A DNA stretch of 64,000 nt, taken from assembly GCF_024521635.1 (NCBI RefSeq), contig NW_026250413.1, forward strand, positions 372,001 to 436,000, written 5' to 3'. Positions 1 through 64,000 of the stretch are shown piece after piece; position 1 is the stretch's first letter; every line of letters begins with the position of its first letter. Both the position numbers and the translations under genes were made by a program. The notes beneath the pieces were generated by a model. That model made no database searches, had not been told where the DNA came from, and saw only the letters and a program-made list of their open reading frames with translations. Origin of the DNA: Tricharina praecox. Taxonomy: Eukaryota.

Positions 1-116
1 CTCCGCAGCCTCCTATCCAGAACAGTCGCGGTCGGAAACGCCCAGCCCCGGGAACATCAGCTCCCCTCGTTTCGTCGAATCCCTCAACGAGTGTTCCCAC
101 CGCGTCGGCGGCCGAC

Positions 117-2569
117 ATGAACTACTACAGTAGCCTTCCAGCGACATCGATGGGCGGTCCAAACGGTAATCTCTACAATAGTGATCCCGCGACGTCGATA
201 AGCGCCCAGCAACAGCAGAGCGACATCTACCGACTGCAGAATGCCCAGCAGCAGCAGCAGCAACAGCAGCAACAACAGCAACAACAACAGCAACTTCACC
301 AGCAACAGCAACAGGGCAACATCTACGACGGCAACAACCAGCTGGCAAGGGTCGCGCGGGGAAACCAGTTGATGCGCGTACCCTCATTCAGCGGCATGAA
401 CGTTCCTGGGATTCCGCCGCAGATCAGTGGGCTTACGCCACAGATGCCGATGAACATGAACATGATGGGTGCACCAGGTATGATGGGATTGCCCGGCGGC
501 TTCGAGCAGCCGGTGAGCGCTTCGGAAGCGATAGATAGGGAGCTTTGCGCGAGGATTGAGAGCATGAAGAAGAAGCGCTCCAACATTCCGCCATTTGTGT
601 TGAAGCTCAGCAGGTATGGTGACCCCGCTCGTCTCCTTTAATATATGGGCGTGTGTGTCGGCGATCACCGGGCGACGTGTGATGTTGCAACACAACGCGC
701 GCGCATGGGTCTTTATAGTTACGTCGAGAGAAATAATGCGCTGATGAGATGGAACTTTCTAGTTTTGTCAACGACCCAAACTCCGACGATTTGATTCGGT
801 GGTCGGATTCAGGCAATTCGTTCATGGTGCTGGATGAGGAGGAGTTCTCAAAGAAGCTCATCCCAGACCTTTTCAAGCACAACAATTACGCATCCTTCGT
901 CCGCCAACTCAACATGTACGGATTCCACAAAGTCGTCGGGCTCGCGGATGGCTCCCTCAAGACTTCCGAGCAGCGTAGCAAACCGCCGAGCGAATACGAG
1001 AATCCGTACTTCAAGAGGGGGCAGCCTGATCTGATGTGGCTTATCCAAAAGCCAAAGAGTAAGAACGCCAGGGCGAAGGGGAAGAAGGGGGTGAAGCAAG
1101 AAGAGCAGGACACTGACAAGGAGGACAATATGAGTGATGCAGGAGGAGAGTCTGGCGATATTGGAGGAGGCTACCTTGAAGGTCCAAAAGATGCGAATGA
1201 GCCTCAGAACCACAGTGGAGGAGGAGGAGGAGGAGGAGGAGGAGCAGGTAGCCGTAACCGGGGCGTTGACTTCAGCGCCCTGTCAGCACAAATCGAAGCT
1301 GTGCGTAGCCATCAGCTCATGATTTCGCAGGCGATAAACCGATTGCGGAAAGATCATCAGCAGCTTTACGAGCAAAGTTTGGCTTTCCAAAGTCTTCATG
1401 ACCGCCACGAGAATTCGATAAACGCAATACTCACTTTCCTTGCGACCGTGTACGACAAGTCGCTGGGAGGACACATCAATGGGGCGGTTAACAACCTCTT
1501 CTCCCATCAGGTGGACCAGGGTCAAGGTCTACATCGTGGTCCACCGGGCTCATCCGTGGGCCCTACTCCGACTGGTGCGATAATCCCCACAGCTCCGACC
1601 GGTGTGCGGCCAGCGGTTATGCGAACTCCTCAGATGGCGAGACGGAAACCTCTATTGCTCGAAGGCGGCCCTACGTTTTCCGGCGACTCATCACCCATGA
1701 ATGGACGGAATCCCGGAAGTCCCATACACAAGGGTAACGGAGGATCCCCCCAGGTCACGCATCAGCATCAGCATCAGCACCAGCATCAGCAAAACAACTA
1801 TCAGCAGTACCAGCAGAACACGCCCATCACGGAACTGTTCACGCCAGTCAGCGGTAATGTGACGTCACCAGCTGATTCTCCCCAGCAACACGCCGATCAG
1901 CACTTGGGAGTCAACCTACCGAATACCGGAGGATTGTACTCTCAGCCCACCACGCCTACGCCGCAATCCAACTACGCGTCTCCCAACGTACAGACGCCCC
2001 TCTCGAACCATAGCACCCCTGTTCCCACTCCAAGGAGCATCGCGAGAGCTCTCAGCGGAACCCCTTTCCAGACGACTGCGCAGGCTTTGCACGACCACAA
2101 TGCTTCCCTCGCCCAGAAGACGCACGAGATCGAGGAGCTCGAGGTTCTTCAGACCAAGCAAAACGATAATATCGACCAGCTCATGGGCATGTTGCACGAG
2201 TACGTGGAGCCCGATGCAGCTGTTGGGACTGGAGAGGGGGGGGTAGAGGGAGGGGTAGGCGACAATTCGGACTTGGTCCACGAAGATGTCGACCAGTTCT
2301 TCAATTTTGGTCTGCAGCCCGACGGTTATGTGGGTGTCAATCCCTACGGCGATGACGATTCCCACGGAAATGTCGACATCGATGAGTTGTTGAGAAATGT
2401 CGAAGCCGAGGGCATTACGAACGGTCTCAGCGGACATAACAAGCATGTCTTAACAGACCTCACGTCTAACGCGGCGAGTCCCACAGGGAGCTCGGTCGGC
2501 AGTCGAGCCAGGGAAGAGCTTGAAGAGGAGATCGAAGAAGTGACTCCCAAGAGACGACGCGTCAACTGA
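117..2569 (+). CDS. HSF1: Heat shock transcription factor; join(117..613,763..2569)
   Basis: Splicing GTATGG(614)..CTAG(762) gives IPPFVLKLSSFVND...LIRWSDSGNSFMVLDEEEFSKKLIPDLFKHNNYASFVRQLNMYGFHKV, a canonical HSF DNA-binding domain. It is followed by an HR-A/B coiled coil (IEAVRSHQLMISQAINRLRKDHQQLYEQ...INAILTFLATVY). The N-terminus has a polyQ tract. Confidence 0.95.
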
Positions 2570-4689
2570 CGGCATTTATACTACGACGATCACGACCATA
2601 TTCAGGTATAAAAAACCTTCAAGCTAGATTTCTCGAGGCGACTCTTTTTCAGATTTGATTTCCTTCGTTTGTTTTTGGGGGTGGCGTTCTCAACTTTGTT
2701 TTCTCACATGTTACACCTCTACTCTACATTTACCCCGGGATGATACGAGGTGCGGGTTTGGTTGTCTGGCATTGCGTTATTTCACGTATGGATGATTGTC
2801 TAGAATTGACGAATCACGGTGATTCCAAAAAACTTGTATACCTTTTTTTTCCTTTGCATCTCCATCCATATTGTTTTTTTGGTCTTTTCTTTGGCTTGGG
2901 ACAGGCACAATGCGTTTGGTTGTCTTTTTTATCACTGGGTGTGGTGGGTGTCCTTGTATCTTTTTCTCCCGATTTTGATGCCCTATCCGAGCAATTTCCT
3001 GTCGCGCGATGTAGATTTGTCCCACATATACCCACTCGAAGGGCGTGTGTGAGTGCATGTATTGATTGGTTGGTTGGAAGGATGGAATCATACTGGGGTT
3101 TCCTTTGGAAATTCACGAATTCATGTCTCTCCTCTCCTCACTATGCGTTCATGAACACCTGCCGGTACTGTGATCGTAACACTGCAGTGAGGCTGTGGGG
3201 AGGTGTCGGTGCTGGTACGGGTTCGGGGGCGGGAAGGCATCCATCCGGTAAGTAAGTACAATCCGGGTTTCCAGGCGGAAAGGCCTCCATCCGGTCCGGA
3301 GACGAAGACGTCATGTCTCATGAAAGTCGACATTGAGCATGTGGGTTGCCGGAGGCCTTATGCTCATGCTCATGCAACATATCGGATCGAACCTGAGTGG
3401 CTGCCAATAAACGCCGGTCGCAGGGAGGCGTGCCGTGCTCTGCCCCACTTCCTCAGCCCACGTTCTTGTCATTCCTCGGCAGCGCAGGTGTTTTAAACTT
3501 ACGATTGGGGCGGCGGCGGCGGCGGTGAGTGAGTGGGATGTAAGGACTTGTGCTAATTGTGTTTGCTTGTATTTCGCCGACTTGACTTGCCTTGCCTCGT
3601 GGTGGGAAGACATGGCGAGTGTCAGGAAGCAAACACCCCACACGTTCTTGTGGTTTGCTTTTTTTTGTTTTTTGTTTTTTGTTTTTTGTTTTTTTCCTCG
3701 AGAATTTTTTTCTCGAGTACTCCTCTACGCATGAGGTGTGCTGCTGCTGCTTCTTCTTTGCTGGTGTCGCGCAGGGTGTCTGACGATCATGATCACGGCG
3801 GCGGCGCGGCTTCGATAATACTAGAACCGATAACGATATGTTCCTTGCAAGCGGATTATCTACCGATTAGACTAAGCCAAGGGCTGCTTAAAACTGACGT
3901 ACGCGGTGCCACTGTGAGGGGCTGCCCAGGATAATACTGCATAGGGTGGGTCCATTTTTTGTTTTGAAGGTATTCCTATTACGTTCCGTGCAGCGGGATC
4001 TTTCCTTCCTTATCCTGCTTCAGTCTTGTCAGGAGAGGGATAGGTGAGGGTCAGAGTGAGGGTCAGTGTTTTGCCCTTGAAGGGTTCGCTGGCTGGTGGG
4101 CTGGCGCGTGTTGCTTTTTCTGTAGGGTAGGTTTAATACCCCGCCTTCCTCATCCCTTCATCTACATTTCTATCTGCGCTTGCGAAACAAATTCCATCAC
4201 CATCACCAACAACATTCTTTACCTACAACAACCTACAACACACATTCCGATACCATCTTCCCTGCGATAACGCAACGTAGGTGTTGGAGTGTATGTCTGC
4301 CCCCATCGGAGCTGGTATTGAAGTCGGTTTGATGCATCGCGACGTTCGATATCGCAGGTTTGCTGACTAGTGGGGTTTCTTTGGTGGTGTACAGACAAAG
4401 AACGAAAGGGTCGAAACCTAAACATGACGACTACTGCTACAACAGCGAAACAGGCGGAGGTGCCTGAGCTTTCGATTAGGTAAGAAAGGCAACTCTTTTT
4501 TAGCTTCCGTTCTGCTTCAAACTTTACTTGTCACTCCGCTGTCAACTTGTTACGACAACATCACCTGTGCGCGAGAACGACGTCGACCCTCCTCTTCTCT
4601 CTCCCCTTCTCCCCCACCTACCCCCACCACACCAACCCCCCACAGCTTCCCAAATACACACTCGGCGCAGCGCCGAGACAACAAAGATA

Positions 4690-7600
4690 ATGTCCCGATC
4701 TGACAGCTATTACGTTCCTTCTAGCGGAGTCTCTTTCGTATCGCTGGTAGCATCCAACGAAGACCTGTTCTACGAGACCGTCGCCTTCTACATCGACTTT
4801 GGCTTCGTCGAGGTATCCGTGTACGACCGCGCACTCCCGACACAGAAGCGAGAGAGCGACCACTGCTTCACGTCCGAGAAGGAGACCTGGCTGCTCTCGA
4901 AGGGCGACGCCGAGGACGATGGCGCCAACGTCACATTGAAGATTAGATTCGTTAGCGAATCGCGCGGCAGCAACCGATGGAACGACGGCGCTGGAAAGAA
5001 GGACGATCCGCCGCTGGACGCCGCTCACGAGAACGACTGGCGTGGCAACACCCAGAGCTGGGTCTTCCACACCCCGCACATGGCTCGCATCATCGAAATG
5101 CTTAAGTCGAAGAAGCTGGAGTTCCAGTGCCAGCCCAACGAGCGTGATGTCATCGAAATCTACACCCATGACCCCCTCGGAACTCTGGTCGGTTTCACGA
5201 GAAAGCCCAACCCGTTCACGACTAATACTTCCGGCCCTACTATGAGTTTGATGCCCAATACCGTCGAGACCGGGATGATGGGTACTCCCATGGTGAGCCG
5301 ACCAATCAGCCCCGGTGGCAGCGTCAAGAAGAAGCGGATTGGCATTATGACATCCGGAGGAGATGCGCCTGGTATGAACGCAGCTGTACGAGCGGTCGTG
5401 CGAATGACCATCGCCAAGGGGTGCGAGTCCTTTGCCATCTACGAGGGGTACACAGGTCTGGTGAAGGGCGGAGAGTTCATCAAGAAGATGAGCTGGGAGG
5501 ACGTACGAGGCTGGCTGTCTGAGGGCGGTACTTTGATCGGTACTGCCCGGTGCAAGGAGTTTCGAGAGAGGGATGGTCGTCTGAGGGGTGCCAAGAACCT
5601 CATCATTAACGGGATCGATGCCCTCATCATCTGCGGTGGAGATGGTTCGCTCACTGGAGCGGATATCTTCCGGCGAGAGTGGCCCGGCCTACTGGCTGAG
5701 CTCGTCAAGAATGGCGAGCTCAAGCAGGAGCAGATTGAGCCGTACCAGAACCTCAACATCGCTGGATTGGTCGGCAGCATTGATAACGACATGATCGGAA
5801 CTGACGCCACGATCGGATGTTACAGTTCGCTCACCAGGATCTGCCAGAGCGTAGATTTCATCGATGCCACAGCCTACTCACACTCGCGAGCTTTCGTCGT
5901 CGAGGTCATGGGACGACACTGCGGGTGGTTGGCGCTGATGGCTGGTGTCAGTACCGGGGCGGACTTCGTATTCTTGCCTGAGAAGCCCCCGGCTAAGGGC
6001 TGGGAAACCGAGATGTGTGCAATCATCGCGAAGGTTAGTGGAAACGTGTCCCGAGTGATAGTCTGTGGATTACTGACGTTTTTTTGCAGCACCGTGGCAT
6101 GGGCAAGAGAAAGACAATCGTCATCGTCGCGGAGGGGGCCACCGACCGGGACCTGACTCCAATTACCGCAGAATTTGTCAAAAATGTGCTTTCGAACAAG
6201 ATGGGCCTCGACACAAGAATCACCACGTTGGGTCACGTGCAGCGTGGAGGAACTGCTTGTGCATACGACCGTATGCTGGCCACCCTCCAAGGTGTAGAAG
6301 CCGTCGAAGCAATTCTTGCATCGACTCCGGATAAGCCCAGCCCTGTGATCACCGTTAGCGAGAACAAGATTGGCAGCCGCCCGTTGATGGAGGCTGTAGC
6401 ACAGGTGGGTGCACAGACAATTCCTTACTCGTCCGGTTTTCTTTTACTAACCTCCGCATTAGACACAAGCTGGAGCCGCTGCTATTGCAAGGAAGGACTT
6501 TGTTGGTGCCATGGCTCTCCGCGATGCCGAGTTTGAGGAGTACTACCGCTGCTACATGGCGACAACCAAGCTCGACGACCTGAGCAATAAGGCTGCTGAG
6601 GACAAGCGGATGCGTATTGCAATCATTCATGTCGGCGCCCCTGCCGGTGGAATGAACGCTGCCACTCGTGCCGCTGCCACCTACTGTCTGTCCCGTGGAC
6701 ACCGTCCTTTCGCTATCAACAATGGCTTTCCCGGACTGGTCAGGCACGACTCTGTCAAGGAGCTGACATGGCTCATGGTCGACAGCTGGGCTATCCGTGG
6801 AGGTTCCGAGATCGGTACCAACAGAAGCTTGCCGAGTGAGGATATGGGGATGGTCGCCTGGTACTTCCAGAAGTACAAGTTCGACGGACTTTTGATCATC
6901 GGTGGTTTCGAGGCATACCACGCTCTGACGGAACTCTACCAGGCCCGGACGTCTTACCCTGCTTTCCGTATCCCGATGACTTGTTTACCCGCGACCATCT
7001 CCAATAATGTCCCTGGTACAGAGTTCTCGATCGGCTCCGACACTTGTTTGAACGCTTTGATCGAATACTGTGACGCCATAAAACAGTCTGCTTCAGCTTC
7101 CAGGAGACGTGTCTTCGTCGTCGAGTGCCAGGGAGGCCGTTCCGGATACGTCGCTACCATGGCTGGTCTCAGTGTGGGAGCGTTGGCCGTCTACACTCCT
7201 GAGGACGGCATCAACATTGCGACCTTGCAATCCGACATCGAGCATCTGCGTGAATCTTTCGCTAATGACAAGGGCATGAACCGGGCTGGAAAGCTCATCT
7301 TGCGAAACGAACGTGCCTCTAAGACATACACGACTCAGCTTATCGCCGACATCATTCGCGAGGAAGCGCACGGGAGATTCGAGTCACGTACCGCCGTTCC
7401 CGGCCACGTCCAGCAGGGTGGTACTCCTTCGCCGATGGATCGTGTTCGTGCCGTGAGGTTGGCTGTTCGATGCATTCAGTTCATGGAGGCAAACTTCACG
7501 AAGATCATCGACGAGGGGCAAAACACTGGACGCGGATGCATGGACCGACCGGAAACCGCCGCTGTTATAGGTATTAAGGGTGCCAGCGTCGTATTCACGG

Positions 7601-7731
7601 GGGTCAACGAATTGCAGGAGAAGGAGCACACCGACTGGGAGCAGCGCCGCCCTCGCCGCGGATTCTGGAGGGATCTGAGAAACATCGTCGACACGCTTTC
7701 GGGCCGCTATGGTGTTCCCGGCAAGGAGTAG
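4690..7731 (+). CDS. PFK1: ATP-dependent 6-phosphofructokinase (eukaryotic duplicated type) with N-terminal extension; join(4690..6033,6090..6404,6463..7731), about 975 aa
   Basis: Motifs [49 protein letters not shown] and second-half [26 protein letters not shown]. Two GT-AG introns (6034-6089, 6405-6462) restore the frame. The start codon is less certain. Confidence 0.96.
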
Positions 7732-9249
7732 AGCTGATCTGGGTTTCGTTGGTTTTTTTTCTCGAGCTACTTAGTTGGATTTTTCACCTTTCTTATGGGA
7801 GGTAGATGAATTATGATCTCGGGGGGTTTTTTTACTACTTGTTCTTGTTCTTGTTGGTTCGGTCTGATTTTTTTTTTGTGTTGTGTCCCGTACTTCTGGT
7901 TCCTACTTACTGATAAACTTTCACTCCTGACTCTTCTTTCCCCTTTACACCATACACGGGAAAATTCGGGGGATTTTTCTTGTATCTTGTCCTTATTGCT
8001 GTATTTTTTGTCCGCTTTTGCTTGTGTTTGGTTTTAAAAGTGGCGTCGCAAAATGGGCTGGCTAGTCTTTTGGGTTGTGGATTGTGGGTTGGCACGGGAT
8101 GTGGGTGGAACGGAATGATGGGACGATGGGGGTTTGCTATGCTGGTTCGTTGTTGTCTAGAAGTTACAAACGTACGGAAGATTTGATGAAGGATTGATGG
8201 AGGGATTGATTGAAGGAGGGGATTTGAAGAGCGAAATGTGAATCGTGTTTCATTTGGGGACTTTTGGTACAGTTGGGTTCGATGTGATGTGGAGCGAAGT
8301 GATGTGATGTGATGTGTGGTGAAGTGTGGTGTTCTACAGATCTGGTGGTTGTGGCTGTGGCTGTGGCGGGACAGTTGCGGTTGTGGAGGTGGAGGTGGAG
8401 GTTGTTGAGCTCTCTTCGAGCGATGATACAATCACCAATATCCACCAGATTAATCTCGACGACCATGGCTATGGGAAAACAGCCGTGGGATACCTAGTCA
8501 CCTGTACATTCTGCTTGACCATAGCGGTGTTTGCTCATCCGCCCCTCCCCATACCTACCGTTTCCATCTTGCTAAACACTGCCGGGGAACCCCGCAGTGG
8601 ACATTGGATACGGTCAAAATGACATGGACATGGAAATTATACACTTCGCCATAGGTACCCGCATTCATTCGCTGGATCGGTGAATAGAGCGAATGGTAGA
8701 TATGTGGATATACACGTTAGTTGCAGCCACACATTCCTAGAGAATGGGAGAATGCTGGAAGTGAGTTTGTGGTTGGTACATACCGGCGTAACTACTTCGA
8801 GTCTTCGACACGAAAGGGCGAGCACTGGGCCACCTCACCTGGCGATGTCTTCCTTTCCGGAATCCCACTCGTCCACTCGCCCACTCGCCCACCACGACCC
8901 CCACGGTCACTTAGGCACATTATGTACATATCAGCACTCATTTCTCGTCCGACTTACCCGACTTGCCATTTCCGAATGCGACTCGATACGCATTAGGTAT
9001 CTCCTCCTGCTCCACCACCAGACGCCGCTGAGAGTCAGAGCCAGTCTGAAATATAATGTGCCCTTTCCCTCGCAACTTGCAAGCTTTGCTGTGCTGTGGC
9101 CGGACGGCACGAGTGGGAATTGCACTTTTATGTCATGCTTACCGGGGGCCGGGGAGGGGGGCGGGGGGGAACACCAGCCATATGAGGTATGTAGAGTACG
9201 CTCGTAGTCGTTCATGCAAACAACCAATCAATAGAGTCGAGAAGAGTAG

Positions 9250-9312
9250 CCCCACCACGATGCAGAGTCAGCGCTGGGCACACGTGAATGGCTGAATGGC
9301 TGAATGGCACAT

Positions 9313-9343
<31 letters not shown>

Positions 9344-9415
9344 GATGCAGAGTCAGCAAGTCAGCACTGGGCACACGTGAGTGGCTCAATTGCCCACCGC
9401 GATGTAGAGTCGGCA
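9250..9415. repeat. Short imperfect tandem repeat (CCACCGCGATGCAGAGTCAGC...GGGCACACGTGA), 2-3 copies
   Basis: Repeated blocks at about 9252, 9337 and 9394; two contain CACGTG. Confidence 0.7.
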
Positions 9416-10917
9416 TTTGTTACATAGGTGCTCTATGTAGAGTACAATACACGTCCAAGTGCAATTGTGCAAGTGCATTTGTACATACCCCGTTCTTTCT
9501 AGGTGAGTGTTTCAGGTTTCTGGACTTATGTATCAGCGTCAAGACTCAAGCCAAGCAGAAGTGCATTTATGTACGTAGGAGCACCATTTTACGCCAGGCA
9601 GATGAATGTGGATGGCTGGTGGTATGTACCTAGGCTCTGTGAGAATTCAGGCAAGATTTCGGATAGGGCGGGATACCGGTTTTGGGTTTTGGACTTGGCC
9701 CACCCTACGTGCTGTAATAAGACATTCAGTTTCGGGGATGGATTTGGCGATACTATTCGGGTATTTGCGAGTGATATCTGAGGATTCAATCCGACGTTTG
9801 AGATCCAAGAAGCTGAGCCAGGGTAGCGGACAGGTGCCAACCAAAGCGCTTGGTAGCAATGTCAAAGCTGAATGGGGCTGGTAACCTCGGATTCGGTCTC
9901 CGAAGGCGCCGTGTGAACGAGTGGGTGACAGTCGTGGCAGATATACGTACACATCTCTTACGAAAGAACTTACTACTACTACGCTATCCTCTCCCACTTT
10001 CTAGACCTTGCTCCACCTCACCAGGCAGATAGAGTACACCGGTGATGACACATATCTAAGCCTTTCACTGAGTACTCTAGATAGGCACTGTTTTTTCCCA
10101 TGACGGGAAAAATCGAGTGATATGCGAGGCTGCAGCGTGGAAGCTTGCCGATTTCGTCTATCGATCGATACCGATATCCCTACCTGCGACAAGCATCATC
10201 TCCCCCCTCCCTTCGCCTGCTGCACATAGAGCAACTGCGGGCCCAACTAGTCCCCGATGCGTGTCGCTGCTGCTGGCGGTCAGTACGATGTAGAGTGCGA
10301 GTCGAGAAAGTGCCCGTCCGCACACGAAGCCCGCAAACTTCCCTTCCACATAGACATGAGCCAAATGTTTCCTCCCTCCCTCGCCTGAATCCCCATCCCC
10401 CTCCGTCATCGTCCTGTATCGAAGTGTGCTCATACATACTTTGTTTTTTTTTCCTTTTCTCCCCGAGTGTGCGCGAGTTCAGGTTTCAGAACAGCAAACC
10501 GCGGGCCAATCAGCGCGGGCGTCGACCCGAGACTACATATCATAGCTGCAGATGCAGAAAACCGGCGAGCACCGTACTCTGCCTGCACCACATACACCCG
10601 CGCGCGTAGAAACACCCCATCACACACTCACTCACGAGGAGCCCAGCACTACCACCACCACCACCACCACCACCACTTAAAGTCCACCCAACCCCCGCCC
10701 CACTCATCTTCGCTCATCAGCCACCCACGAAGGAAGAAATCGCGAATATCTTCACACGAAACCCCATCCCATCCCCTCGAGTCCTATTAGGATCCAACAA
10801 ACTTTATTTTGTCCCAGTCACGAAAAACTACTGGTGCTGATCTGACATCACCTGGCCCCCCCGCCCCACTCTCGGTCGCTCGCCCGCCCGTTCGCTCCCC
10901 CGACGGCAGGAATATAT

Positions 10918-13578
10918 ATGGCTGGTCCAGCAATGGAGATAGACTGGAACAATTTTGATTCCTCGCCGGCGTCGGCGCTTCTCTATCGCAAGCTCGCACT
11001 TGGTACGTGGTTGGTGACGATGATGATATCGTGATGCGTGTGTGCGAGAGTACCAACGTAGCCAGCCAACTAACACCTCTATCTTATCCTACCTGCAGAC
11101 AATCTGAACACGATCCTCCGCAGTGGCGTGACGGATCTCAAGTTTACGCCGAACTACCCGCTCACCATCGCGTCGTTCTCGGACTCGACGGGCTCGTACA
11201 GGGCGGTGCCATATGTTCCCGTCGACGGATACACCTGCGTCCCCGTGATGTTTCCGGAGCTCCTGAGCACGTTCGATATCCACCTGAAAACGCCCGCGGG
11301 CGCCATGTGGGTACTCCTTAAGGCGTCCGAGGCGAAGGTTAAGGAGCTGGTGTATCTGCGGCCCGGCGAGAATCCGGTACTGAATCCGGGCGGAAGAACG
11401 CTCAAAGGTGTTTTGGGCGTGATTCGGGATGCGCCCGCGGTGCAGCTGGAAACTGGGGGTGCTGAGCTGGAGGAGGCGCCGGTGGAGGCGGTGCAAGGCG
11501 CGGTACTGAACACGGCATTGTCGGTTGTCGAGGAGAAAGAAGAAGGATCCCTAAAGTTAGTCCTTTTTGAGGAGCCATTCTTTCGAGGCCTGGCAATGGC
11601 GGTAGCTAACGAGGGCAGGAGACCGGAGCTTTTCCTACCTGTGGTGCCGGCAACGTCTATGTACAGCTGGCAAACGGAGCCTGACCCGACCACCGTCGAG
11701 CCTGCGGATATCCAACCACGGTCCGACAGAAAGCACAAGAAAAGAAAGAAGAGCTCCAGGTCGAAGGCGGCGGCAGCACAGGGAACTCTCAACGAGGAAA
11801 CAGTGAATCCCACTACGGGCGATGACGCGACGAATGCTACAGTGGAGGAGGTTCAGATGACCGAGGAGGAGAGGGCGAAGCGGACGGCGGCCAAAGCTCG
11901 GAAAGCAGCTAAGAAGATGGCGCAGAGAAAAGCGTCCAGGGAGGAGGACAACTCGATAGCAGCTCCTTTGGACGAGCGCTTGATAGGGCCACCCGATCTG
12001 GACGACGCGGTGAAGGAGAGAATCCGGATAGCAGAGCAGGTGGCTGCGGTGATGAGGGCGGAGGAGAACGAAGAAGTGAGGTTGAGACTTCAGCATGAGA
12101 TTGCCAAGGTTCGGGCTTGGAGCTTGATGCAGAAGAAGAAACCATATCAGCTACTCCCGGTAACGGAAATGTCGCCTATCGCTTCGGAACCGACTTCAGC
12201 AAATCCCGAGGTTGACGCGAAGGTCAACAGCATAATCGCGGGTCTGCGTCGAGTCGTCGAGGAGAAGAGGCAGAAGGTTGACTCCATCTTGGCTGAAGGG
12301 GATCTGGTTGTTGTGCAGGAGGAGGATGGGGGGCCGGTTGTTGTCGAGGCGGAGGATGTGATCATCGAAGGAGTCGCAAAGCCGAAGAAGACAGTCGATG
12401 AGTGGATAAAAGAAGTGATGGAATTGCCATTCGACGAGGATGAGGACATCTGGGGACCGATCAACAGGACGTTAACTCCAGCGGTTCCATACAAGCTCTC
12501 GAACACCAGGCTTACCCGCGAGAATCTGAAGGCCGCCCAGAGGAAGCTCTCCGCAAAGGAGACTATGATGGCGCCTGCTCCACCTCCACCACCGCCGCCA
12601 CCACCTGCTGCACCGGAACCGGGAATGCTGGGGGATTTGGGACTCGGGGGTGAGCAATACGAAATTGTGGTTCCCGTCGTGGAAACCGTGGACACTGGAC
12701 ACATCAATCATCTGGCCCGAGCCCGAGCAATGCTCGCTGTAGCCCCGGCCCCGCCGCCCCGTCCTCCACGACTTGCGGTTGCTCCCGCCCCACCACCTCC
12801 GCCGCCTCCTCCTCATCCTCGATTCGGGTTTGCATCGGCGCCACCGCCCCCGCCACCACCACCACCTCCTCCCGTATTTGCATTTGGACCAGCTCCACCG
12901 ACATTCGTGCATGCGATGGGACTTGCACCAGCGCCGCCTCCCCCTCCTCCACCGCCCGCACTCGCACTCGCACCTGCACCTGCACCCGCATCCTCACCCG
13001 TACTTGCGCCTGCACCTCCGCCTGCGCCTGCCCTTGCGCCCGCACCCTCGCCCGCACCGGCAATGGCGCCCGCACCGGCAATGACGCCCGCACCGGCAAT
13101 GGCGCCCGCACCAGCAATGGCACCCGCACCCTCACCCACACCCGTGGTCGCCGTCTCGAATGATGTTGCGGTGGAATTTTCTCACCCGCCTAGGGGTGCT
13201 TTCTCTCCCGTATTTGCCGTCCCTACTGCCCCACCTTCATCAACCACCAGTAACGGGTTTTCAGTCATCGAGTCCGTTAGATTGCCCGGCCTCGAGCTCG
13301 ATATGTCTGTGATCGGCATGCTGACTCCGCGCCCTGATGGCCACCACTCGGCCGCCCCGACTGTTACCGGCCATTGCGTTTCATTGGACGGCAACAGCAC
13401 CGATCAATCCCCGGTGGTGATCGACACACCGGCTTCGTCGCAGTTTGGCGAAACCCGGAGCCAAAAGATTGGGGACATGACCAGCGACGAACTCAGAGAC
13501 GAGATCCGCACCGTGATGAAGGATGCGTTGATCGGTGTTGTGAGGCAGATTGGCGGTGCGTTGGAGCAACGCGCTTAG
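10918..13578 (+). CDS. Hypothetical proline/alanine-rich protein; join(10918..11002,11099..13578)
   Basis: 816-codon ORF. An upstream exon MAGPAMEIDWNNFDSSPASALLYRKLAL joins in frame via GTACGT(11003)..CTAAC..GCAG(11098). Contains polyproline tracts and (PAPAMA)n repeats, with no family recognised. Confidence 0.75.
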
Positions 13579-13978
13579 CGGCTATTCTTGGTATTGCTTT
13601 TTTTTTCTCTCTTTCTTATTCCTCATTTTTTATCTTAATACTTTTTGGGTACCTTTTGGAGTCAGCGTGTTTGTTTGGTTTATTGCTGCATGTTTGGCTG
13701 GCTATTTTGTGTGTGGGAGCATTGTATTATTATGGCGTTTTGTATGGTGGGATCACCAACGATTGATGGATATCATGGTAACTTGAGAGTAAGTGTGTAG
13801 CTATGGGACCTGGACCTGGACTGGGACTGGGACTGGGACTGGGAGGCATTTAATTTATAGCATTGTTGGGATAGCGGGGTGGTTGCATCATGGGCACTGG
13901 GACGGACGGACCCCAATTAGGGGTTATCTGTAGTTATAGGTAGCATAATCAACGTTTGTGACGGACTGTATTCAATCA

Positions 13979-15242
13979 TCACCCATATATACTGGGTCCT
14001 GCATCTTGCTCTTGCTCTTCTTCTTCTTCCTTCTCCTTGACGGCCCTCACGCCCCCCTCCCAGATCTCAAACTCCATCTCCTCACCGCCCTTCGCCCAGC
14101 CCGCAAACACCACCCCGATCCTCCTGCGCAACCCCCTATCCTCATCCGCCTTCCTCAGCACAAACCTCGCAGCCAGGCGATTGGCCCAGACCATCCCGAG
14201 CGCGGGAACCTTTGCGCCTTGCGGCTCGACCGCCTCGTTCCACCCCGTAAACCACCGGCTCTGGAAGTCGAGCGAGTATACATCCTCGTCATCCCCATCC
14301 CCGTCGCCGTCCTGCTGATCCCCACCGCGCGAGAACCGGTCACTCACCTGATTCGCCACAACAACGACCAAATTATGCCGCCGCGCCAGCTCCCGCAGGC
14401 CCTGCGCGACCGCCACCAGCTCCCCGCCGCGCCGCGCCAGCTGCGCCGGGCCGCTCTGCTGCTGCTGCGACGACATCTTCACGCGCTTATTGACCGCGGG
14501 CCGATCCAGCTCCGCGCGAAAGTTCGCGGCAATACTGTCGACAATGACCAGGCCCACGTCGTGGCGCGCCACCGCCACGGGCAGCTGAAAGCGCAGAATA
14601 TGCTCCTGCGTCTCGAGGTCGTTACACGTAATGGCCAGGACGTTGTCGGTGCTCACGGGCGGATCGGGGGCCAGCCGTGAATTCAGCGCTCCTGCTAGCT
14701 GCACCAGTCGCGGCGTCGACAGTGGCGCTTCCGTCGATATGTACACCGCGCGCCGACCCAGCCCGCCGAGAGAGCGGGGGAGTTGGCTCGTCAAAGCGAG
14801 CGTGAGCAGGAATTGCGTTTTGCCCGCGCCGCTGGCGGGGACACACAATCAGCTCCATGGTGCTGGGCGCGCGGGCGGGGTGGAGGGGAACAAACCTCTC
14901 ACCAACCAACTCCGTAATCCCGCCCGCTCTCACGCCTCCACCGAGCATCCTATCTATCGCGACATCGCCCGTCGTAAGCCTCGTCTCCCTCTCTTTCAGC
15001 TTTGCAGCGCTCTCGCACAAAGTGTCGGCGGCGAACGCGGCGGTGAGTCCAGCAAGGAAGCGCTTTATGTCTAGAAGTGGTGGCGCAGGACTGCGGAGCG
15101 AGCTGAGCCGCCGTGATATCTCGGGCGAAGAGAGCGTGAGGAGGTCGGCGCATGTGAGAGAGGCGGTCTCGATGAGGGAGAGCAGCGGGAGGTGGCAGGG
15201 GGGGGGGAGGTAGGTGGGGAGGAGGGTGGACAGGTCCGACAT
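13979..15242 (-). CDS. RAD57: Rad51 paralog Rad57/XRCC3-like; complement(join(13979..14831,14896..15242))
   Basis: LTTGDVAIDRMLGGGVRAGGITELVGE|SGAGKTQFLLTL (Walker A across the intron), VYISTEAPLSTPRL, CNDLETQEHILRFQLP, LVIVDSIAANFRAE, VVVANQV, KVPALGMVWAN. Confidence 0.92.
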
Positions 15243-18200
15243 GGTGAGGTGGGGTGGGGTGGGGGTGACGGGAGGGGAGGGGCGAGGGGACGGGGTAAGG
15301 ACGCGGGATGGGGCGAGGACGCGGGAGACGCGGTGGGGCGCATGGGAGAGCACTCGTCGCTCGTTGCCAGGGCCGGGGGTCGCGACGACGAGACGAGTTG
15401 GGCGCGAACGAGCTCTTCACCCTCCCAGGCTCCCAGGTGGTTGGTTGGCTACCTAACACGAGGTGGGGTCGATGCGGTCAGCGTTTTGTACCGGTACCGT
15501 ATTGTAGAGTACTATATACCGTACCGTGCCCTACAGTACATAACTCTTCAAGCTCTTCAAGCTCTTGCTCTCCAGCTCTTCCTCCTCTTCCTCGTCCTCC
15601 TCATTACGAGCTCTCCTTGCGAGCTCTGTATATCCATAGTAGTATGTAGCTCCATCGTACCGAAGCACACGCACACGCATACAAGCACACAGCACACATG
15701 TAGGTACCGATCACAATTCGCAATTTGTATGTATTGTTCATACTTCCGAAGGTTTAGTTGAGCATTTACTCGCATCGCCTCCAACAACCCACCCAGAGCA
15801 CCGGTGAGGTTGAGTGAAAAACAGTGGGGCGCGATCACGACGAGAAGGAGGCCGCACACAAGCAGCCGGGTGGGCACAATGAATCACTCGCCCACTCGCC
15901 CACTCGCCCACTCGCCCACTCGTTCGGGAGCGCGTCCATCGTTTTTGGGGGAGGGGACGGAGTTGGTTAGTTGCTTGCTACTCAGACCCGACCGAAGGCG
16001 GAAAGCGACGTTGGTTAGGGGGCTTTTAAGTTTTGGCCTTGGAACTTTGGTGGACCGGCACGTGACAGACATCGACCCATTCCAGGTCGCTGGGGATTTC
16101 CGAGTAAACAAACTCTACTCTAGAGTCCACATAGGAGAATTAAGCAGGGTGGTAGGGTAGGTGGGTAGGTGGGTAGGCATGCAGTGGGAGCTTCTTTGGG
16201 AAGTACACAGGTGAGCCAACATTTCTCGAAGCTCGAGGTAGCGAGTCGTGGGAAACAAACGCTGGGAGGCTGGCGGTGAAGTAATACTTTTTTACCAGGT
16301 ATCTTTTCTTTCTTTCTTTTTGTTTGCTTGATTGTTTGCAAGTTGCAAGTTGCAACGTTTCTCGCGTCCTGTTGGGTTGAGGCCACGGTTGAGTTGTAGA
16401 GTGGAGTAGGGAGAGAGGGAGGGAGGAAGGGAGGAAGGATGGAAGGCCTGCTCGTGGTTGGTCGCAGAAAAACGGATGAACCGCATGCCGTTGCCGGCCG
16501 GCGTTCTTGGAACTTGGGGGGAGGGGAGCAGGAACGAACAGGCAAAGCTCCCTTCTCCTGGAAAGCAAAGCAACGCAACGCAGAGCACTGACCGCCTATA
16601 TACCATGGCTCTACCAAGAATCGACGATACTCGATCGGGCCGAAACAACCAACCACCGCCCCTTTCCTTTCCCTCCCGCTGTTATCTGTGCGTGATTGGC
16701 CGCGTTGGGAGCTGTTTTTATTTTATTGCGGAGGGTTTGTGCGGATGAAGGTTGGCTGCTGCTTGGTGGTACTGGTGGTACTGGTGGTACTGGTGGTGGT
16801 GGTCAGAGCGTGGTCCGCCTTTTAGTGTGCTGACTGCATGAGTAGACTGGCCGCTCGGGAGGAAGGTCTCGGAGGCGAACGCGGCGGGAGAGCTGCGCTG
16901 GCTGAAGCACCATGGAGCTTCAAGTCGATGGGGGAAGTTTGAGCTTGGAGAAGACGAGTGCGGTAAGTAAGGGTTCGGGTGGTGAAGTCTGGAGGGCTTT
17001 GGCTTCGGCTTCTCGAGCAGTGTCGAGGCTCGAGCAGAGTACATACGCTGGTTCTGGCATGCTTACGGTTGACCACCGACTGAGCCTGGCCGGGCAAGAT
17101 GGCATTCCCGTTTCCCGTGTTCGGATAGGTACTCTCGATTTCCCTCGGAGCTTGTTTCTGGATAGCCTCCGGATTCGAAGACCAGTAAGAGTCCAGATCC
17201 TGCTGGTCGTCGCTAGTCACATGCCCTAGAGACGCGGTCCTTACTTAAGGGTCTGAGGCCACGGAGAGTGAGAGGCAAAGGGTTCGTCCGCGGTTCACCT
17301 CGTCCTTGGGATCGCAACGGTGCACTTTGGACCTCAAGGATGATGCTTGGGCGAGTGCGTGGCGACCATAGTAACGGGGGAACATCAGACGATGGAACCC
17401 GTCAATCTCCATCCGTCAATCCGTCAATCCGTCAATTGGCTGTCCTTCGCCATAGCCACTGTGACGGATTGCGTGGCCAGTCCTGACGCTGCGCGGGCGG
17501 GCGTCGTATTGCCCTCTTGGCTGCCCCGGTCCCTACTCTACGGTACTCTAGAGTCCACGGTATGTACTCTGCACATAGTGGACCACTATATCGCGGCCCG
17601 GGAACATGTCTACTCGCACTGTCGGGCCCTTCCATGCCATGCCACGGCCATATCCGTGATGTCCCCTATTGTGGCTTCTTCTGTGGCCTCTCGCCGCGTT
17701 CTTCTCGTCCTCGGATCCGACAGCAGAGAATGTCCATGCCTTCCATTGCTGCCGCCGTCGTACATACATCTCACACCGCGCAGCCCCTTGCTAAAAGTCT
17801 TGTCCTGGCTCTAACTTACTCACCCCCAATGCCTTCGTTCGTTCCTGCAAACCCAGCACCCCGGCCCAACCAGTTCATTGAGCGAAGCCAGCGCCCCACA
17901 CACCCCCCTTCAGCCCTTGACCAGTCATCGTCCGCCTTTCACCGCTGCTGCTCACCCCAATCCAACTCTTCCAACATCCCTCCTCCTCCTAGACTACCTA
18001 ACCTGACTCCCCCCCCATCCTCCACTACCTTCCTTACTAACCACACCCCCCCATCCCCTGAAAGAGCCGCTCTTCCTACTCCCCTTTCTCCCTCTCCACA
18101 GCAATCATAAGTTCTGTCGTCCCTGCCCACCCCCCCAAAGCGCCCCTCACCACTCGTTTCCTCTCGCCCCGCCCTCAGGCCGCCGCCCCCTTTTATCGAT

Positions 18201-18833
18201 CGGTTAACGAGACCCACGCTTTTACGATCCGGAACGAGATACGCACCGCATGACCTTGTGATATTATATTTTCCAGAACGCGAAAGACCAAAGATCGTCC
18301 ATCGAAAAGAGAGATACCACACAAAAGGGGATATATATCTTGTCATCAGCATCTATATCGGTTGTTTTTTCCCCTCCGGGTTTACGAAGTTGTTGAGTAC
18401 TTGAACGACCTACTACAGAGACGAACGAAAGAAGAAAAATAGTTTTTTTTCTCTCCCGCTTCCATCCATCGTAGCGAAGTTCGACCGCAGCGGGGACCAT
18501 CCTAATACAGCATACATTACACTTCTCGTCTCCGCATCGGTTCGATTCCCCCGCGACATCGGTCACGGAGTTGCTCAGTCGCCAGAAAGAAAGAAGAAGA
18601 AAAGGAGTGTCAGAGTTCGTATTGCAACGCGTTGCAGTCCGATACACGGTTTAGTAACGAAGTCTTCACGATCGCCAGGCTTCCCCGGAACCTGTAGCCA
18701 CGATCAAGCCGGCCAGCTAGCTAGTCCCGGTTTCGAACGGACTTTCCCGTCCGCACTTTTGCTGTGAGCAGAGAAACAGAGAAAAACGAACATCCAAGAA
18801 CTAAGCATCCAAATCGTACGACGAACTATCAAT

Positions 18834-20803
18834 ATGGCCAGCCACGACTCCTACTACGATACAACGGGTTCCATGAGGTCCGCGAGCGGCCAGCACCACA
18901 ACACGCTCCATCGGGCTCCGTCCCGGCAATTCGAGACCTTCGCCGGTCAGACCGGCCTCTACACCGCCGAGGACCATGCCGCCAGATACGATCACAACCG
19001 CGCTTACGATACCACGCGTATAGCTCCCACCGCGATGACTTACGGAGGATATGAGGCATCGGGCGCCCAGACCTGGAACCCGAGCAGCTTTGGAAATGTC
19101 GGTACGCTGGGGGGGACGATGGGTGGTGGTTCGGGAAGAATAAAGGGCCCTTCGCGACAGAGGAGCGCGCTGCCGTCGGTACGACAACCGTCCTCCGTCG
19201 GAGAGTACCCGAAAGACTCGGTTGCTAACGGAAAACAGATGTGGACCGAAAGCCCTTCGGCTCTTCCGACCGTCAGCCCCCTGGCCGCGATGGGTGGTGG
19301 GGTGTCTCTGGGTGCATCGCCCATGCGCCAAGAACCTGTCGGGTCAGACATGGGGGAAGAGGAGTTGATCCCGACCGCCATCGTCATCAAGAATATCCCG
19401 TTCGCCGTTAAGAAGGAGCAACTGGTTCAGTTGATGACGGAGATCAACCTACCGCTGCCGTACGCGTTCAACTATCACTTCGATAATGGCGTGTTCCGCG
19501 GTCTTGCGTTCGCAAACTTCACCACCGCGGAGGAAACGGGAACCGTCATCGACATGTTGAACGGATTCGAACTGCAGGGCAGGAAGCTTCGGGTGGAATA
19601 CAAGAAGATGTTGCCCATCCAGGAGAGAGAGAGGATCGAGAGGGAGAAGAGGGAACGGAGGGGCCAACTGGAAGAGCAACACCGACCTGTCACGCAGCCA
19701 CCGCCGTTGGCTACTTCTCCTTCGCCCAGCGCGTCGAGGTCCAAACCAGGTCAGACTATAGTTACTCCGACAGATGTCCGATATTCCAGCGTGCTAACCG
19801 CCTTTTAGACGTAGACTTGAACGACCCCCAGACTCTTCAGTTCTATTCGCAGCTGCTTCTCTTCCGCGACGACCACACACGCGAAGCGCTCATCTTCCCC
19901 CCTACCCTGTCGCCTCAGCAGCGTCGTATTGTGCACACCCTGGCACACCACATGGGACTCGCGCACATCTCGCGCGGAAGCGGCGAAGGCCGCCAAGTAC
20001 ATGTTTTCCGCGCGCCCCAGGGGCAGACGCCGAACATCAGCCCGCCATCCATCCCGACGGTTCACCCCGTCGAGAACCACCCGAGACGTGGACTGACCAG
20101 GGCCACCACCATGGACTTTACCGATACTCGGTCCGAGAGCGCCGCCATGTTCTCTACAATCGGGCGCCAAGCATCGGCTCTTCTGGATATCCCATCCTCC
20201 CCGTCCGGTCGGGAGAGCGCCGTTCAGAGCCGCCAGAACCTTCGCGCGGCCAAGTCGTTCGCCGACCTGCGGTCCTACACGCCCTCACCGGTGCCCTCTT
20301 CCGCCAGCTTTCCCGCGGCGTTGGGTAACAACATCTCCCGGTACCAGCAGCAGGATTACGGCGCCCACAGTGCCGCCAGCACCACACCCACTCTGACGCC
20401 CACTGCAACCGGCAACCACCAGGAGTCGCTGCTCGTCAACGGGCTGGCCGGTGTGTCGCTCGGTGGTCCCCTCGGTAACATGGGTGGAAGCTTGAGGGGT
20501 GATCCCCGGGACCCTCGGGGCATGCTCTCCCACGAGCAGGAGCGAAATGGTGGCACGATCGGCGGCGGAAGCGGACACAGTGGAATGGTGGGCGGTGGAG
20601 TAACCCGCAGTTTCAGTATGGGCTTCGATGAAGTCCGTGCCGAGCGCGACCGATCCCACGTCATCCCGCAGAGACAGCCAAGAGGGCCAGATTCCGAGCG
20701 GGGGGCAGGATTTTCGTCAAGGAGTCGCCAGCACCACGGAGGACGAGGCGGCTCGGGAGGGGAATTGGACGTCCAGAGTGGCGTTGAGATTGTCGTGGAG
20801 TAA
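18834..20803 (+). CDS. PIN4: RRM + R3H RNA-binding protein, Pin4/Cip2-like; join(18834..19178,19239..19749,19809..20803)
   Basis: IPTAIVIKNIPFAVKKEQL...LPYAFNYHFDNGVFRGLAFANF...GRKLRVEYKKMLP...RGQLEEQH (RRM), then DLNDPQTLQFYSQLLLF...LSPQQRRIVHTLAHHMGLAHISRG (R3H). Confidence 0.9.
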
Positions 20804-22133
20804 AGTAATTGTGAATGGGAGTACAGGGGGTGTAGTAGGGGCTTGAGATTACACATGGTTGGGACAATATTTTCTTGTGTCAGTTTCTTTCCATTGCGTT
20901 CATCTTTTTTTCTTTCTTTTCTTTTTTCCTTTTCGTTTTCTCCACTTTATCATTATCTTTTTGGACAATCATCGGCATATTCCTTCCCACCACATTCGAT
21001 CGATGAGACGAGGAGGGTGCTTCTTTTTTCTTTTCTTTTCTGCCTCTACTTCTCTCTTGTTTTTCTGTGTTCAGTGTAACGAAGGATGGACTCTGGAGGC
21101 TTCCTCATCATGATGTATGAGAAGGAAATTTTTGGCTGTTACATGTACCCCTCCCACTCCCGTGCTACGTATGAGTATATACGTGTGTGTGTGGGTGGGG
21201 GGGGGGACGGGAAAGCGGATCAAAGTATTCGATATATTGAAGGGGTTTTATTTCTTGCTTGCTTGCTTTGAAGTTTGGGGGTTTGTTTATTCTTTGCGTC
21301 AAAAAAGATTGGTTTTTTTTTTTCTTTTGCTTGCTTGCTGCTGATTCTTTCTTGCTGCTGCTGATTCTTTCTTTCTGCTGCTTGATTTTGTGTGTCTTAA
21401 GTATCGCCTTTTAGTTACTGTTACTGTTACTGTTGGGTTGGATATGTAGTGTCCCGAGCAATGGGGAGGCCCAGAGAGGGGAGGGCACGGGCGATGATCT
21501 AGGTTTTTTGTTTTTTTTCAGTTGTTTTTTTTGTCCATACGTGAAGAGTTGATTCTAATATTTTGAGCTATCTATTGACTGCTGCCTTTTTGACTTTGCA
21601 CTGTGACACGCACTTATCTGCACTTGATTTATGGCGTAGTCACCACCGTGGCACCGTCGGATATCTCCTTCATCGTGAATACTAGGTATGCAGCTCCGTC
21701 AGGAAACGCCTGCTGATAGATCCTTTTCGTACACAAAGTTCATATGTTACTCGGCCCTGTTTACTGCTGGACCGTGCACTGCTGGAGCTTGGGGGACATC
21801 TTCCATCTTCCTTCCATCTTCCAGCTCCCATCTTCCAGCTCCCATCCTCAATCTTCCATGGAGGCTGGAGCAGGGTGTCATCGCCGAATCCTTATGATAG
21901 TAGGTAGAGTAAACCTTTATACTTCTGTAAGTGAAGGCTCCGCCGCAGAACAACTCGAACTTCGAAAATCGCCTCGGCACCATAGGAACGCAAACCGGCG
22001 CGAGCAACGCAGGCGCTGCCGCGCTGGGCAGTCTGGAAGGCATTCGGGAACGCATGTGAGCTGCAGATACTCGAGTCGACTCCTGCATGATCGGTTCATC
22101 ATGAACCGGGCGACCAGAGTATAGTGTTTGAGC

Positions 22134-22417
22134 ATGGCGAAGATCTAGTTATGAACTTGTGACGGTATCCATCGGTCCGTCTGTCTGTCCGCCTGTTCGT
22201 TCAGGAAAACCTTGGATGGCTCCGGTATCCTGCCGTAAGTTTAGGTAGTGTTGGAGTATGGCGAAGATCTAGTTACCTATGGCCGTGCCTATTCGTCAGT
22301 CTGTCTGTCCGTCAGTCCGTTTGTTCGTTCAAGAAACCTTTGGTGGCTACGGACTGCCTAGGACCTAGGACCTAGGTAGGTAGTCGGACAAGTATATTCG
22401 GACAAGTATCCTGCCGT
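22134..22417. repeat. Two-copy imperfect direct repeat (about 120-160 bp)
   Basis: ATGGCGAAGATCTAGTTA...GTCTGTCTGTCCG...TGTTCGTTCA...GTATCCTGCCGTA occurs at about 22134 and about 22258. Confidence 0.7.
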
Positions 22418-23939
22418 ATTAGATAGGCCCGGGGATGTTTGGTTCCAGTCTTCCAGTCTTCCTGAGAGCAACGGCTCGGAGGATCGCATACCTGCTCGGG
22501 AGTCGGAACAGATTCGAAAATGCCGGAGTTGAAGGCCTACTACCTAGGAGGTAGGTTGCGATGTTTCGACAGCGATGTCGCGGTAAGGGATGGGACTTCG
22601 CGGAAGGGAACGGTATACAGCGCCTGGCTGTGATTGGAGTATAGTAGAGCTCCATGTGGTTCGCAATGTTGTGCTCTGGAGAAGCAGGTTGAACGTCCAT
22701 GGTCGACGATCCTGCGGACAGATGCCGATGGCATGTAGAGTAGCTCTACTCTACTCTACTGCCAGTAGCTCACCAGAGCCGGCGGCTCGGGCGCCAACGC
22801 AACATAACCACGGCGGCAAGTTTCTCCGTCCGCCGTCCTCCGCATGAGTGAGTGAGTGTGTAGAGTACTCTACTCTACTCTACAACATCGAGGCGAGCCA
22901 AGCCTGCTACGTACCTCTGTAGTGTACTCTAACTGACCGATTTATTGCGACGGTAAGATGGGCCACCTACCTGGTACTGTATGGTGTCATGTCATGTCAG
23001 GTCATATCAATGCCTATGATGGGCGTCCGAAGGGCAAAGATACGCAACTGCACTGCACTGCTGCGCTGCATGTTTGCATGTTGCATATGCGTGCAGCGAA
23101 GGACGGAGAAACTTGCTGGTTGGCTGCAGAATGCGGTTGCATGCTGACTGACGGATTGGGGGACCGGGGGAGGGGGGCCCGAGGGGGCGGAGGGGGCGGA
23201 GAATCTAGTGGGCTTTTGTCGCAAGCCCGCATCCGGCGGTGGACGTTGTGTTGCGGCTGGACGACGGAAAGAGGGAGGGGAGGAGGGAGGTATTCGACCA
23301 GAACCACGGCCTGGACTGGATACGAGAGCGTTGGATGCCCCCTCGAGTTCTTCCGATGGATGCGATGCTAAGTAGGAAGCTGCAAAACTAGAGCACGAGG
23401 ATCCGCGGGTCGATTTGGCCTCGCCGATCGGGAATGCACCCGCGAGCGATCCGCCGAACTGCACTACAGGCTAAAGCTATCAGTGGTGAAGATCGGCTCC
23501 GAATGCGGCCGGACCGCGTCCTCTCTCCACAAAGCTTGGCTGATTCCACCATTACGTCAACGTTTCGCGACGAGTGCAGCCGTGTGTAGGCGGATGGCTG
23601 GCCGGCCGGAAACACAAAACACATGTGGTCTGTGGTTTGTGTCGAGGACGTGCGAATGACGGCATGCACCACAGACGTATATACTACACTCCGCTCGGCT
23701 TCGTTCTGAGGACTCTGCTGGTATCTTCTACATACATCCACATCTGCTCGAGATCCATCCAACAGATACCTCGTATCACCCACCGTTGCAGCCCTCCTCC
23801 ATAAAGTGCACTCATCCAAGGAATAGTTCCGAGTCCCCTGCGAAGCCGGTTTCCAGTCAATCCATGGAGTCGAGCAGGCACTGAAAGGAGGCTACATATA
23901 TCCCGTACATTGCTCCCTCGGTGGTTGCTGCTGCACTGA

Positions 23940-26900
23940 ATGACAACGAATCACTATCAGCCTTCTTCCCTAAGTACACCACTGACTGACCACGGATTCT
24001 TCGACGACAGCAACTATTCCAGTGCTACTTCCAGCCCCGCTCGGCACAGCTACTTCTCCACTACAGCAGAAGAAGACGGGGCATTAGCTCTACCTTGTAC
24101 CTTCCCACTTCCTCCACCTCCTCACTCTCCTCCGCCCCCGCAATCGACGCCCGTCCGTCGTGCACGTCCATATCGTCCGGGAAGGGCCGCATCAGCTTCT
24201 CCTTTGAGCCCGGCCACAACACAGCCTGGAACGCTGTTCAAAACAATTGTGGAAGGAGACACCCCCCAGTACCTGCTATCGCCCCCTGTGCTCAAGCCCG
24301 CGGACAGTACAGCAACAGTGAACAGCTACATCACCGCGCCGAGCTACGCCTCATCTCGGTCCTCGTCCTCATCCAGTTCCCGAACCATTCAGAACCGACC
24401 CATCGCCTCACCGCCGCGGACGCCACTGCCCCCGCTCACCGACCGAGACGTTGAGCAGATCCGCGGAGCACACACTCCATCCCACGGCCCGCACGAAGCA
24501 CAGGACGCACTCCTATCCTCGAGAAGAATGTCTCACCGCAACGGCAACAGCAATGCGGCCACCCGCACAAACAACGAAGACCGCGCTGCCCGCGAGCCAC
24601 TGATCCCGCGCAGCAACGCCTCCGACCCCGACTCCCGCCGTAAGGAGGAGTCCATGCGCCGCAAACTCCGGGCGTATGAAGCCTTCCTTGCCCTGAAGCA
24701 AGGTGACCTGCCCGATACCCAGCAGCTTACGGAATGGGGCCGCCATACGCTTCGCTCTCCCGTTCTGGACAGCCGCAATAGACGCCTCAGCAGTAGGGGG
24801 AGGGAGTTTGTGAGAGATCTGAGGGCCTGGATTGAGGCGGTTATAGACCTGGGACTCAGTAAGAATTATGATGATAAGATCCAGGAGTTTATCTACCATA
24901 CATCGCATGCGAATATGTTTGTGAACGTTCCCGATGTTAGTGGTGCGGCGAAGGCGGGCACCACCGGGTCGGGACAGGATGCGACGAGGTTTATGGAGAG
25001 GCTTAGGAAGACGGCGGGACTGCTGTGGAGTAGTGATGAGTTTAGGGACTTGATCAATGATTTCGCCAGTATGTGTGCTCCCTCCCGACTTGTGAAAGAG
25101 GCTGTGCTGATCGGTGAATAGGTGTTGGTCGCGACATGTTTGCGGATGCAGCTTCGCAGGTGGCTTCTGGTGCTTCCCACGCTGCCGACAATGCCAGATC
25201 CACCGACGTGAATATCGATCAGGAATCGACGTCCAGCAAGGCAATCAAGGAGAAGGGCAACGCAGCCTCGCAGCAGGTACGCCAGGCGAGTTACCAGTTC
25301 CGTGACGACCTCGAAGCGTACCTCCGTGAGAAGTTCCCCAAGCAGCGCAGGGACGCCGTCATCAACCGCATGAAAAAGGTGGTGCAGGATATCCAGGAGA
25401 ATCCCGACTTCCAGGAGACGGTTGATTTCGTTGTCGATATGATGCACCGATATGCCACTCGCGTCAAAGACAGCGTTGCCGCTGAGGGAAAGCAAGCCGA
25501 CGTCAAGTCGGATGAGAACTTCGACATTGCCATGAAGGATGCCCAGGTATGACATCATAATCACATGTAATGTCGCACGAAATCGAGTGATGAATGCTGA
25601 CTCGCATAGGCCCTTCTCATGGCTTTTGCCAATGGCAAGTCGTTGGATCCCATCTACGACGCTCTCAACAAGGTCATCGATGACATCCAGTCGGATAATG
25701 AGCTTAAAGAGTTCTACAATCACGTCTCACAGGAGTTCAACCGGCTCATCACTGAAAAGGGCTACGTGACTAGCGACGCTGCCGACGCAGAAGCGCACAG
25801 GCTCTACGAACGCTCTCAGGAATTACTGAATGAGAAATCGGACCGCTATCGCCCCGACGTCGAGAATCTGTTCTCCGAGGCGCGTTCATTCATCGATGCC
25901 ATTCGCAACGATAAGGAGAGTGTCAGGGTTGCCGAGGCGAGCAAGAAAGTGTACAAAGACTTGGTCGTCACGGATAAGAATGGAAACTTCAGGGGGTTCA
26001 GGAAGAGGGTTCTCTGGGATCTACTGGAGGTTGTGTTCCCTCGCTTCGTGGATGAGGTCAAGTATATTCCCATCCCGAGAATTGAGTATCAAGATCCGGA
26101 TTTCGATCTGATCCTGGAGAATGTTGTGCTCGAATCTGGTATGTCCTAATCTTCCCATGATGGGTAGGTATGCGATAGCTAACATCGATCTTTCAGAGCA
26201 CTTTCTCCCAACCCGCACCGTCCTCGAAGCCTTCACCCGTTTCGAAGTTACAAACTCTTATACGGTCTCCAGCACCCACACGACGACCACGCACCTGCAC
26301 GTCTCCAACATCAATCTCTTCTGCAAGGACGCCTCCTTCATCGTGCGCAAGAAGACGGGCCTTTCATTCTCCGACCGTGGGTTCATCGACGTCTTCATGA
26401 CCGGCCGCGGGGCGTCTGCCGACATACTCCTCGAGTCATCTTCGCACGACGAAGATGAAGACGAAGACCCCACGGCCGAGTCCTACTTCCGCGTCAAGTC
26501 CGTTACCGTCAAGATCCACAACTTCTCGTACAACTACCATGCATACCACACCTGGGCCGCTGCCTTGCTAGCCCCGATCATCAAGCCCGCGGTCCGGAAG
26601 CTCCTCGCAAACGTCCTGGAGCAACGCATCCGCGGCGCCATAGAACAGCTCGATAGGGAGATCTATGCCGCCGCCGAGCGCATGCGTGTAGCAAGCATTG
26701 CCAACCGCGGCGGCGGAAGTATGGAGGCGTGGATCCGTGCTGTTCTGTCACGGCCCGAGCATGCGAGGAGACGGAGGAGGCAGCGCGGCGAGTTCAGAGT
26801 TTCGGTCGAGGACGACGGCGCACTCATATTCCCAGGCGAACATGCGCCCGGAGGGATACTCGCGAAGGTTAAGAAGGCGGAGGACAACGTTGAGGTCGGC

Positions 26901-26951
26901 CATGAGGGACAGGGCAGGTGGAGGAATTCGGTGTTTGATGTGCGTCGTTGA
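23940..26951 (+). CDS. Conserved fungal DUF4449-like protein (putative BPI/TULIP-like fold); join(23940..25068,25122..25546,25610..26138,26197..26951); alternative start 24528
   Basis: Four ORF blocks joined by in-frame GT-AG introns. Motifs KLRAYEAFLALKQGDLPDTQQL, KNYDDKIQEFIYH, YIPIPRIEYQDPDFDLILENVVLES|EHFLP and ASFIVRKKTGLSFSDRGFIDV are typical of this fungal family, from recall. Confidence 0.8.
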
Positions 26952-27814
26952 TTTATCTTTGTGGGATTTTGTGGGTCTTTTTATTTGGGATCAAATTGCA
27001 ATGGGCTGCTGGATTGGGATGGTTGTTTTTGTACGTACCTGTATTGCGAATTTGTTGTTTGTCTGGCATGACTTGCTGTTGAATGAAGAGCTCCCATAAT
27101 ATTCATCCTGCACGTGAAATCTAAAGCTACACCTTGAGCCCATCAAGGCTATAGAATGTCTAGTTGTGGGGCGTAATCGGGCGTGAAGACGGAGAAAATC
27201 ACGATATCACTCGATCCACCAGGCTTTTCAATAGCTCGCATTTAGCCCAAAAGGGCGCTTACAGTTTCCGGCACTGTTCGAGCGCCCGGCTGGCTAGATA
27301 ACGGGCGCTCAATAGTCTAGCGCCGACGCCGCCCTGACGATCACTTCATTGCTCCCTTCTATGTATCAAACCCAGTATGTAGGCTTTTTTTGACCGATTA
27401 CCATGGTCTCTGGTCGATTACCATGGTCCATGGGCCCGCCGCCGCCCGCCGCCATTTGATGGGATTAATCCCTACGGACCGGCCGCCCTTCTGTGTTTGC
27501 TTCACAGCCTGCAGGAATTTTCGTTAATGTGTTTGTGAAAGTTGGGATGCGTGGCGTTTCTGGATAGCAGTCAGTGGTACCATACGATACCAACTTACAT
27601 AGAAAGATAGAAAGATGGGAATCAAATTTGTATAGCATCACTGTTTCTACACGACGTTGGACCGCACCAGTGATTCGGAAGTAAGAAAGCCACTTCTCAC
27701 AGTCTACAGAGCATACCTACAAGATGTGTGTACCCAAATTACGAGTGCGGCGATACGGCCGGCGTGAGCACTAGGCAATCACACCCCTGAAGTTCCCGGT
27801 GATTGTTGGTGGTC

Positions 27815-28030
27815 GCCCTGCTTCCACTCCAGCGTGTACTGGTGCCTAGTGCCTAGTGCCTTGGCGTGTGCGGGGATGTGGGGGTGCGGGGATGCGGTCT
27901 CAATCCTGGCGGCGGTCTCAGTCCTGCCCGCACCACGCCGCACTAGGCCGCCACCGTTTCTTATAAATAGCTCCTCTCTCTCCCGTCTCCTCTCCCTTCC
28001 TCTCTATCCTCTCCTCATCACATACATTTA
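27815..28030 (+). promoter_or_regulatory. Repeated promoter-like module, copy 1 (others at about 29142, 30945, 34027, 37225, 39772, 44590; truncated at about 32820)
   Basis: GCCCTGCCTTCCACCCTAGCGTGTACTGGTGCCTA, then GCGGGGATGCGG repeats, then (GCGGTCTCAATACTGGCC)n, CGCACTAGGCCGC, TATAAATAG, a CT-rich tract and CATCACATACAT. TATA-like boxes at about 27962, 29294, 31094, 34155, 37352, 39955 and 44715. Confidence 0.6.
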
Positions 28031-28561
28031 CTTTTCTTCCACACCCATCAAGCCCCCCGGGGCAATCCATTCAATCAACCCAGCGGCCACCGGTACCACA
28101 TCCAACCAGCTCAACCAGCTACCGACACTTCTCACGGCCATCGGGTTTGACCTGCGGGACATGCGGGCGTACGCCGCGGCCGCCACTACCTACGAAGACC
28201 AATGAAGACAATAATCACGATGTCGACTGGCCTCTGGTACGTGGCCCCCGATCCGATGCTGTGTTTCACACACATCGGCGGGGGGTGGGGGGGAAAGGGG
28301 GTGGGAGGGGAATCATTTCCCTTCCCTGCGAGCGGCCGCTCGCCGTCGAGTGATGGCTATAAAGCAATTAACCAACCGTTCCTGCGCCCTTTGCTGGAGG
28401 TGACGGAAGTTATCAGGTATGTAGCACCGATTAGTTACCGCCGAACACGACGAGGGATATGTAACTAATACATTGGGCTCTGTACAGACAGCAGAGCGAG
28501 GAAGCTTCGGGGCGGCAAGGTGGCACGGGTAAATCAACCCGGATGTGAGAGGGGGAGAGAG

Positions 28562-28705
28562 GACCAAAGGAGTTGGTGTTCGGTGGAAAGAATTCCTTCA
28601 GTTCTGCATTTAGTCTTTTAGATCAGCCTCCAAATTGGCGGGTATATATCTCCCATGATCTACTACTGAGGTCGAATGCAATGATGATTAAACAAAAAAA
28701 AACAA
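28562..28705 (+). terminator. Repeated 3'-end/terminator-like module, copy 1 (others at about 30215, 31868, 35190, 38465; partial at 47395 and 48895)
   Basis: GAGTTGGTGTTCGGTGGAAA...TTTTAGATCAGCCTCCAAATTGGCGGGTATATATCTGCCATGATCTACT..GGTCGAATGCAATGATGATTAAACAAAA. It contains a TATATA element and ends in an A-rich tract. The function is inferred. Confidence 0.45.
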
Positions 28706-31700
28706 TGGTACCGTCTTTCTTTGGTCGGGTATATTCTGCATGTATATACCATGAATTATCTACCTCTGTGATCAGCTACCTACTCTACCGTATCTACGTA
28801 CTCGTTCATGATTTTTGTCCATTTGTAGATGGTGACCCTGTTGAGAGAGTGTGCAGTCTGTTTCGTCCCCTTACGTTGGCCGAGTGCTGTTCGATTCTCG
28901 ATAAGAAGCTTGAATATGTGAATATTAATGACAGAGTTGTCCTGCCTTCCACCGCGTGTACTAACTGTGTAGTGAGGGGTGGAGACCGCACGGCTTGCAT
29001 CATCACTCGGGATGAAGCAAGAATGCTACATACCGTACTCCCTACAGATGCCAGAAGGCATACCAAATTTGTACCAAAATCACGGGTGCGGCGAAAGTTA
29101 CAGGCAGCGTGGGCTCAGATATGTGAATGCTAACGACAGAGCCGCCCTGCCTTCCACCCTAGCGTGTACTGGTACCTAATGCCTAGGCGTGTGCGGGGAT
29201 GTGAGGTGCGGGGATGCGGTCTCGATACTGGCCGCGGTCTCAATACTGACCGCACACGCCGCACCACGCCGCACTAGGCCGCCCACACTTTCTGATAAAT
29301 AGCTCCTCTTACTTCCCTCTCCTTCCCCTTCCTCTCTATCCTCTCCTCATCACATACATCTACTTCACTTTCACACTCAACAAACCCCTCGGGGCAATCC
29401 GTTCAATCAACCCAACAACCAGTCCCATGCGGACATAAGCTGCCGCCACCGTCGCCCAGGCCGCCGCGAACCGATGATGTGTTTCATGCACATTGGCGGA
29501 ATCATTTCGACTACGACACTATAAACCAACCGTTCCTGCGCCCTTTGCTGGCGGTAACTGTGAAGTTACCAGGTATGTAGCACCGATTAGTTACCAACAA
29601 ACACGACGAAGGATATGCATCTAATACATTGGGCTCTATACAGACAGCAGAACGAGGAAGCGTGGGGGAGGAAAGGGCTAGGGCCCTGCCAACGGATCGG
29701 AAATCTTCTTGCATCTTTACCAAAATAACATCGACCAGAAGGAGCAACAACGACGGCGAACTGTGGACATGACCCTTGGGGGGCTCGGGGAATAATCCCT
29801 TGGAGCGGGGTTCGGAGTGGGCATCTCTTGATGCCCCTTCCGTCCCATCTCCCCGCCAGATGTCGGCTCTTCTCGCGAATAGTAGCGCTGCTCGCGGTCG
29901 AGCCACGATTACGACCCTTTCGGTCAACCGCTCGTCCGCCCTTTGCTGGCGCTTCCTAGGTATGTAGCACCGCACCGACTACCACCGAACGCGATGAGGG
30001 ACATGCATCTAATACAATGGGTTTCATACAGAGAGCGGAGCATCAGGAGAAAAAAAAATTCCGTTGAGTGCGTGTAGGCGGTGCTGACTTTGGTAACGCT
30101 GGGAACGCCCTCGAGCCATTGCATAGAGTGAATGCCTAGTCATTTCCAGATATGAACGACCAATGGCCAGTCTATTTCGTGTGTGTGTGTGTTGGGGGGG
30201 GGGGGGGTGGTGGAGGACCAAGAGAGTTGGTGTTCGGTGGAAAAAATTTCTTCGGTTCTGCATTTTGTCTTTTAGATCAGCCTCCAAATTGGCGGGTATA
30301 TACCTGCCATGATCTACTAAGGTCGAATGCAATGATGATTAAACAAAACAACAATCCCTTAGATCGTCAAAAATATTTCACCGTGACGGGGGGCGAGTGG
30401 GGGACACAGGGGGTAGTCCAAACTTGGTTACTAGCAAGGGACCGCCCACCAGCCGGCTGAAGGAGGCTGGCCTGTGGTGCGGGCATAGGTGGTGCGGCGG
30501 CGGAGGCGGCGAGGGATCTCTTAGTCGGCCGCACAGTCACCTCACGATACCACTTGACATCGGCCCGACATCATAACCTACACACTAGTTGCCTCCACCC
30601 GCCTGTCTCTCCACCCCCCCGTGCCGTAGCTCAACGCGGTGGAAACAATCAAATGGATAGGGCTCTAGCCGCCTCTTGCAGTAATATGCTCTGACCAGCC
30701 CGATCAGCCCCGAAAGGTCACTACCGACTATTCGGTTGCCGATCGCGCTGTCAGACTGTCAGCCTGCAGTAGCTCTCTGACTGGGTTCATTTCGGTTTTG
30801 AGAGGCTGAGGAGTTTGAACTTTGAAGGCAAAGCGTCTGTTGTGCTGGCTAGTGGTCCGCTTTACTTGTCTATAGAAGTCCTAATGAGATATTCGTGGAT
30901 ATTATAGTTGTCCTGAAGGCTGAAGTTGCCAGTTGCCGGTGGTCGCCATGCCTTTCACTCTGACGTGTACTAGTGTTTAGTTCCTCGGCGTGTGCGGGAT
31001 GCGGAGATGCCGGGATGCCGGGATGCGGTCTCAGTACTGGCTGCGGTCTCAATACTGACCGCACCACGCCGCACTAGGCCGCCCCCGCTTTCTTATAAAT
31101 ATCTCCTCTTCTCCCGTCTCCTCTCCATTCCTCTCTCTCCTTCCCTCATCACATACATCAAGCTCAACAACAACTATCGATAAATGCCTCCGGGCAATCT
31201 GTTAAATCAACCCAACCGCCAGCCCCATGCGGGCATAAGCCGCCGCCGCCGTCGCCCCGGCCGCGAACCGATGATGTGTTTCACGCACATCGGCGGAATC
31301 ATTTCGACTACGATACTATCAACCAATCGCTCCTGCGCCCTTTGCTGGCGGTAACTGTGAAGTTACCAGGTATGTAGCACCGACTATGTAACTACCACCG
31401 AGCGAGACGAGGGACATGCATCTAATTTAATCGGCTCCGTATAGACAGCGGAATGAGGAAGTGTCGGCGAGGCAAGGGCTAGGGCCCTGCCAACGGATCG
31501 GAGATCTTTCTCCATCTGTACCAAAATAACATTGACCAGAAAGAGCAATAAGTGGGGTGACTTGGGGGTGTTTGACCCTGGGGGGCGAGGGGTGGGGGCG
31601 GGGGAATAATCCCTTGAGCGGGGTTCGGAGTGAGCATCTTTTGTTGCCCCCCGTGGCCAGCAATCAACCGCTCGTCCGGCCTTTGCGGGCGGTAACCAGG

Positions 31701-32940
31701 TATGTAGCACCGGCTACCACCGAACGCGATGAGAGACATGAATCTAATACATTGGGTCCCATACAGATAGCGGAAGGAGGAAACGTCGGAGAGGCAAGGG
31801 AAAGGCGAAGGTGATGACCTTGTGTGGAGTCTGGAGACGGCGCAGGCATGAGAAAATGATTCCTTGAGTTCTGCGTTTGGTCTTTTAGATCAGCCTCCAA
31901 ATTGGCGGGTATATATCTGCCATGATCTACTAGGTCGAATGCAATGATGATTAAACAAAACAAAAACAATGGTACCGTCTTTCTTTAGTCGGAGTCTGTT
32001 CTGCGTGTATATACCATAAATTCTCTGCCTCTGATCAGCTGCCTACCCTAACGTACCTGTTTTCTGTACTCGTTCATGATTCTTATTTGTTTGTAGATGG
32101 TGACCCTGCTGAGAGAGTACATATATTGTCTGTTGATGGTCGCTTCCAGACTTCCAGTGCCCGTGTGGTGACTGCGCACTCCGCATCATAACTATGTAAG
32201 CCTCTTGGTAGTAGCCCATGGACTTTGTGACCATTCCAGTGGAAGACCGGGTAGTGTGGTGCTTCCGCTTTATCCAGGAGAGTATTGCCGTCTCCACTGA
32301 GTCCTGACCGATCCGATTAGCCCCAGAAGGTCACGGTTCACCTTTCGTTTGCCGATCGCACTGCCAGCCTCGCCTGGTTTCCTTTCGGAAGGCTGAAGGG
32401 TTGGAAGGCGAAGCGTCTGTACCGGCTGTTGGGCTGGGCTGTGGCCGGCTATACTTATAGCCTAGTAGTCCCGACTCCAGCGATGGGCAATGCGGCATCC
32501 CTAGATATCATGGTTGTCGTGACTCCCGCCGTTATCGGAGGTTGTCCTGGCTTCCGCTGTCGCCGTACCAACCACCTCGAGCTCGACGTAACTTACGTTC
32601 CGTCTGGTGGGTCCATCTGCCTACAAATAGTCTGCGATTCGCCACCGTATACATAGAACCCGCTTAGGTACCTGCCCTGCCACAGCACTGAGCGCTCTTG
32701 GCTACATATCTAAGTACCTGTGTCTGGTGCAGTGTCACGCCGATGGGGACATATGTTTTGTCCCCTTCCGTTACATACCAGAGTGCTTTTATATTCTTGG
32801 TAAGAATTCTAATGATAGGGTCGCCCTGTCTTCCACCACGGTGTGTAGTTCTTGGGCGTGAGCGGGGCTGCGAGTAATCTTAGATTCACTAATCGGTCGG
32901 ATACCTAGAGGAAGCGGATGGGCCTCGGGCGAGTACCCAA

Positions 32941-33576
32941 AGGGTCCTCAAAATTCTGGAATGGCGGTTGGTTGGACTTTAGCGTCATTCCGGTAGTGCA
33001 AAAAATGGAACCAATCAAAAGGCTCATAACCAGCGTTCAATTTGAGGGACCGGTTGGGCGACTGGTTGAGAGATAGTTGGATGGAATGATCATTCTGGAC
33101 GTCCGCCCTTACAGACAACATTCCACACGCATTCAGACAATAGTTACCCCCAATACAAATATTTACTCAGAATAAGGTGAGAAAATGCGCAGATTTACCA
33201 GGTTGTTGTAATCTATCACGAATGACAGATAGATCTTTTGCGAAAGGGTCTGTATCATCGTTACGGTCGAAAATTAAGTTTATAATTTGTAATCCTCATA
33301 CATTTGTGTTGATCGTTTGAAGCCTGTATTTTTTTCCGTGATCCATGGGGCATAATGTCGGAGGGGCATGATGTCGGAGGTTTGATAGTATCCGAAGTAC
33401 AAAAGTTTCTCAAGTTACCGTAGCAACGAGTGTTCGAGCACTTCATTCCTGGCCTATCCCTATAACGGCACAAGAGGTTACGTCAGCCAATCACACTGCT
33501 TTTGCACCACACCTCCGTCCCCGTTTAGGCACGCTAAAGTGCCACCAATTGCCCTTCCGCGAATTTCGAGGACCCT
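32941..33576. mobile_element. Non-autonomous TIR element (MITE-like), about 636 bp
   Basis: Left end AGGGTCCTCAAAATTCTGGAATGGCGGTTGGTTGGACTTTAGCGT versus reverse complement of the right end AGGGTCCTCGAAATTCGCGGAAGGGCAATTGGTGGCACTTTAGCGT. The TSD is unclear. Confidence 0.7.
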
Positions 33577-34419
33577 CATACTACATACTCCGTCGACCTG
33601 TGTGATTATCTGCCCTTCAGGCAGGAAGGATCGCTCTCCTCGCACACTGGCGGAGGTTATGTTTCAGTCTTGCAGGTATGCATAGGCTTTTTTTGTGGCC
33701 GATTACCTTGGGCGCCTTTTTGCGGTCGATCACCATGGGGCCATTGCTGTGTTTGGGAAAGCTGGTATCGTTTCTAGACAGCAGTGGTATCATACATAGG
33801 CATGAAAATTTGTATGGAATCACACTCTCTACACGACGTTGGACCGCACCAGTGATTCACTCTATGTGGGCATGGCGTCGTGACTCGGGATGAAGCAAGA
33901 AAGCTACATACCGTACTCCCTACAGATTCCGGAATGCATACCTTATTTGTGCCAAAATCACGAGTGCGGCGATACTTGTTACAAGCAGCGTGGGCTCGGA
34001 TATGTGATTACATACTAACGACAGAGTTGCCTTGCCTTCCACCCTAGCGTGTACTGGTGCCTATATATTTCCTCGGCGTGCGCGGGGATGCAGCGATGCG
34101 GGGATGCGGGCTCAACACCGCCCGCACTAGGCCGCACCTAGCCCGCCATTTCCACATAAATAGCTCCTCTCTCTCCTCTCTCTCTCTTTCTCTCCCCATC
34201 ACATACATCATCCTCAACATCAACACTCGATAAAACCCGCTTTCAAATCAAAGGCTCATCTCTCCCCTCTTCACTCTTTCTCCTCACCTCACCACCAACC
34301 CTCGACAAACCCCTTGGTGGGTCGTCTTACGCCGCCACCAGGAATGTGGTACCGCTCGGGCGGAATTATTTCCCCCCAGTAGTAGGGTGCCGGTGGCGGC
34401 GGTGGCGGCTAACCGCTGC

Positions 34420-34615
34420 CTTCATATTCGAGGCTCGGTATCGATTGATGATTCAACGGGCGTGGGAAGGCGACAAACCGTTCGGAATGGTGCTTCCCAA
34501 CTTCGTTAGCAACGCAGCAGGAGACGCGAGATCAAGAAGTGGGGTTACCGGGATGATTACCTCGTCGAACGAGTCGACGATTTCCCTCTTGCCAACGAGG
34601 AAGCATTCGAACAGT
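34420..34615 (+). pseudogene. Captured fragment of a LON substrate-binding-domain gene (LONRF-type RING/LON protein), copy in unit 4
   Basis: FIFEARYRLMIQRAWEGDKPFGMVLPN, then after a deletion IKKWGYRDDYL..VERVDDFPLANEEAFE. This matches the family pattern LHIFEPRYRLMIRR...FGMV...GY..GK.ER.DD. Confidence 0.8.
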
Positions 34616-34641
34616 CATGCCTAGGAATTTCCCAGGGACAT

Positions 34642-34885
34642 CCGTGACGTTGGCGAGATCACTGAGCTCTCCGGATGCGACTACCTCTCCATCTCCCCCA
34701 ACCTCCTCGAGGAGCTCTTCAACAGTACGTCGACAACGAGGCTGAGTTCCGCTTCGACCTCAATGAGGACCAGATGGCCACCGAGAAGCTTAGCCAGGGT
34801 ATCCGTGGTTTCGCTGGTGAGTGATCTCTCTGCCCCTCCTCACACGTACACTACTAACACTTACCCAGCCGACGCCATCACCCTC
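34642..34885 (+). pseudogene. TAL1: Captured C-terminal fragment of transaldolase including an intron (34817-34868)
   Basis: RDVGEITELSGCDYLSISPNLLEELFNS / YVDNEAEFRFDLNEDQMATEKLSQGIRGFA-[GTGAGT..CTAAC..CAG]-ADAITL, the classic eukaryotic transaldolase C-terminal sequence. Confidence 0.92.
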
Positions 34886-35858
34886 CGAACCCCCTCCCCC
34901 CCCCCCCCCCCCCCCCCCCCCGCCCGGCGACTAGCCGGGCATGGCACAAATCGTGCCATTGGGCGGAATTATTTTCCCCCGGGGGCGGAGGCGGCCGAGA
35001 TCATTGATGGTCCGTTCCTCCGCCCTTTGCTAGCGGTGACAGGTTACCAGGTATGTAGCACTGATCAACTACCACCAAAGGGGACGAGGGATGGAAATGT
35101 ATCTAATACGTTGGGCTCCATACAGACAGCGAAACGCGGAAGCGTCGGGGTGGCAAGGGTAAATCATGGGTGTGAGAGGGTGGGAGGAGGACCAAAAGAG
35201 TTGGTGTTCGGTGGAAAAAATTCCTTCAATTCTGTGTTCTTTTAGATCAGTCTACAAGTTGGCGGATATATACTCATGTAATCCGCCATGATCTACTATG
35301 GCCGAATGCAATGATGATAAAACAAACACAAAAAAAGGTACCGCCTCTCTTTGGTCGGGTTCTGCATTTATATACCATAAATTCTCCGCCTCTGTGATTA
35401 CATTAGAGTTGCCTATCAGCGGAAGTAGTAGTTGCGGCGGGAGAGTGAAGCAGTTACGGCGGAAGAAGGAGCTATATGAGCGATGAGCATCAGCGAGAGT
35501 AGCAATTGCGGCGGGAGGGGGAACAGCAGTTGCATCGGCAGTAGCAGTAGTAGTTGCGGCGAGAATAGTAGATGTGGTGAAGAAGCATGAGTACAGAATT
35601 GAGGCCCATTGGTAGAGGTGGAGGTATGAGGAGAAGAGACGAGACTTGACAACTGCAACTTTAAAGCGATATTCAACAGATGCTATTCTTATCCGGGCGG
35701 GCGTGAAACTACAGCTTCATCGCTGTCTCTGTTCCAGACGATGGCAGCTAGTGCCACAGATCCTCCATCCCATCGTTTGCCTGGTTAGATCTGGTTGACA
35801 GACCATTGACAAACGTTTGGGTTGCTGAAACGTGACGACAACTGTGGAAAAATGCTAA

Positions 35859-36449
35859 GGCCCAATTTGGTTCGCAGCTGCAGTTTAGAAATGTGCATTT
35901 TGGCGAGTTGAAGGTTGCCCAAGCTGCAGTTCCAAACTCTCAACTTCCCTGATGACCGTTCGGCAACCCAGATGTTCGACAGCACCACCCTTTTTTCTCT
36001 GACTTCGGGGCTAGTTACGCCAGAAAACCATAACTACATAAATAGCTTTTTACAGCGGCGACGTGGCCCTTCCTGTCACTTAGGGAATTTCCCCTCATAT
36101 CTCACAACAGCGGCTCCTCCTCTGCGCCGTACCAGCAAGTAACCCCTCCTATCCACAGTCGCAGCGGAGGAACCATAGGAGGTGGCCGGTGTCGGACATC
36201 TTACATAGGCGTAATGAAGGGGGACTATGGCTGGGTCGACTACAGGGCGATGCTGGCATGTACTACTGGTGATTGTCCATAGAGTTTATTTGTACTTACT
36301 GTGGCTCAGTCGACAATCTGCAGTTTCTCGAGTTGTCAACTTGGGGTGGTGTGTCAAACAGGCACCCATTCGGGGAAGTTGACGGTTCGAAACTGCAGCT
36401 CACTTTTTGTGTGGTAGATTCAAACTGCAGCTGCGAACCAAACTGGGCC
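35859..36449. mobile_element. PIF/Harbinger (Tourist-like) MITE, about 591 bp, nested in a larger insertion (about 35400-36570)
   Basis: TIR GGCCCAATTTGGTTCGCAGCTGCAGTTT versus GGCCCAGTTTGGTTCGCAGCTGCAGTTT (27/28 match), flanked by TAA and TTA. Confidence 0.8.
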
Positions 36450-37670
36450 TTAGATGCAACAGTTGCGCAATAGTTGCGCAATACCGCGGGGCCGCTTGTG
36501 AAATCTAATGATCGCGCAATCATTTTCTTACACACCGCTCACGTTTAAAAACCCCCCCTTTTTTTACAAGGGTACCTACTATACCGTATCTACCGTACTC
36601 GTTCATGATTTTGTGTGTAGACGGTGACCCTGCTGAGAGGGTGTGCAGCGAAGTCCGTTTCACCCCCTTCTGTTGCCCGAGTGCTTTTCGATTCTCTATA
36701 AGAAACTTGAATATGTGAATATTAATGAGAGAGTTGCCCTGCCTTCCACCCCGACGTGTACCTACTATAGTGGGGGGGGAGACCGCACTATTTCATAGAA
36801 CATCACTCGGAGCTTATGGTGTCTGTCGTCCGCGGAATCCGGATGGGAGTATCACACGTACCATTCCGTTGGCCTGTGTTATTATCTCAGATGCCTTTCA
36901 GCCGGAAAGGATCGCTCTTCTGAGTCTTCATACAGCGGAGGAGGTTGCGTTTCGGTCTTGTATGCATAGGCTCTTTTTGTGGTCGATTACTATGGGCCCG
37001 CCGCCCTTCGATGTGTTTAATCCCTATCATCTACGGACCTTCTGTGTAAGATGGGAAGATGGGAATGAATTCTTGTATGTAGGAAGTATGTATGGCATCA
37101 CATTTTCTTCACGATGTTGGACCACACCAGCGACTCACTTTACGTATGGCGTCGGGACTCGGGATGAAGTCGAAATCGATAGTGATAGGCAGCGTGAGCT
37201 CGGATGTGATTACTCACGATAGAGTCGCCCTTCGCGCCACCCTAGCGTGTACCGGTGCCTATGCACTTCTTCAGCGTGTGCGGGGATGCGGGATGCGGGG
37301 ATGCGGGCTAAACCCGCCCGCACTAGGCCGCACTAGGCCGCCCCACTTTTTTATAAATAGCTCCTCTCTCTCCTCTCTTCTCCCTTCATCTCTCTCCTCT
37401 CCTCATCAAATACATCATCCTCAACATCAACACTCGATAAAACCCGCTTTCAAATCAAAGGCTCCTCTCTCTCCCATTTTCACTCTTTCTCCCTCACCTC
37501 ACCACCAACCCTCGACAAACCCCTTGGTGGGTCGTCTTACGCCGCCACCAGGAATATGGTACCGCTCGGGTGGAATTATTTCCACCCGAGTAGTAGGGTG
37601 CCGGTGGCGGCGTTGGCGGCAGATAACCGCTGCTCTGCCCTTTGCTGGCGGTCACTAGGTATGTAGCACC

Positions 37671-37998
37671 ACACCGACGACCATGCTTTTCATATTCGAG
37701 GCTCGGTATCGATTGCTGATTCAACAGTTCGGAATGGTGCTTCCAAACTTCGTTAGCAACGGGGTAGGAGACGCGGAGGGGACTCCATTCATGGAGTATG
37801 GAACGATGCTGCAGATCGAATCCATATAAGTTTATGCGGACGGTCGCAGCCATATCTGGACGGTCGGCGTGTCCAAATTCAAGATCAAGAAGTGGGGTTA
37901 CCGGGATGATTACCTCATCGCTAAAGTCGAACGAGTCGACGATTTCCCTCTTGCCAACGAGGAAGCATTCGAACAGTCATGCCTAGGAATTTCCCAGG
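37671..37998 (+). pseudogene. Captured LON substrate-binding-domain fragment, copy in unit 5
   Basis: TPTTMLFIFEARYRLLIQ..FGMVLPN...PFMEYGTMLQIESI..ADGRSHIWTVGVSKFKIKKWGYRDDYLIAKVERVDDFPLANEEAFE, with frame disruptions. Confidence 0.85.
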
Positions 37999-38001
37999 GA
38001 C

Positions 38002-38132
38002 ATCCGCAACGTTGGCGAGATCATTGAGCTCTCCGTGCCCAAGAAGTTGTCGTCCGAGGATGCCACAAACCTTGACCTCGAGAAGCTCAGCTACGTCGAC
38101 AACGAGGCCGAGTTCTGCTTCGCCCTCAATGA
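38002..38132 (+). pseudogene. TAL1: Captured transaldolase fragment, copy in unit 5
   Basis: RNVGEIIELS / VPKKLSSEDATNLDLEKLSYVDNEAEFCFALNE. Confidence 0.88.
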
Positions 38133-38427
38133 ACCCAGCCCCAAGCGGGCATACGCCGCCGCCAGAGGGGGTCGTGGACATCACCATGACCGAACCGTTC
38201 GGGCGGGATTATTTCCCCCCCGCGTAGTAGGGTTGCGGCGGCGGCGGTGGTTACTAACCGCTGCTCCGCCCTTTGCTGGCGGTTACCAGGTATGTAGCAC
38301 CGCAGCGACTACCACTGAACGCGATGAGGGACATGAATCTAATATATTGAGTTCCATATAGCAGAAGAAAGATGAAGCTTCGGGGCGGCCAGGGTGGCAC
38401 GGGTAAATCAACCATGTGTGTGTGTGT

Positions 38428-38461
<34 letters not shown>

Positions 38462-40529
38462 GGAGGACCAAGAGAGTTGGTGTTCGGTGGAAAAAATTTC
38501 TTCGGTTCTGCATTTTGTCTTTTAGATCAGCCTCCAAATTGGCGGGTATATATCTGCCATGATCTACTACCTAGGTCGAATGCAATGATGATTAAACAAA
38601 AACAAAAAAGATACCGCGTTTCTTTGGTCGGGTTCTACATGTACAAGGTATGTATATACCAGAATTCATCTGCCTATGTGATCAGGTAGGTACTTTACCG
38701 CATTTACCTTACTCGTTCATGATTTTGTTTGTAGATGGTGACCCTGCTAAGAGTGAGTTTGCTGTCTATTGGTGGCCGCTTCCGGTGCCTGTGTGGTGAC
38801 TGCGCACTCGGTATCACCGGCCTCTTGGTTTAGTAGTAGCCCATGTGGACTTTGTCACTTTGCGACCTTTCTATAGTGGTGGGAGCCGTTTTGCCACATG
38901 TCCGCACATCTGATCGCTCCAGGGTTCAGCTTCCGTCCAAAACCCGCTGGTGAACATTAGTGGTCCTGGGGGATGGAGGGCTGGAGGGCTGGAGGGCTGG
39001 AGGGCTTCGGCTTCTGCGCGGGTGTTAGCTTTTTACTCTTTGCCCATGAGGAGACCGTGCAGTCTATAATGCTGCTTCCGCTTTATATAGATTTAGTATG
39101 AACGTTCGCTGGCGGCAGAATCCCCACGGCCGCATACATACCGCCGTCCTCTGACCAGCCCGATCAGTCCCGGAATAGGATGGTCAAAATACCTAGTATT
39201 TGTCGTATTGGACATCCACCTCGACGTGACTGTCAAGAGAAGGGGTATCATGCCATCCCGTTTACCTCGGTAATTGTCTGCCTTTCGGCATGGAATGATC
39301 GTTCTTCTCGCACAGCGGCGGAGGCTTCATTTCGGCCTTGTATGCATAGGCATTTCTTGTGGCCGATTACCATGAGCGCTTTTTTATGGCCGATTAGCGT
39401 GGGCCCGCCGCACTTTGATGTGTTTAATCCCTATCATCTACAGACCTTGTGCGTGTTTGAGTCGTAACCTACGGGTATTTTCTTTCATGTGTTTGAGAAA
39501 GTTGATATCGTTTCTCGATAGCAGCCAGTGGTATCATACGTTACGGTACATAAGAAGATGGGAATGATTGAAATTTGTATGGACTGCATCACATTTTCTC
39601 CACGAAGTTGGGCCTCGTCGGCGATTCATTCTATGTACGTAAGGCGTCGGAGTGAAGCAAGAAAGCTACATACTCCCCACAGAGGGCACACCTACCTAAG
39701 CATCAAAATGACGAGTGTGGCGATAGTTACAGGCAGCGTGAATTCGGATATGTGATTACTAATGACTGAGTTGTTCTGCCTTCCATTCCGGCGTGTACTA
39801 GTTAGTGCCTAGTTCCTCGGCGTGTGCGGCGATGTGGGCATGCGGGGGTGCGGTCTCAATACTGGCCGCGGTCTCAGTCCTGGCCGCGGTCTCAGTTCTG
39901 CCCGTGGTCTCAGTCCTGCCCGCACCACGCCGCACTAGGCCACCCACATTTTCTTTTAAATAGCTCCTCTCTCCCCTCCCTTCTCTCTCTATCCTCTCTC
40001 TCTCCTCACCATCAACATCAACACCCGACAAACCCCTCGGTAGGCATCCAACTCAATCTCAACGAACCCAGCGCCATGCGGGCATACGCCGCCGCCGCCG
40101 CGGCACGACACGATGATGTCGCCAACATTTTTTCCCTTCGATCGCCGGTGCCGCGCAACCCCACCGGCATCAGCCCTACTACCGAGCCGTGGAGTGCGAT
40201 TAGCGATGCCATCAAGGCTGGCGGCTACTTCCCATTGTTCGACATGGGCGTAGGTACCAAGGTTTCGCTTCGGGCGATGCCAACACCGATGCATATGCGC
40301 AGCCGCGCTGCATTGCCTAATCGAGCAGGGGTACCACGTTGCCCTTTGCTAATCGTTCGCCAAGAGCATGGTATGTCCTCTAACTACCCGGTAATCGTGC
40401 GAAATGTCTATGCTAATAAGATGATATGCTGCAGGGTCTACACAGTGAGTGTGTAAGCGCCGTTTAAATCCTCGCCGAATTCGCCGAGGAGGAAGAGACG
40501 AAGCGCGCGGACTCTGAGGATCAAGATCC

Positions 40530-41160
40530 TTGTCCGCCCCATGGGCCATGGGACAGGGACCCACACCGCAGCAGACGCCACAGAACGTGGTACAACGGCT
40601 CGGTGGTCCGTCACCTTCCCCGGCCTCGGTCCTAGTGCAGAACAGAGCACCTCAGCCGATGGCGAACGACTTGATACGGACTGCTCAGCAGTACGAGAAC
40701 CAACAGGCGGCGGCGGGGTCCCTTGTCAACGGTGGCGTGGAAGTGTTTCCCGTATTGAATCGGGCCCCGACCGCCACGTTCACCCCTGCGCAGCAGTGCC
40801 AGTTGGAACAGCAACGGCGCCATGCTATGTTACAGAACGAGCGGATGGGCCAAGCCTGTGCGCACGCGAGCAAGTTCCCGCCGAACGGCTCGCCGCCTCA
40901 GCCCCCGCTTGCGGCTCTCAACCGACCGATACCACGCCCCAACCCGCGGTGCCGCGTTCCCACCACCGACAACGCAGCCGGGTGGCGCCACAGCACAGCA
41001 ACCGGCAGCTCAGCGGCAATTTGTCAGCCTGACCCCGGAAACGCTAAGAAATTTCCCTCCGCATGTAGTTGAGAAGATCAGACGTCTCCCCCCCGGAGCA
41101 GTTGAGGAATTTCTTGGATAAGTTTGAGCGTCACCAAGCGCAACAGAGGTAGCAACAACC
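40530..41160 (+). pseudogene. Unidentified Q/P-rich coding fragment inserted in unit 6
   Basis: Open 180-codon frame (MGQGPTPQQTPQNVVQRLGGPSPSPAS...) followed by a frameshifted continuation (FVSLTPETLRNFPPHVVEKIRRLPPGAVEEFL). It is unique in the window and bounded by cassette repeats. Confidence 0.5.
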
Positions 41161-41470
41161 TGCTTTGCCAGTCGTTGGCCAAGAACATGGTTAGTACTCT
41201 ACCCGGTAATCCTGCGGGATTTCTATGCGCTTCTAGTTTGTTCGAGTATGCTAACATGATGATGAGAGTCGACACGCCGATAGAGACTAGGATAAAGAAT
41301 ATCCTCAAGGCTCTAATGAAGTTGAAAGACGAGGAGACGATGCAGGGTCAATACGGTGAGCGTGTAGACGCCTTCGCCGAATCCGCCGAGGAGAAGAAAC
41401 GATTCTTCCATCCTCGGCGGATTCTCCGAGGAGTAGGAGAAGAAGCACATCGACTCTCGGATCAAGATCC

Positions 41471-41790
41471 ACGGGTAATAATGCGCTGGGAAATACCACT
41501 CCAATGGAGGTGGACACACCCGTCACTGGTTCATGTATGCCTTTCGCTACCCTTAATTCTTATTTATCCGCAAGAACTGACTGATATCACTAGCCATCAA
41601 CCAAGCTAATCCGGAGATGCTTGCGGATGACAACCACGGCGAATACTTACAAGCTGCCGATCAACAATTTCAACGCCGGCTACTTGCTCAAGACCATCTA
41701 CCAGCGCATCATCAATTTTGAACGACAAGGGCCAAGGCCCCAACAAACAATGGCTCAGGAATTGGTCGATTGCACCACTACCCACCCACC
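41471..41790 (+). pseudogene. Unidentified intron-containing coding fragment in unit 6
   Basis: RVIMRWEIPLQWRWTHPSLVH-[GTATGC 41535..CTGAC..TAG 41593]-PSTKLIRRCLRMTTTANTYKLPINNFNAGYLLKTIYQRIINFERQ reads through in frame. Confidence 0.55.
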
Positions 41791-42129
41791 TAGAAGCATC
41801 GATGCGCCGCGGCGCACGATACCTTCGTTAGATTCTCCGTTCGGAGCACTACCAGCACCTCAGGGCCAGATTGGTTGCCGCCCTTTGCTGGCGGCAACTC
41901 GATAGGGACGCAGCATCCCCGCTGCCCCGCAGAATAAGTACGAGTCAGCGACTGTCTTTTGGGCCATGTGGGCTGGCGTTGCGTCCCCTCGCCAGACTGC
42001 CAGGCTGCTGTGGCTCTCCCATAATTTGGGGAGCTCGAGGCGAGCTGCGGACCGTGGTCCGTGGTTCGGAGGAGAAGCAGCAGCACATATGTGCTGTCTG
42101 TCGTCCGATTCCCGTCTTCCTTGATATTT

Positions 42130-42500
42130 TCTTTCCGTTTTTGCTTTCTGTTTTTGCTTTCTGTCTTTGCTTTTCTGTTATTGCTTTCTGTTTTTGCTTT
42201 CTGTTTTTGTTTTCTGTTTTTGCTGCGTGTTTCTGTTCCTGTTTCTGTTCATCTGTTTTTGTTTTCTGTTTTTGTTTTCTGTTGTTTCTGTCTTCGTGTC
42301 TATCGGGTTGAGTGGAGAGGGTTTAGTTGAAAGGTTCTGGCAGAGAGGGTCTGGCGGGGAGAGTTGGGTGGAGAGTGTCGAGCGGACGGTTGAGAAGGCC
42401 AGCGACAAGATGACTGACAAGTCGGTTGAGAAGGCGGTTCACCGGGATGTCGAGCGGGCGGTTGAGCGGGAGATTAAGCGGAGAGTTTTGGTGGAGGAAG
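42130..42500. repeat. (TTTTGCTTTCTG)n minisatellite followed by 12-bp period GTTGAGCGGGCG repeats; also at about 45835-45980 and 46975-47300
   Basis: Seen directly; part of the 3' region of units 6 and 7. Confidence 0.85.
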
Positions 42501-42918
42501 ATAACTAGTACTGTACCCACTTGTATTGCTTTTTCCGTCAAAATAGGAACCTATCTCGCCCACTTTGGCTGCCCTGGCTGAACAGACAGTTCTGCCAGTT
42601 TTCCCGGGAACAACTGCCAGACATATCCAAACTACCTGGGAACTGACAGCCTCTGTTCCCAACTGAACCGGGAATAAAATCAACCAGAACTGAACTGTTT
42701 AAACCAGTGTTTCCATTTCAACCGACTAACTGTTGGAGGGTGATAGATTCTCTGCCCCTGGGATCAGCTACTTACCTAATCTACCGTATCTATGAGGTAG
42801 GTACTCGTTCATGATTTTTGTTTGTTCGTAGATGGTGACCCTGTTGAGAGAGTGTGCTGTCTAGACAGTTGGTGGCCGCTTCCAGTGCCCGTGCGGTGAC
42901 TGCACAGTTGGCATCATA

Positions 42919-44068
42919 TCCCCTACGTGTCCGGCGTTTGTAAATTTGTTGCACCGCACTAAGTTGGAGAGAGAGAGAGAGATCTTCCTGTTTTATTTCA
43001 CATGCAGCCCATCTAGACTAGGTATGACGAACCCACGAACTCCGTTTCCTGCCCGCCCTGGCCAGTCGAGGTGAAATCCCCGATACCGACCAGTCCGATA
43101 CGGCTCCCCACTTCCCCTGCCCATCTGCCTCGGGCAGACACAAGCAAAAGCAAAAAGTTCATTGACAGTAAAGACCGGTATGGGCCTGCATGCCCGCTCC
43201 TCCTGCTGCCCCTCGCCTCTCTCCCCCGTCTTTCGCTTCCGCTCCACACAACTTATCACCGTGTGTCCTCCTCTCCGACTTCCTCGCATCGGCCGCAGAC
43301 GCAGTACCCTGCTGGGCACTCTTGCTCTGCCCCCAATGCGATGCTCGCCTCCTCCTCATCCTCCTCCTCCCGATCTGGTGGATCTTTTCTCCCCACATCC
43401 GTCGTTCCTAGAAACTCTAGGATTGCCTCGCTGCACCGCTGCAGCGCTCGTCGGCGAACAACTCTGCTATCGAATACCTCTCTTTTCTTCTCTCCGTCTC
43501 CTTCCTAACCTTTGGCGCACTAAGTTGGCCCAATTTGGACCGATGCAGAAAGGTTGGCAACGAGTGATATCAAAAGCATTCGGCGAGTGGACTCTTCCGT
43601 AGAGCAACTTGTGTAAGTTAGTAGAAACAGGCTCTCTACCATTATGTATCTAGCGACATACATTCTCACTTCGCTCCTCCCGAAGCTTTTCCAACTATGA
43701 CAGTGTAGTAGTACCAGTAGAGTCCGTCGCCGGTGTAGTAGTATCCGCCGGTGGCCCGTCTGCAACATGACTGCCTATGTTTGACTCGAGTCTCAGCCCA
43801 ATAACCTCTGTATCAGCGCTGCTGCTCATTTCTTTGGTATTGGCACCGAGGATGTTTGAACTAGCGGTGGTCAGACTGCAGAGGCGGCGACAGCGACAGT
43901 CATGGTACCTAGCAACCGTAACTGGTAGCAATCGTGACTGTACCAGCACAGCTGCAACCAGACTGATCGAAACAGTGAGCTGTGTAGTCGTGTAGACGCA
44001 CTGCCGCCTCCTAATCGGGCATACTTTGTAGTGCAACAAATTTACACACGCCCCGGACATGTAGGGAA
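42919..44068. mobile_element. Non-autonomous Tc1/mariner-type element, 1150 bp, TA target-site duplication
   Basis: TA|TCCCCTACGTGTCCGGCGTTTGTAAATTTGTTGCAC ... GTGCAACAAATTTACACACGCCCCGGACATGTAGGGAA|TA. Removing it restores GCATCATA-GGCCTCTTGG, as in the uninterrupted linker copies at about 32183 and 38811. No transposase is recognised inside. Confidence 0.88.
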
Positions 44069-45050
44069 TAGGCCTCTTGGTAGTAGTTACATCACCCATC
44101 TAAATTTTGTCACTTTTGACCATTCCAGTGGGAGCCGTTTTACCATTTCTCTGCACATCCGTTCGCTCCAGATTCCGTCCGAAACCCGTCCGAAACCCGC
44201 CTGTGTATATTCATATCTAGTCCTGGGGGGCCTGGGGCCTTTAGCCCTTGCCCGAGTATTTGCTTTGTGCTCTTCGTTCATGAAGGCTGTGCAGTCCGGT
44301 GCTTCCGCTTCCGCTTTATCTAGATCTAGATCTAGTATCGCCGTCCTGTGACTGGGCCGATTAGCGCACCATTCGCGTGCCGATCACGCTAACAGCCTAT
44401 CAGCCCCCAGCAGCTCCCTGCCCGGGTTCCTTCCGGAAGGCTGAGGAGTGTGAACTTTGATAGCGAAGCGTCTGCTAGGCTAGCCAGTGGCCGGCTTTAC
44501 TTAGTATAATAGTCCTAATGAGGTAGGTATTCCTAGATATTATAATCTATGGTTGTCCTGGAGGCTGAAGTTGCCGGTTGCTGGTAGACGCCCTGCCTTC
44601 CACCCTAGGGTGTACTGGTGCCTAGTTGCTCGGCGTGTGCGGGGATGCGGAGGATGCGGGCTTAACCCCGTCCGCACCAGGCCGCACCAGGCCGCACCTA
44701 GCCCGCCATTTTCTTATAAATAGCTCCTCTCTCTGCCCTCCCCTCTCTCTCTTTCTCTATCCTCATCATCAACATCAACACCTGACAATCCCCTTGACGG
44801 GCATCCACCTCATATGCGCAGCCGCGCTGCGTTAATCGAGCAGGGGCACCACGTTGCCCTTTGCTAATCATTCGCCAAGAACATGGCATGCACTCTAACT
44901 ACCCGGTAATCGTGTGAAATGTCTATGCGCTTCTATAGACCTAGTTAGAGTATGCTAATATGATGATATGATGCAGGGTCTACACGGTGAGCGTGTAGCT
45001 GCCGTCCAAATCCTCGCGGAATCCGCCGAGGAGGAGGAGAAGAAGCGCAT

Positions 45051-45447
45051 TGCCGGCTCGCTTTTCTCTCTTGCAACTGGCAAATCCCTTCTCTACCAGG
45101 CGGCAACTTCCTACTTCCTCCAGTCCTTCGTAACCCAGACCATTTCGTTGAAGTTGCAAAACTACTTCTACCACCGTCTGATGGCGATAATTCCGGATCC
45201 AACCCATGGCGAAAAGCCGACTACGTTCCAGGGCATCAACAATGACCGGATGTCTATCGACATTGAGATGAATTTTGAGGCAGTAGGACCATCAGCACTC
45301 ACGATCGAGGACACGGCGAACTCCTCGCACGCGGGGGGCTACACAGCCACCATCCCCTTCGACCCAGTGACAGGCGACACCATCACGCCCTCACCCGAGG
45401 TGACGACCGATCCCCTGGAGCTCGAAACCGACAGCGAAGCCTCGCGG
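45051..45447 (+). pseudogene. Unidentified coding fragment inserted in unit 7, in frame with the cassette exon
   Basis: Stop-free stretch of about 130 codons (AGSLFSLATGKSLLYQAATSYFLQSF...DPLELETDSEAS) between two copies of the MMQGLHGERV..EEEKKR repeat. Confidence 0.55.
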
Positions 45448-45643
45448 TGCTTTGCCAGTCGTTGGCCAACAATATGGTTAGTACTCTACCCAGTAATCGT
45501 GCGAGATTTCTATGCAGTTCTAGTTTGTTCGAGTATGCTAACATGATGATGATATGATGCAGGGTCTACACGGTGAGCGTGTAGCTGCCATCCAAATCCT
45601 CGCGGAATCCGCCGAGGAGGAAGAGAAGAAACGATTCTTCCAT

Positions 45644-45704
45644 ACGGCGCGACATGAAATATGGAACCTTCAGGACTGGAATGCAGGCCACGCCTGTCAA
45701 TGGA
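45644..45704 (+). pseudogene. Probable short glycoside hydrolase family 16 fragment
   Basis: RRDMKYGTFRTGMQATPVNG resembles the fungal GH16 segment D(I/M)xYG(S/T)FRxxMxxTxVNGT that precedes the catalytic ExDxE motif. It is only about 20 codons long. Confidence 0.45.
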
Positions 45705-45979
45705 AAGTTTGGGGAGCTCGACGGTCTGGCGCTGGCGAGCGGGACCGAGGCGAGCCGCGGACCGTGGTCCGCGGCTCGGTGGAGGAGCAGCAGCACTGAT
45801 GTGCTGTCTGTCGTCCGATTCCCGTCTTCCTTGCTATTTTTCTTTCTGTTTTTGCTTTCCGTTTTTGCTTTCCGTTTTTGCTTTCTGTTTTGCTTTCTGT
45901 TTTTGCTTTCTGTTTATGCTTTCTGTTTTTGTTTTTGTCTGTCGGGTTGAGTGGATGAGTGGAAGAGGGTTGAGCGGCG

Positions 45980-46350
45980 AGGCATGGTTGCGGGTGGGTG
46001 GAAACTATCCGCAAGACTATCCTGACGCGAAAGTCCGGCAGTTCTTCAGAGGCGTAAGTTGGCTCTAATCTTCCCGCTCCAAACGCCCTGCAAGTTGCAG
46101 CTACTGACAATCGATACAGTGCGGTACGAACACAAAAACAGCCTGAAGGTTGTCAACGAGAAGAATGGAAATTCCGCCACGGCTACTTCCCGAGAGAGAG
46201 TCTACTCCCAGCCACTATCGAGTTTGACGCCAAGGATTCTGTTCTTACGGCCTAGACGACAGCCATGAAGATGATCGACGGTTTCGCATTGAGAGACAAG
46301 TCCGCGCTGGGTCGACTCGGATGCTCTACCTTACCAGAGCTTGGGCCGTT
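45980..46350 (+). pseudogene. Unidentified intron-containing fragment in unit 7
   Basis: Unique sequence with GTAAGT(46054)..CTGAC..CAG(46119), lying between two copies of the GCGAGCGGGACCGAGGCGAGCCG repeat. Confidence 0.45.
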
Positions 46351-46439
46351 TAGCGAGCGGGACCGAGGCGAGCCGCGGACCGTGGTCCGTGTTCCGTGGT
46401 CCGGTGGCAACGCAGCAGCTCATATGTGCTGTCTGTCTT

Positions 46440-46842
46440 CAAAGGCGCAAGATGGCGCCGAGCACTGTCGCCCGACATCGACGTACCGATTGAGCGTCTT
46501 TACGCTCCCTCCCGCGAACGTCTTGTTCCGTTGTCACGAGTTATCTCGTGCACAGCATTACGACCATCTTCCAGAGCGGGACTCGACCAACTACGCAGCG
46601 TTTACACGCCTGGACTGCATACGAGCACGCAGAATGAAGGCGAAGATTATTGCTGGGCGTCCGATTGATCCTGCCGTGTGGGATGAGCGTGCTCTCGGTC
46701 TCGCTCAATTCACTGAAGACGAGCGAGCGGGAGTATTCGGCACAATCTATTGGATAGTCCTATTTTCATAGGAAATGTGGTCCTGGCCCTTGGATGACTG
46801 GTGCGTTCCCGGGCCAGGCTGGCAGTTTGGTAGACCGTCGAG
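46440..46842 (+). pseudogene. Unidentified coding fragment in unit 7
   Basis: Protein-like frame ...RARRMKAKIIAGRPIDPAVWDERALGLAQFTEDERAGVFGTIYWIVLFS*EMWSWPLDDWCVPGPG with a single stop, bounded by cassette repeats. Confidence 0.45.
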
Positions 46843-47620
46843 ATGGCTCTCCCAAAGTTCGAGGAGCTCGACGGTCTGGCCGCTGGCGAGCGGGACCGAA
46901 GCGAGCCGTGGTCCGTGGTCCGGGTTCGGTGGAGGAGCAGCAGCACTTATGTGCTGTCTATCGTTCGGTGGTGTTCTTGCTTTCTTTCCATTTCTTACAT
47001 TCGGTTTTTGCTTTCTGTTTTTGCTGCGTGTTTCTGTTCCTGTTTCTGTTCATCTGTTTTTGCTTTCTGTTTTTGCTTTCTGTTTTTGCTTTCCATTTCT
47101 GCTTTTCTGTCTATCGGGTTGAGTGGAGAGGGTTTAGTTGAAAGGTTCTGGCGGAGAGGGTCTGGTGGGGAGGGTTAGGTGGAGAGTGTTGAGCGGGCGG
47201 TTGAGAAGGCCAGCGACAAGACGATTGACAAGGCGGTTGAGATGGAGTTTGAGCGGGTGGTTGAGCGGGTGGTTGAGCGGAGTGTTTCGGTGGAGGAGGA
47301 TTGACTCGCGGGGACTCGGGGAGGGCTGGACGGAGAGCGGCCAGCGGCCAGTGGTCGGAGACAGCCGGGTGGAAAAGGATATCTACTTATATAATCTGCC
47401 ATGATCTACTACATACATAAGGTCGAATGCAATGATAATTAAACAACAAAAACAAAACAAAAAGTGTGTCGTTGGCAAAACGTTCCGTTGTTCAGGAGAA
47501 TGCTTGGAGGATGCACGAATACCACGAGCGAGGGAGTGGATTTCTGACATGGCTGGGCTTGGTTGAGCTTGGTTACAGGAGGTGGACCGGACGGGACGAC
47601 AACTGGACTATGATAACTAA

Positions 47621-48048
47621 GGACCCGTTTGGATGACCTCAGTTTTAGCGAAAACTGTCAGTTTTTCGAGAAACTGAGCAAATGGAACTGAGACCCCGTT
47701 TGGATAGCACAAAAACCTTAAAAAAAACTGAAACTGTGCGGCTCCAGCGACGAAACTGGTACTGACCTCGAGAGGTCATTTCTTTGCCGCTACTCAGTAT
47801 CGCATTTTAACTTCACGATGGACTCCCTTTACGGGGAAGAGAAAAAAGCGGGGCCACAATGTGTCCACTATTAAAGTTCTGGTGAAGCCTATTATTCAGA
47901 CTTATGGCTGAGTAATCTGAGAACTGCCAAACACTCTGTTCATCTCAGTTCTCCGGAAACTGAAACTGGACAGAATTTGGTGTCCCGTCGGGGAACTGAA
48001 TTTCGCTCTAAAACTGGAAGTGAAAACTGAGGCCATCCAAACGGGCTC
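47621..48048. mobile_element. PIF/Harbinger (Tourist-like) MITE, 428 bp, TAA target-site duplication
   Basis: TAA|GGACCCGTTTGGATGACCTCAGTTTT ... AAAACTGAGGCCATCCAAACGGGCTC|TAA (23/26 TIR match), with subterminal AAACTG repeats. Confidence 0.92.
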
Positions 48049-48698
48049 TAAGTAGTAATGAGTACCTTCATTCATTTCCTCTTTCCTTCTTGCTTCTTCC
48101 TTTAACCTACCATGATCTAGATAATATGTCCGATTAATTCACACGACCGAACAGCTCGGAGGCGGAGTGATATGTTGTGATACTTGTCGACTGCCTACCT
48201 ACGTCAGCACGGTAGTAGTGTCGCTCGCATGGGTATGTAGTTTGAGTCCCGACAGGCCACCCACTGAAAGAATCCTGCGGGAAGACCGATTGGAGCACCT
48301 ACTCTAGTCAAGTGCGCAGATCCGGAGCGTGATCTGGCAGCGAGATATGGGCACGTAACCACAGTGAGTCAACCCAGGAAACTGACTGGACATAGGTATT
48401 CCCGAGTCAAACGGACTCAATGGACTCAATCACAATTATTGACTCGAGATGGGGCGGAGTCGATCGCGGTAATTGACTAAATATCCCCCGGGGTCAATCG
48501 GACTCAATCACAATTGCCGATTCGTACTCGCGGCTGTGTCAGTATCTATTCGGCGCCGTTTTGACTTGACCGAATAGCATGGGCGGAAGGCAGGGAAAGC
48601 CACATCGGGCCGCTCAGTGAAAGCTGGGTTGGACAGTGGCGTGGAAACGTGGGGGGGCGAACGGGGTGATATTGCCATGATCCAGATCTCCCTATCTA

Positions 48699-48878
48699 CT
48701 CGTTCATAAGACACAACCGCTCAACATTCCGAAAGAGCTTGCCAAGTGGCAATGGAAGTCCATTAACCACTTTCGTCGCCATTTAGGTACAGCCCTCTGT
48801 CGCCGCGCTCGTGCCACCCGTTCCCACCCACTAGGCAAGCTCATTCAGAATGTTTAGTAGTTGGATCTTATGAACGAG
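48699..48878. mobile_element. Small TA-flanked MITE-like element, 180 bp
   Basis: TA|CTCGTTCATAAGACACAAC ... GTTGGATCTTATGAACGAG|TA: a 13-bp perfect TIR (17/19 extended). Confidence 0.7.
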
Positions 48879-49643
48879 TAGATACGGTACCTGCCTAGGT
48901 CGCATGCAATTACTGATTAAACAAAAACCAAAATTGACCGAACAGCACTCAGATTATTACCTCTTGGGCAGGTACTTCACGACCTATCTCCCATCGCAGC
49001 AGTACATCATAGCAGACACTCACCAACTCGCCAACACACTCGCCAACCCACCAACACACCATCATGCTCACTCGATACAGCACACTCGATACAGGAGACT
49101 CGGAAAAGGGTTATGTATCATACACACTACATACAACAATCCTCCTCCCCTATCCCACCTCCTCCATCCCACTTCCTCTATCCCCACCGCCACACGCAAA
49201 ACGCAAAACACAAAACGATGCCCGGCAGATCCAAGAACGCACAAGGCACTTGTGCTTGTGCCTGTGCTTGTAATAATATATGCTACTACTATCTTTCCAA
49301 TCCAATCCAATCCAATCCAATTCCATTCCACAATCCAATCCACAATCCAATCCAATCCAATCCAATCTGTATTCCGCATATCATGAACAAATAACCGGAA
49401 CAAACCCCACGAAACCCATAAACTCCTCTTTCAAAAAAAAAAAAAAAAACCACGGACATCAAACACCCCCCGAAAAGCGACAAAGCAAAAAATGAATAAC
49501 GGAAAGCACAAGTATATGCATCGAAGCGGAAACGGAACGGAACAGACTTGAGCTTGAGACACAAACATCGAACGCTTGACTAATGATGAACAATGAACAT
49601 AATAAACAACGAAATCCTACAACTGAACCCCGTCTCCTCTACT

Positions 49644-52600
49644 TCAATGCCTCTCGTATCCCCTATCGTACGGTGGGTATCCCTGCGGGTGTGGTGGATG
49701 TGGTGGGCGTTGCTGCTGTTGCGGTGGCAGCGATCCATACTGAGGAGGTTGCTGCTGCTGCATTTGCTGTGGCGGCGGTGCCGCGTACTGGCCCTGTGAG
49801 GGCTGGAATGGTGAGTACGCCCGAGGTCCGCTTGGTGGGTAACGGTTGTACGCTTGCTGTTGTTGCTGCTGTTGCTGCTGCTGTTGTTGTTGCTGCTGTT
49901 GTTGCTGCTGTTGCTGCAGCGACGGAGCCAGCGGTGCCGGCGGCGGACGAGACGAGTACGCCGATACAGGTTGTTCCCTAGACTGCGGAGGCGGAGCGTA
50001 TCCACGCGGAGATGATGCATTGTAGACATCCCTGACCGGGTGGACGAACGACTCCCGCGACGCGGTAGGAGGAGCGTAATCCCGTTGGCCCTGGTGTGAA
50101 TATGGAGAATCACGAGTTTGCGGAGGCGGCGGATAGGAGTCCCCACGGTGGTGTCCCGGTGTCGAAGGCGCCGAATAGCCCGGCTCACGGGGAGGCGGCG
50201 GTGGGACATACTGGTGAGAGCGGTAGGACGAATGGGTCTGAGGCGAGGTAAAAGAGGGAAGTCCCACTCCGTAACCTGCAAACACATCACGTCTCGGCAA
50301 CTCCCTAGCCTCCGGCACTTCGCGGACTTCCCTCATTTCTCGCATATCTCCACCACGAATGTCACCTCGCATGTCTCTCGGGTCTGGCTGCATGTCTCCG
50401 CGCATTTCCGTGCGCAAACGCATTGGATCGCCACGCATTGGATCTCCACGCATCGTGTCACGCATGGGGTCACCTCGCATGGGATCACCGCGCATGGGAT
50501 CACCGCGCATCGAGTCACCTCGCAGGTCAGGCTCGTACGCAGACTGATACCTTGGTGGCTCCCTAACTTCGCGATCCCTGAGGCTTCTAGGGTCGCGAAT
50601 GTCGCGCGAGTCTCCAGTAGCATACACATGCTGCGTCGGGGGCTGCGGCGGTGGCGCATGAATAGACGTCGGACGCGGTGTCTGAGTCTGCGGGGCCTGG
50701 AAGTGCTGCGGAGGTGGTGGAGGGGGAGGGACATGACGGGTGGGGGCTACCGAAGAAGGTCTACTGGGAGGATGCGACGTAGGCTGATCATCTGAAGGAT
50801 TCAGCAGAGACATAACGTTAATGGCCCTTGCAGGCTTCGTAGCAGCCGGTGGTGGAGTGTTGGTGTGCATGGGAGAAGAAGCAACAGGAGCCTGGGACGG
50901 CGGTGGTGCCGAGAGCGCAGCCTGTGGGATCGACCTTTGCGGCGGCGACGGAGGCCTGGAGGGCGGACGGAATTGGCTGTGCGCAATGTTGGACACTGGG
51001 GTCGACCGAGGCGATGGAGGCATCATGTGTCTGCGTAAAGGCTCACCCGGCGGCGGCGTACTTGTGGGGTGCGGTACTGGTCTCGAGGGTTGCATATGCT
51101 GCGGCTGTGGCTGGGCCTGGGCTTGCAGATGCAACTGATGCGCCTGCTGGTGATGTTGCTGGTGGACAACGTGCTGTTGCTGTTGTTGGAGCTGCAACTT
51201 CTGTTGCTCGCGCTGCTGTTGCTCTCGCTGCTGTATCTCCCGCTGCTGTTGTTCCCGCTGCTGCTGCTCCCGTTGTTGCAGCTCCCTTTGCTGCTGTTCC
51301 CGTTGCTGCTGTTCCCGTTGTTGCAGCTCCCTTTGCTGTTGTTCCCGTTGCTGCTGCTCCCGCTCTCGCTGCTGCACCTCCCGTTCCCGTTCCCGTTCCC
51401 GTTCCCGCTGCTGCTGCTCTCGCTGCTGCTGCTCTCGCTGCTGCTGCTCTCGCTGCTGCTGCTCTCGCTGTTGCTGCTCTCGCTGTTGCTGTGCCTGCTG
51501 TGCCTGCTGTGCCTGCTGTGCCTGCTGTGCCTGCTGTGCCTGCTGTGCCTGCTGTGCCTGCTGTTGGAGGTGCAGATGGTGTTGATGCTGCGACTGAGGC
51601 TGGGGCTGATGCTGGACCTGCTGAGGACGCTGCTGGGCCTGAGAACGTTGCAACGGCTGTAACGACGGCAATGGTTGCGGACCCTGCTGGATCTGCTGGA
51701 GAGGGGGATGTTGCTGTTGATGGTGCTGAGCCTGCTGAGCCTGTATATGTTGCTGAGGATGTGCCTGATGTTGCGGTCGCTGTGGGGGCTGGGGTTGCGG
51801 TTGCGGTTGCGACTGCTGCTGCGGGGGATGACCTCTCGACGGTTGCTGCGCGTGCATGGGTGACTGCGACTGTGGAGTGTACGCATGCTGCTGAGGAATG
51901 GCCATCTGGGTCTGTTGCTGGACCCCTGCCCTAGGCATATCTGGTCCTTGATGGGTGACGTCAAAGAATCGTGCATGCTGTTGCTGGGTCGGAGGCACCG
52001 ACGGCGACGAAGCAGAAACTTCGATTGGGCCACGCATTGACGCCGACATATGCGCCATCCCAAGCTCCCTGCGCTCCATATGCTCTATCGGACGCCGTGA
52101 GGGGATAACAACGGGCGGGGGCCTTTCCTGGCGTGGCAGCGCCAACGGAGGTGCCTGTGGCGGCTTCTGGGCCGACCGCTGAGTGGGAGCAGTATCTAGC
52201 CGCACTTCACGCCCAACTTCCCGGGTCTCACGCAATTCACGTGGTTTGGTCGATTGCACCGGAGTGTTCGGAACGGACGCACTGTGTATCGAGAGTGAAT
52301 GGCCACGTACCGGGCGAACCGGCGACGTGTGCTGGGATTGAGAATGCGGGGCATTCATGCCAACCGATAGAGGCTGCTGAGAAGGTGGAGTGGCAGGAAT
52401 ATGCGGTCCTCGATCGGCCAGGTACCTCTCCTGCTGGGGGGGCATTCTCTCGATCTTTTCGGGCCTTTCATTCCTCTCCCGTAATGACGTCCGCTCTTTG
52501 ACGGGACGTTGGGACGATTCCATTGGCTTGCTCTCGGCAGGAGGCCTCTCCGGAGCAATGTTGCGTTCCAGTTTGACAACCACTGGCGCAGCAGCTGCCA

Positions 52601-53131
52601 CCGGTGCTGGCACTGGCGCGAGCGTCGGCATCTGCATCGGCATCTGCGTCGGCATCGGCATCGGCATCGGCACTGGCACTGGCACTGGCACTTGCGCTGG
52701 TACTGGTACCGGTACTGGCACTGGCGTCGGCGTTGGTGTCTGTATTGGCGTTGGCGCTGGCGTTGACACTGGTGTTGGTACCACGATTGGCGTAGGCGTG
52801 CTGCTGGATTGCAATGGCATCACTGGCGGGGTACCTACTGCACCAGCCGCAGGCTTCTGCAGGGGTGTCTGCGGCGGCGGGAGTACAGGGCCAAAGATTG
52901 GAGGAGGAACAGAACCGCGGTTAACATTGTCGGTATCGATCTCCATCGGATCATTGAGCAGAGGTCTGGACATGTCGTAGCGCTTCTTTGGGAGTGTAGC
53001 AGGAGCTGGCGCCGGAGGCATCGTCTCACCGGCCTTGATCTTACGATCGGCCTCGTCGGCAATTTCCTTGTACTCAGACTTTCCACTTTCTACCTGGCGG
53101 GTATAAAAGTTCCGCACCTAGATATTCATTT

Positions 53132-53163
<32 letters not shown>

Positions 53164-56100
53164 CAAGCCACTTCACCATAATAGAGAGCGAATTCATACC
53201 ATTACAGTCGTCTTGGTAGCCAGTCGCTGACTGATCAAGCCCCAGTTCGTTCCGAAGGACGCAAGAAGGAGCGGAAAGTCGGTCTGCTCTGGCACACTCC
53301 AGTAACTAGACGTAGCCGGACCCATCGAGCGATCAGATCTATCCTTATCCTTCTTCGGTGTCGACGTAGCGGTCCGGGGAGTTGTTTGAGGTTGAATCTC
53401 CGTGGTGGTGGACATGACGATGTTGATCGGAGGAGGGGCCGGCGCGATTTCCGGCGTCGTGCTCGAAAGACCAGCTAATGCGCTCACTGCGTCCGATTCC
53501 CTCTGCCCCAGATCTTCCTTGGGTTTTACCGGCTTCTTTTCGACGATTGGGGTGAGAACGGGCTGAGGCATCGGAGTGGCGGGAACACTGGACACTGGAG
53601 TGGCAGCAGGAGTCCTGACACGCTTGCTACCCCTCTCACGTCCAGCATTGTTTCCTCCCCTGGTTCTCTTAGTACCCCCCTTCTCAGCTCCATCATCATC
53701 ACCCTTGCTGTCCTTATTCCCGCCTCTCCGACTACCGCTCTGAACCTCGCCCTCGTCAGCCTTGAAACCGTTGTCGGTATTCCTAGGATCCTGGCCGAAA
53801 GTGGGAGCAGCTGCACGCTTCGGACGTCCTCTCTCCGTGATGGGTGCAGGGGTGACATCTTCAGTATCTCCATCCTCATCTTCTCCGGTTCCTCCGGCTC
53901 CCTTTCCCTTTCCCAAATCCGCAAGCAACGCGCTCTGTCGAGTCTTTTGCGGTGCGCCGCCGCGGCCACGCTTTCTGCGAGTCCGTTTACCCTTGTTGAG
54001 CAGATCCTTGTAGTTAATCGACTTCTTGGTCATGTAGTAGTGTTGAATGCAAGCTTTGGTATCCCTGGTCTCCATTCCAGCGGAGATCTTGTGCCATTGC
54101 TTCGGATACAGTATGTAAAGCTCGCAAAACTTCGTTCGTTCCTCATCGTTGAAGTCGTCGGCAGGGATCTCGTACCTGTACGCCTGCAGGATCTCCTCAT
54201 TCGTCCTCAGCAGGCGGTTGGTGTCGCGGAACATCAGCTTCTCCCGATCATCCAAGATCATATCCGGTACGACGGCCTCCTTGGGACCGTCAAGCTTAGC
54301 CCTGGCATCTTTCTCCGCGTCCTGCTCCGCAAGATCCCTCATCACTTGCTCCATCTCCGCCTCGCTACGAACAACATCGCCGACCGGAACGTTTCCTCCT
54401 CGGCGACGGGTAACCGGTTCCGATCCTGGGGTAACGGCCTGTGCAGGCAATACTCCCGCCGCATCGGCCGGCTCGCAGATTCCCTTCTTCTTCCTAGAGT
54501 CCCTGTCGAGCTCACGACACTTCTGGCTCCACTCGTTGTGCAGTTCCTTATACTTTCGCTTCAACTTGTTGCCTTTCTCAAAAACCTCCTTCTTGTGCTT
54601 GGAGATTTCCAAGGTGAGTAGATCCTTGATGTCAGCATGCTCTTCGAGATTGGCCTGGAAGAATTCCAGCGTTGAAGGTTTGGTAACCGGGCCAAAGTGA
54701 AAGTACGGAAGATCGGCAGGAGCAGACTTTCTGGAAGCAGTGAACGAATCATCGGACTCCGTTTCCATCGAATCCGCTTCGGAAGAAGTGGGCGATGCAG
54801 GCGAACCAGAAGATGCAGAGGGCGATGGCGTAGGCGATGTCGGCGACATGGAGGGTGTCAACGTTGCCGTCGGCTCCTGCTTGATGACCAGTTTCGAATC
54901 CTCAGCCAGTTCTTCAACAGCGGGGACTGGCTCGGCTGTAGCCAGAGCTTCCCGTGCTTCTTCCTCCTTGATGGCGGATATGTGCTCAGCCTTGCGCGCA
55001 GCGAGATCCAACAGTTTGGCTTCCAGTCGCTCGACGTCACGATCCAGGTCAGCAATTTTGACAATGACATCCTGCTGGGTGAGTCTATCTTCATCCTCAT
55101 CCTCATCCATTCCATCTTCTTCTTCCTCTTCTTCTTCCGGTTTTACCGGCGGAGACGGTTGCGTTGCTGTTTCCTGGTTCTCGTTGGCACTGGGTTCCTT
55201 CTCGGATTTGATTGATGATACGCTCGCGATGGTTGCCATCGCATTCGCGGGTGCATCAACCATGTCGAAATCGGACTTTGCAAGTCTCTCATCTTTCTCT
55301 CGGCCCCTATCGTCGGTCTTAGCTTCAACCGAGTCGACCTCCGATGGTGTTTCCCGAGAGCGAGCACGCTCCCCGTTCATTCCGCCTCTACCCGAGCCAG
55401 TTCGTCTGCCGCCACGGTCTATACCCCGAGCAATTCCGCCTCTATTACCACGAAATGCTGGAATGATATTTTTGCCGCCACCAGGCCCCCCCTTCAAATC
55501 CGGTGAGTATGCAACCCGGAAACCAAGACCTACCCGCTCCCCACGGTGCCAATAGTTCCTGGGTCCCGTAGGCGGAGTCTTACTATGCATGTCGTTTACA
55601 GAACCGGTTGGCGCCGGCGTCGTTGTCGAGCTTGCGGGCACTGTCGGAGGGAATGAAGGACCCAGTGAGTGTCCCCGGAATCCTTGGTTCGATGACGAGC
55701 TTCCTGGACGCGAAGATACGACACTCGAACTTGGCTGAGAAAGCGTGGGTGCAGGTGGAGGAGGAGGTCCGGAAGCTTCCTTGAAATCTCTACTGGCGAC
55801 CGTCTGTTCCTGCGGCGGCGGTACATCCTTATCCTCTAGTACTTTTGCAGCTGTTTCAATCTCCTTCATCCGATCTGGATGAACATGGCCAGCACCACCA
55901 AAGTCGTTCCTTGGCGGTGCCTCGCGGGGTCCCTCACGCAGCGACTCCCGTGAGGGAACCTTCTTAGGCTGTTGCTGGGATGGCTGTTGTTGTGGTTGTT
56001 GTGGTTGTTGTGGCTGGTGCTGCTGCTGCTGCTGAACATTCCCCCACGTCGGCTCCGCCGACCATTTCTCCTTCCTATCACCCTGGCCAACATGACCGCG

Positions 56101-58106
56101 GGGCCCAGTGGGCGGAAGGCTTGCTCTAGGGCCAGTCGGAGGTGTAACACCAACGCCTGACATAGAGTTTCCGGACCGATGACCGAGGGTTGGCTGGGAC
56201 GGAATAGAGGGTGAGTAAGACCTGAGTGGAGGAGCTGACAGCGGTCCTGATGCCGGACTGGACGCGTTTGGTATCTGGGAAGTCGGCTGTGAATGGGCTG
56301 ACGATGGTACAGACGCAGAGAATGATTTCTCATCTTCTATCGAGTCCCGTTTCGGCCGTGACGGTGCAAGATCCAATGGCGCCGGAGGTGGTACACGACG
56401 CTCAATTGGCTTCGATGGTGCGTCTTCCTTCTTCATGCCACCTTCCCTATCCCGCGGACCAGCACCATTGACCGACACAGCCCACGGAGCGGGATGTTGG
56501 CTGGTGAATGATGTGGGAATCCGCGGCGGTGCCTGGGGCGGTGGTGGTGTCGGAGCAGGCTGGCTCCCATGGCGAGACGAAGCGGTCGTAGGTTGCGGCG
56601 AAGCTGCAGAAGCCGCCGGCGGCAAAGTCGCTGACGGGGGTCCAGAGTTACTGGAATATCTAGCCTTTTCAGCCTCACGTCTGCGATTCCATCTGTTGAG
56701 AAAAAAACGCAAAGAAAGGAAGAAGGAAATTAGCCACTGAATCCTCCAAAGAAAAAGACCCGCCGTCTGCGAAGCAGAAAATGTGGCCCCATGCTGTACG
56801 CACTGGCCACGGCCAGGGCACCATGAAAGAAAAAAATGAAAGACAAGCAAAGGCGCCAAAAATCTATTGAAAAAAAAAAGCAAAAGGACAAAAAGAAATA
56901 AACTTACTCTGCGGCATCCCTCTCCCGTTTGATCCGGTCGCGGTCGGCCTGGCTGGAGTCCACAGGGCCGTGAAACTCCCTGGTTTCGGAACCGCGAGTT
57001 CTCTCTCGGATATCCCGTACCGCTGCTGCTGCTGCTGCTGCTGCCGGCAGTACTGGTATTGGTCGTGGTGCGGGTGGAAAGCGGGGGTCGCGTTCCCTGG
57101 TCTCCCTCGTCTCCCTCTCCCTCTCGCGCTCCCTGAGCTCACGTTCCCTGACTTCCCTCTCCTTTTCCCTTTCGCGCTCACGGTCTCGTAGCTCGCGTTC
57201 GCGGTCCCTCTCGCGATCTGGCCTCCGGTCGCCGATAAACCCAAGCCCGCGATCGTGTCGGTCTCTGTCGCCCCTTCCAAGACCATACGGCGATATCCTA
57301 TCCCTTTCCCTCGAAGGTGATCTCGGCCGGTGTCCATAGTAACCACCTCTTCCATCTCGAAAGTCGCGGCCCCTATCAAAATCCCTTTCCCGATCGTTGA
57401 ACCTGGATCCAAATCCACCCCGTCCGTGATCCACACTACCACGCGAACTGCCGTAGTCGGAATAGTCTCTTTCCCTACTGCGCCCTCGTCCTCCACGCAG
57501 GGAGTCACTCCAATCACCCGATCGCCTCCGGCTGCTTCCCCTGTACCTGTCTCCCTCCGGAACGTACCCGCTGCCAAACGGCCCTCCCAGCGGCGCCGGA
57601 TGGCCTGAGCCACCTGGCGCGGTAGATGTGACGGGCGACCGATTCGCACCCACCGAGCCACCGCTACCTCCACTACCTCCACCTCTTCCGGTGCCTCCGC
57701 GCGGTCCCGAAGGCGTGTACGAGCTCCCGCCCACGCTACCTACTGGACCCCGCGGAGCCGGCGGTACACCCGATCCTGGAGGCGCATAATGGTGCGATGA
57801 CTGTTGTTGGGTCAACGGGAAGGTGAAGTTCGATTTATGCGGCGAGTGCGCAGACGAAGGTGTCGTGGCCGCCGATGAAGATGGAAGCGAGCTATTATTA
57901 TTGTTGTTATTGTTGCAGAGGGCTTTGGGACCTTTGGGAGCGTCGCGGGGAAATTCCCGCGATATATTATCTGCAGGTCGGCTTATCGGCTGCGGATATG
58001 ACGCAAACGATGGAGTCGAAGGTGGTGGCTGGTGCGTCGACACGGAAGGCCGGCGGGCAAAGGGCGTTGGTGATGCAGGCCGGGATGGAGGATGCCGAGA
58101 CGTCAT
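49644..58106 (-). CDS. SNT1: Snt1/NCoR-like two-SANT-domain subunit of the Set3C histone deacetylase complex; complement(join(49644..53117,53200..56692,56908..58106)), about 2720 aa
   Basis: GDVVRSEAEMEQVM, EAVVPDMI, FRDTNRL; SANT1 DDFNDEERTKFCELYILYPKQWHKIS...CIQHYYMTKKSINYK; SANT2 SSYWSVPEQTDFPLLLASFGTNWGLISQRLATKTTVM|VRNFY. Both introns restore the frame. Confidence 0.9.
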
Positions 58107-59590
58107 GCTAGCCGCTCGCCGGATGAGCCGAGGCAAATGTCGAATGAAACAAACTGCTGATTTCAGCCGTCGAGTTTATCCAGAATGACTGAAGTCGAAT
58201 TTGCCTTTTCCCTGCCAGAGTCTATCTGTCTTTTCGATGTGTGTTGCGTCGACGTTTAGTTTGTTTGGCCCCCTATATTAGAGATCCGTCGTTTAAGCTC
58301 GCAGCGGGCTTTTTTGGGGGTTGGGTTTGGGTTAGGATGGCTATGAGGAGGATGATGCTTCGATTATGCGCACATTGCTCGGGGACGGCGAGAAAACAAA
58401 CTGTCCGAACGCTACTGCCGAAACCGGGGGGTTGTGTGTGTGTGTGTGTGTGGGGGGGGGGTGGGAAGAGGGATGCGGAATGAGGAATCCCAGACAGAAA
58501 GAAAGGAGGATCACGGGAGAAGAGAAGAAGAGAAGAGAAAGAACAGAAGGGGAGTGCACGAAGAAAGATGAGAAAGAAGGAAGGAAAACGACGGCCTTCT
58601 CTCAGTCAGTACGTCTATCTGTCCGTCCGGTTCGTCTTGTCGGTTCCTCGTTTCGGTGGAGGATTCCTAGAGTGGGACAAGTAAGTATGTGGAGCTGGCG
58701 ACGTGCAGACAGGCAAGGCAGGGAAGGGAGGTGTGGGGCAGCGTGGTAGTTTGGGGGAGTTGAATGGTTGGGTGTGGGTAGTGGTTGTCCTGTGTCTGCG
58801 CCGAGTTGTGCGATGGTAGTGGTGGTGGTGTGTGGGTTGCGGGATTGGGGAGGGGGGGGGGGGGTGGGAGTCAGGGAGATCAGTTGAATCGCGGCCTTCA
58901 AGAAGGTGCAAATCCAAGAGGCTGAGAACGTGCTTGGGCTGGCTAACTGGCTGGCTGGCCGAGCGGCTAGCAGGCCGAAGGGGGAAATCCGAAAGAGGAG
59001 GCGAATCAAGAACGGAGAAGAAGAAGAAGAAGAAGAAGAAGAAGCAGGAGAAGGAGAAGGAGAAGGAGGAGAAGGAGAAGAGGGATAAGAAGAAGGTCCG
59101 CACGTTATGGACGAACAGGAAAAAGAAACGCGACTCGGGAGACGGTCCTGTGGACAGCGAACGGACAGGCAGGCAGGCAGGCAGGCAGACAGACAGACGG
59201 ACGGAAGGAAAGAAAAACGTAGACTTGGACCGGAACGAAGAACTATGATGATGCTGATGATGCTGATGATGCTGATGATGCTGATGATACAGGCCCGCTT
59301 CTTTCTTTCCTGCTTGCCTGCTGGCCGCCTTCTCCTTCTCTTGTTCTCCTTGACAACGATGAAAAGCAACGGCAACGTACCTCTAGATCCACTCCACGCT
59401 TCCGGCTAGTGAGTTCTGGCTTGTCTCTGACACCACCCACCGTCTTTTCTATCTTCCGCTGAAAGTGATGCTGCAGGACGTGATGTCGATGAAGCCCGAA
59501 GAAAGGGAGATCGATCCGTTTGGAGACGGATGAGCAAGAAGCAAGTATCAAGATGGATGGAAGGGGCAGTAGGAGTAGATGGAAGAAGAA

Positions 59591-59615
59591 GTAGTAGTAG
59601 TAGTGGTAGTATGTA

Positions 59616-59670
<55 letters not shown>

Positions 59671-59683
59671 TAGCAGTAGTAGT
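59591..59683. repeat. (GTA)n microsatellite within the microsatellite-rich region upstream of SNT1
   Basis: Seen directly; (GAA)n, (GCAG)n and (CCA)n tracts lie nearby. Confidence 0.9.
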
Positions 59684-62339
59684 AAAGGTGTAAAAGTGGA
59701 AAGACGGGGCCGGGGGGGGGGGTGGTCGGTGTGGGTAGTGGTGTGGTGGTTCCAGGTCCCGCGAACGAATAGAGAAGATACGTAGATGAAGAAGAATATG
59801 AAACGAAAAGCAAAGAAGGAGGATCAACGATTTCCTCCCTGAATTCCTCAGAAAGCCTTCACAATCAGATCTCTCGATGGGTTCCCTCTTTCTTCTCAGT
59901 CGTGACCCGGGAGGTGTGCAATCAAGCAAGCAACCGAGCAAGCAATCAAGCAATACAAGCAAAAGGGATGGGGGCGTAGGCGGGAGGAGTAGGAGGAGGA
60001 GGAGGAGAGGAGGAGGGCTGGAAAGCGTGCAGTGGCGGAGAGCAGTGGCTGCGAGACAGGAAGAATGGGAAGGGGAGGGAAGGGAAGGTGGAGACGGGGG
60101 GCAAGTGTCGTTCGTTCGTTCGCTCCTCTTTGCGGATGTGGAGAGAAGGGCAGAGCGAGCAGAGAGAGAGTGCTGTAGGCGTTAGAGAAGTAGAGTAGAG
60201 AGAGTCAGCAAGCGTCAAGTTAATCGGCTAGCTGGCATTGAAGGTTGGTAGAGTACATGGAGGATGTAGAGTACCTAAACCACGGGGATTCCTTCTTCAT
60301 GCATTCGGCATCGACAGTCGACAGACAGTCGACACTTGACACATCCAGGACGTCGATTCGAAGTCGGGCGTTCGTGCATCCGTGCATCCTTCCAAGAAGA
60401 AGACGAAGAAGAAAGCATCAGTCATCGAGATCACGGCTCGAAGCATCGAGCAGTGCATCTCCTCGTCCTCGTCCACGCGGACCCTGACACGCAAAACGAC
60501 GGCGGTGGGACGGGATACAGTCGTCCAAGACGTCTCCCGAGCCCGCGTCCGCGCCCGCGCCCGCCTCTTCCTCTTCCTCTTCCACTTCCACCCCCAATTC
60601 CGTCAAGCCCCAAACCTCGAAACCCGCCCCGAGCCAATCAGCTCGCACGCAGGCCAGATCCCCCCCACCCCCCAGTCGAGTCGTCGCAAAAACTACCATG
60701 GCCACCCTCAAACCAAATCTTCCCTCCTCTCCCCCTGCTCCTCGCTACGATTTGGTTCCATACCCAGCCCGTCCCAGTCCCGAATAGGCAGACACATAGC
60801 TTTTCCCGATTTCAAGGTTAACTGACACACCTACCACCACCACCAGTGCACCACCACCACCAGTGCACCACCACACCACCACCACCACCACCACCACCAA
60901 CCCCAGCCGAGTCAGATCGGAAGTCGTCAGTTGGTGCTGGCGCGCGAGAAAACGTTTGTCCGAACCCTTTTCGTGAAACACGCGGCGGCCGCGCTGAGTC
61001 GACCCTGAAGAACGCAGGAAGGCATGCGCACTGCTCAGTCATGTGTTGAGTTCCCCGTTGACAAGAGGTACCGGTACTTAGACGGCCGGCGTGCCAGTAT
61101 CCGAAAGTGCGCTTTGAGTTCTAGATCCCGACGACGACGGGACGACGACGAGTCGACGACGAGTCGACGGCAGCATCAAGATGGAAAAGAAAGAAACCTC
61201 CGCCAAATCCCATCCCATCCAACCACGCCGCCCCCGCACGGAACGAACCCTCGCGCATCCTTTGACGTTGACTTTCATCGCTTCCCCCTCACAACCTTCC
61301 TCAAGACAGACTTTCGCCCTCTGCCCTGGTTATAAGCAGAGAATGTAGACATCTGTCCGCCCGCCGCGAGACCGTGGCAAAAGCAAAAGCAAAACACACA
61401 AGCAAAAAGCAAAAACCGCGTCCCCCCCATCCCCCCGGCCCCCTCCTTCCCTCCCCCCAAGCCTCCACCCTCCAACCCTCCACCCTGCCTCCCCCAGAAC
61501 CCGAATCCGAATCCGAATGCGTGATCCCTGCCCACCACCCACCACCACCAGGTCCACCGCATCAAAATCAACCACGCACATCCACCTCCCTCCCCTTTCG
61601 CGCTAGTTACCTTGGCTGGCCCGTCCGCTCGCTCGTCGCCCGTCGCTCGCCCGTCGCTCGCTGGCTGTGAATTCGTGATCCGTCATCTCGAATTTATGTA
61701 GGTGACGAACGTTAGCGCGCGAGACATTCGAGTGTAACCTTGCGGGTGCGGCGCCGGGCGGAGGAGATGATGCCGTCGCCAGGTGGCAGCGAGAGCGCGG
61801 CGGAGGGGAGTATGCATGTCTATGATATGGATTGTACATAGAGCACGAGTACTGGGAGTCTATCTAGCCGAACTGATTGAATTCTCCGGGTCTTTACGCG
61901 CGGGCAAAGTTGCGGAGGTGCCGTAGTATCATAGGTGGTGATGGTGGTGATAGGTACATGGTGGTGATAGGTACATGGTGGTGATAGGTACATGGTGGTG
62001 ATCCTGATCCACTGATCCACTGATCCTACCTAGAGTATGTAGAGTAGAGTATCGCGTGTCGCCATCACGAATCGCGATCGACGGGTGAGCGGCATCGATG
62101 CGAGTTTGCGGGAGTAAAGAAAGAAGAAGCCCGTACATAGAAGTCTTGCCAACTCGGCAGGCGAACGTTCAAACCGAACGCACGAACTCTCTTCTCTCTT
62201 CTCTCCCCATGAGTCCATGACGACGATGAGTAAGGGATGTGGGCGGGGAGGGGGGGAGGATCCTCGAATTCGAGTACCCGGCATGTACCAGTGTACCACC
62301 CGATAGGTAGAGTAGGGAACGACACCAGTCACGACAGCC

Positions 62340-62393
<54 letters not shown>

Positions 62394-64000
62394 TCTGTCG
62401 GAGGTCGCAACGTTTCCTCTACTTTGCTACCAGGTAGTACTCCAGAGTGTGCATTCCTCAGCAGCGCCCCATCCCACGGGCCATGGCCCATGGGGGGAGG
62501 GGCCGCGGGCGGCCAATCGCAAACTGCGCACATCGATATCTACATTTCAAGGTATGTAGAGCAAGTAGAGTACTTGCCGGGCCGTATGGAGAGTAGCATC
62601 CCAGCCACACAGGCATATCTAGCAGAGTAGAATGGAGTGGAGTGCAAGAGTGGAGTACTCTATGTATGCTTAGGAATCTACTCTACGGGGACGGGGCCAG
62701 TGGCAGTGGCAGGCTGGCAGCGAGCACGCGATATTCAGACTCCACTGTCCACTCTCCATTGCCAGAGTACTCGATTCTACACATCCACACGCGGCGGCGG
62801 CGGAGGAGGAGGAGGAGGATGAGCCTGGAGGAGTGCGAGCGGCGAGAGAGTGCGAGAGTGCACATTCACATCCCATCGTGCTCTGTATACGTAGAGTACA
62901 CGGTAGATATACCACGCAAAGTAGATCGAGTAGATTGACTCTCGAGTAAATAGGATGTAGGGTAGATACTTCGGTACATCGGAAATAAAAATAAAGCCGC
63001 ACTTCTCGACTCTTGAATTCAAGAGTTTTATTCCCGCCCCCTTGTAGCTGGATTTTGTGTGCACTGTAGAGAACTCCAGAGTCCACAACAGACTTGAGGC
63101 TGAAGGCTGAGATCACTCCTGAAACGAAGGATACCTGTCTAACTGTCTCATCCACCATACCAAGACCTATTTCGCGCTCAAACTTCACGGTTCGATTCCG
63201 TTCCAACTTCCAGGAAAAAGAGTAAAAGAGACACGGTACCTAGAGTACGGTGGGCGGGCCCGGCCCGACTGGGGTGGGATCATTGGGGATGATGGCATCC
63301 ATTCCTCCATCCTTACCCGCCGCCACTACCGCTGCACGTATTCTATGTAGGGTGGCTGGTGGCTACATAGGTGCGCCGTGCGCCGTGCGCCGTGCGGCAT
63401 GGCATGGCATGGCATGGCATGGACGGACGGAAAGGCAAGGTAGCACTCAAGTTCGAGTTCGAGTTCGAGGTCGACGTCTGAACTTGAACTTGAACTTTGA
63501 ACTTTGAAGTTGAGACATGACACAGTGGAGAGGAGGGCAGCTGGCGTCCGGCCCACCGCCCACGTGCCGGGCCGGACCGGACCGGCGCGTCAAAGTTGTG
63601 GCTAGCAGCGGCGAGCGCTGGGACACATGGTTGAGAAGGACTTTCGGGGGGCGGGGGCGGGTTCTTGGCTACGGGATAAGCTCGTGCGGTTGGCGGAGAT
63701 GAGGACTGCCCAGGGCCCACGGGAACCTCACGGCGCCCGTCGACGGGGGACGGAGGACGGAGGACGGCAGTCAACCGACGAGCTCGACGCGGTTTGGGCT
63801 GGGCACTGGGCAGTGAACATACACCGGCCCGGCCCGGCCGTCCTGCCCGGGAAACGGCCGAATGCAACCCTCGGAAAGCAACCCTCGGTCCCTCGGAGAG
63901 CAATACAGGATGCGTGCTGTGCCGTGCCCGTCTACGGGATACGACACTCCCAAACTCCCACTGGCCTCCCACGCGGTGCGGGAGCGGGACTAACCCCCCC

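Follow-up and report, generated by a model that had tools for sequence, protein, structure and literature searches.

A tandem array of small transcription units carrying pieces of other genes in Tricharina praecox, a possible fungal counterpart of the Drosophila tinkering loci

In a 64,000-nt stretch of the Tricharina praecox genome (contig NW_026250413.1, positions 372,001 to 436,000; hereafter the window), we found seven same-strand units, 65-97% alike, at 27375-47457 (+), between whose constant modules lie pieces from at least eight other genes within 20 kb. We propose that a small transcription unit, amplified in tandem, has taken in segments copied at the DNA level from other genes and that the locus is a fungal counterpart of the Drosophila tinkering loci, a reading to which we give about an even chance of being correct.

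Layout of the array and its constant modules

The anatomy of the array was observed directly. When the window was compared with itself, direct repeats of 65-97% identity fell almost all within ~27.4-47.5 kb, while inverted matches were next to none, which bears out the seven-unit, same-orientation tandem array claimed by an earlier sequence-only reading. Self-blastn and a module map delimited the following units:

27375-28996, + strand: unit 1 (u1)
28997-30726, + strand: unit 2 (u2)
30727-33588, + strand: unit 3 (u3), spacer included
33589-36864, + strand: unit 4 (u4)
36865-39257, + strand: unit 5 (u5)
39258-44367, + strand: unit 6 (u6)
44368-47457, + strand: unit 7 (u7)

The inter-unit spacers are mutually homologous (28777-29010 vs. 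36573-36810, 81% identity; 33590-33742 vs. 39258-39406, 77%; 30727-31161 vs. 44368-44778, 72%), indicating local tandem duplication. Evolution of the units has been mosaic, as the promoters cluster u4, u5, and u7 (90-95%) and the tails cluster u2 with u5 (99%) and u1 with u3 (96%). A RIP signature was absent from the array repeats.

Each unit has a TATA head; in most, this is joined by an intron of 67-75 nt, bordered by short stretches of conserved exon, and by a tail composed of a hairpin, UAUAUA, and an A-rich stretch. Motif counts were compared with those in 100 shuffled sequences that preserve dinucleotides. The TATA head TAAATAKCTCCTCT was counted seven times, a number reached in 0 of 100 shuffles; its 14-mer is identical in six of the seven units, with GCGGTCTCA-type repeats upstream and a CT-rich leader downstream of each. 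The start-like motif ATGCGGGCATACGC and its variants, of which five had been reported, were indeed counted five times (one with AAG for ATG; five reached in 0/100 shuffles), with a stop three codons on in u2 and u3 and 14 codons on in u1. For the pattern of core exon and 5′ splice site (eight occurrences) and the 20-mer of the tail (six occurrences), zero matches were obtained across the 100 shuffles. There are seven complete core introns (67-75 nt) and one hybrid, and the 13-nt run AGGTATGTAGCAC at their 5′ splice site is invariant in all eight, which was attained in 63 of 20000 column permutations. The tail copies are 90-99% identical among themselves. Thus, the shared head, core, and tail described before hold for the array, except that the tail motif is missing from u6.

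27964..27977, + strand: TATA head TAAATAGCTCCTCT of u1 (motif count and repeat families)
29296, 31096, 34157, 37354, 39957, 44717, + strand: further TATA heads
28161..28174, + strand: start-like motif ATGCGGGCRTAMGC of u1
29427, 31227, 40076, + strand: other start-like motifs; also 38143, + strand (AAG, unit-internal)
28382..28545, + strand: core block of u1 (~30-nt exon, intron 28417-28487, ~45-nt exon)
29573-29643, 29960-30031, 31370-31444, 31700-31766, 35051-35125, 38290-38361, + strand: other core introns
37659..37727, + strand: hybrid intron of u5 (the opening 25 nt of the core intron, then the 3′ portion of the intron of the LON-domain gene)
38455..38605, + strand: tail module (hairpin, UAUAUA, GAATGCAATGATGATTAAAC, then an A-rich run of variable length)
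28551-28705, 30205-30348, 31859-31968, 35179-35335, 47388-47457, + strand: other tails
48891-48933: degenerate seventh tail
42030..42510, + strand: alternative 3′ modules of u6 and u7 (T2a, T2b, T2c)
45746-45820, 46364-46440, 46897-46967: other T2a copies
45820-45936, 46972-47110: other T2b copies
47108-47301: other T2c copy
42921..44068: non-autonomous TIR transposon in the u6 spacer (TIRs ~34 nt; found by eye, then checked)
35855-36453, 47616-48053: MITEs

Two palindromes are found in T2a, T2b consists of a 13-nt minisatellite (TTTTTGCTTTCTG), and T2c has a periodicity of 12 nt. Homopolymer runs of ~33 nt are also present in the array. A host gene for a described snoRNA was considered and rejected, as no Rfam match reached the gathering score in the window and the core introns measure only 67-75 nt; within 27300-49000 there was no credible Rfam match up to E 5.

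Fragments of other genes between the modules

The following pieces were located between the constant modules:

37728..38009, + strand: LON substrate-binding-domain fragment of u5, with one in-frame TAA
34421-34644: shorter LON-domain copy of u4
34640..34880, + strand: transaldolase C-terminal fragment of u4, own intron 34817-34868
38010-38132: second transaldolase copy, u5, with a different internal deletion
40100..40550, + strand: aspartate aminotransferase fragment a of u6, own intron 40371-40434
41161-41480, 44800-45047, 45448-45643: further aspartate aminotransferase copies b, c, and d
40551..41160, + strand: Q-rich fragment of an unnamed gene, u6, between aminotransferase a and b
41379..41424, + strand: foldback (inverted) duplication in aminotransferase copy b, a 20-bp hairpin
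41480..41865, + strand: unnamed-gene fragment, intron predicted by reading at ~41535-41593
45048..45447, + strand: fragment of a conserved fungal membrane-protein family of unknown function, 133 open codons, between aminotransferase c and d
45955..46353, + strand: unnamed-gene fragment of u7, predicted intron 46054-46119, between two T2a copies
46440..46850, + strand: PHD/FYVE-like zinc-finger fragment, between two T2a copies
30040-30195 and 30380-30620, strand not given: two u2 pieces of unknown origin

Homology backs four donors: transaldolase, the LON-domain protein, aspartate aminotransferase, and the conserved fungal membrane-protein family. The first two had been named before, and both assignments held: all 21 of 21 PDB matches of the former are transaldolases (best E 1.6e-6), and the latter matches PF02190 (E 3.8e-10, 40.5 bits vs. 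a cut-off of 28.7, with the single stop read as X). The aminotransferase was identified by 46 of 52 matches (best E 0.0029, yeast 1yaa); its four fragments, together with several other donors, had been overlooked previously. Relatives of the membrane-family fragment include P0017 (79%), P0006 (66-69%), P0007 from Sphaerosporella brunnea, and P0008 (563 aa), and full-length homologues were found for one donor family. The zinc-finger assignment is weak, given that the match to PF15446 (E 1.7e-4) lies under the curated cut-off. The Q-rich fragment matched no Pfam family, and the u2 pieces no entry in Rfam or Pfam. The public gene model P0005 uses the fragment 45955..46353 for its final exons.

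All eight donors of readable direction lie in the sense orientation to their own unit. Five fragments (transaldolase, aminotransferase, part of one intron in the LON-domain piece, and two unnamed pieces, whose introns are predicted from splice signals only) retain an intron of their own; these introns and the hybrid intron indicate copying at the DNA level. The cargo has decayed, with frameshifted or truncated aminotransferase and transaldolase fragments and a stop in the LON fragment, while the TATA head and the 5′ splice site are conserved.

The module map also revealed duplicated constant segments on the two sides of inserts, of four kinds: G-core on both sides in u5, core on both sides in u2 and u3, aminotransferase on both sides in u6 and u7 (each with a different insert), and T2a...T2a...T2a in u7. 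The inserts of u6 and u7, though different, end at an identical right-hand junction, the start of aminotransferase b and d. An intron-less core-exon remnant was read at ~41866-41895, just after the fragment 41480..41865. Further hallmarks of template switching were seen directly: the u5 transaldolase-to-leader junction falls in a shared CTCAAYGA, the one junction at which microhomology could be checked, both parents being within the window, and the 20-bp foldback folds at -48.2 kcal/mol (z -7.0), with an equally good fold in 0/200 shuffles.

Sequencing-run contigs and the explanations weighed

We compared the array with contigs from four runs. X1 and X2 are soil DNA runs, the former perhaps not independent of the assembly; X3 and X4 are small and probably RNA, an automatic guess that is backed by GT..AG skips. 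Removal of a core intron was observed in contigs of both: intron 31700-31766 is skipped with GT..AG ends in X3 and X4, and this skip was absent from the DNA runs X1 and X2. An X3 contig joins a core 5′ splice site (29572) to 37728, again with GT..AG ends, and a chimera of ~592 nt made of LON, transaldolase, leader, and core was present in X3 and X4. Contigs of these two runs that overlie the transaldolase and aminotransferase fragments carry spliced sequence; those on the aminotransferase cross the intron of fragment a in unbroken coding sequence, as judged by eye, and extend past the fragment via a spliced joint, while the loose end at 34816 in the transaldolase runs on into exon sequence. 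X3 and X4 records of 1.2-2.2 kb continue outside the fragments of the LON domain, the Q-rich gene, and the membrane family. Together with the spliced contigs and the full-length homologues of one donor family, they lend indirect support to the idea that the pieces are copies of sequence that exists elsewhere in the genome. Among these records, 1191-nt contigs span 40551-41154 with 61 differences and continue past both ends of the Q-rich piece, and ~2.2 kb contigs span the membrane-family piece with 28 differences. The fragment 41480..41865 has identical low-depth contigs in X1, X3, and X4. The u2 pieces are single-copy in the window and match many contigs in all four runs (5-16 X1 contigs with common differences from the window; depth up to 2822 in X4). 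The TIR transposon and the MITEs gave high contig counts in X1. Finally, the flanks of the tail block 30306-30347 diverge from the window on both sides in ~30 X1 and ~24 X2 contigs, and a fuller LON-transaldolase unit of 94% identity is located outside the window. Modules of the family therefore occur at other places or in other organisms.

In the origin that we favor, the ancestral unit would have measured ~750 bp, with a TATA promoter, a CT-rich leader, one 67-75-nt intron, and a hairpin/UAUAUA/A-rich 3′ end, and would have been strongly transcribed, without a conserved frame. Seven diverged copies, spacer included, would have arisen through unequal crossing-over and gene conversion. Breaks or stalled forks within the units were probably promoted by palindromes, G/C homopolymers, minisatellites, and heavy transcription, and repair may have proceeded by template switching to other loci, so that 60-600 bp of genomic DNA was copied with its introns before the return to the array. 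A return upstream of the departure point would duplicate a constant segment on either side of the insert. Antisense inserts were probably purged by selection, since strong antisense transcription of a housekeeping gene would do harm. What the locus puts out would be a spliced, mostly non-coding chimeric sense RNA, and the locus probably lacks a dedicated function.

Some observations sit less easily with this origin. The all-sense donors argue against undirected break repair, which does not predict them, so that selection has to be invoked; the dispersed family modules are poorly explained by a purely local history; and the common right-hand junction of u6 and u7 hints that joining took place at a favored position and not at random breaks.

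An alternative that we regard as unlikely but not negligible is a non-autonomous gene-capturing mobile element, Helitron-like or undescribed, with the array formed via tandem insertion or rolling-circle read-through. Maize Helitrons carry captured cargo in one orientation, with introns retained, and give rise to spliced chimeric RNA. The array agrees with such elements in its many-gene cargo of one orientation, kept introns, and splicing into chimeric RNA; the ~30 other contexts of the tail block in X1 and the 94%-identical chimeric unit outside the window also favor mobility, as does a CTAG found 8-12 nt after the tail hairpin in two of six copies. Yet, of the other four tails, three read CTAAG, CTGAG, or CTATG in place of CTAG and that at 47388-47457 differs, the base after CTAG is G and not T, and the similarity of dispersed copies continues ~25 nt beyond it, to 30347-30351, which means that CTAG is not an element end. 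The tails do not have canonical Helitron1 ends (5′ TC, 3′ CTRR, hairpin 10-12 nt before the 3′ end, A/T insertion). Fungal Helitrons with captured genes have been published, according to the portion of the literature available to us (PMC4289320). The termini of Pezizomycotina Helitrons, as given in the accessible part of another report (TCAG hairpin ... ATTTT; TGCCT ... CTCCTGT; PMC5148889), were not noticed by eye at the module borders. No Rep/helicase, transposase, reverse transcriptase, or integrase was detected (E≤0.01) in the 299 ORFs that reach 45 aa on either strand of 27000-49500, and the 24 ORFs searched out of the window's 53 of ≥180 aa gave no Rep/helicase. The inverted-repeat scan gave no TIRs, and no asymmetric TIRs of the Helitron2/FoHeli-like kind, around the units; apart from homopolymer G/C matches, the longest 25 of 73 inverted-repeat pairs contained only two MITEs and a 198-bp palindromic element, and neither these nor the 1.15-kb TIR element found by eye enclose a unit or fragment. 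The absence of Rep/helicase, transposase, and enclosing TIR asserted by the sequence-only reading thus stands. The homologous spacers, in turn, fit tandem duplication, not independent insertions. A Pack-MULE/Pack-TIR origin, in which TIRs and a target-site duplication would surround the captured pieces, was rejected, as none of these inverted repeats surrounds a unit or fragment. As to LTR derivatives (TRIM/LARD), the ORFs searched gave no RT/integrase domain, and the distance of 0.7-3 kb from TATA head to tail, filled with cargo, is unlike a single LTR. The proposal of a fragment-acquiring locus or mobile family is retained in its first part, a re-transcribed fragment-accumulating locus; a mobile non-autonomous family is unlikely, given the homologous spacers and lack of definable termini.

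Chimeras could also have formed at the RNA level, by reverse transcriptase switching between a unit transcript and unspliced pre-mRNAs and recombination of the cDNA into the locus, which we judge improbable. The sense direction of all readable fragments, the microhomology at one junction, and the A-rich 3′ end of the unit are consistent with it, as are the donor contigs in the small, probably-RNA runs, which imply that the donors are expressed. Against it, five fragments have their own intron and the unit intron is kept in every copy, one hybrid intron is joined within two introns, promoters and untranscribed spacers are duplicated as well, and the array holds no reverse transcriptase.

There is an equally slim chance that the array is a dedicated acquisition system, in which strongly transcribed trap units would acquire parts of transcribed host genes at favored junction sites, for example the exon end with CYTTTGC that precedes each intron or the palindromic T2a, and the spliced sense chimeras would serve a purpose. 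An intron-bearing linker copy between successive pieces would then form a repeat-spacer architecture, and the chimeras might act as templates for RNA-dependent RNA polymerase, in small-RNA control of the donors, or as an exon-shuffling pool.

It is more doubtful still that exon shuffling has produced working protein-coding genes here. In its favor, the signals for promoter, splicing, and tail have been conserved, some chimeras contain open frames of 184-216 codons, and u7 is crossed by the spliced model of P0005 (260 aa, a hypothetical protein of Tricharina praecox). However, the LON fragment is interrupted and the aminotransferase and transaldolase fragments are broken, as described above; the frame across the core varies between units because of 12/19/21/23-nt length variants; no homologue of the constant-exon ORF was obtained, as none of 13 candidates reached E≤1; and P0005 shares only its donor-derived middle with relatives (4 proteins, the other 3 matching the donor part). 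An assembly artefact, conceivable in a repetitive array with homopolymer runs, is scarcely credible, as short-read contigs of X1 (0-2 differences) and X2 (1-9), each covering part of the array (the unit number is not covered by any single record), span promoter-cargo, cargo-module, and module-transposon junctions (e.g., 39912-40628, 41588-42184, 44037-44989, 46078-46584, 46573-47041, and 35228-36080).

Comparison with known systems and implications

The closest likeness of the amplified, fragment-collecting unit is to the tinkering loci of Drosophila, at which, in the available part of the report, gene fragments are gathered by DNA-level ectopic recombination and re-transcribed (Weisman, bioRxiv 10.64898/2026.08.09.743762). 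As far as that part describes them, both are kilobase-scale loci that amass and re-transcribe gene fragments from elsewhere, contain transposons, and yield composite transcripts and gene models; their fragments carry parental non-coding flanks, pointing to DNA-level copying rather than retrotransposition, and copying is at the DNA level here too. The array has at least eight unrelated donors in 20 kb and intron-removed contigs with chimeric junctions in X3 and X4 (probably RNA). It differs, within the same limits of the source, in its fungal host, in that the receiving locus is a tandem array of one promoter-intron-tail unit, in that fragment borders lie at the repeated modules and not at transposons, and in that all readable fragments are sense and inserts sit between duplicated constant segments.

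Capture of gene fragments by Pack-MULE or CACTA elements is documented in the accessible part of the literature (PMC1947982). Judged from such partial sources, Helitron, Pack-MULE, and CACTA capture resembles the array in unrelated, intron-bearing fragments of one orientation, chimeric splicing, and no coding capacity of its own; unlike in those systems, the array has no Rep/Hel, transposase, defined termini, TIRs, or target-site pattern, and its spacers are homologous.

Introner-like elements of fungi are short intron sequences that recur many times in unrelated host genes. The same short intron sequence recurs in the array, but this explanation was rejected, as conservation reaches ~30 nt into the upstream and ~45 nt into the downstream exon and all copies lie in one array. 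Templated insertions at yeast DNA breaks were reportedly described by Yu and colleagues in 2018. According to the parts available of two further reports, such insertions comprise ~10-1000 bp from distant loci (PMC12214859; PMC11724301). On that basis, they share with the array pieces from distant loci, junction microhomology, and foldback inverted duplications, and their donors lie near R-loops and tandem repeats; they were isolated events, seen in mutants or after induced breakage, unlike the many events seen here at one natural, tandem-amplified, and orientation-biased locus.

If our reading holds, gene fragments pile up in one transcribed, self-duplicating locus and are not scattered at random, and T. 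praecox would possess a rare fungal locus that collects and re-expresses pieces of housekeeping genes. It would be a compact natural record of template-switch repair, including junctions, orientation, and donor choice, and would carry the idea of tinkering loci, put forward very recently for Drosophila, over to fungi. Pezizomycetes would be a setting where such repeats survive, since the locus bears no RIP signature. Chimeric gene models would become explicable, one unit being already annotated as a hypothetical protein, and annotators should treat hypothetical proteins at this locus with caution, as mosaics of pseudogene pieces.

Architecture of the array and its setting

The window has a G+C content of ~54%, carries short introns of the GTATGT...CTAAY...YAG type and reads as a filamentous-ascomycete chromosome arm; Tricharina praecox is a pezizalean cup fungus according to the source naming of the public protein record. 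On both sides the array is flanked by ordinary genes (an HSF-type factor, a phosphofructokinase, a Rad51-like protein, RRM and R3H proteins, and a HAM1-like gene). When all 64 kb were compared with themselves, almost all of the repeated DNA fell within 27.4-47.5 kb, in direct orientation only and at 65-97% identity. As the inter-unit spacers proved homologous in the same comparison, the repeat is the entire 1.3-3.3-kb segment and not the gene-like part alone. RIP was ruled out (TpA/ApT 0.82; (CpA+TpG)/(ApC+GpT) 1.12). No tRNAs were found, and Rfam gave no match in the window at the gathering score, only chance-level matches in the array up to E 5, and none in 30030-30740. The module map resolved seven units, the first of which is the simplest:

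near 27000, end of the HAM1-like gene
49644-53117, minus strand, gene on the other side of the array
27375-47457, plus strand, array of units u1 to u7
27375-28996, plus strand, u1: upstream spacer, promoter, short start-like motif, small hairpin, core block, short second exon, tail, downstream spacer
promoter of u1, plus strand: GCGGTCTCA-type repeats, then TAAATAGCTCCTCT, then a CT-rich leader

The sequence-only reading had described heads and cores common to the units, a tail in most of them and a start-like motif in five, and all of these do recur, far above chance. Motif counts in the window gave seven TATA heads, five variants of the start-like ATGCGGGCATACGC (one with AAG), eight matches to the core exon/5′ splice site pattern and six to the tail 20-mer, with a seventh, degenerate tail at 48891-48933. 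Neither the core pattern nor the tail motif matched any locus when metagenome contigs were scanned (0 for each). The core block consists of an exon of ~30 nt, an intron of 67-75 nt and an exon of ~45 nt; its borders are sharp, the flanking sequence not being alignable between copies. The tail combines a hairpin, UAUAUA and an A-rich run whose length varies, and we take it to be a polyadenylation region by its yeast-type 3′-end signals. Signals for processing have diverged much less than the sequence around them: six of seven units have the same TATA 14-mer, and the run AGGTATGTAGCAC is invariant in all eight copies, so long an invariant run occurring in only 63 of 20000 column permutations. 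Copies of the tail are 90-99% identical to one another; among promoters the range is 77-95%, and among cores it is 77-88%. A C/D snoRNA origin of the tail (AUGAUGA is present) was rejected on reading by eye, as a consistent D box and terminal stem are missing and the length of the A-run varies.

The 3′ ends of u6 and u7 are built from other modules, namely T2a (two palindromes), T2b (a 13-nt minisatellite) and T2c. Both T2a palindromes, CGGACC..GGTCCG and CAGCACATATGTGCTG, are perfect (42040-42100; also 45750, 46375 and 46900); in u7, where the module is triplicated, a foreign fragment follows each of copies 1 and 2. Homopolymer C/G runs (to ~33) and (GT)n tracts, possible slippage products and fragile sites, lie at 34890-34925, 38428-38460 and 30195-30210, at the border of second exon and tail or just 3′ of the transaldolase fragment.

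Several transposon-like elements were also observed. Two MITE-like elements, at 35855-36453 (u4 spacer) and 47616-48053 (just past the last tail), have 31-32-nt TIRs beside TAA/TTA. The u6 spacer contains, at 42921-44068, a 1.15-kb element whose TIRs measure ~34 nt and which gave no ORF match; up to 29 contigs of X1, a soil-metagenome DNA run, match it, indicating a repeat family. A 198-bp palindromic element at 48690-48887 has 60-nt arms that are 85% complementary and resemble the downstream spacer of the array, and the degenerate tail lies directly 3′ of it.

Identity of the captured gene pieces

The pieces of other genes carried by the units differ in how they were recognized. For transaldolase, 21 of 21 PDB matches were to that enzyme (best E 1.6e-6); the u5 transaldolase ORF gave 979 candidates among longer proteins, none at E<=0.001, and nothing against the PDB. 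The LON substrate-binding domain was identified as PF02190 (E 3.8e-10, a single stop being read as X), and a 65-aa LON ORF had no match in the PDB. Aspartate aminotransferase, a fragment of which is present in four copies, had a best E of 0.0029, 46 of 52 matches being to that enzyme and the other 6 to vanillyl-alcohol oxidase at E 0.093. A further piece belongs to a conserved fungal membrane-protein family of unassigned function (10 proteins at E<=0.001, among them relatives 301-563 aa long), for three tested members of which (P0006, P0008 and P0017) Pfam returned no family. The PHD/FYVE-like finger piece is a weak assignment (E 1.7e-4, under the curated cut-off). The remaining pieces are as follows, the first three being recognized solely by reading frames, splice signals or longer run contigs:

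40551-41160, plus-strand array, Q-rich piece
41480-41865, plus-strand array, unnamed piece
45955-46353, plus-strand array, unnamed piece
30040-30195 and 30380-30620, in u2, two pieces of unassigned origin

The 30380-30620 piece has one copy in the window, yet 9-16 X1 contigs with common differences matched it, and depth in X4, a small run, reached 2822. It had no Pfam or Rfam match and may be part of a sequence that has many copies or is very highly expressed. We considered whether the core block is homologous to the exon-intron-exon part of the aminotransferase and rejected this, the two sharing only the 10-mer GCCCTTTGCT, with local-alignment z values of -1.4 to 2.9.

All pieces whose direction can be read are sense to their unit, five by homology and three by splice signals or open frames. 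Pfam matches at E<=0.01 were obtained for 6 of 150 plus-strand and 1 of 149 minus-strand array ORFs, all under the curated cut-offs, and these scans contained no transposon or Helitron proteins. An eIF_4EBP match at 41013-41198 on the minus strand, opposite the Q-rich fragment (E 1.3e-4; 22.3 bits vs. a cut-off of 24), is the sole hint of an antisense fragment; this sub-threshold match was treated as probable chance.

Contig evidence and coding potential

Six sequencing runs had matches, none on record as RNA, and four were compared with 27500-47499 at 85% likeness: X1 and X2, both from soil metagenomes, and the small runs X3 and X4, whose RNA nature is a guess. These contigs give no measure of expression level, strand or transcript ends. 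Many chimeric junctions were bridged by contigs, with 0-2 differences from the window in X1 and 1-9 in X2, which argues against local assembly error, with X1 perhaps not independent and no record spanning the array. One contig each of X3 and X4 skipped 31700-31766 with GT..AG ends, a skip absent from X1 and X2, and in an X3 contig the LON exon at 37728 follows directly on a core 5′ splice site.

Both X3 and X4 contain a contig of ~592 nt in which the LON fragment is followed by an unbroken piece of transaldolase, the leader motif and the core as far as its 5′ splice site, at ~94% identity; relative to this contig, the u4 and u5 copies each have a different deletion. Since contigs identical to the window also occur in X3 and X4, a same-genome paralogue and an orthologue in a relative both fit this unit. 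Records of 1.2-2.2 kb match the LON, Q-rich and membrane-family fragments at 85-93% identity and continue past them, and spliced transaldolase and aminotransferase contigs match the array fragments at the same 85-93%; we take these as putative donor-gene transcripts. In ~30 X1 and ~24 X2 contigs a 42-nt tail block diverged from the window on both sides, which indicates that the module family is present in other contexts or organisms.

The constant exons have no conserved reading frame. In u1-u3 the frame that begins at the start motif closes after 3 or 14 codons, and the units are put out of phase with one another by length variants of 12, 19, 21 and 23 nt upstream of the 5′ splice site. A protein search with the constant-exon ORF 29299-29577 gave 13 candidate proteins, none at E<=1. 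We also rejected a conserved small protein: u2 and u3 both have FDYDTINQPFLRPLLAVT as an open stretch, yet a start codon is lacking, units differ in frame and the search yielded no homologues. When one array ORF was searched against a representative library, it returned P0005, a 260-aa hypothetical protein of T. praecox that is a spliced model over u7. This model (44971-46255) combines part of an aminotransferase pseudogene with a fragment from a different gene, T2a and a third fragment, and is probably not a real protein.

Junctions and possible origin of the array

Five pieces have kept their own intron, and u5 contains a hybrid intron that starts with the 5′-most 25 nt of the core intron and then runs straight into the final part of the LON gene's intron; the template was therefore DNA or unspliced RNA. 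Inserts are bracketed by copies of a duplicated constant segment, which is G-core in u5, the core in u2 and u3, the aminotransferase in u6 and u7, and T2a (three copies) in u7. The u6 and u7 inserts differ, yet their right-hand junction is exactly identical. At the sole junction with both parents in the window, the switch falls within the shared CTCAAYGA. One aminotransferase copy (41161-41480) contains a 20-bp foldback (z -7.0). Module trees are mutually discordant, indicating recombination or gene conversion among units.

We propose, giving the idea an even chance, that a tandemly amplified, strongly transcribed small unit became a sink in which templated insertions accumulated. The units would suffer breaks or stalled forks, and repair would switch to other loci, copy a few hundred bases and go back to the array. 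The return would often fall upstream of the exit point, duplicating a constant segment, and unequal crossing-over would spread and reshuffle the products. As break repair itself does not predict sense-only cargo, we ascribe the orientation to selection, which may have acted against abundant antisense RNA of housekeeping genes.

A non-autonomous Helitron-like or otherwise unknown element is an unlikely source. In its canonical form a Helitron was rejected: array ORFs contain no Rep/Hel, CTAG occurs in only two of six tails and is then followed by G, and similarity extends past CTAG. Reverse-transcriptase template switching is less likely still. Among the 25 longest of 73 pairs in the inverted-repeat scan there were no TIRs enclosing the units, and the array is not an introner, since the flanking exons are conserved too.

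The proposed sink for templated insertions has partial counterparts. In yeast, 10-1000-bp pieces of distant loci are described as being copied into breaks (PMC12214859; PMC11724301). The tinkering loci of Drosophila, as outlined in the preprint, gather dispersed gene fragments via DNA-level ectopic recombination and then re-transcribe them (bioRxiv 10.64898/2026.08.09.743762), and on that outline they are the closest described system to the array. No fungal equivalent was found in the literature on Helitron capture in fungi, gene-fragment arrays or chimeric transcripts, Pezizomycetes pseudogenes or this species, nor any receiving locus in which one promoter-intron-tail unit is repeated in tandem and all cargo is sense. 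To the known fragment-gathering loci, the array would add one in which the receiver is itself a tandem promoter-intron-tail array and the cargo, as far as its direction can be read, is sense-only.

Follow-up and report, generated by a model that had tools for sequence, protein, structure and literature searches.

A decayed LON-domain/transaldolase chimera with a retained transaldolase intron in a tandem array of transcribed units in Tricharina praecox

The Tricharina praecox DNA analysed here, called the window throughout, is a stretch of 64,000 nucleotides that contains a 20-kb tandem array of seven diverged units, designated A to G (Table 1). The units, which are probably lineage-specific, follow a common plan. 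Upstream short repeats and a TATAAATAG box are followed by a CT-rich leader and a first exon ending in GCCCTTTGCTGGCGG...CAG. Next come a roughly 70-nt intron (GTATGTAGCACC...TCTAATAC...ACAG) and a second exon, and behind GGTCGAATGCAATGATGAT the unit closes with an A-rich tail of the TTAAAC(A)n type (family D10; motif map). Self-BLAST showed that the spacers between the units are homologous as well. Since the promoter and the upstream flank were also duplicated together with the units, the array has grown by segmental DNA duplication. Its neighbours are ordinary genes, namely HSF, phosphofructokinase, Rad51-like, RRM/R3H, HAM1-like and a large Myb-domain protein, and the array occupies the interval between the last two. 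The reverse strand directly beyond the downstream end of the array (49644-57135) contains two very long open reading frames of 1156 and 1313 codons, one of which has a Myb domain and one of which is packed with in-frame repeats of 9-15 nt.

Table 1. Coordinates of the array, of unit D with its insert and of the sister copy in unit E
Feature	Position in the window	Strand	Description	Evidence
Tandem array	27400..47600	+	seven diverged units	self-BLAST, repeat families D4-D17, motif map
Array units (kb)	A 27.4-28.9, B 28.9-30.4, C 30.7-32.2, D 33.6-35.4, E 36.6-38.9, F 39.25-42.9, G 44.4-47.5	+		
Unit D, upstream repeats and TATA-like box	34004..34197	+	box ATAAATAGCTCC at 34156-34167; common to A, B, C, E, F, G	families D6, D9, D13, D15
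Unit D, leader and first, truncated exon-1 module	34198..34419	+	ends in AACCGCTGC; 5' splice site of unit E deleted, E 37634-37687 absent from D	
LON-domain gene fragment	34420..34644	+	two frames, P0001 residues ~296-334 and 369-411; deletions of 106 nt and 9 nt relative to unit E	tblastn, Pfam
Transaldolase exon fragment	34640..34816	+	~residues 228-308 of 324; lacks ~60 middle nt present in unit E and in the X5 contig	tblastn, PDB, X5 record 27 joints 38007>34646 and 34725>38031
Retained native transaldolase intron	34817..34868	+	52 nt, phase 1; GT 34817-18, CTAAC 34854-58, AG 34867-68	
Transaldolase exon 3' of the intron (ADAITLR)	34869..34889	+	homology stops here	translation; X5 loose end at 34816
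Poly-C tract, junction back to unit sequence	34890..34925	+		Tandem Repeats Finder
Unit D, second, 5'-truncated exon 1	34926..35050	+	leader remnant, GGCGGAATTATTT at 34962, module GCCCTTTGCTAGCG at 35022	34961-35370 vs 38201-38643
Unit D, intron	35051..35125	+	GTATGT..TCTAATAC..ACAG; module in units A-E	9 GGTATGTAGCAC sites
Unit D, exon 2 and A-rich tail	35126..35336	+	GGCCGAATGCAATGATGAT at 35300	families D10, D17; motif map
Sister LON and transaldolase chimera, unit E	37689..38132	+	LON almost colinear, with one stop and a loss of 21 nt; transaldolase without another part of its middle than in D and without the sequence that follows LNE	

The coding potential of the units was examined with protein and RNA families. 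No ORF of at least 130 aa in the array had a Pfam family at E<=0.001, and the 174 ORFs of at least 62 aa between 27.3 and 48.7 kb gave weak sub-threshold Pfam matches only. Rfam at gathering thresholds found nothing in the whole window. When the threshold was relaxed to E<=1 between 27 and 48 kb, a plant miRNA family and SOX2OT appeared as two weak matches, which were judged to be chance. ARAGORN found no tRNA and hence no tRNA-derived SINE head. Inspection by eye showed that neither the frame of a small protein gene (MRAY..., GGIIS..., NRCSALCWR) nor the stem of a conserved hairpin RNA was kept across the units.

Several further repeats were observed in the array. A MITE-like element of about 600 bp (35855-36453) with 32-nt inverted repeats that are 97% complementary lies between D and E, and its summed contig depth in the X1 metagenome run was 41-82, against about 5-20 nearby. 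Runs of 33 G (38428-38460) and about 15 G (30193-30207) occupy an equivalent place in exon 2 of units E and B, respectively, and a run of 36 C marks the transition from transaldolase back to unit sequence in D. A 13-nt repeat (TTTGCTTTCTGTT) forms arrays in units F and G (42127-42283, 45837-45935 and 47000-47110), each with a palindromic GGACCGTGGTCC element before it and a short ORF after it, which in F ends in VLVEEDN. In the tail of unit E, a core of about 55 nt (38552-38607, ...TCTACTA..GGTCGAATGCAATGATGATTAAAC) had a summed X1 depth of 250 at 38570 and a bin mean of 205, compared with 35 in the promoter bin. Many contigs diverged on both sides of this core, with loose ends behind 38602/38607 and an agreement of 0.43-0.51, and the core may be the end of a dispersed repeat.

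Within unit D, the unit sequence is interrupted by pieces of two other genes. The first piece originates from a RING+LON-domain gene and corresponds to residues ~296-411 of a 506-residue T. praecox protein (P0001), whose source label is PUA-like/RING+LON protein and which has RING fingers and PF02190. In a large protein search, P0001 showed 90% identity over 92% of a 65-aa LON query. By tblastn, its residues 295-334 were aligned to 34412-34531 and its residues 369-410 to 34528-34644 (joint E=7.2e-32), and residues 285-411 were found again at 37659-38009 (E=4.8e-61), where unit E carries a sister copy. The Pfam profile LON_substr_bdg was matched at 34409-34531 (E=0.091) and at 37830-38024 (E=1.6e-4), both below the gathering score and with colinear profile positions. 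When 34300-34900 was read in three frames, the LON part appeared as FIFEARYRLMIQRAWEGDKPFGMVLPNFVSNAAGDA and, after a frame shift, as IKKWGYRDDYLVERVDDFPLANEEAFEQSCLGISQGHP. The full-length LON-domain protein of T. praecox is on record, and the donor is therefore intact elsewhere. GenBank and RefSeq each list it under two accessions, from two contigs, and two identical copies of the donor gene therefore seem to exist. The DNA contigs X2 record 15 and X3 record 22 were colinear across the LON range without gaps, which makes this range uninformative on intron retention.

The second piece (34640-34889, forward strand) is derived from the last third of a transaldolase. Residues 154-192 of a transaldolase protein (P0006) were aligned to 34640-34750 and residues 204-236 to 34723-34821 (E=2.9e-26, tblastn), and a PDB search with phmmer matched residues 289-320 of yeast YGR043C at E=1.6e-6. 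Judged by their E-values, the LON and the transaldolase matches are far above chance level for a 64-kb target. The three-frame reading gave RDVGEITELSGCDYLSISPNLLEELFNS, a frame shift, YVDNEAEFRFDLNEDQMATEKLSQGIRGFA, a 52-nt stretch of the form GT...CTAAC...AG and finally ADAITLR. When this stretch was removed, the frame GFA-ADAITLR was obtained. The homology ends at ADAITLR, about nine residues short of the C-terminus, and poly-C follows there, not poly(A).

The original prediction had described the 52-nt stretch as a GT-AG intron of the donor with a CTAAC branch point. We found the intron at a conserved native position, and two independent lines of comparison place it there. First, an X5 contig with a depth of 2138 fits 38031-38109 and 34744-34816, leaves the window exactly at 34816 and continues with ADAITLRKII, as a spliced message does. 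DNA contigs of X1 and X2 with the same joint fit 79 letters and reach six letters into the intron. That X5 is RNA-like is a guess based on this one contig spliced at the transaldolase intron. Second, 12 transaldolase proteins were compared. Eight of them (P0006, P0007, P0014, P0015, P0017, P0018, P0022 and P0027) leave the homology right after GFA, KFA or GFN+G, as expected for proteins reading into the intron, and their contigs are 2.2-685 kb long. P0006 and P0014 end in GFAGE like the window, and P0018 has 18 foreign residues followed by ADAVTLK. The other four (P0008, P0010, P0016 and P0021) read GFAAD or KFAAD and come from two transcript-sized contigs and two NCBI gene models. No protein named as the T. 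praecox transaldolase occurred among 120 listed proteins. The objection that the native gene might have no intron at GFA|AD thus fails. Moreover, P0006 is a single open frame from residue 75 up to the intron, so the captured transaldolase range contains no further native intron. Since the sole native intron in this range was kept, the claim that the copies were not made from processed mRNA is well supported. The transaldolase range is the only captured range within which a native intron is demonstrated.

The fusion of a LON-domain piece to the C-terminal part of a transaldolase was confirmed by tblastn, Pfam and the PDB search. A spacer of up to about 30 bp had been proposed between the two pieces. 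This spacer does not exist, as the letters in question are LON sequence that reads EQSCLGISQGHP in the window and EQSCLGVNLGHPH in the LON-domain protein. In both copies the LON and transaldolase alignments share 5 nt (34640-34644 and 38005-38009, tblastn). On these protein alignments, the junction appears to be direct, with a few bases of microhomology.

We then compared the insert in unit D with its sister copy in unit E. By self-BLAST, 34421-34528 corresponds to 37689-37775 and 34529-34766 to 37882-38132. In LON, D is short of 106+9 nt that E retains, and E is short of 21 nt that D retains. In transaldolase, about 56 nt are present in E only and about 60 nt in D only, and the entire intron-bearing 3' part is likewise kept in D and missing in E. 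A third and fuller chimera was found in X5 (record 27, 591 nt, depth 343). It contains the LON of E, the transaldolase part of D, six letters, the part of E and then unit sequence, and its fit ends at 38289, the final base before the unit GTATGT and the last exon base of the sister copy. The LON/transaldolase junction is identical in all three versions. We conclude from these results that the chimera arose once, before D, E and the X5 version split, and that the copy at 34420 is derived from it and has decayed.

The later history of the copies is visible in their differences. In windows of 60 columns, D and E are 93-100% identical over 34227-34667 and 62-88% identical elsewhere, and the tail of E is 96.8% identical to that of unit B. 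This mosaic of identity points to a later exchange of segments between units. At least seven indels of at least 9 nt separate D from E, deletions of 54, 106, 9 and 21 nt among them, and inspection of the alignment by eye placed several of the deletions between short repeats (TGCT or AAC, for example). The many differing deletions show that the copies undergo deletion-biased decay. Both copies contain stops and frameshifts, and their LON and transaldolase parts are mutually out of frame. The stretch from 34420 to 34885 is non-coding and decaying, and it is still on a promoter-driven transcript. When the LON of E was compared with the putative native message, 23 of 207 letters differed, and the transaldolase of D differed from its putative native message in 3 of the 73 letters shown, so the capture was not recent. 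RIP was considered as the source of the divergence between D and E and was rejected, as 19 of the 39 substitutions are transitions and no strong bias is present. The sequence itself is independently supported by a 243-nt X1 contig that covers 34316-34558 with zero differences.

In both D and E, the first 29 nt of the unit intron precede the insert. A second, 5'-truncated leader and exon 1 follow behind the insert (37561-37683 vs 38194-38314, 82% identity in self-BLAST), and about 280 bp of unit sequence lie on each side of it. Units B and C also have a doubled exon-1/intron module with a filler of about 110-230 nt between the copies (29678-29906 and 31479-31650). This architecture is like that of D and E, yet the break point differs and lies in exon 2.

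Pieces of host genes are also present in units F and G. Unit F contains in sense orientation a piece of an aspartate aminotransferase (PDB 1yaa residues 176-216, E=9.8e-4; Pfam E=0.061), which is in frame behind the ATG of the unit. A 4E-BP-like piece in antisense orientation (VALGDAQTYPRNSSTAPGGRRLIFSTTCGG, 41013-41198, reverse strand) directly adjoins the next splice module of unit F; its Pfam match had E=1.3e-4 and 22.3 bits against a cut-off of 24, and its PDB match E=0.026. In unit G, 400 nt in sense orientation are derived from a membrane protein that is conserved in fungi (P0127, 69% identity, E=7.6e-44; tblastn on the window 45049-45447, E=1.8e-50), and this piece is in frame with the unit G ORF. 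Four of the five identified pieces are thus in sense and one, the 4E-BP-like piece, in antisense orientation, which is not expected of a single cDNA.

In T. praecox, a gene model for a 260-aa hypothetical protein has the unit G ORF as its first exon. The model maps to the window in three exons with 99.4%, 100% and 97.8% identity and uses 46054-46119 as an intron. Retained introns had been proposed in two inserts other than the LON/transaldolase one (41535-41593 and 46054-46119), and at least one of the two stretches is treated as an intron in the T. praecox annotation. Between 44971 and 46252, the model combines a unit exon with the fragment captured from the membrane-protein gene, with a micro-exon of 10 nt and with additional pieces. 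We regard it as a candidate for a young chimeric gene. A weak PDB match of the unit G ORF to Ktr (E=0.0074, with no stretch passing alone) was judged to be chance. The ORF at 46256-46768 gave no PDB match and no usable match in the ESM Atlas.

The window was also searched for signatures of mobile elements. None of the 38 large ORFs across the window belongs to a transposase, helicase or reverse transcriptase family. Inverted repeats flanking the units were not detected; the search returned only poly-C/poly-G pairs and the separate 600-bp MITE-like element. Helitron termini (5'-TC, a hairpin with CTRR-3', insertion at A|T) were looked for by eye without independent copies for comparison, and none was consistent among the seven units, CTAG near the tail being seen in units C and E only. 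Target-site duplications of 10-20 bp were not seen by eye around the units or the insert, where the shared tandem flanks would hide them. Metagenome contigs were scanned for exact patterns of the tail core and of the module plus 5' splice site, with no match for either.

Taken together, a DNA-level event fits best, because the intron was kept, the junction is direct, unrelated pieces stand in series with one of them inverted, unit sequence is duplicated on both flanks and neither a transposon protein nor a terminal repeat was found. With moderate confidence, we propose that the pieces were captured as DNA at a break in the unit intron, by end-joining or by microhomology template switching, and that tandem duplication, gene conversion and small deletions followed. 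The original prediction of a capture at the DNA level is favoured by this evidence but not proven, since an unspliced pre-mRNA template would keep the intron too. The intron by itself does not decide between a DNA and an unspliced RNA template. What speaks against the DNA-level reading is that four of the five pieces share the direction of transcription of the unit and that the A-rich tail hints at a retroposon-like 3' end. Two unrelated templates were likely joined in series, as had been suggested, because other units of the array also carry unrelated gene pieces serially, one of them antisense.

The repair mechanism and the order of events can be reconstructed only conditionally. In the ancestor of D and E, a break or stalled copying would have occurred inside the unit intron, about 29 nt beyond the 5' splice site. 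It would have been repaired at the DNA level, either by end-joining of captured fragments or by microhomology-mediated template switching, the process known as FoSTeS/MMBIR. About 350 bp of the RING+LON gene would have been inserted first and then, via a few shared bases, about 320 bp of the transaldolase gene with its intron. Copying may then have picked up again in the unit leader, which would account for the unit sequence flanking the insert on both sides. The unit would subsequently have been duplicated in tandem, and gene conversion or unequal crossing-over would have exchanged segments between it and neighbouring units. Finally, each copy would have lost different stretches of 9-165 bp by small deletions, often flanked by microhomology.

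Templated or captured DNA insertions at double-strand breaks and templated sequence insertion polymorphisms are reported (PMC5110952, PMC11724301). They resemble the present case in several respects. Several pieces, each a few hundred bp long and taken from distant loci, enter one site in series and in either orientation. Their junctions are direct with little or no homology, sequence around the insert is duplicated locally, and the donors remain intact. In the T. praecox array, intact donors are indicated by the LON-domain protein record and by spliced transaldolase and LON-like X5 contigs, and we also found the direct junction, the unspliced structure and both orientations. The homologous units and spacers and the mosaic identity are those of a tandem segmental duplication with gene conversion. 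The array differs from templated insertions in that the captures are repeated in one tandem, transcribed fungal locus and were then inherited and duplicated, and in that their mechanism is inferred.

An origin at the RNA level is unlikely, though it accounts for part of the data. Starting at the A-rich 3' end of the polyA RNA of the unit, a reverse transcriptase would jump to unspliced transaldolase pre-mRNA, to LON RNA and back to unspliced unit RNA, and the cDNA would recombine into a resident unit. The common sense orientation of the LON, transaldolase, aminotransferase and membrane-protein pieces is consistent with such jumps, as is the start of the high-identity block of D and E near the likely transcription start. 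The A-rich unit tails point in the same direction. With a core that is much more abundant than the promoter in the X1 metagenome run, and with sequences beyond it that disagree, the tail hints at a retroposon-like 3' end. However, the transaldolase intron is retained and the start of the unit's own intron is present upstream of the insert. The switches would have to land inside the donor RNAs and not at their 3' ends, and one piece of unit F is antisense. In addition, the window contains no reverse transcriptase, no target-site duplication is visible at the insert, where both flanks are unit sequence, and the duplication of promoter and upstream flank with the units speaks for growth of the array by DNA duplication.

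The array was also compared with known RNA-derived chimeras and copies. In mammals, U6-L1 is a LINE-mediated chimeric retrogene. A processed pseudogene is, like the transaldolase piece, a partial non-functional copy of a housekeeping gene, but here the intron was kept, and the fragment lies within the donor and does not end in poly(A). In another ascomycete, a LINE has produced chimeras by template switching (PMC2104539). The MINE/WEIRD-MGL chimeras of Magnaporthe are described there as intronless, all in sense, dispersed and flanked by target duplications of 10-20 bp (PMC2104539). They share with our case an ascomycete host, transcription, an A-rich 3' end and a highly expressed non-coding RNA without a known function to which copies of other transcripts are joined. 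In contrast, the array in T. praecox has kept an intron, contains an antisense piece and consists of tandem copies with promoters.

We consider it improbable that the units are non-autonomous gene-capturing transposons, Helitron-like or of another transduplicating DNA element, that were arrayed in tandem. Helitron capture in maize and in Pleurotus and other fungi likewise yields serial unrelated fragments with introns and chimeric spliced transcripts that are driven from within the element. The units of the array carry such fragments mostly in one orientation, are transcribed and spliced to chimeric RNAs with one annotated protein, and have a tail core that is multi-copy. Capture by Helitrons in fungi is reported in PMC4289320. 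However, the window provides no Rep/helicase or transposase partner (0/38 ORFs), no CTRR end or hairpin that was consistent by eye and no terminal inverted repeats around the units. The units are tandem duplicates, and their homologous spacers suit segmental duplication better than repeated insertion. The metagenome contig scans with two exact patterns yielded no further copies by which the ends could be defined. Pack-MULE and other TIR transduplications also place intron-bearing gene fragments inside a repeated non-coding element, but no terminal inverted repeats flank the units of the array, and short target duplications were not seen by eye around them.

The array could also be a functional locus that actively acquires sequence, its promoter-driven transcript family repeatedly taking up pieces of host genes next to duplicated splice modules and producing chimeric genes or regulatory RNAs. 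Duplicated unit modules do flank each capture, unit ORFs share their frame with the aminotransferase and the membrane-protein piece, and unit G is annotated as a T. praecox protein. The fuller chimera had a depth of 343 in the RNA-like X5, against 351 for the putative native LON transcript, but contig depth is a poor measure of expression. We nevertheless find such a locus very improbable, because D and E contain stops, frameshifts and differing deletions with the LON and transaldolase parts out of frame, and no dedicated enzyme is encoded nearby. The least probable explanation is that the LON-domain gene and the transaldolase are genomic neighbours, of which one segment was duplicated into the unit and fused by an internal deletion of about 2 kb: the copies are deletion-prone, and a tandem pair would give the N-terminal LON part followed by the C-terminal transaldolase part on the same strand, but all three versions (D, E and X5 record 27) have one and the same junction, unrelated genes are joined serially in other units as well, one of them inverted, and the prior chance that two given genes adjoin is low.

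The array is a clean and datable fungal case in which gene pieces were copied with genomic structure, and not with that of processed mRNA, into a transcribed locus that has no recognisable transposon. For annotation, the LON- and transaldolase-like matches in this region are to be read as pseudogene fragments. The array as a whole is larger and of more interest than the single chimera; it took up pieces several times and already contains one annotated chimeric gene model. As a speculation to which we give rather little weight, the array could be an undescribed capture locus of a Pezizomycete, with a new Helitron-like or retro-element or transcription-coupled template switching as the carrier, and could yield chimeric genes or regulatory RNAs. 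A mobile carrier, if one were found, would represent a new element of Pezizomycetes that captures genes. If the captures are products of repair or replication, the array would be a natural record of templated insertion and exon shuffling.

Follow-up and report, generated by a model that had tools for sequence, protein, structure and literature searches.

Host-gene pieces between duplicated backbone stretches in a seven-unit tandem array of Tricharina praecox

The array and its transcription

In the window analysed here, a stretch of 64,000 nucleotides of DNA from Tricharina praecox (Pezizales), seven paralogous transcription units stand in tandem at 27787..47463, recognized from motif counts and self-BLAST (this and all features below lie on the + strand unless otherwise stated). 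The TATA motifs of units 1-7 are located at 27962, 29294, 31094, 34155, 37352, 39955 and 44715, and six exact copies of a shared 3' motif at 28653, 30307, 31920, 35286, 38557 and 47399. The TATA-type motif has 7 matches in the window, a number that 0 of 100 shuffles reached, and the 3' motif has 8, likewise equalled in 0 of 100; these 8 consist of the six exact copies in the array and two matches with 2 mismatches, which were not taken as copies. The promoter is common to 7/7 units and the 3' motif to 6/7; the units are a seven-member tandem family of polymerase-II-type transcription units. From 5' to 3', the family backbone starts with a strong TATA promoter and a short first exon, continues with an exon-intron-exon module (R1 in units 6 and 7, with four copies, and a related module in units 1-5, with eight) and the R2 repeat, and finishes with a 3' module whose end is A-rich. 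No conserved reading frame was found in this backbone. Further family members outside the window were seen in sequencing-run contigs. Five of the junctions in question are spanned by contigs of DNA run X1 with 0-1 mismatches, and thus a misassembly restricted to the window does not explain the architecture.

Contigs of cDNA type show that the units are transcribed and spliced. The intron of insert Y6 (41535-41593) is removed in runs X3 and X4 (joint 41534->41594, GT..AG, 0 mismatches over 839 nt). In the same runs, the unit 3 copy of the units-1-5 module has its intron removed (31700..31766; joint 31696->31764, cut +3, GT..AG), and a GT..AG joint was found at another 5' splice site of this module, at 29569. 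R1 is more than a simple repeat. It belongs to a transcribed gene family as an exon-intron-exon module, in which a short 5' flank closing with ATG is followed by a spliceosomal intron and then by an exon flank rich in hairpins. R2 combines a hairpin block with a 13-nt tandem array.

Organization of units 6 and 7

An earlier note described both units as running promoter, R1a, X, R1b, Y, R2, and sequence reading, repeat search and self-BLAST agree on this order. In unit 6, the promoter and the backbone first exon with ATGCGGGCATACGCC (39776..40100) include an 18-nt unit repeated 4.1 times (39850-39923), TTTAAATAG at 39955 and a CT-rich tract. They are followed by an aspartate-aminotransferase-like (AAT-like) fragment (40101..40291, aligned part about 40121-40246) and by R1a (40340..40529), delimited by repeat alignment, sequence reading and folding. 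The 5' flank of R1a closes with the ATG at 40368-40370, whose frame ends at codon 11; the intron (40371-40436, GTATGT..GCTAAT..CAG) and an exon flank with two hairpins (40437-40529, fold z -2.0) complete the module. Insert X6 (40530..41160) is unique and has a 184-aa open frame on the + strand followed by a frame change; a weak antisense eIF_4EBP match spanning a junction was also noticed. R1b (41161..41470) consists of 5' flank, intron (41190-41344), interrupted by a 62-nt insertion (41266-41327), and an exon flank that is partly duplicated internally and terminates in GATCAAGATCC, as in R1a; one cDNA-like contig begins within the intron, at 41287. Insert Y6 (41471..41961), besides its intron, holds at about 41876-41905 a remnant (CCGCCCTTTGCTGGCGG) of the intron module known from units 1-5. 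R2 (41962..42508) is made up of an upstream extension, a hairpin block (42011-42105; z -4.56, with 0/200 shuffles folding equally well), 12 copies of the 13-nt repeat (42127-42283) and a GGTTGAG-rich tail.

Outside the units proper, between units 6 and 7, lies a 1.1-kb element with 22-nt terminal inverted repeats and no assigned strand (42933..44052), at about 25-30x local depth in the DNA runs.

Unit 7 opens with a promoter (TATAAATAG at 44715) and a shortened first exon (44565..44854); it has no counterpart of 40056-40291 of unit 6, and hence no AAT-like fragment. R1a (44855..45050) has its flank ATG at 44881-44883, an intron with the 5' site GCATGC (44884-44976) and an exon flank (44977-45050, z -2.5) that stops 27 nt before the unit 6 R1 end. 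Insert X7 (45048..45447, 45051-45447 in the earlier note) is in frame with the R1 ATG. In R1b (45448..45643), the flank ATG (45474-45476) precedes an intron (45477-45562, GTTAGT..GCTAAC..CAG) and an exon flank (45563-45643; z -3.4, 0/200 shuffles as good); NCBI model P0001 spans this intron (PTIW|VYT). The next segment (45644..45955) combines the 60-nt Y7 with R2 copy a, which has hairpins (z -3.98, 0/200 shuffles folding equally well) and a 13-nt array (45837-45935). Three occurrences of R2 had been proposed for unit 7 and all were recovered, namely 45704-45955, a partial copy b of 88 nt containing only the hairpin block (46353..46440, from repeat search and alignment) and a copy c ending near 47300. 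As proposed, they are parted by unique sequence: U1 (45956..46352), whose predicted intron (46054-46119, GTAAGT..CTGAC..CAG) was adopted by model P0001, and U2 (46441..46792), in which about 46511-46600 gives a weak match of PHD type. Copy c, with upstream extension, hairpins, 13-nt array (47000-47110) and tail, closes the unit together with the family 3' module and its A-rich end (46793..47463). Taken together, fold z was -4.0 and -4.6 for the R2 blocks and -2.0 to -3.4 for the R1 exon flanks, and 0/200 shuffles folded as well in 3/6 of these stretches.

Origin of the inserts

The variable inserts appear to have been copied from inside protein-coding genes of the fungus itself, and for X7 the evidence is strong. 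X7 matches 2.2-kb parent transcripts at 93% identity across exactly 45048-45447 (28 mismatches, 3 gaps) and proteins of relatives (301-503 aa) at 79, 66, 46 and 44% identity (E 9e-58 to 1e-10), corresponding to about residues 225-350 of a conserved Pyronemataceae protein of about 500 residues. Both breakpoints fall within one open frame of the relatives, and X7 is thus an internal piece. Among the 15/28 differences listed, 11/14 affected codons are synonymous; such mostly synonymous divergence would not be expected of a randomly pasted pseudo-exon and is unexplained.

A host-gene origin is weakly to moderately supported for the AAT, transaldolase, Lon-N and PHD-like pieces, whose matches are all under curated cut-offs or at E 1e-4 to 6e-3. 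The AAT-like fragment, unique within 27-49 kb, aligns with yeast AAT 1yaa (E 0.003) over 42 residues including NPTG, and aspartate aminotransferases make up most of the 60 chains listed out of 84 matched. The transaldolase-like piece matches TAL_FSA at E 0.0057 and 0.0032 at collinear profile positions, the Lon-N-like piece of unit 5 matches LON_substr_bdg (E 1.6e-4), and the PHD-like piece in U2 matches PF15446 (E 1.7e-4, under the curated cut-off). Homology searches found no parent genes of X6, Y6 and U1. All five homology-identified pieces are in sense orientation. Furthermore, the transaldolase piece keeps its own intron in frame (34817-34868), and introns are also present in Y6 and, by prediction, in U1. 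Since captured pieces retain introns, the source would have been DNA or unspliced RNA.

The 5/5 sense orientation invites an explanation by reverse transcription, in which a retroelement enzyme would start copying from the 3' module of the family transcript, jump to unspliced nuclear RNAs and back, and yield a chimeric cDNA that is recombined into the array. The family 3' end is a 45-nt core with an A-rich tail; much like a SINE or LINE end, run X1 shows the core in at least 25 further contexts (17, 8 and 15 loose ends). In addition, homology between units halts at the A-rich tail in 2/6 units, and the fixed left and variable right edges of R1 suit run-off at an RNA 5' end. A study of Magnaporthe describes LINE template jumps giving multi-part chimeras, including a highly expressed non-coding RNA (PMC2104539), which was counted in favour. 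However, introns are kept in three captured pieces and in the backbone, no target-site duplications were found, internal junctions have no poly(A), each unit includes a promoter, and no reverse-transcriptase gene was found in the 65/174 long ORFs scanned. We thus regard this route as rather unlikely.

Capture of gene fragments by a transposon, a non-autonomous Helitron-like or Pack-type element picking up pieces stepwise and forming tandem arrays, seems less probable still. It would fit pieces of several host genes lying mostly in one orientation in one transcribed element, hairpins close to module ends and family members elsewhere in the genome. Maize Helitrons are described as capturing pieces stepwise and as including elements with several termini (PMC3288121). 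Gene-fragment capture has reportedly been observed in fungi, which was also counted for it. Yet the repeat search of the window found no inverted repeats around the units, and no target-site duplications were detected at them (longest shared word 6-8 nt). On the other strand the sequence at the module edges is ..AAGCA or ..AGCCA and not CTRR, the scan of ORFs found neither a Rep/helicase nor a transposase domain, and in X1 the depth of the promoter and R1/R2 bins is close to that of single-copy sequence (5.7-16 vs 6-8.5).

Inserts between duplicated backbone stretches

The arrangement of units 6 and 7 recurs elsewhere in the array. Unit 4 contains a composite Lon-N-like and transaldolase-like insert (34421..34880, TAL_FSA profile matches), and unit 5 a copy of it with a different internal deletion (37689..38160), flanked by truncated and complete copies of the units-1-5 intron module; the two derive from one common insert with complementary deletions. 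An insert amid re-copied backbone was found in at least four cases. The re-copied stretch measures about 215 nt in units 2/3, 150 nt in units 4/5 and 200 nt in R1a-X-R1b, and the R2 pieces flanking U1 and U2 form a further case; the extent of the duplication varies from event to event. Acquisition accompanied by repeat duplication, as suggested earlier, is consequently a fair description of units 2/3, 4/5, 6/7 and the R2 region of unit 7. Promoter, 3' module and inter-unit sequence were absent from the inserts in a similarity search of 27-49 kb. Simple fusion of neighbouring units was also considered and is disfavoured, the inserts being without promoter or inter-unit sequence.

The claim of different inserts in equivalent slots holds for slot X, between R1a and R1b, but not for slot Y, which is nearly empty in unit 7, as Y7 aligns loosely with the R2 upstream extension and is probably, by its sequence, a diverged form of it. 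X6 and X7 are unrelated, as proposed: they lack mutual similarity or anything similar elsewhere in 27-49 kb, and their last 15-60 nt give shuffle p 0.32-0.92. Differential deletion of one ancestral insert, which the earlier note gave as a refutation, is exactly what units 4/5 show.

Repeat edges and recombination

X6 and X7 do end at the same base, with TGCTTTGCCAGTCGTTGGCCAA resuming at 41161 and 45448. However, R1b of unit 6 and R1b of unit 7 are 92% identical in the 5' part, compared with 77-80% to R1a, and are by this measure orthologous; the shared edge accordingly represents one inherited junction and one replacement, and not two independent hits. In an anchored test there was a weak hint that R1 homology extends farther left in unit 6 (p 0.04-0.05; control 0.06-0.11). 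The R2 left edge previously set at TGGCTCTCCCA was misplaced by about 50 nt, since Y6 and the second piece in unit 7 are homologous at their ends over that distance upstream of it (local alignment p 0.004). With one X edge attributable to a single orthologous repeat copy and the R2 edge misplaced, recurrent hotspots beyond chance are not supported.

These edges bear on a dedicated acquisition system, modelled on CRISPR adaptation or integron cassette capture, which would make site-specific staggered cuts at R1/R2 ends, ligate an insert and duplicate the whole repeat by fill-in. The common R1 left edge at X6|R1b and X7|R1b, the common right edge GATCAAGATCC at R1a6|X6 and R1b6|Y6 and the repeats on either side of every insert are in line with it. 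Against it, orthology reduces the left edge to one event, the unit 7 R1 right edges are 24-27 nt short, R2 edges are variable or nonexistent, and the duplicated stretches differ in extent. Moreover, the host is a eukaryote, the repeat holds spliceosomal introns, and no candidate enzyme gene was found among the window ORFs and array segments scanned: Cas, integrase, transposase and Rep/helicase had no match in the 65/174 long ORFs (at least 110 aa) scanned, and Cas, integrase or transposase-like genes none in 100 six-frame segments of the array. Such a system is highly improbable.

Within unit 7, R1a and R1b differ at 23/101 sites of the 5' part, whereas in the 3' part a stretch of about 80 nt has only 1 differing site (Fisher p 0.004); this is a gene-conversion tract, and recombination is active between the repeats. 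It may also be that no special mechanism operated, stray DNA having been end-joined into a fragile tandem array that was later altered by unequal crossing-over, internal tandem duplications, unit fusions and differential deletions, with the repeat-spacer look as a by-product. This gene conversion, the complementary deletions of the common insert in units 4/5, the absence of 40056-40291 from unit 7, the R2 'edge' that vanishes once aligned and the weak leftward hint at R1 would all be compatible. We nevertheless consider it rather unlikely: at least two steps are needed for each of at least four cases, promoter, 3' module and inter-unit sequence never occur inside inserts, and the 5/5 sense orientation is not random.

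Template switching as the preferred explanation

The explanation we prefer, tentatively and at slightly less than even chances, is template-switch (copy-choice) insertion with flanking duplication, followed by reshaping through gene conversion. We infer a replication- or repair-based type of copy-choice, in which a polymerase copying a unit would leave it, copy from another transcribed gene for a few hundred bases and re-enter the unit upstream of its departure point; because of this upstream re-entry, each foreign piece would come to be flanked on either side by a copy of the same 90-250 nt backbone stretch. The R1 and R2 hairpins are places where the polymerase may plausibly stall. The direct repeats created in this way could subsequently undergo homologous recombination, leading to gene conversion, deletion or replacement of the intervening DNA; this order of events is likewise inferred.

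On the other hand, the left junction of X7, the sole insert checked for microhomology, overlaps the R1 backbone by only 3 nt (CAT) and its right junction by none. DNA template switching alone leaves the sense orientation of 5/5 pieces unaccounted for, and it does not account for two unrelated inserts meeting R1b at the same base or for the same R1 right end (GATCAAGATCC) beside X6 and Y6. Overall, the observation in the earlier note was partly confirmed and its interpretation partly supported. No dedicated acquisition enzyme is needed, and none was seen among the ORFs scanned. The array reads as a copy-and-paste patchwork of replication or recombination errors, rather than as a CRISPR-like acquisition system.

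Organization of the array

The host genes around the array encode, according to Pfam, heat-shock factor, phosphofructokinase, Rad51-like, R3H, HAM1-like and Myb proteins (65 of the 174 open frames of at least 110 aa in the window were covered by the scan), and the window is fungal. Self-comparison revealed seven tandem paralogous units at 27.8-47.5 kb on the plus strand, with 87 HSPs of at least 80 nt and 285 HSPs in a more sensitive run. A TATA-type motif was found seven times, at 27962, 29294, 31094, 34155, 37352, 39955 and 44715, a number reached in 0 of 100 shuffles, and a 3' motif is present in six exact copies in the array, being absent from unit 6. The unit 6 promoter carries 4.1 copies of the 18-nt unit GCGGTCTCAGTCCTGCCC at 39850-39923, compared with about two in other units. 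Units 2, 4, 5 and 7 also have, just upstream of TATA, 2.4-3.9 copies of a CCGCAC-type unit of 10-11 nt (CCGCACTAGG or variants of it).

The order of promoter, R1a, insert X, R1b, insert Y and R2 that an earlier note claimed for units 6 and 7 was borne out by sequence and repeat analysis. R1a and R1b are exon-intron-exon linker copies flanking insert X, and R2 follows insert Y. As the note also held, the inserts X of units 6 and 7 (X6, 40530-41160; X7, 45051-45447) are unrelated, their last 15-60 nt giving p values of 0.32-0.92 and no other match being present within 27-49 kb. Both inserts indeed end where TGCTTTGCCAGTCGTTGGCCAA resumes, at 41161 in unit 6 and at 45448 in unit 7, and three R2 copies are seen in unit 7, one of them an 88-nt partial copy. 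The R2 left edge was wrongly placed at TGGCTCTCCCA: the ends of Y6 and of U2, the second of the two unique pieces (U1, U2) between the unit 7 R2 copies a, b and c, are homologous about 50 nt more upstream (p 0.004; alignment A3). The 60-nt Y7 also aligns, loosely, with this upstream extension.

The description in the earlier note is thus largely right, whereas its inference of recurrent hotspots is not established; the right edge shared by X6 and X7 depends on a single orthologous repeat copy. An anchored test gave a weak hint that in unit 6 the R1 homology extends leftward by another 25 nt or so (p 0.04-0.05; controls 0.06-0.11), and if it does, the shared edge would be a trivial coincidence. 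The R1 right end GATCAAGATCC is common to the copies before X6 and before Y6 and is unexplained.

Contigs of the DNA run X1 span R1a6|X6, Y6|R2, U1|R2b|U2 and U2|R2c with 0-1 mismatches; DNA-run joints with short sides (e.g., 47085 to 47388) were excluded from the evidence. Depth in X1 suggests a low copy number of promoter, R1 and R2. In the second DNA run, X2, cover was 2.4 for X6 and 1.0 for Y6 vs. about 4-6, which was not taken as strain polymorphism.

Several other elements neighbor the units. Between units 6 and 7, a 1.1-kb element (42933-44052) has 22-nt inverted-repeat ends that are 95% complementary, and its depth in both X1 and X2 is about 25-30 times the local value, indicating a high-copy non-autonomous DNA transposon; no Pfam match was found in four scanned ORFs. 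Two small inverted-repeat elements lie just downstream of unit 7, at 47616-48053 and 48690-48887. In one, the 31-nt arms are separated by 376 nt (..GGACCCGTTTGGATG.., MITE-like); in the other, 60-nt arms are separated by 78 nt, and the arm resembles a stretch (TCTAC..ACTCGTTCATGAT) of the region downstream of the 3' module in several units. Further downstream are two open frames on the minus strand, one of 1157 aa (49647-53117), CTG/TTG repeat-rich on the plus strand and without a Pfam match, and one of 1314 aa (53197-57138) with a Myb DNA-binding domain.

Insert X7 and its parent gene

The clearest case of a captured host gene piece is X7. Two transcripts of 2.2 kb, with depths of 93 and 144, align with exactly 45048-45447 through their positions of about 800-1200 (28 mismatches and 3 gaps), and both differ from the window on either side of the matched stretch. 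Variant letters of the parent are found in X1 at the depth of a single-copy sequence, alongside those of the window, which shows that the parent coexists with its copy. Proteins of relatives (301-503 aa), two of them from Sphaerosporella brunnea, match X7 at 79, 66, 46 and 44% identity, and the frame runs on past both ends of X7 in these relatives, so X7 represents an internal piece with its cuts inside an exon. Eight more distant representative proteins also match X7. Microhomology could be read against a source at the X7 junctions alone; the left junction has 3 nt (CAT) and the right one 0.

Unit 7 places X7 in frame behind a new promoter, start codon and intron; beyond the stop of the X7 frame lie about 1.9 kb that include introns. 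The NCBI protein model P0001 (260 aa), annotated as "hypothetical protein BZA05DRAFT_452118 [Tricharina praecox]", shares 100% identity with a 134-aa frame of unit 7. When P0001 was used in a representative search, 10 proteins were returned, P0001 itself included, and the remaining 9 match the X7 part alone; among the 1.84 billion representative proteins searched, none shares the R1 or R2 peptides. A PDB match of the X7 frame to a Ktr protein (E 0.007) was dismissed as a chance match.

The differences between X7 and its parent are mostly synonymous. In the 15 of 28 differences that were listed, on which all codon figures rest, 12 fall at third codon positions, and 11 of the 14 affected codons are synonymous, compared with 98 synonymous and 304 non-synonymous sites. 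If the copy were neutral and the parent constrained, about 44% of the differences should fall at third positions, and at least 12 of 15 then has a probability of 0.005. The single indel is a 3-nt, in-frame loss, and at two of three amino acid differences it is the X7 copy, not the parent, that has the residue of the relatives. There is no sign in X1 depth of a second, near-identical source. On the basis of the mostly synonymous divergence in this partial list, the in-frame indel and the X1 depth, it seems that the captured X7 has been under constraint, as protein (P0001) or as RNA.

Other inserts

Database matches of the remaining pieces are weaker. In unit 6, 42 residues encoded at 40121-40246, including the NPTG motif, match aspartate aminotransferase (best E 0.003). 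Unit 4 contains a transaldolase match (Pfam E 0.0057 and 0.0032 at collinear profile positions; PDB E 0.001) that retains an in-frame 52-nt intron at 34817-34868, with a Lon-N-type domain beside it (E 1.6e-4), and U2 contains a PHD-like piece (E 1.7e-4). All five pieces identified by homology are in sense orientation relative to the unit, and the introns of Y6 and U1 (the latter at 46054-46119) are on the unit's strand. An antisense eIF_4EBP match (E 1.3e-4) spans the X6|R1b junction and was treated as doubtful, and Pfam matches at E 0.012-0.089 (JetA, Trehalase, MinC, Med12, HEV, Connexin) were regarded as noise. Protein and PDB searches did not find parents of X6, Y6 and U1: X6 and Y6 gave nothing among longer proteins, and PDB searches with X6, a second X6 frame, Y6 and U2 gave nothing. 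A tblastn search with 321 segments found no parent genes in the window outside the array.

Differential deletion of one ancestral insert, which the earlier note had named as the rival to independent inserts, does occur in the array. A composite Lon-N-like and transaldolase-like insert is shared by units 4 and 5 (34421-34880 and 37689-38160) with complementary internal deletions, and cDNA-like contigs reveal a third copy outside the window, undeleted and highly expressed (depth about 300). It does not appear to account for X6 and X7. Compared by eye with the X7-family proteins P0002-P0005, X6 shows no similarity that would mark X6 and X7 as adjacent parts of one parent gene. Homopolymers were also observed in these units, namely about 36 C at 34890-34925, at the right end of the unit 4 transaldolase fragment, and about 33 G at 38428-38460, at the start of the unit 5 3' module, where units 1, 2 and 4 have shorter G/GT-rich versions.

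R1, R2 and transcription

R1 consists of a short flank ending in ATG, an intron, and an exon flank that folds into two hairpins (alignment A1). The intron signals are fungal (GTATGT/GTTAGT/GCATGC, followed by GCTAAT/GCTAAC and then CAG). Folding z-scores were -2.0 to -3.4 for the exon flank and +1.75 and -0.87 for the intron part, which is not unusually structured. A related module, GCCCTTTGCTGGCGG..CAG|GTATGTAGCACC..ACAG (alignment A2), was found in eight copies in units 1-5, and a remnant of it lies inside Y6. R2 is composed of a hairpin block, a 13-nt tandem array of 8-12 copies and a GGTTGAG-rich tail, the hairpin block having z-scores of -4.0 and -4.6 in two of three full copies. Within unit 7, each R1 intron is preceded by an ATG that shares its frame with the exon flank (MGLHGERVAA..). 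The backbone, i.e., the sequence shared by the units, has no conserved coding frame, given a stop at codon 11 in the R1a frame of unit 6 and an interrupted R2 tail frame in unit 7.

Evidence of splicing comes from runs X3 and X4, which were classed as cDNA-like solely from their GT..AG joints. Exact GT..AG joints were found for the intron of the units-1-5 module in unit 3 (31700-31766), in X3/X4 contigs, and for an intron within Y6 (41535-41593), where the contig matches across 839 nt with 0 mismatches. X3/X4 contigs also have a joint that starts from the module 5' site at 29569 and belongs to a paralogue outside the window. A unit 6 cDNA-like contig begins at 41287, within the R1b6 intron, which carries a 62-nt insertion; some transcripts evidently retain this intron. 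For unit 7, splicing of the R1 introns is predicted, and the P0001 model reads across 45477-45562.

Rfam gave no family at threshold, its five matches being weak (E 0.058-0.61), and the search for tRNAs was negative; no snoRNA boxes were recognized in the introns by eye. A 45-nt core ..CCATGATCTACTA..GGTCGAATGCAATGATGATTAAAC at 30304-30348, present also in units 1, 3 and 5, is followed by an A-rich tail and occurs in at least 25 X1 contexts. This sequence may represent the end, on the 3' side, of a SINE- or LINE-like element from which the family obtains its terminator. The 3' core pattern had 0 matches in the metagenome collection, and seven metagenome loci with the intron-module pattern were attributed to chance, having no BLAST similarity to the array and a G+C content of 36-57%.

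Origin of the inserts

The layout of backbone, foreign piece and re-copied backbone was found in at least four cases. Around the insert of about 190 nt that units 2 and 3 share, about 215 nt are duplicated; the duplicated length is about 150 nt around the Lon-N and transaldolase insert in units 4 and 5 and about 200 nt in R1a-X-R1b, while pieces of R2 surround U1 and U2 in unit 7. Fusion of neighboring units by deletion is a poor explanation, since promoter, 3' module and inter-unit sequence are absent from all foreign stretches. In their 5' part the R1 copies group by position, with identities of 91.5% for a6-a7 and 92.1% for b6-b7 vs. 77-80% for a vs. b, indicating that the R1a/R1b duplication predates the split of units 6 and 7 and that the slot was refilled at least once. 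R1a7 and R1b7 have one differing site over about 80 nt of their 3' part, compared with 23 of 101 in the 5' part (p 0.004). This 3' part is a recent gene-conversion tract, so these repeats are subject to homologous recombination.

We favour a copy-choice origin of the inserts, i.e., template switching. The polymerase would leave the unit, copy part of another transcribed gene and re-enter the unit upstream of its departure point, so that a single event would yield duplicate, insert and duplicate, and several switches would yield the R2-U1-R2-U2-R2 of unit 7. Hairpins could serve as stalling sites. Because the captured pieces keep their introns, DNA templates or unspliced nuclear RNA would be the source. 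In FoSTeS/MMBIR-type events, distant stretches are pasted into a site with local re-copying on both sides, and several switches are possible per event. The array resembles such insertions in its copies from distant loci between re-copied host sequence: in at least four cases a copied segment of distant origin lies between duplicates of the host site, and the X7 source persists elsewhere in the same samples. It differs in that the events have become fixed in the germ line and cluster in a single small family of transcribed genes, and in that the identified pieces are all in sense. Templated insertions and FoSTeS/MMBIR-type template switching are treated in PMC8421209 and PMC5120786.

A reverse-transcriptase version of template switching is kept alive by the sense bias of the captured pieces and by the A-rich 3' end with its 45-nt 3' core in at least 25 other X1 contexts. 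However, introns are kept and no target-site duplications were found. LINE-type chimeras (WEIRD/MGL/Mg-SINE) are known from Magnaporthe, include a copy of a highly expressed non-coding RNA and are in some cases transcribed, according to PMC2104539. The array shares with LINE-mediated chimeric retrogenes of this and the U6-L1 type the joining of same-sense copies and perhaps a retroelement-like 3' part, to which the A-rich tail and the multi-context core would correspond. In contrast to them, it shows no flanking direct repeats, includes the promoter, has up to nine segments in one unit and retains introns, at 34817-34868, 41535-41593, 46054-46119 and in every R1 or module copy.

Capture by transposons of the Helitron kind would likewise give chimeric products built stepwise; PMC3288121 describes chimeric transcribed elements in which several host gene pieces were gained in this way. 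However, neither transposon termini nor inverted repeats, target-site duplications or a high copy number were observed, and the pieces of the array are separated by duplicated internal modules, unlike the simply abutted pieces of Helitron or Pack-type elements. Reading of unit and module edges recognized no Helitron ends (5' TC, 3' CTRR with subterminal hairpin, A/T insertion), such ends being undefinable in a tandem array without dispersed copies. As regards the Pack-MULE/CACTA type, no inverted repeats surround any unit and no target-site duplications were found, the longest word shared by 3' flank and upstream sequence being 6-8 nt.

An enzyme system of the CRISPR or integron kind is very unlikely. 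The array does resemble both in its alternation of repeat, unique piece and repeat under one promoter and in the arrival of a new piece together with a duplicated repeat. However, repeat extents are variable, no candidate gene was found and the host is eukaryotic, the locus being nuclear, with repeats of 90-250 nt that contain a spliceosomal intron and with pieces of 60-630 nt from the host's own genes. CRISPR arrays have near-identical direct repeats of about 25-40 nt at regular spacing, with spacers uniform in length, whereas the array repeats measure 88-310 nt and are 76-93% alike, the unique pieces measure 60-631 nt, and no Cas domain was detected among 65 of the 174 long ORFs or among 100 segments of the array, a fungal nuclear locus with spliceosomal introns. 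Integrons have a tyrosine-recombinase integrase gene with attI and cassettes that end in attC sites; here no integrase domain was detected in the ORFs scanned, attC-like sites were not found, and the pieces are internal gene fragments without a common 3' site.

Introner-like elements of fungi are near-identical multiplied introns, giving several related short spliceosomal introns in one genome. The array likewise has several closely related copies of one short intron, but its repeated unit takes in exon on both sides, the homology extending 30-130 nt into the flanks, and the intron is not unusually structured; all copies seen belong to this one family rather than to unrelated genes, and no copy was found in the window outside the array. 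With exon shuffling and new chimeric genes from tandem duplicates the array shares, in X7, an old-gene piece under a new promoter, ATG and intron, but most other units are without an intact frame. Taken together, the locus is real and unusual, and the best place for it is among cases of chimeric-gene formation by templated insertion, as a variant that involves a tandem, transcribed family.

Biological meaning

A bolder reading, to which we give little credence, is that the array is a "gene nursery" or decoy: a highly expressed intron-bearing family that would repeatedly copy sense pieces of host genes into fixed slots between re-duplicated modules, some being kept by selection as truncated proteins or parent-like RNAs, with X7 as an example. 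If true, repeat-spacer acquisition would have a self-directed counterpart in a eukaryote. If the array is merely decaying in a fragile region, it would serve as a useful warning that repeat-spacer layouts arise without acquisition machinery. Should the favoured copy-choice reading hold, the locus would be a compact natural record of the assembly of new chimeric genes, in which promoter, start codon and intron come from a fast-duplicating family and coding pieces from old genes, with fresh, deleted and converted intermediates side by side. It could then be asked, in a culturable fungus, whether template-switch insertions prefer transcribed donors and a fixed orientation, and whether a pasted gene piece can come under selection.
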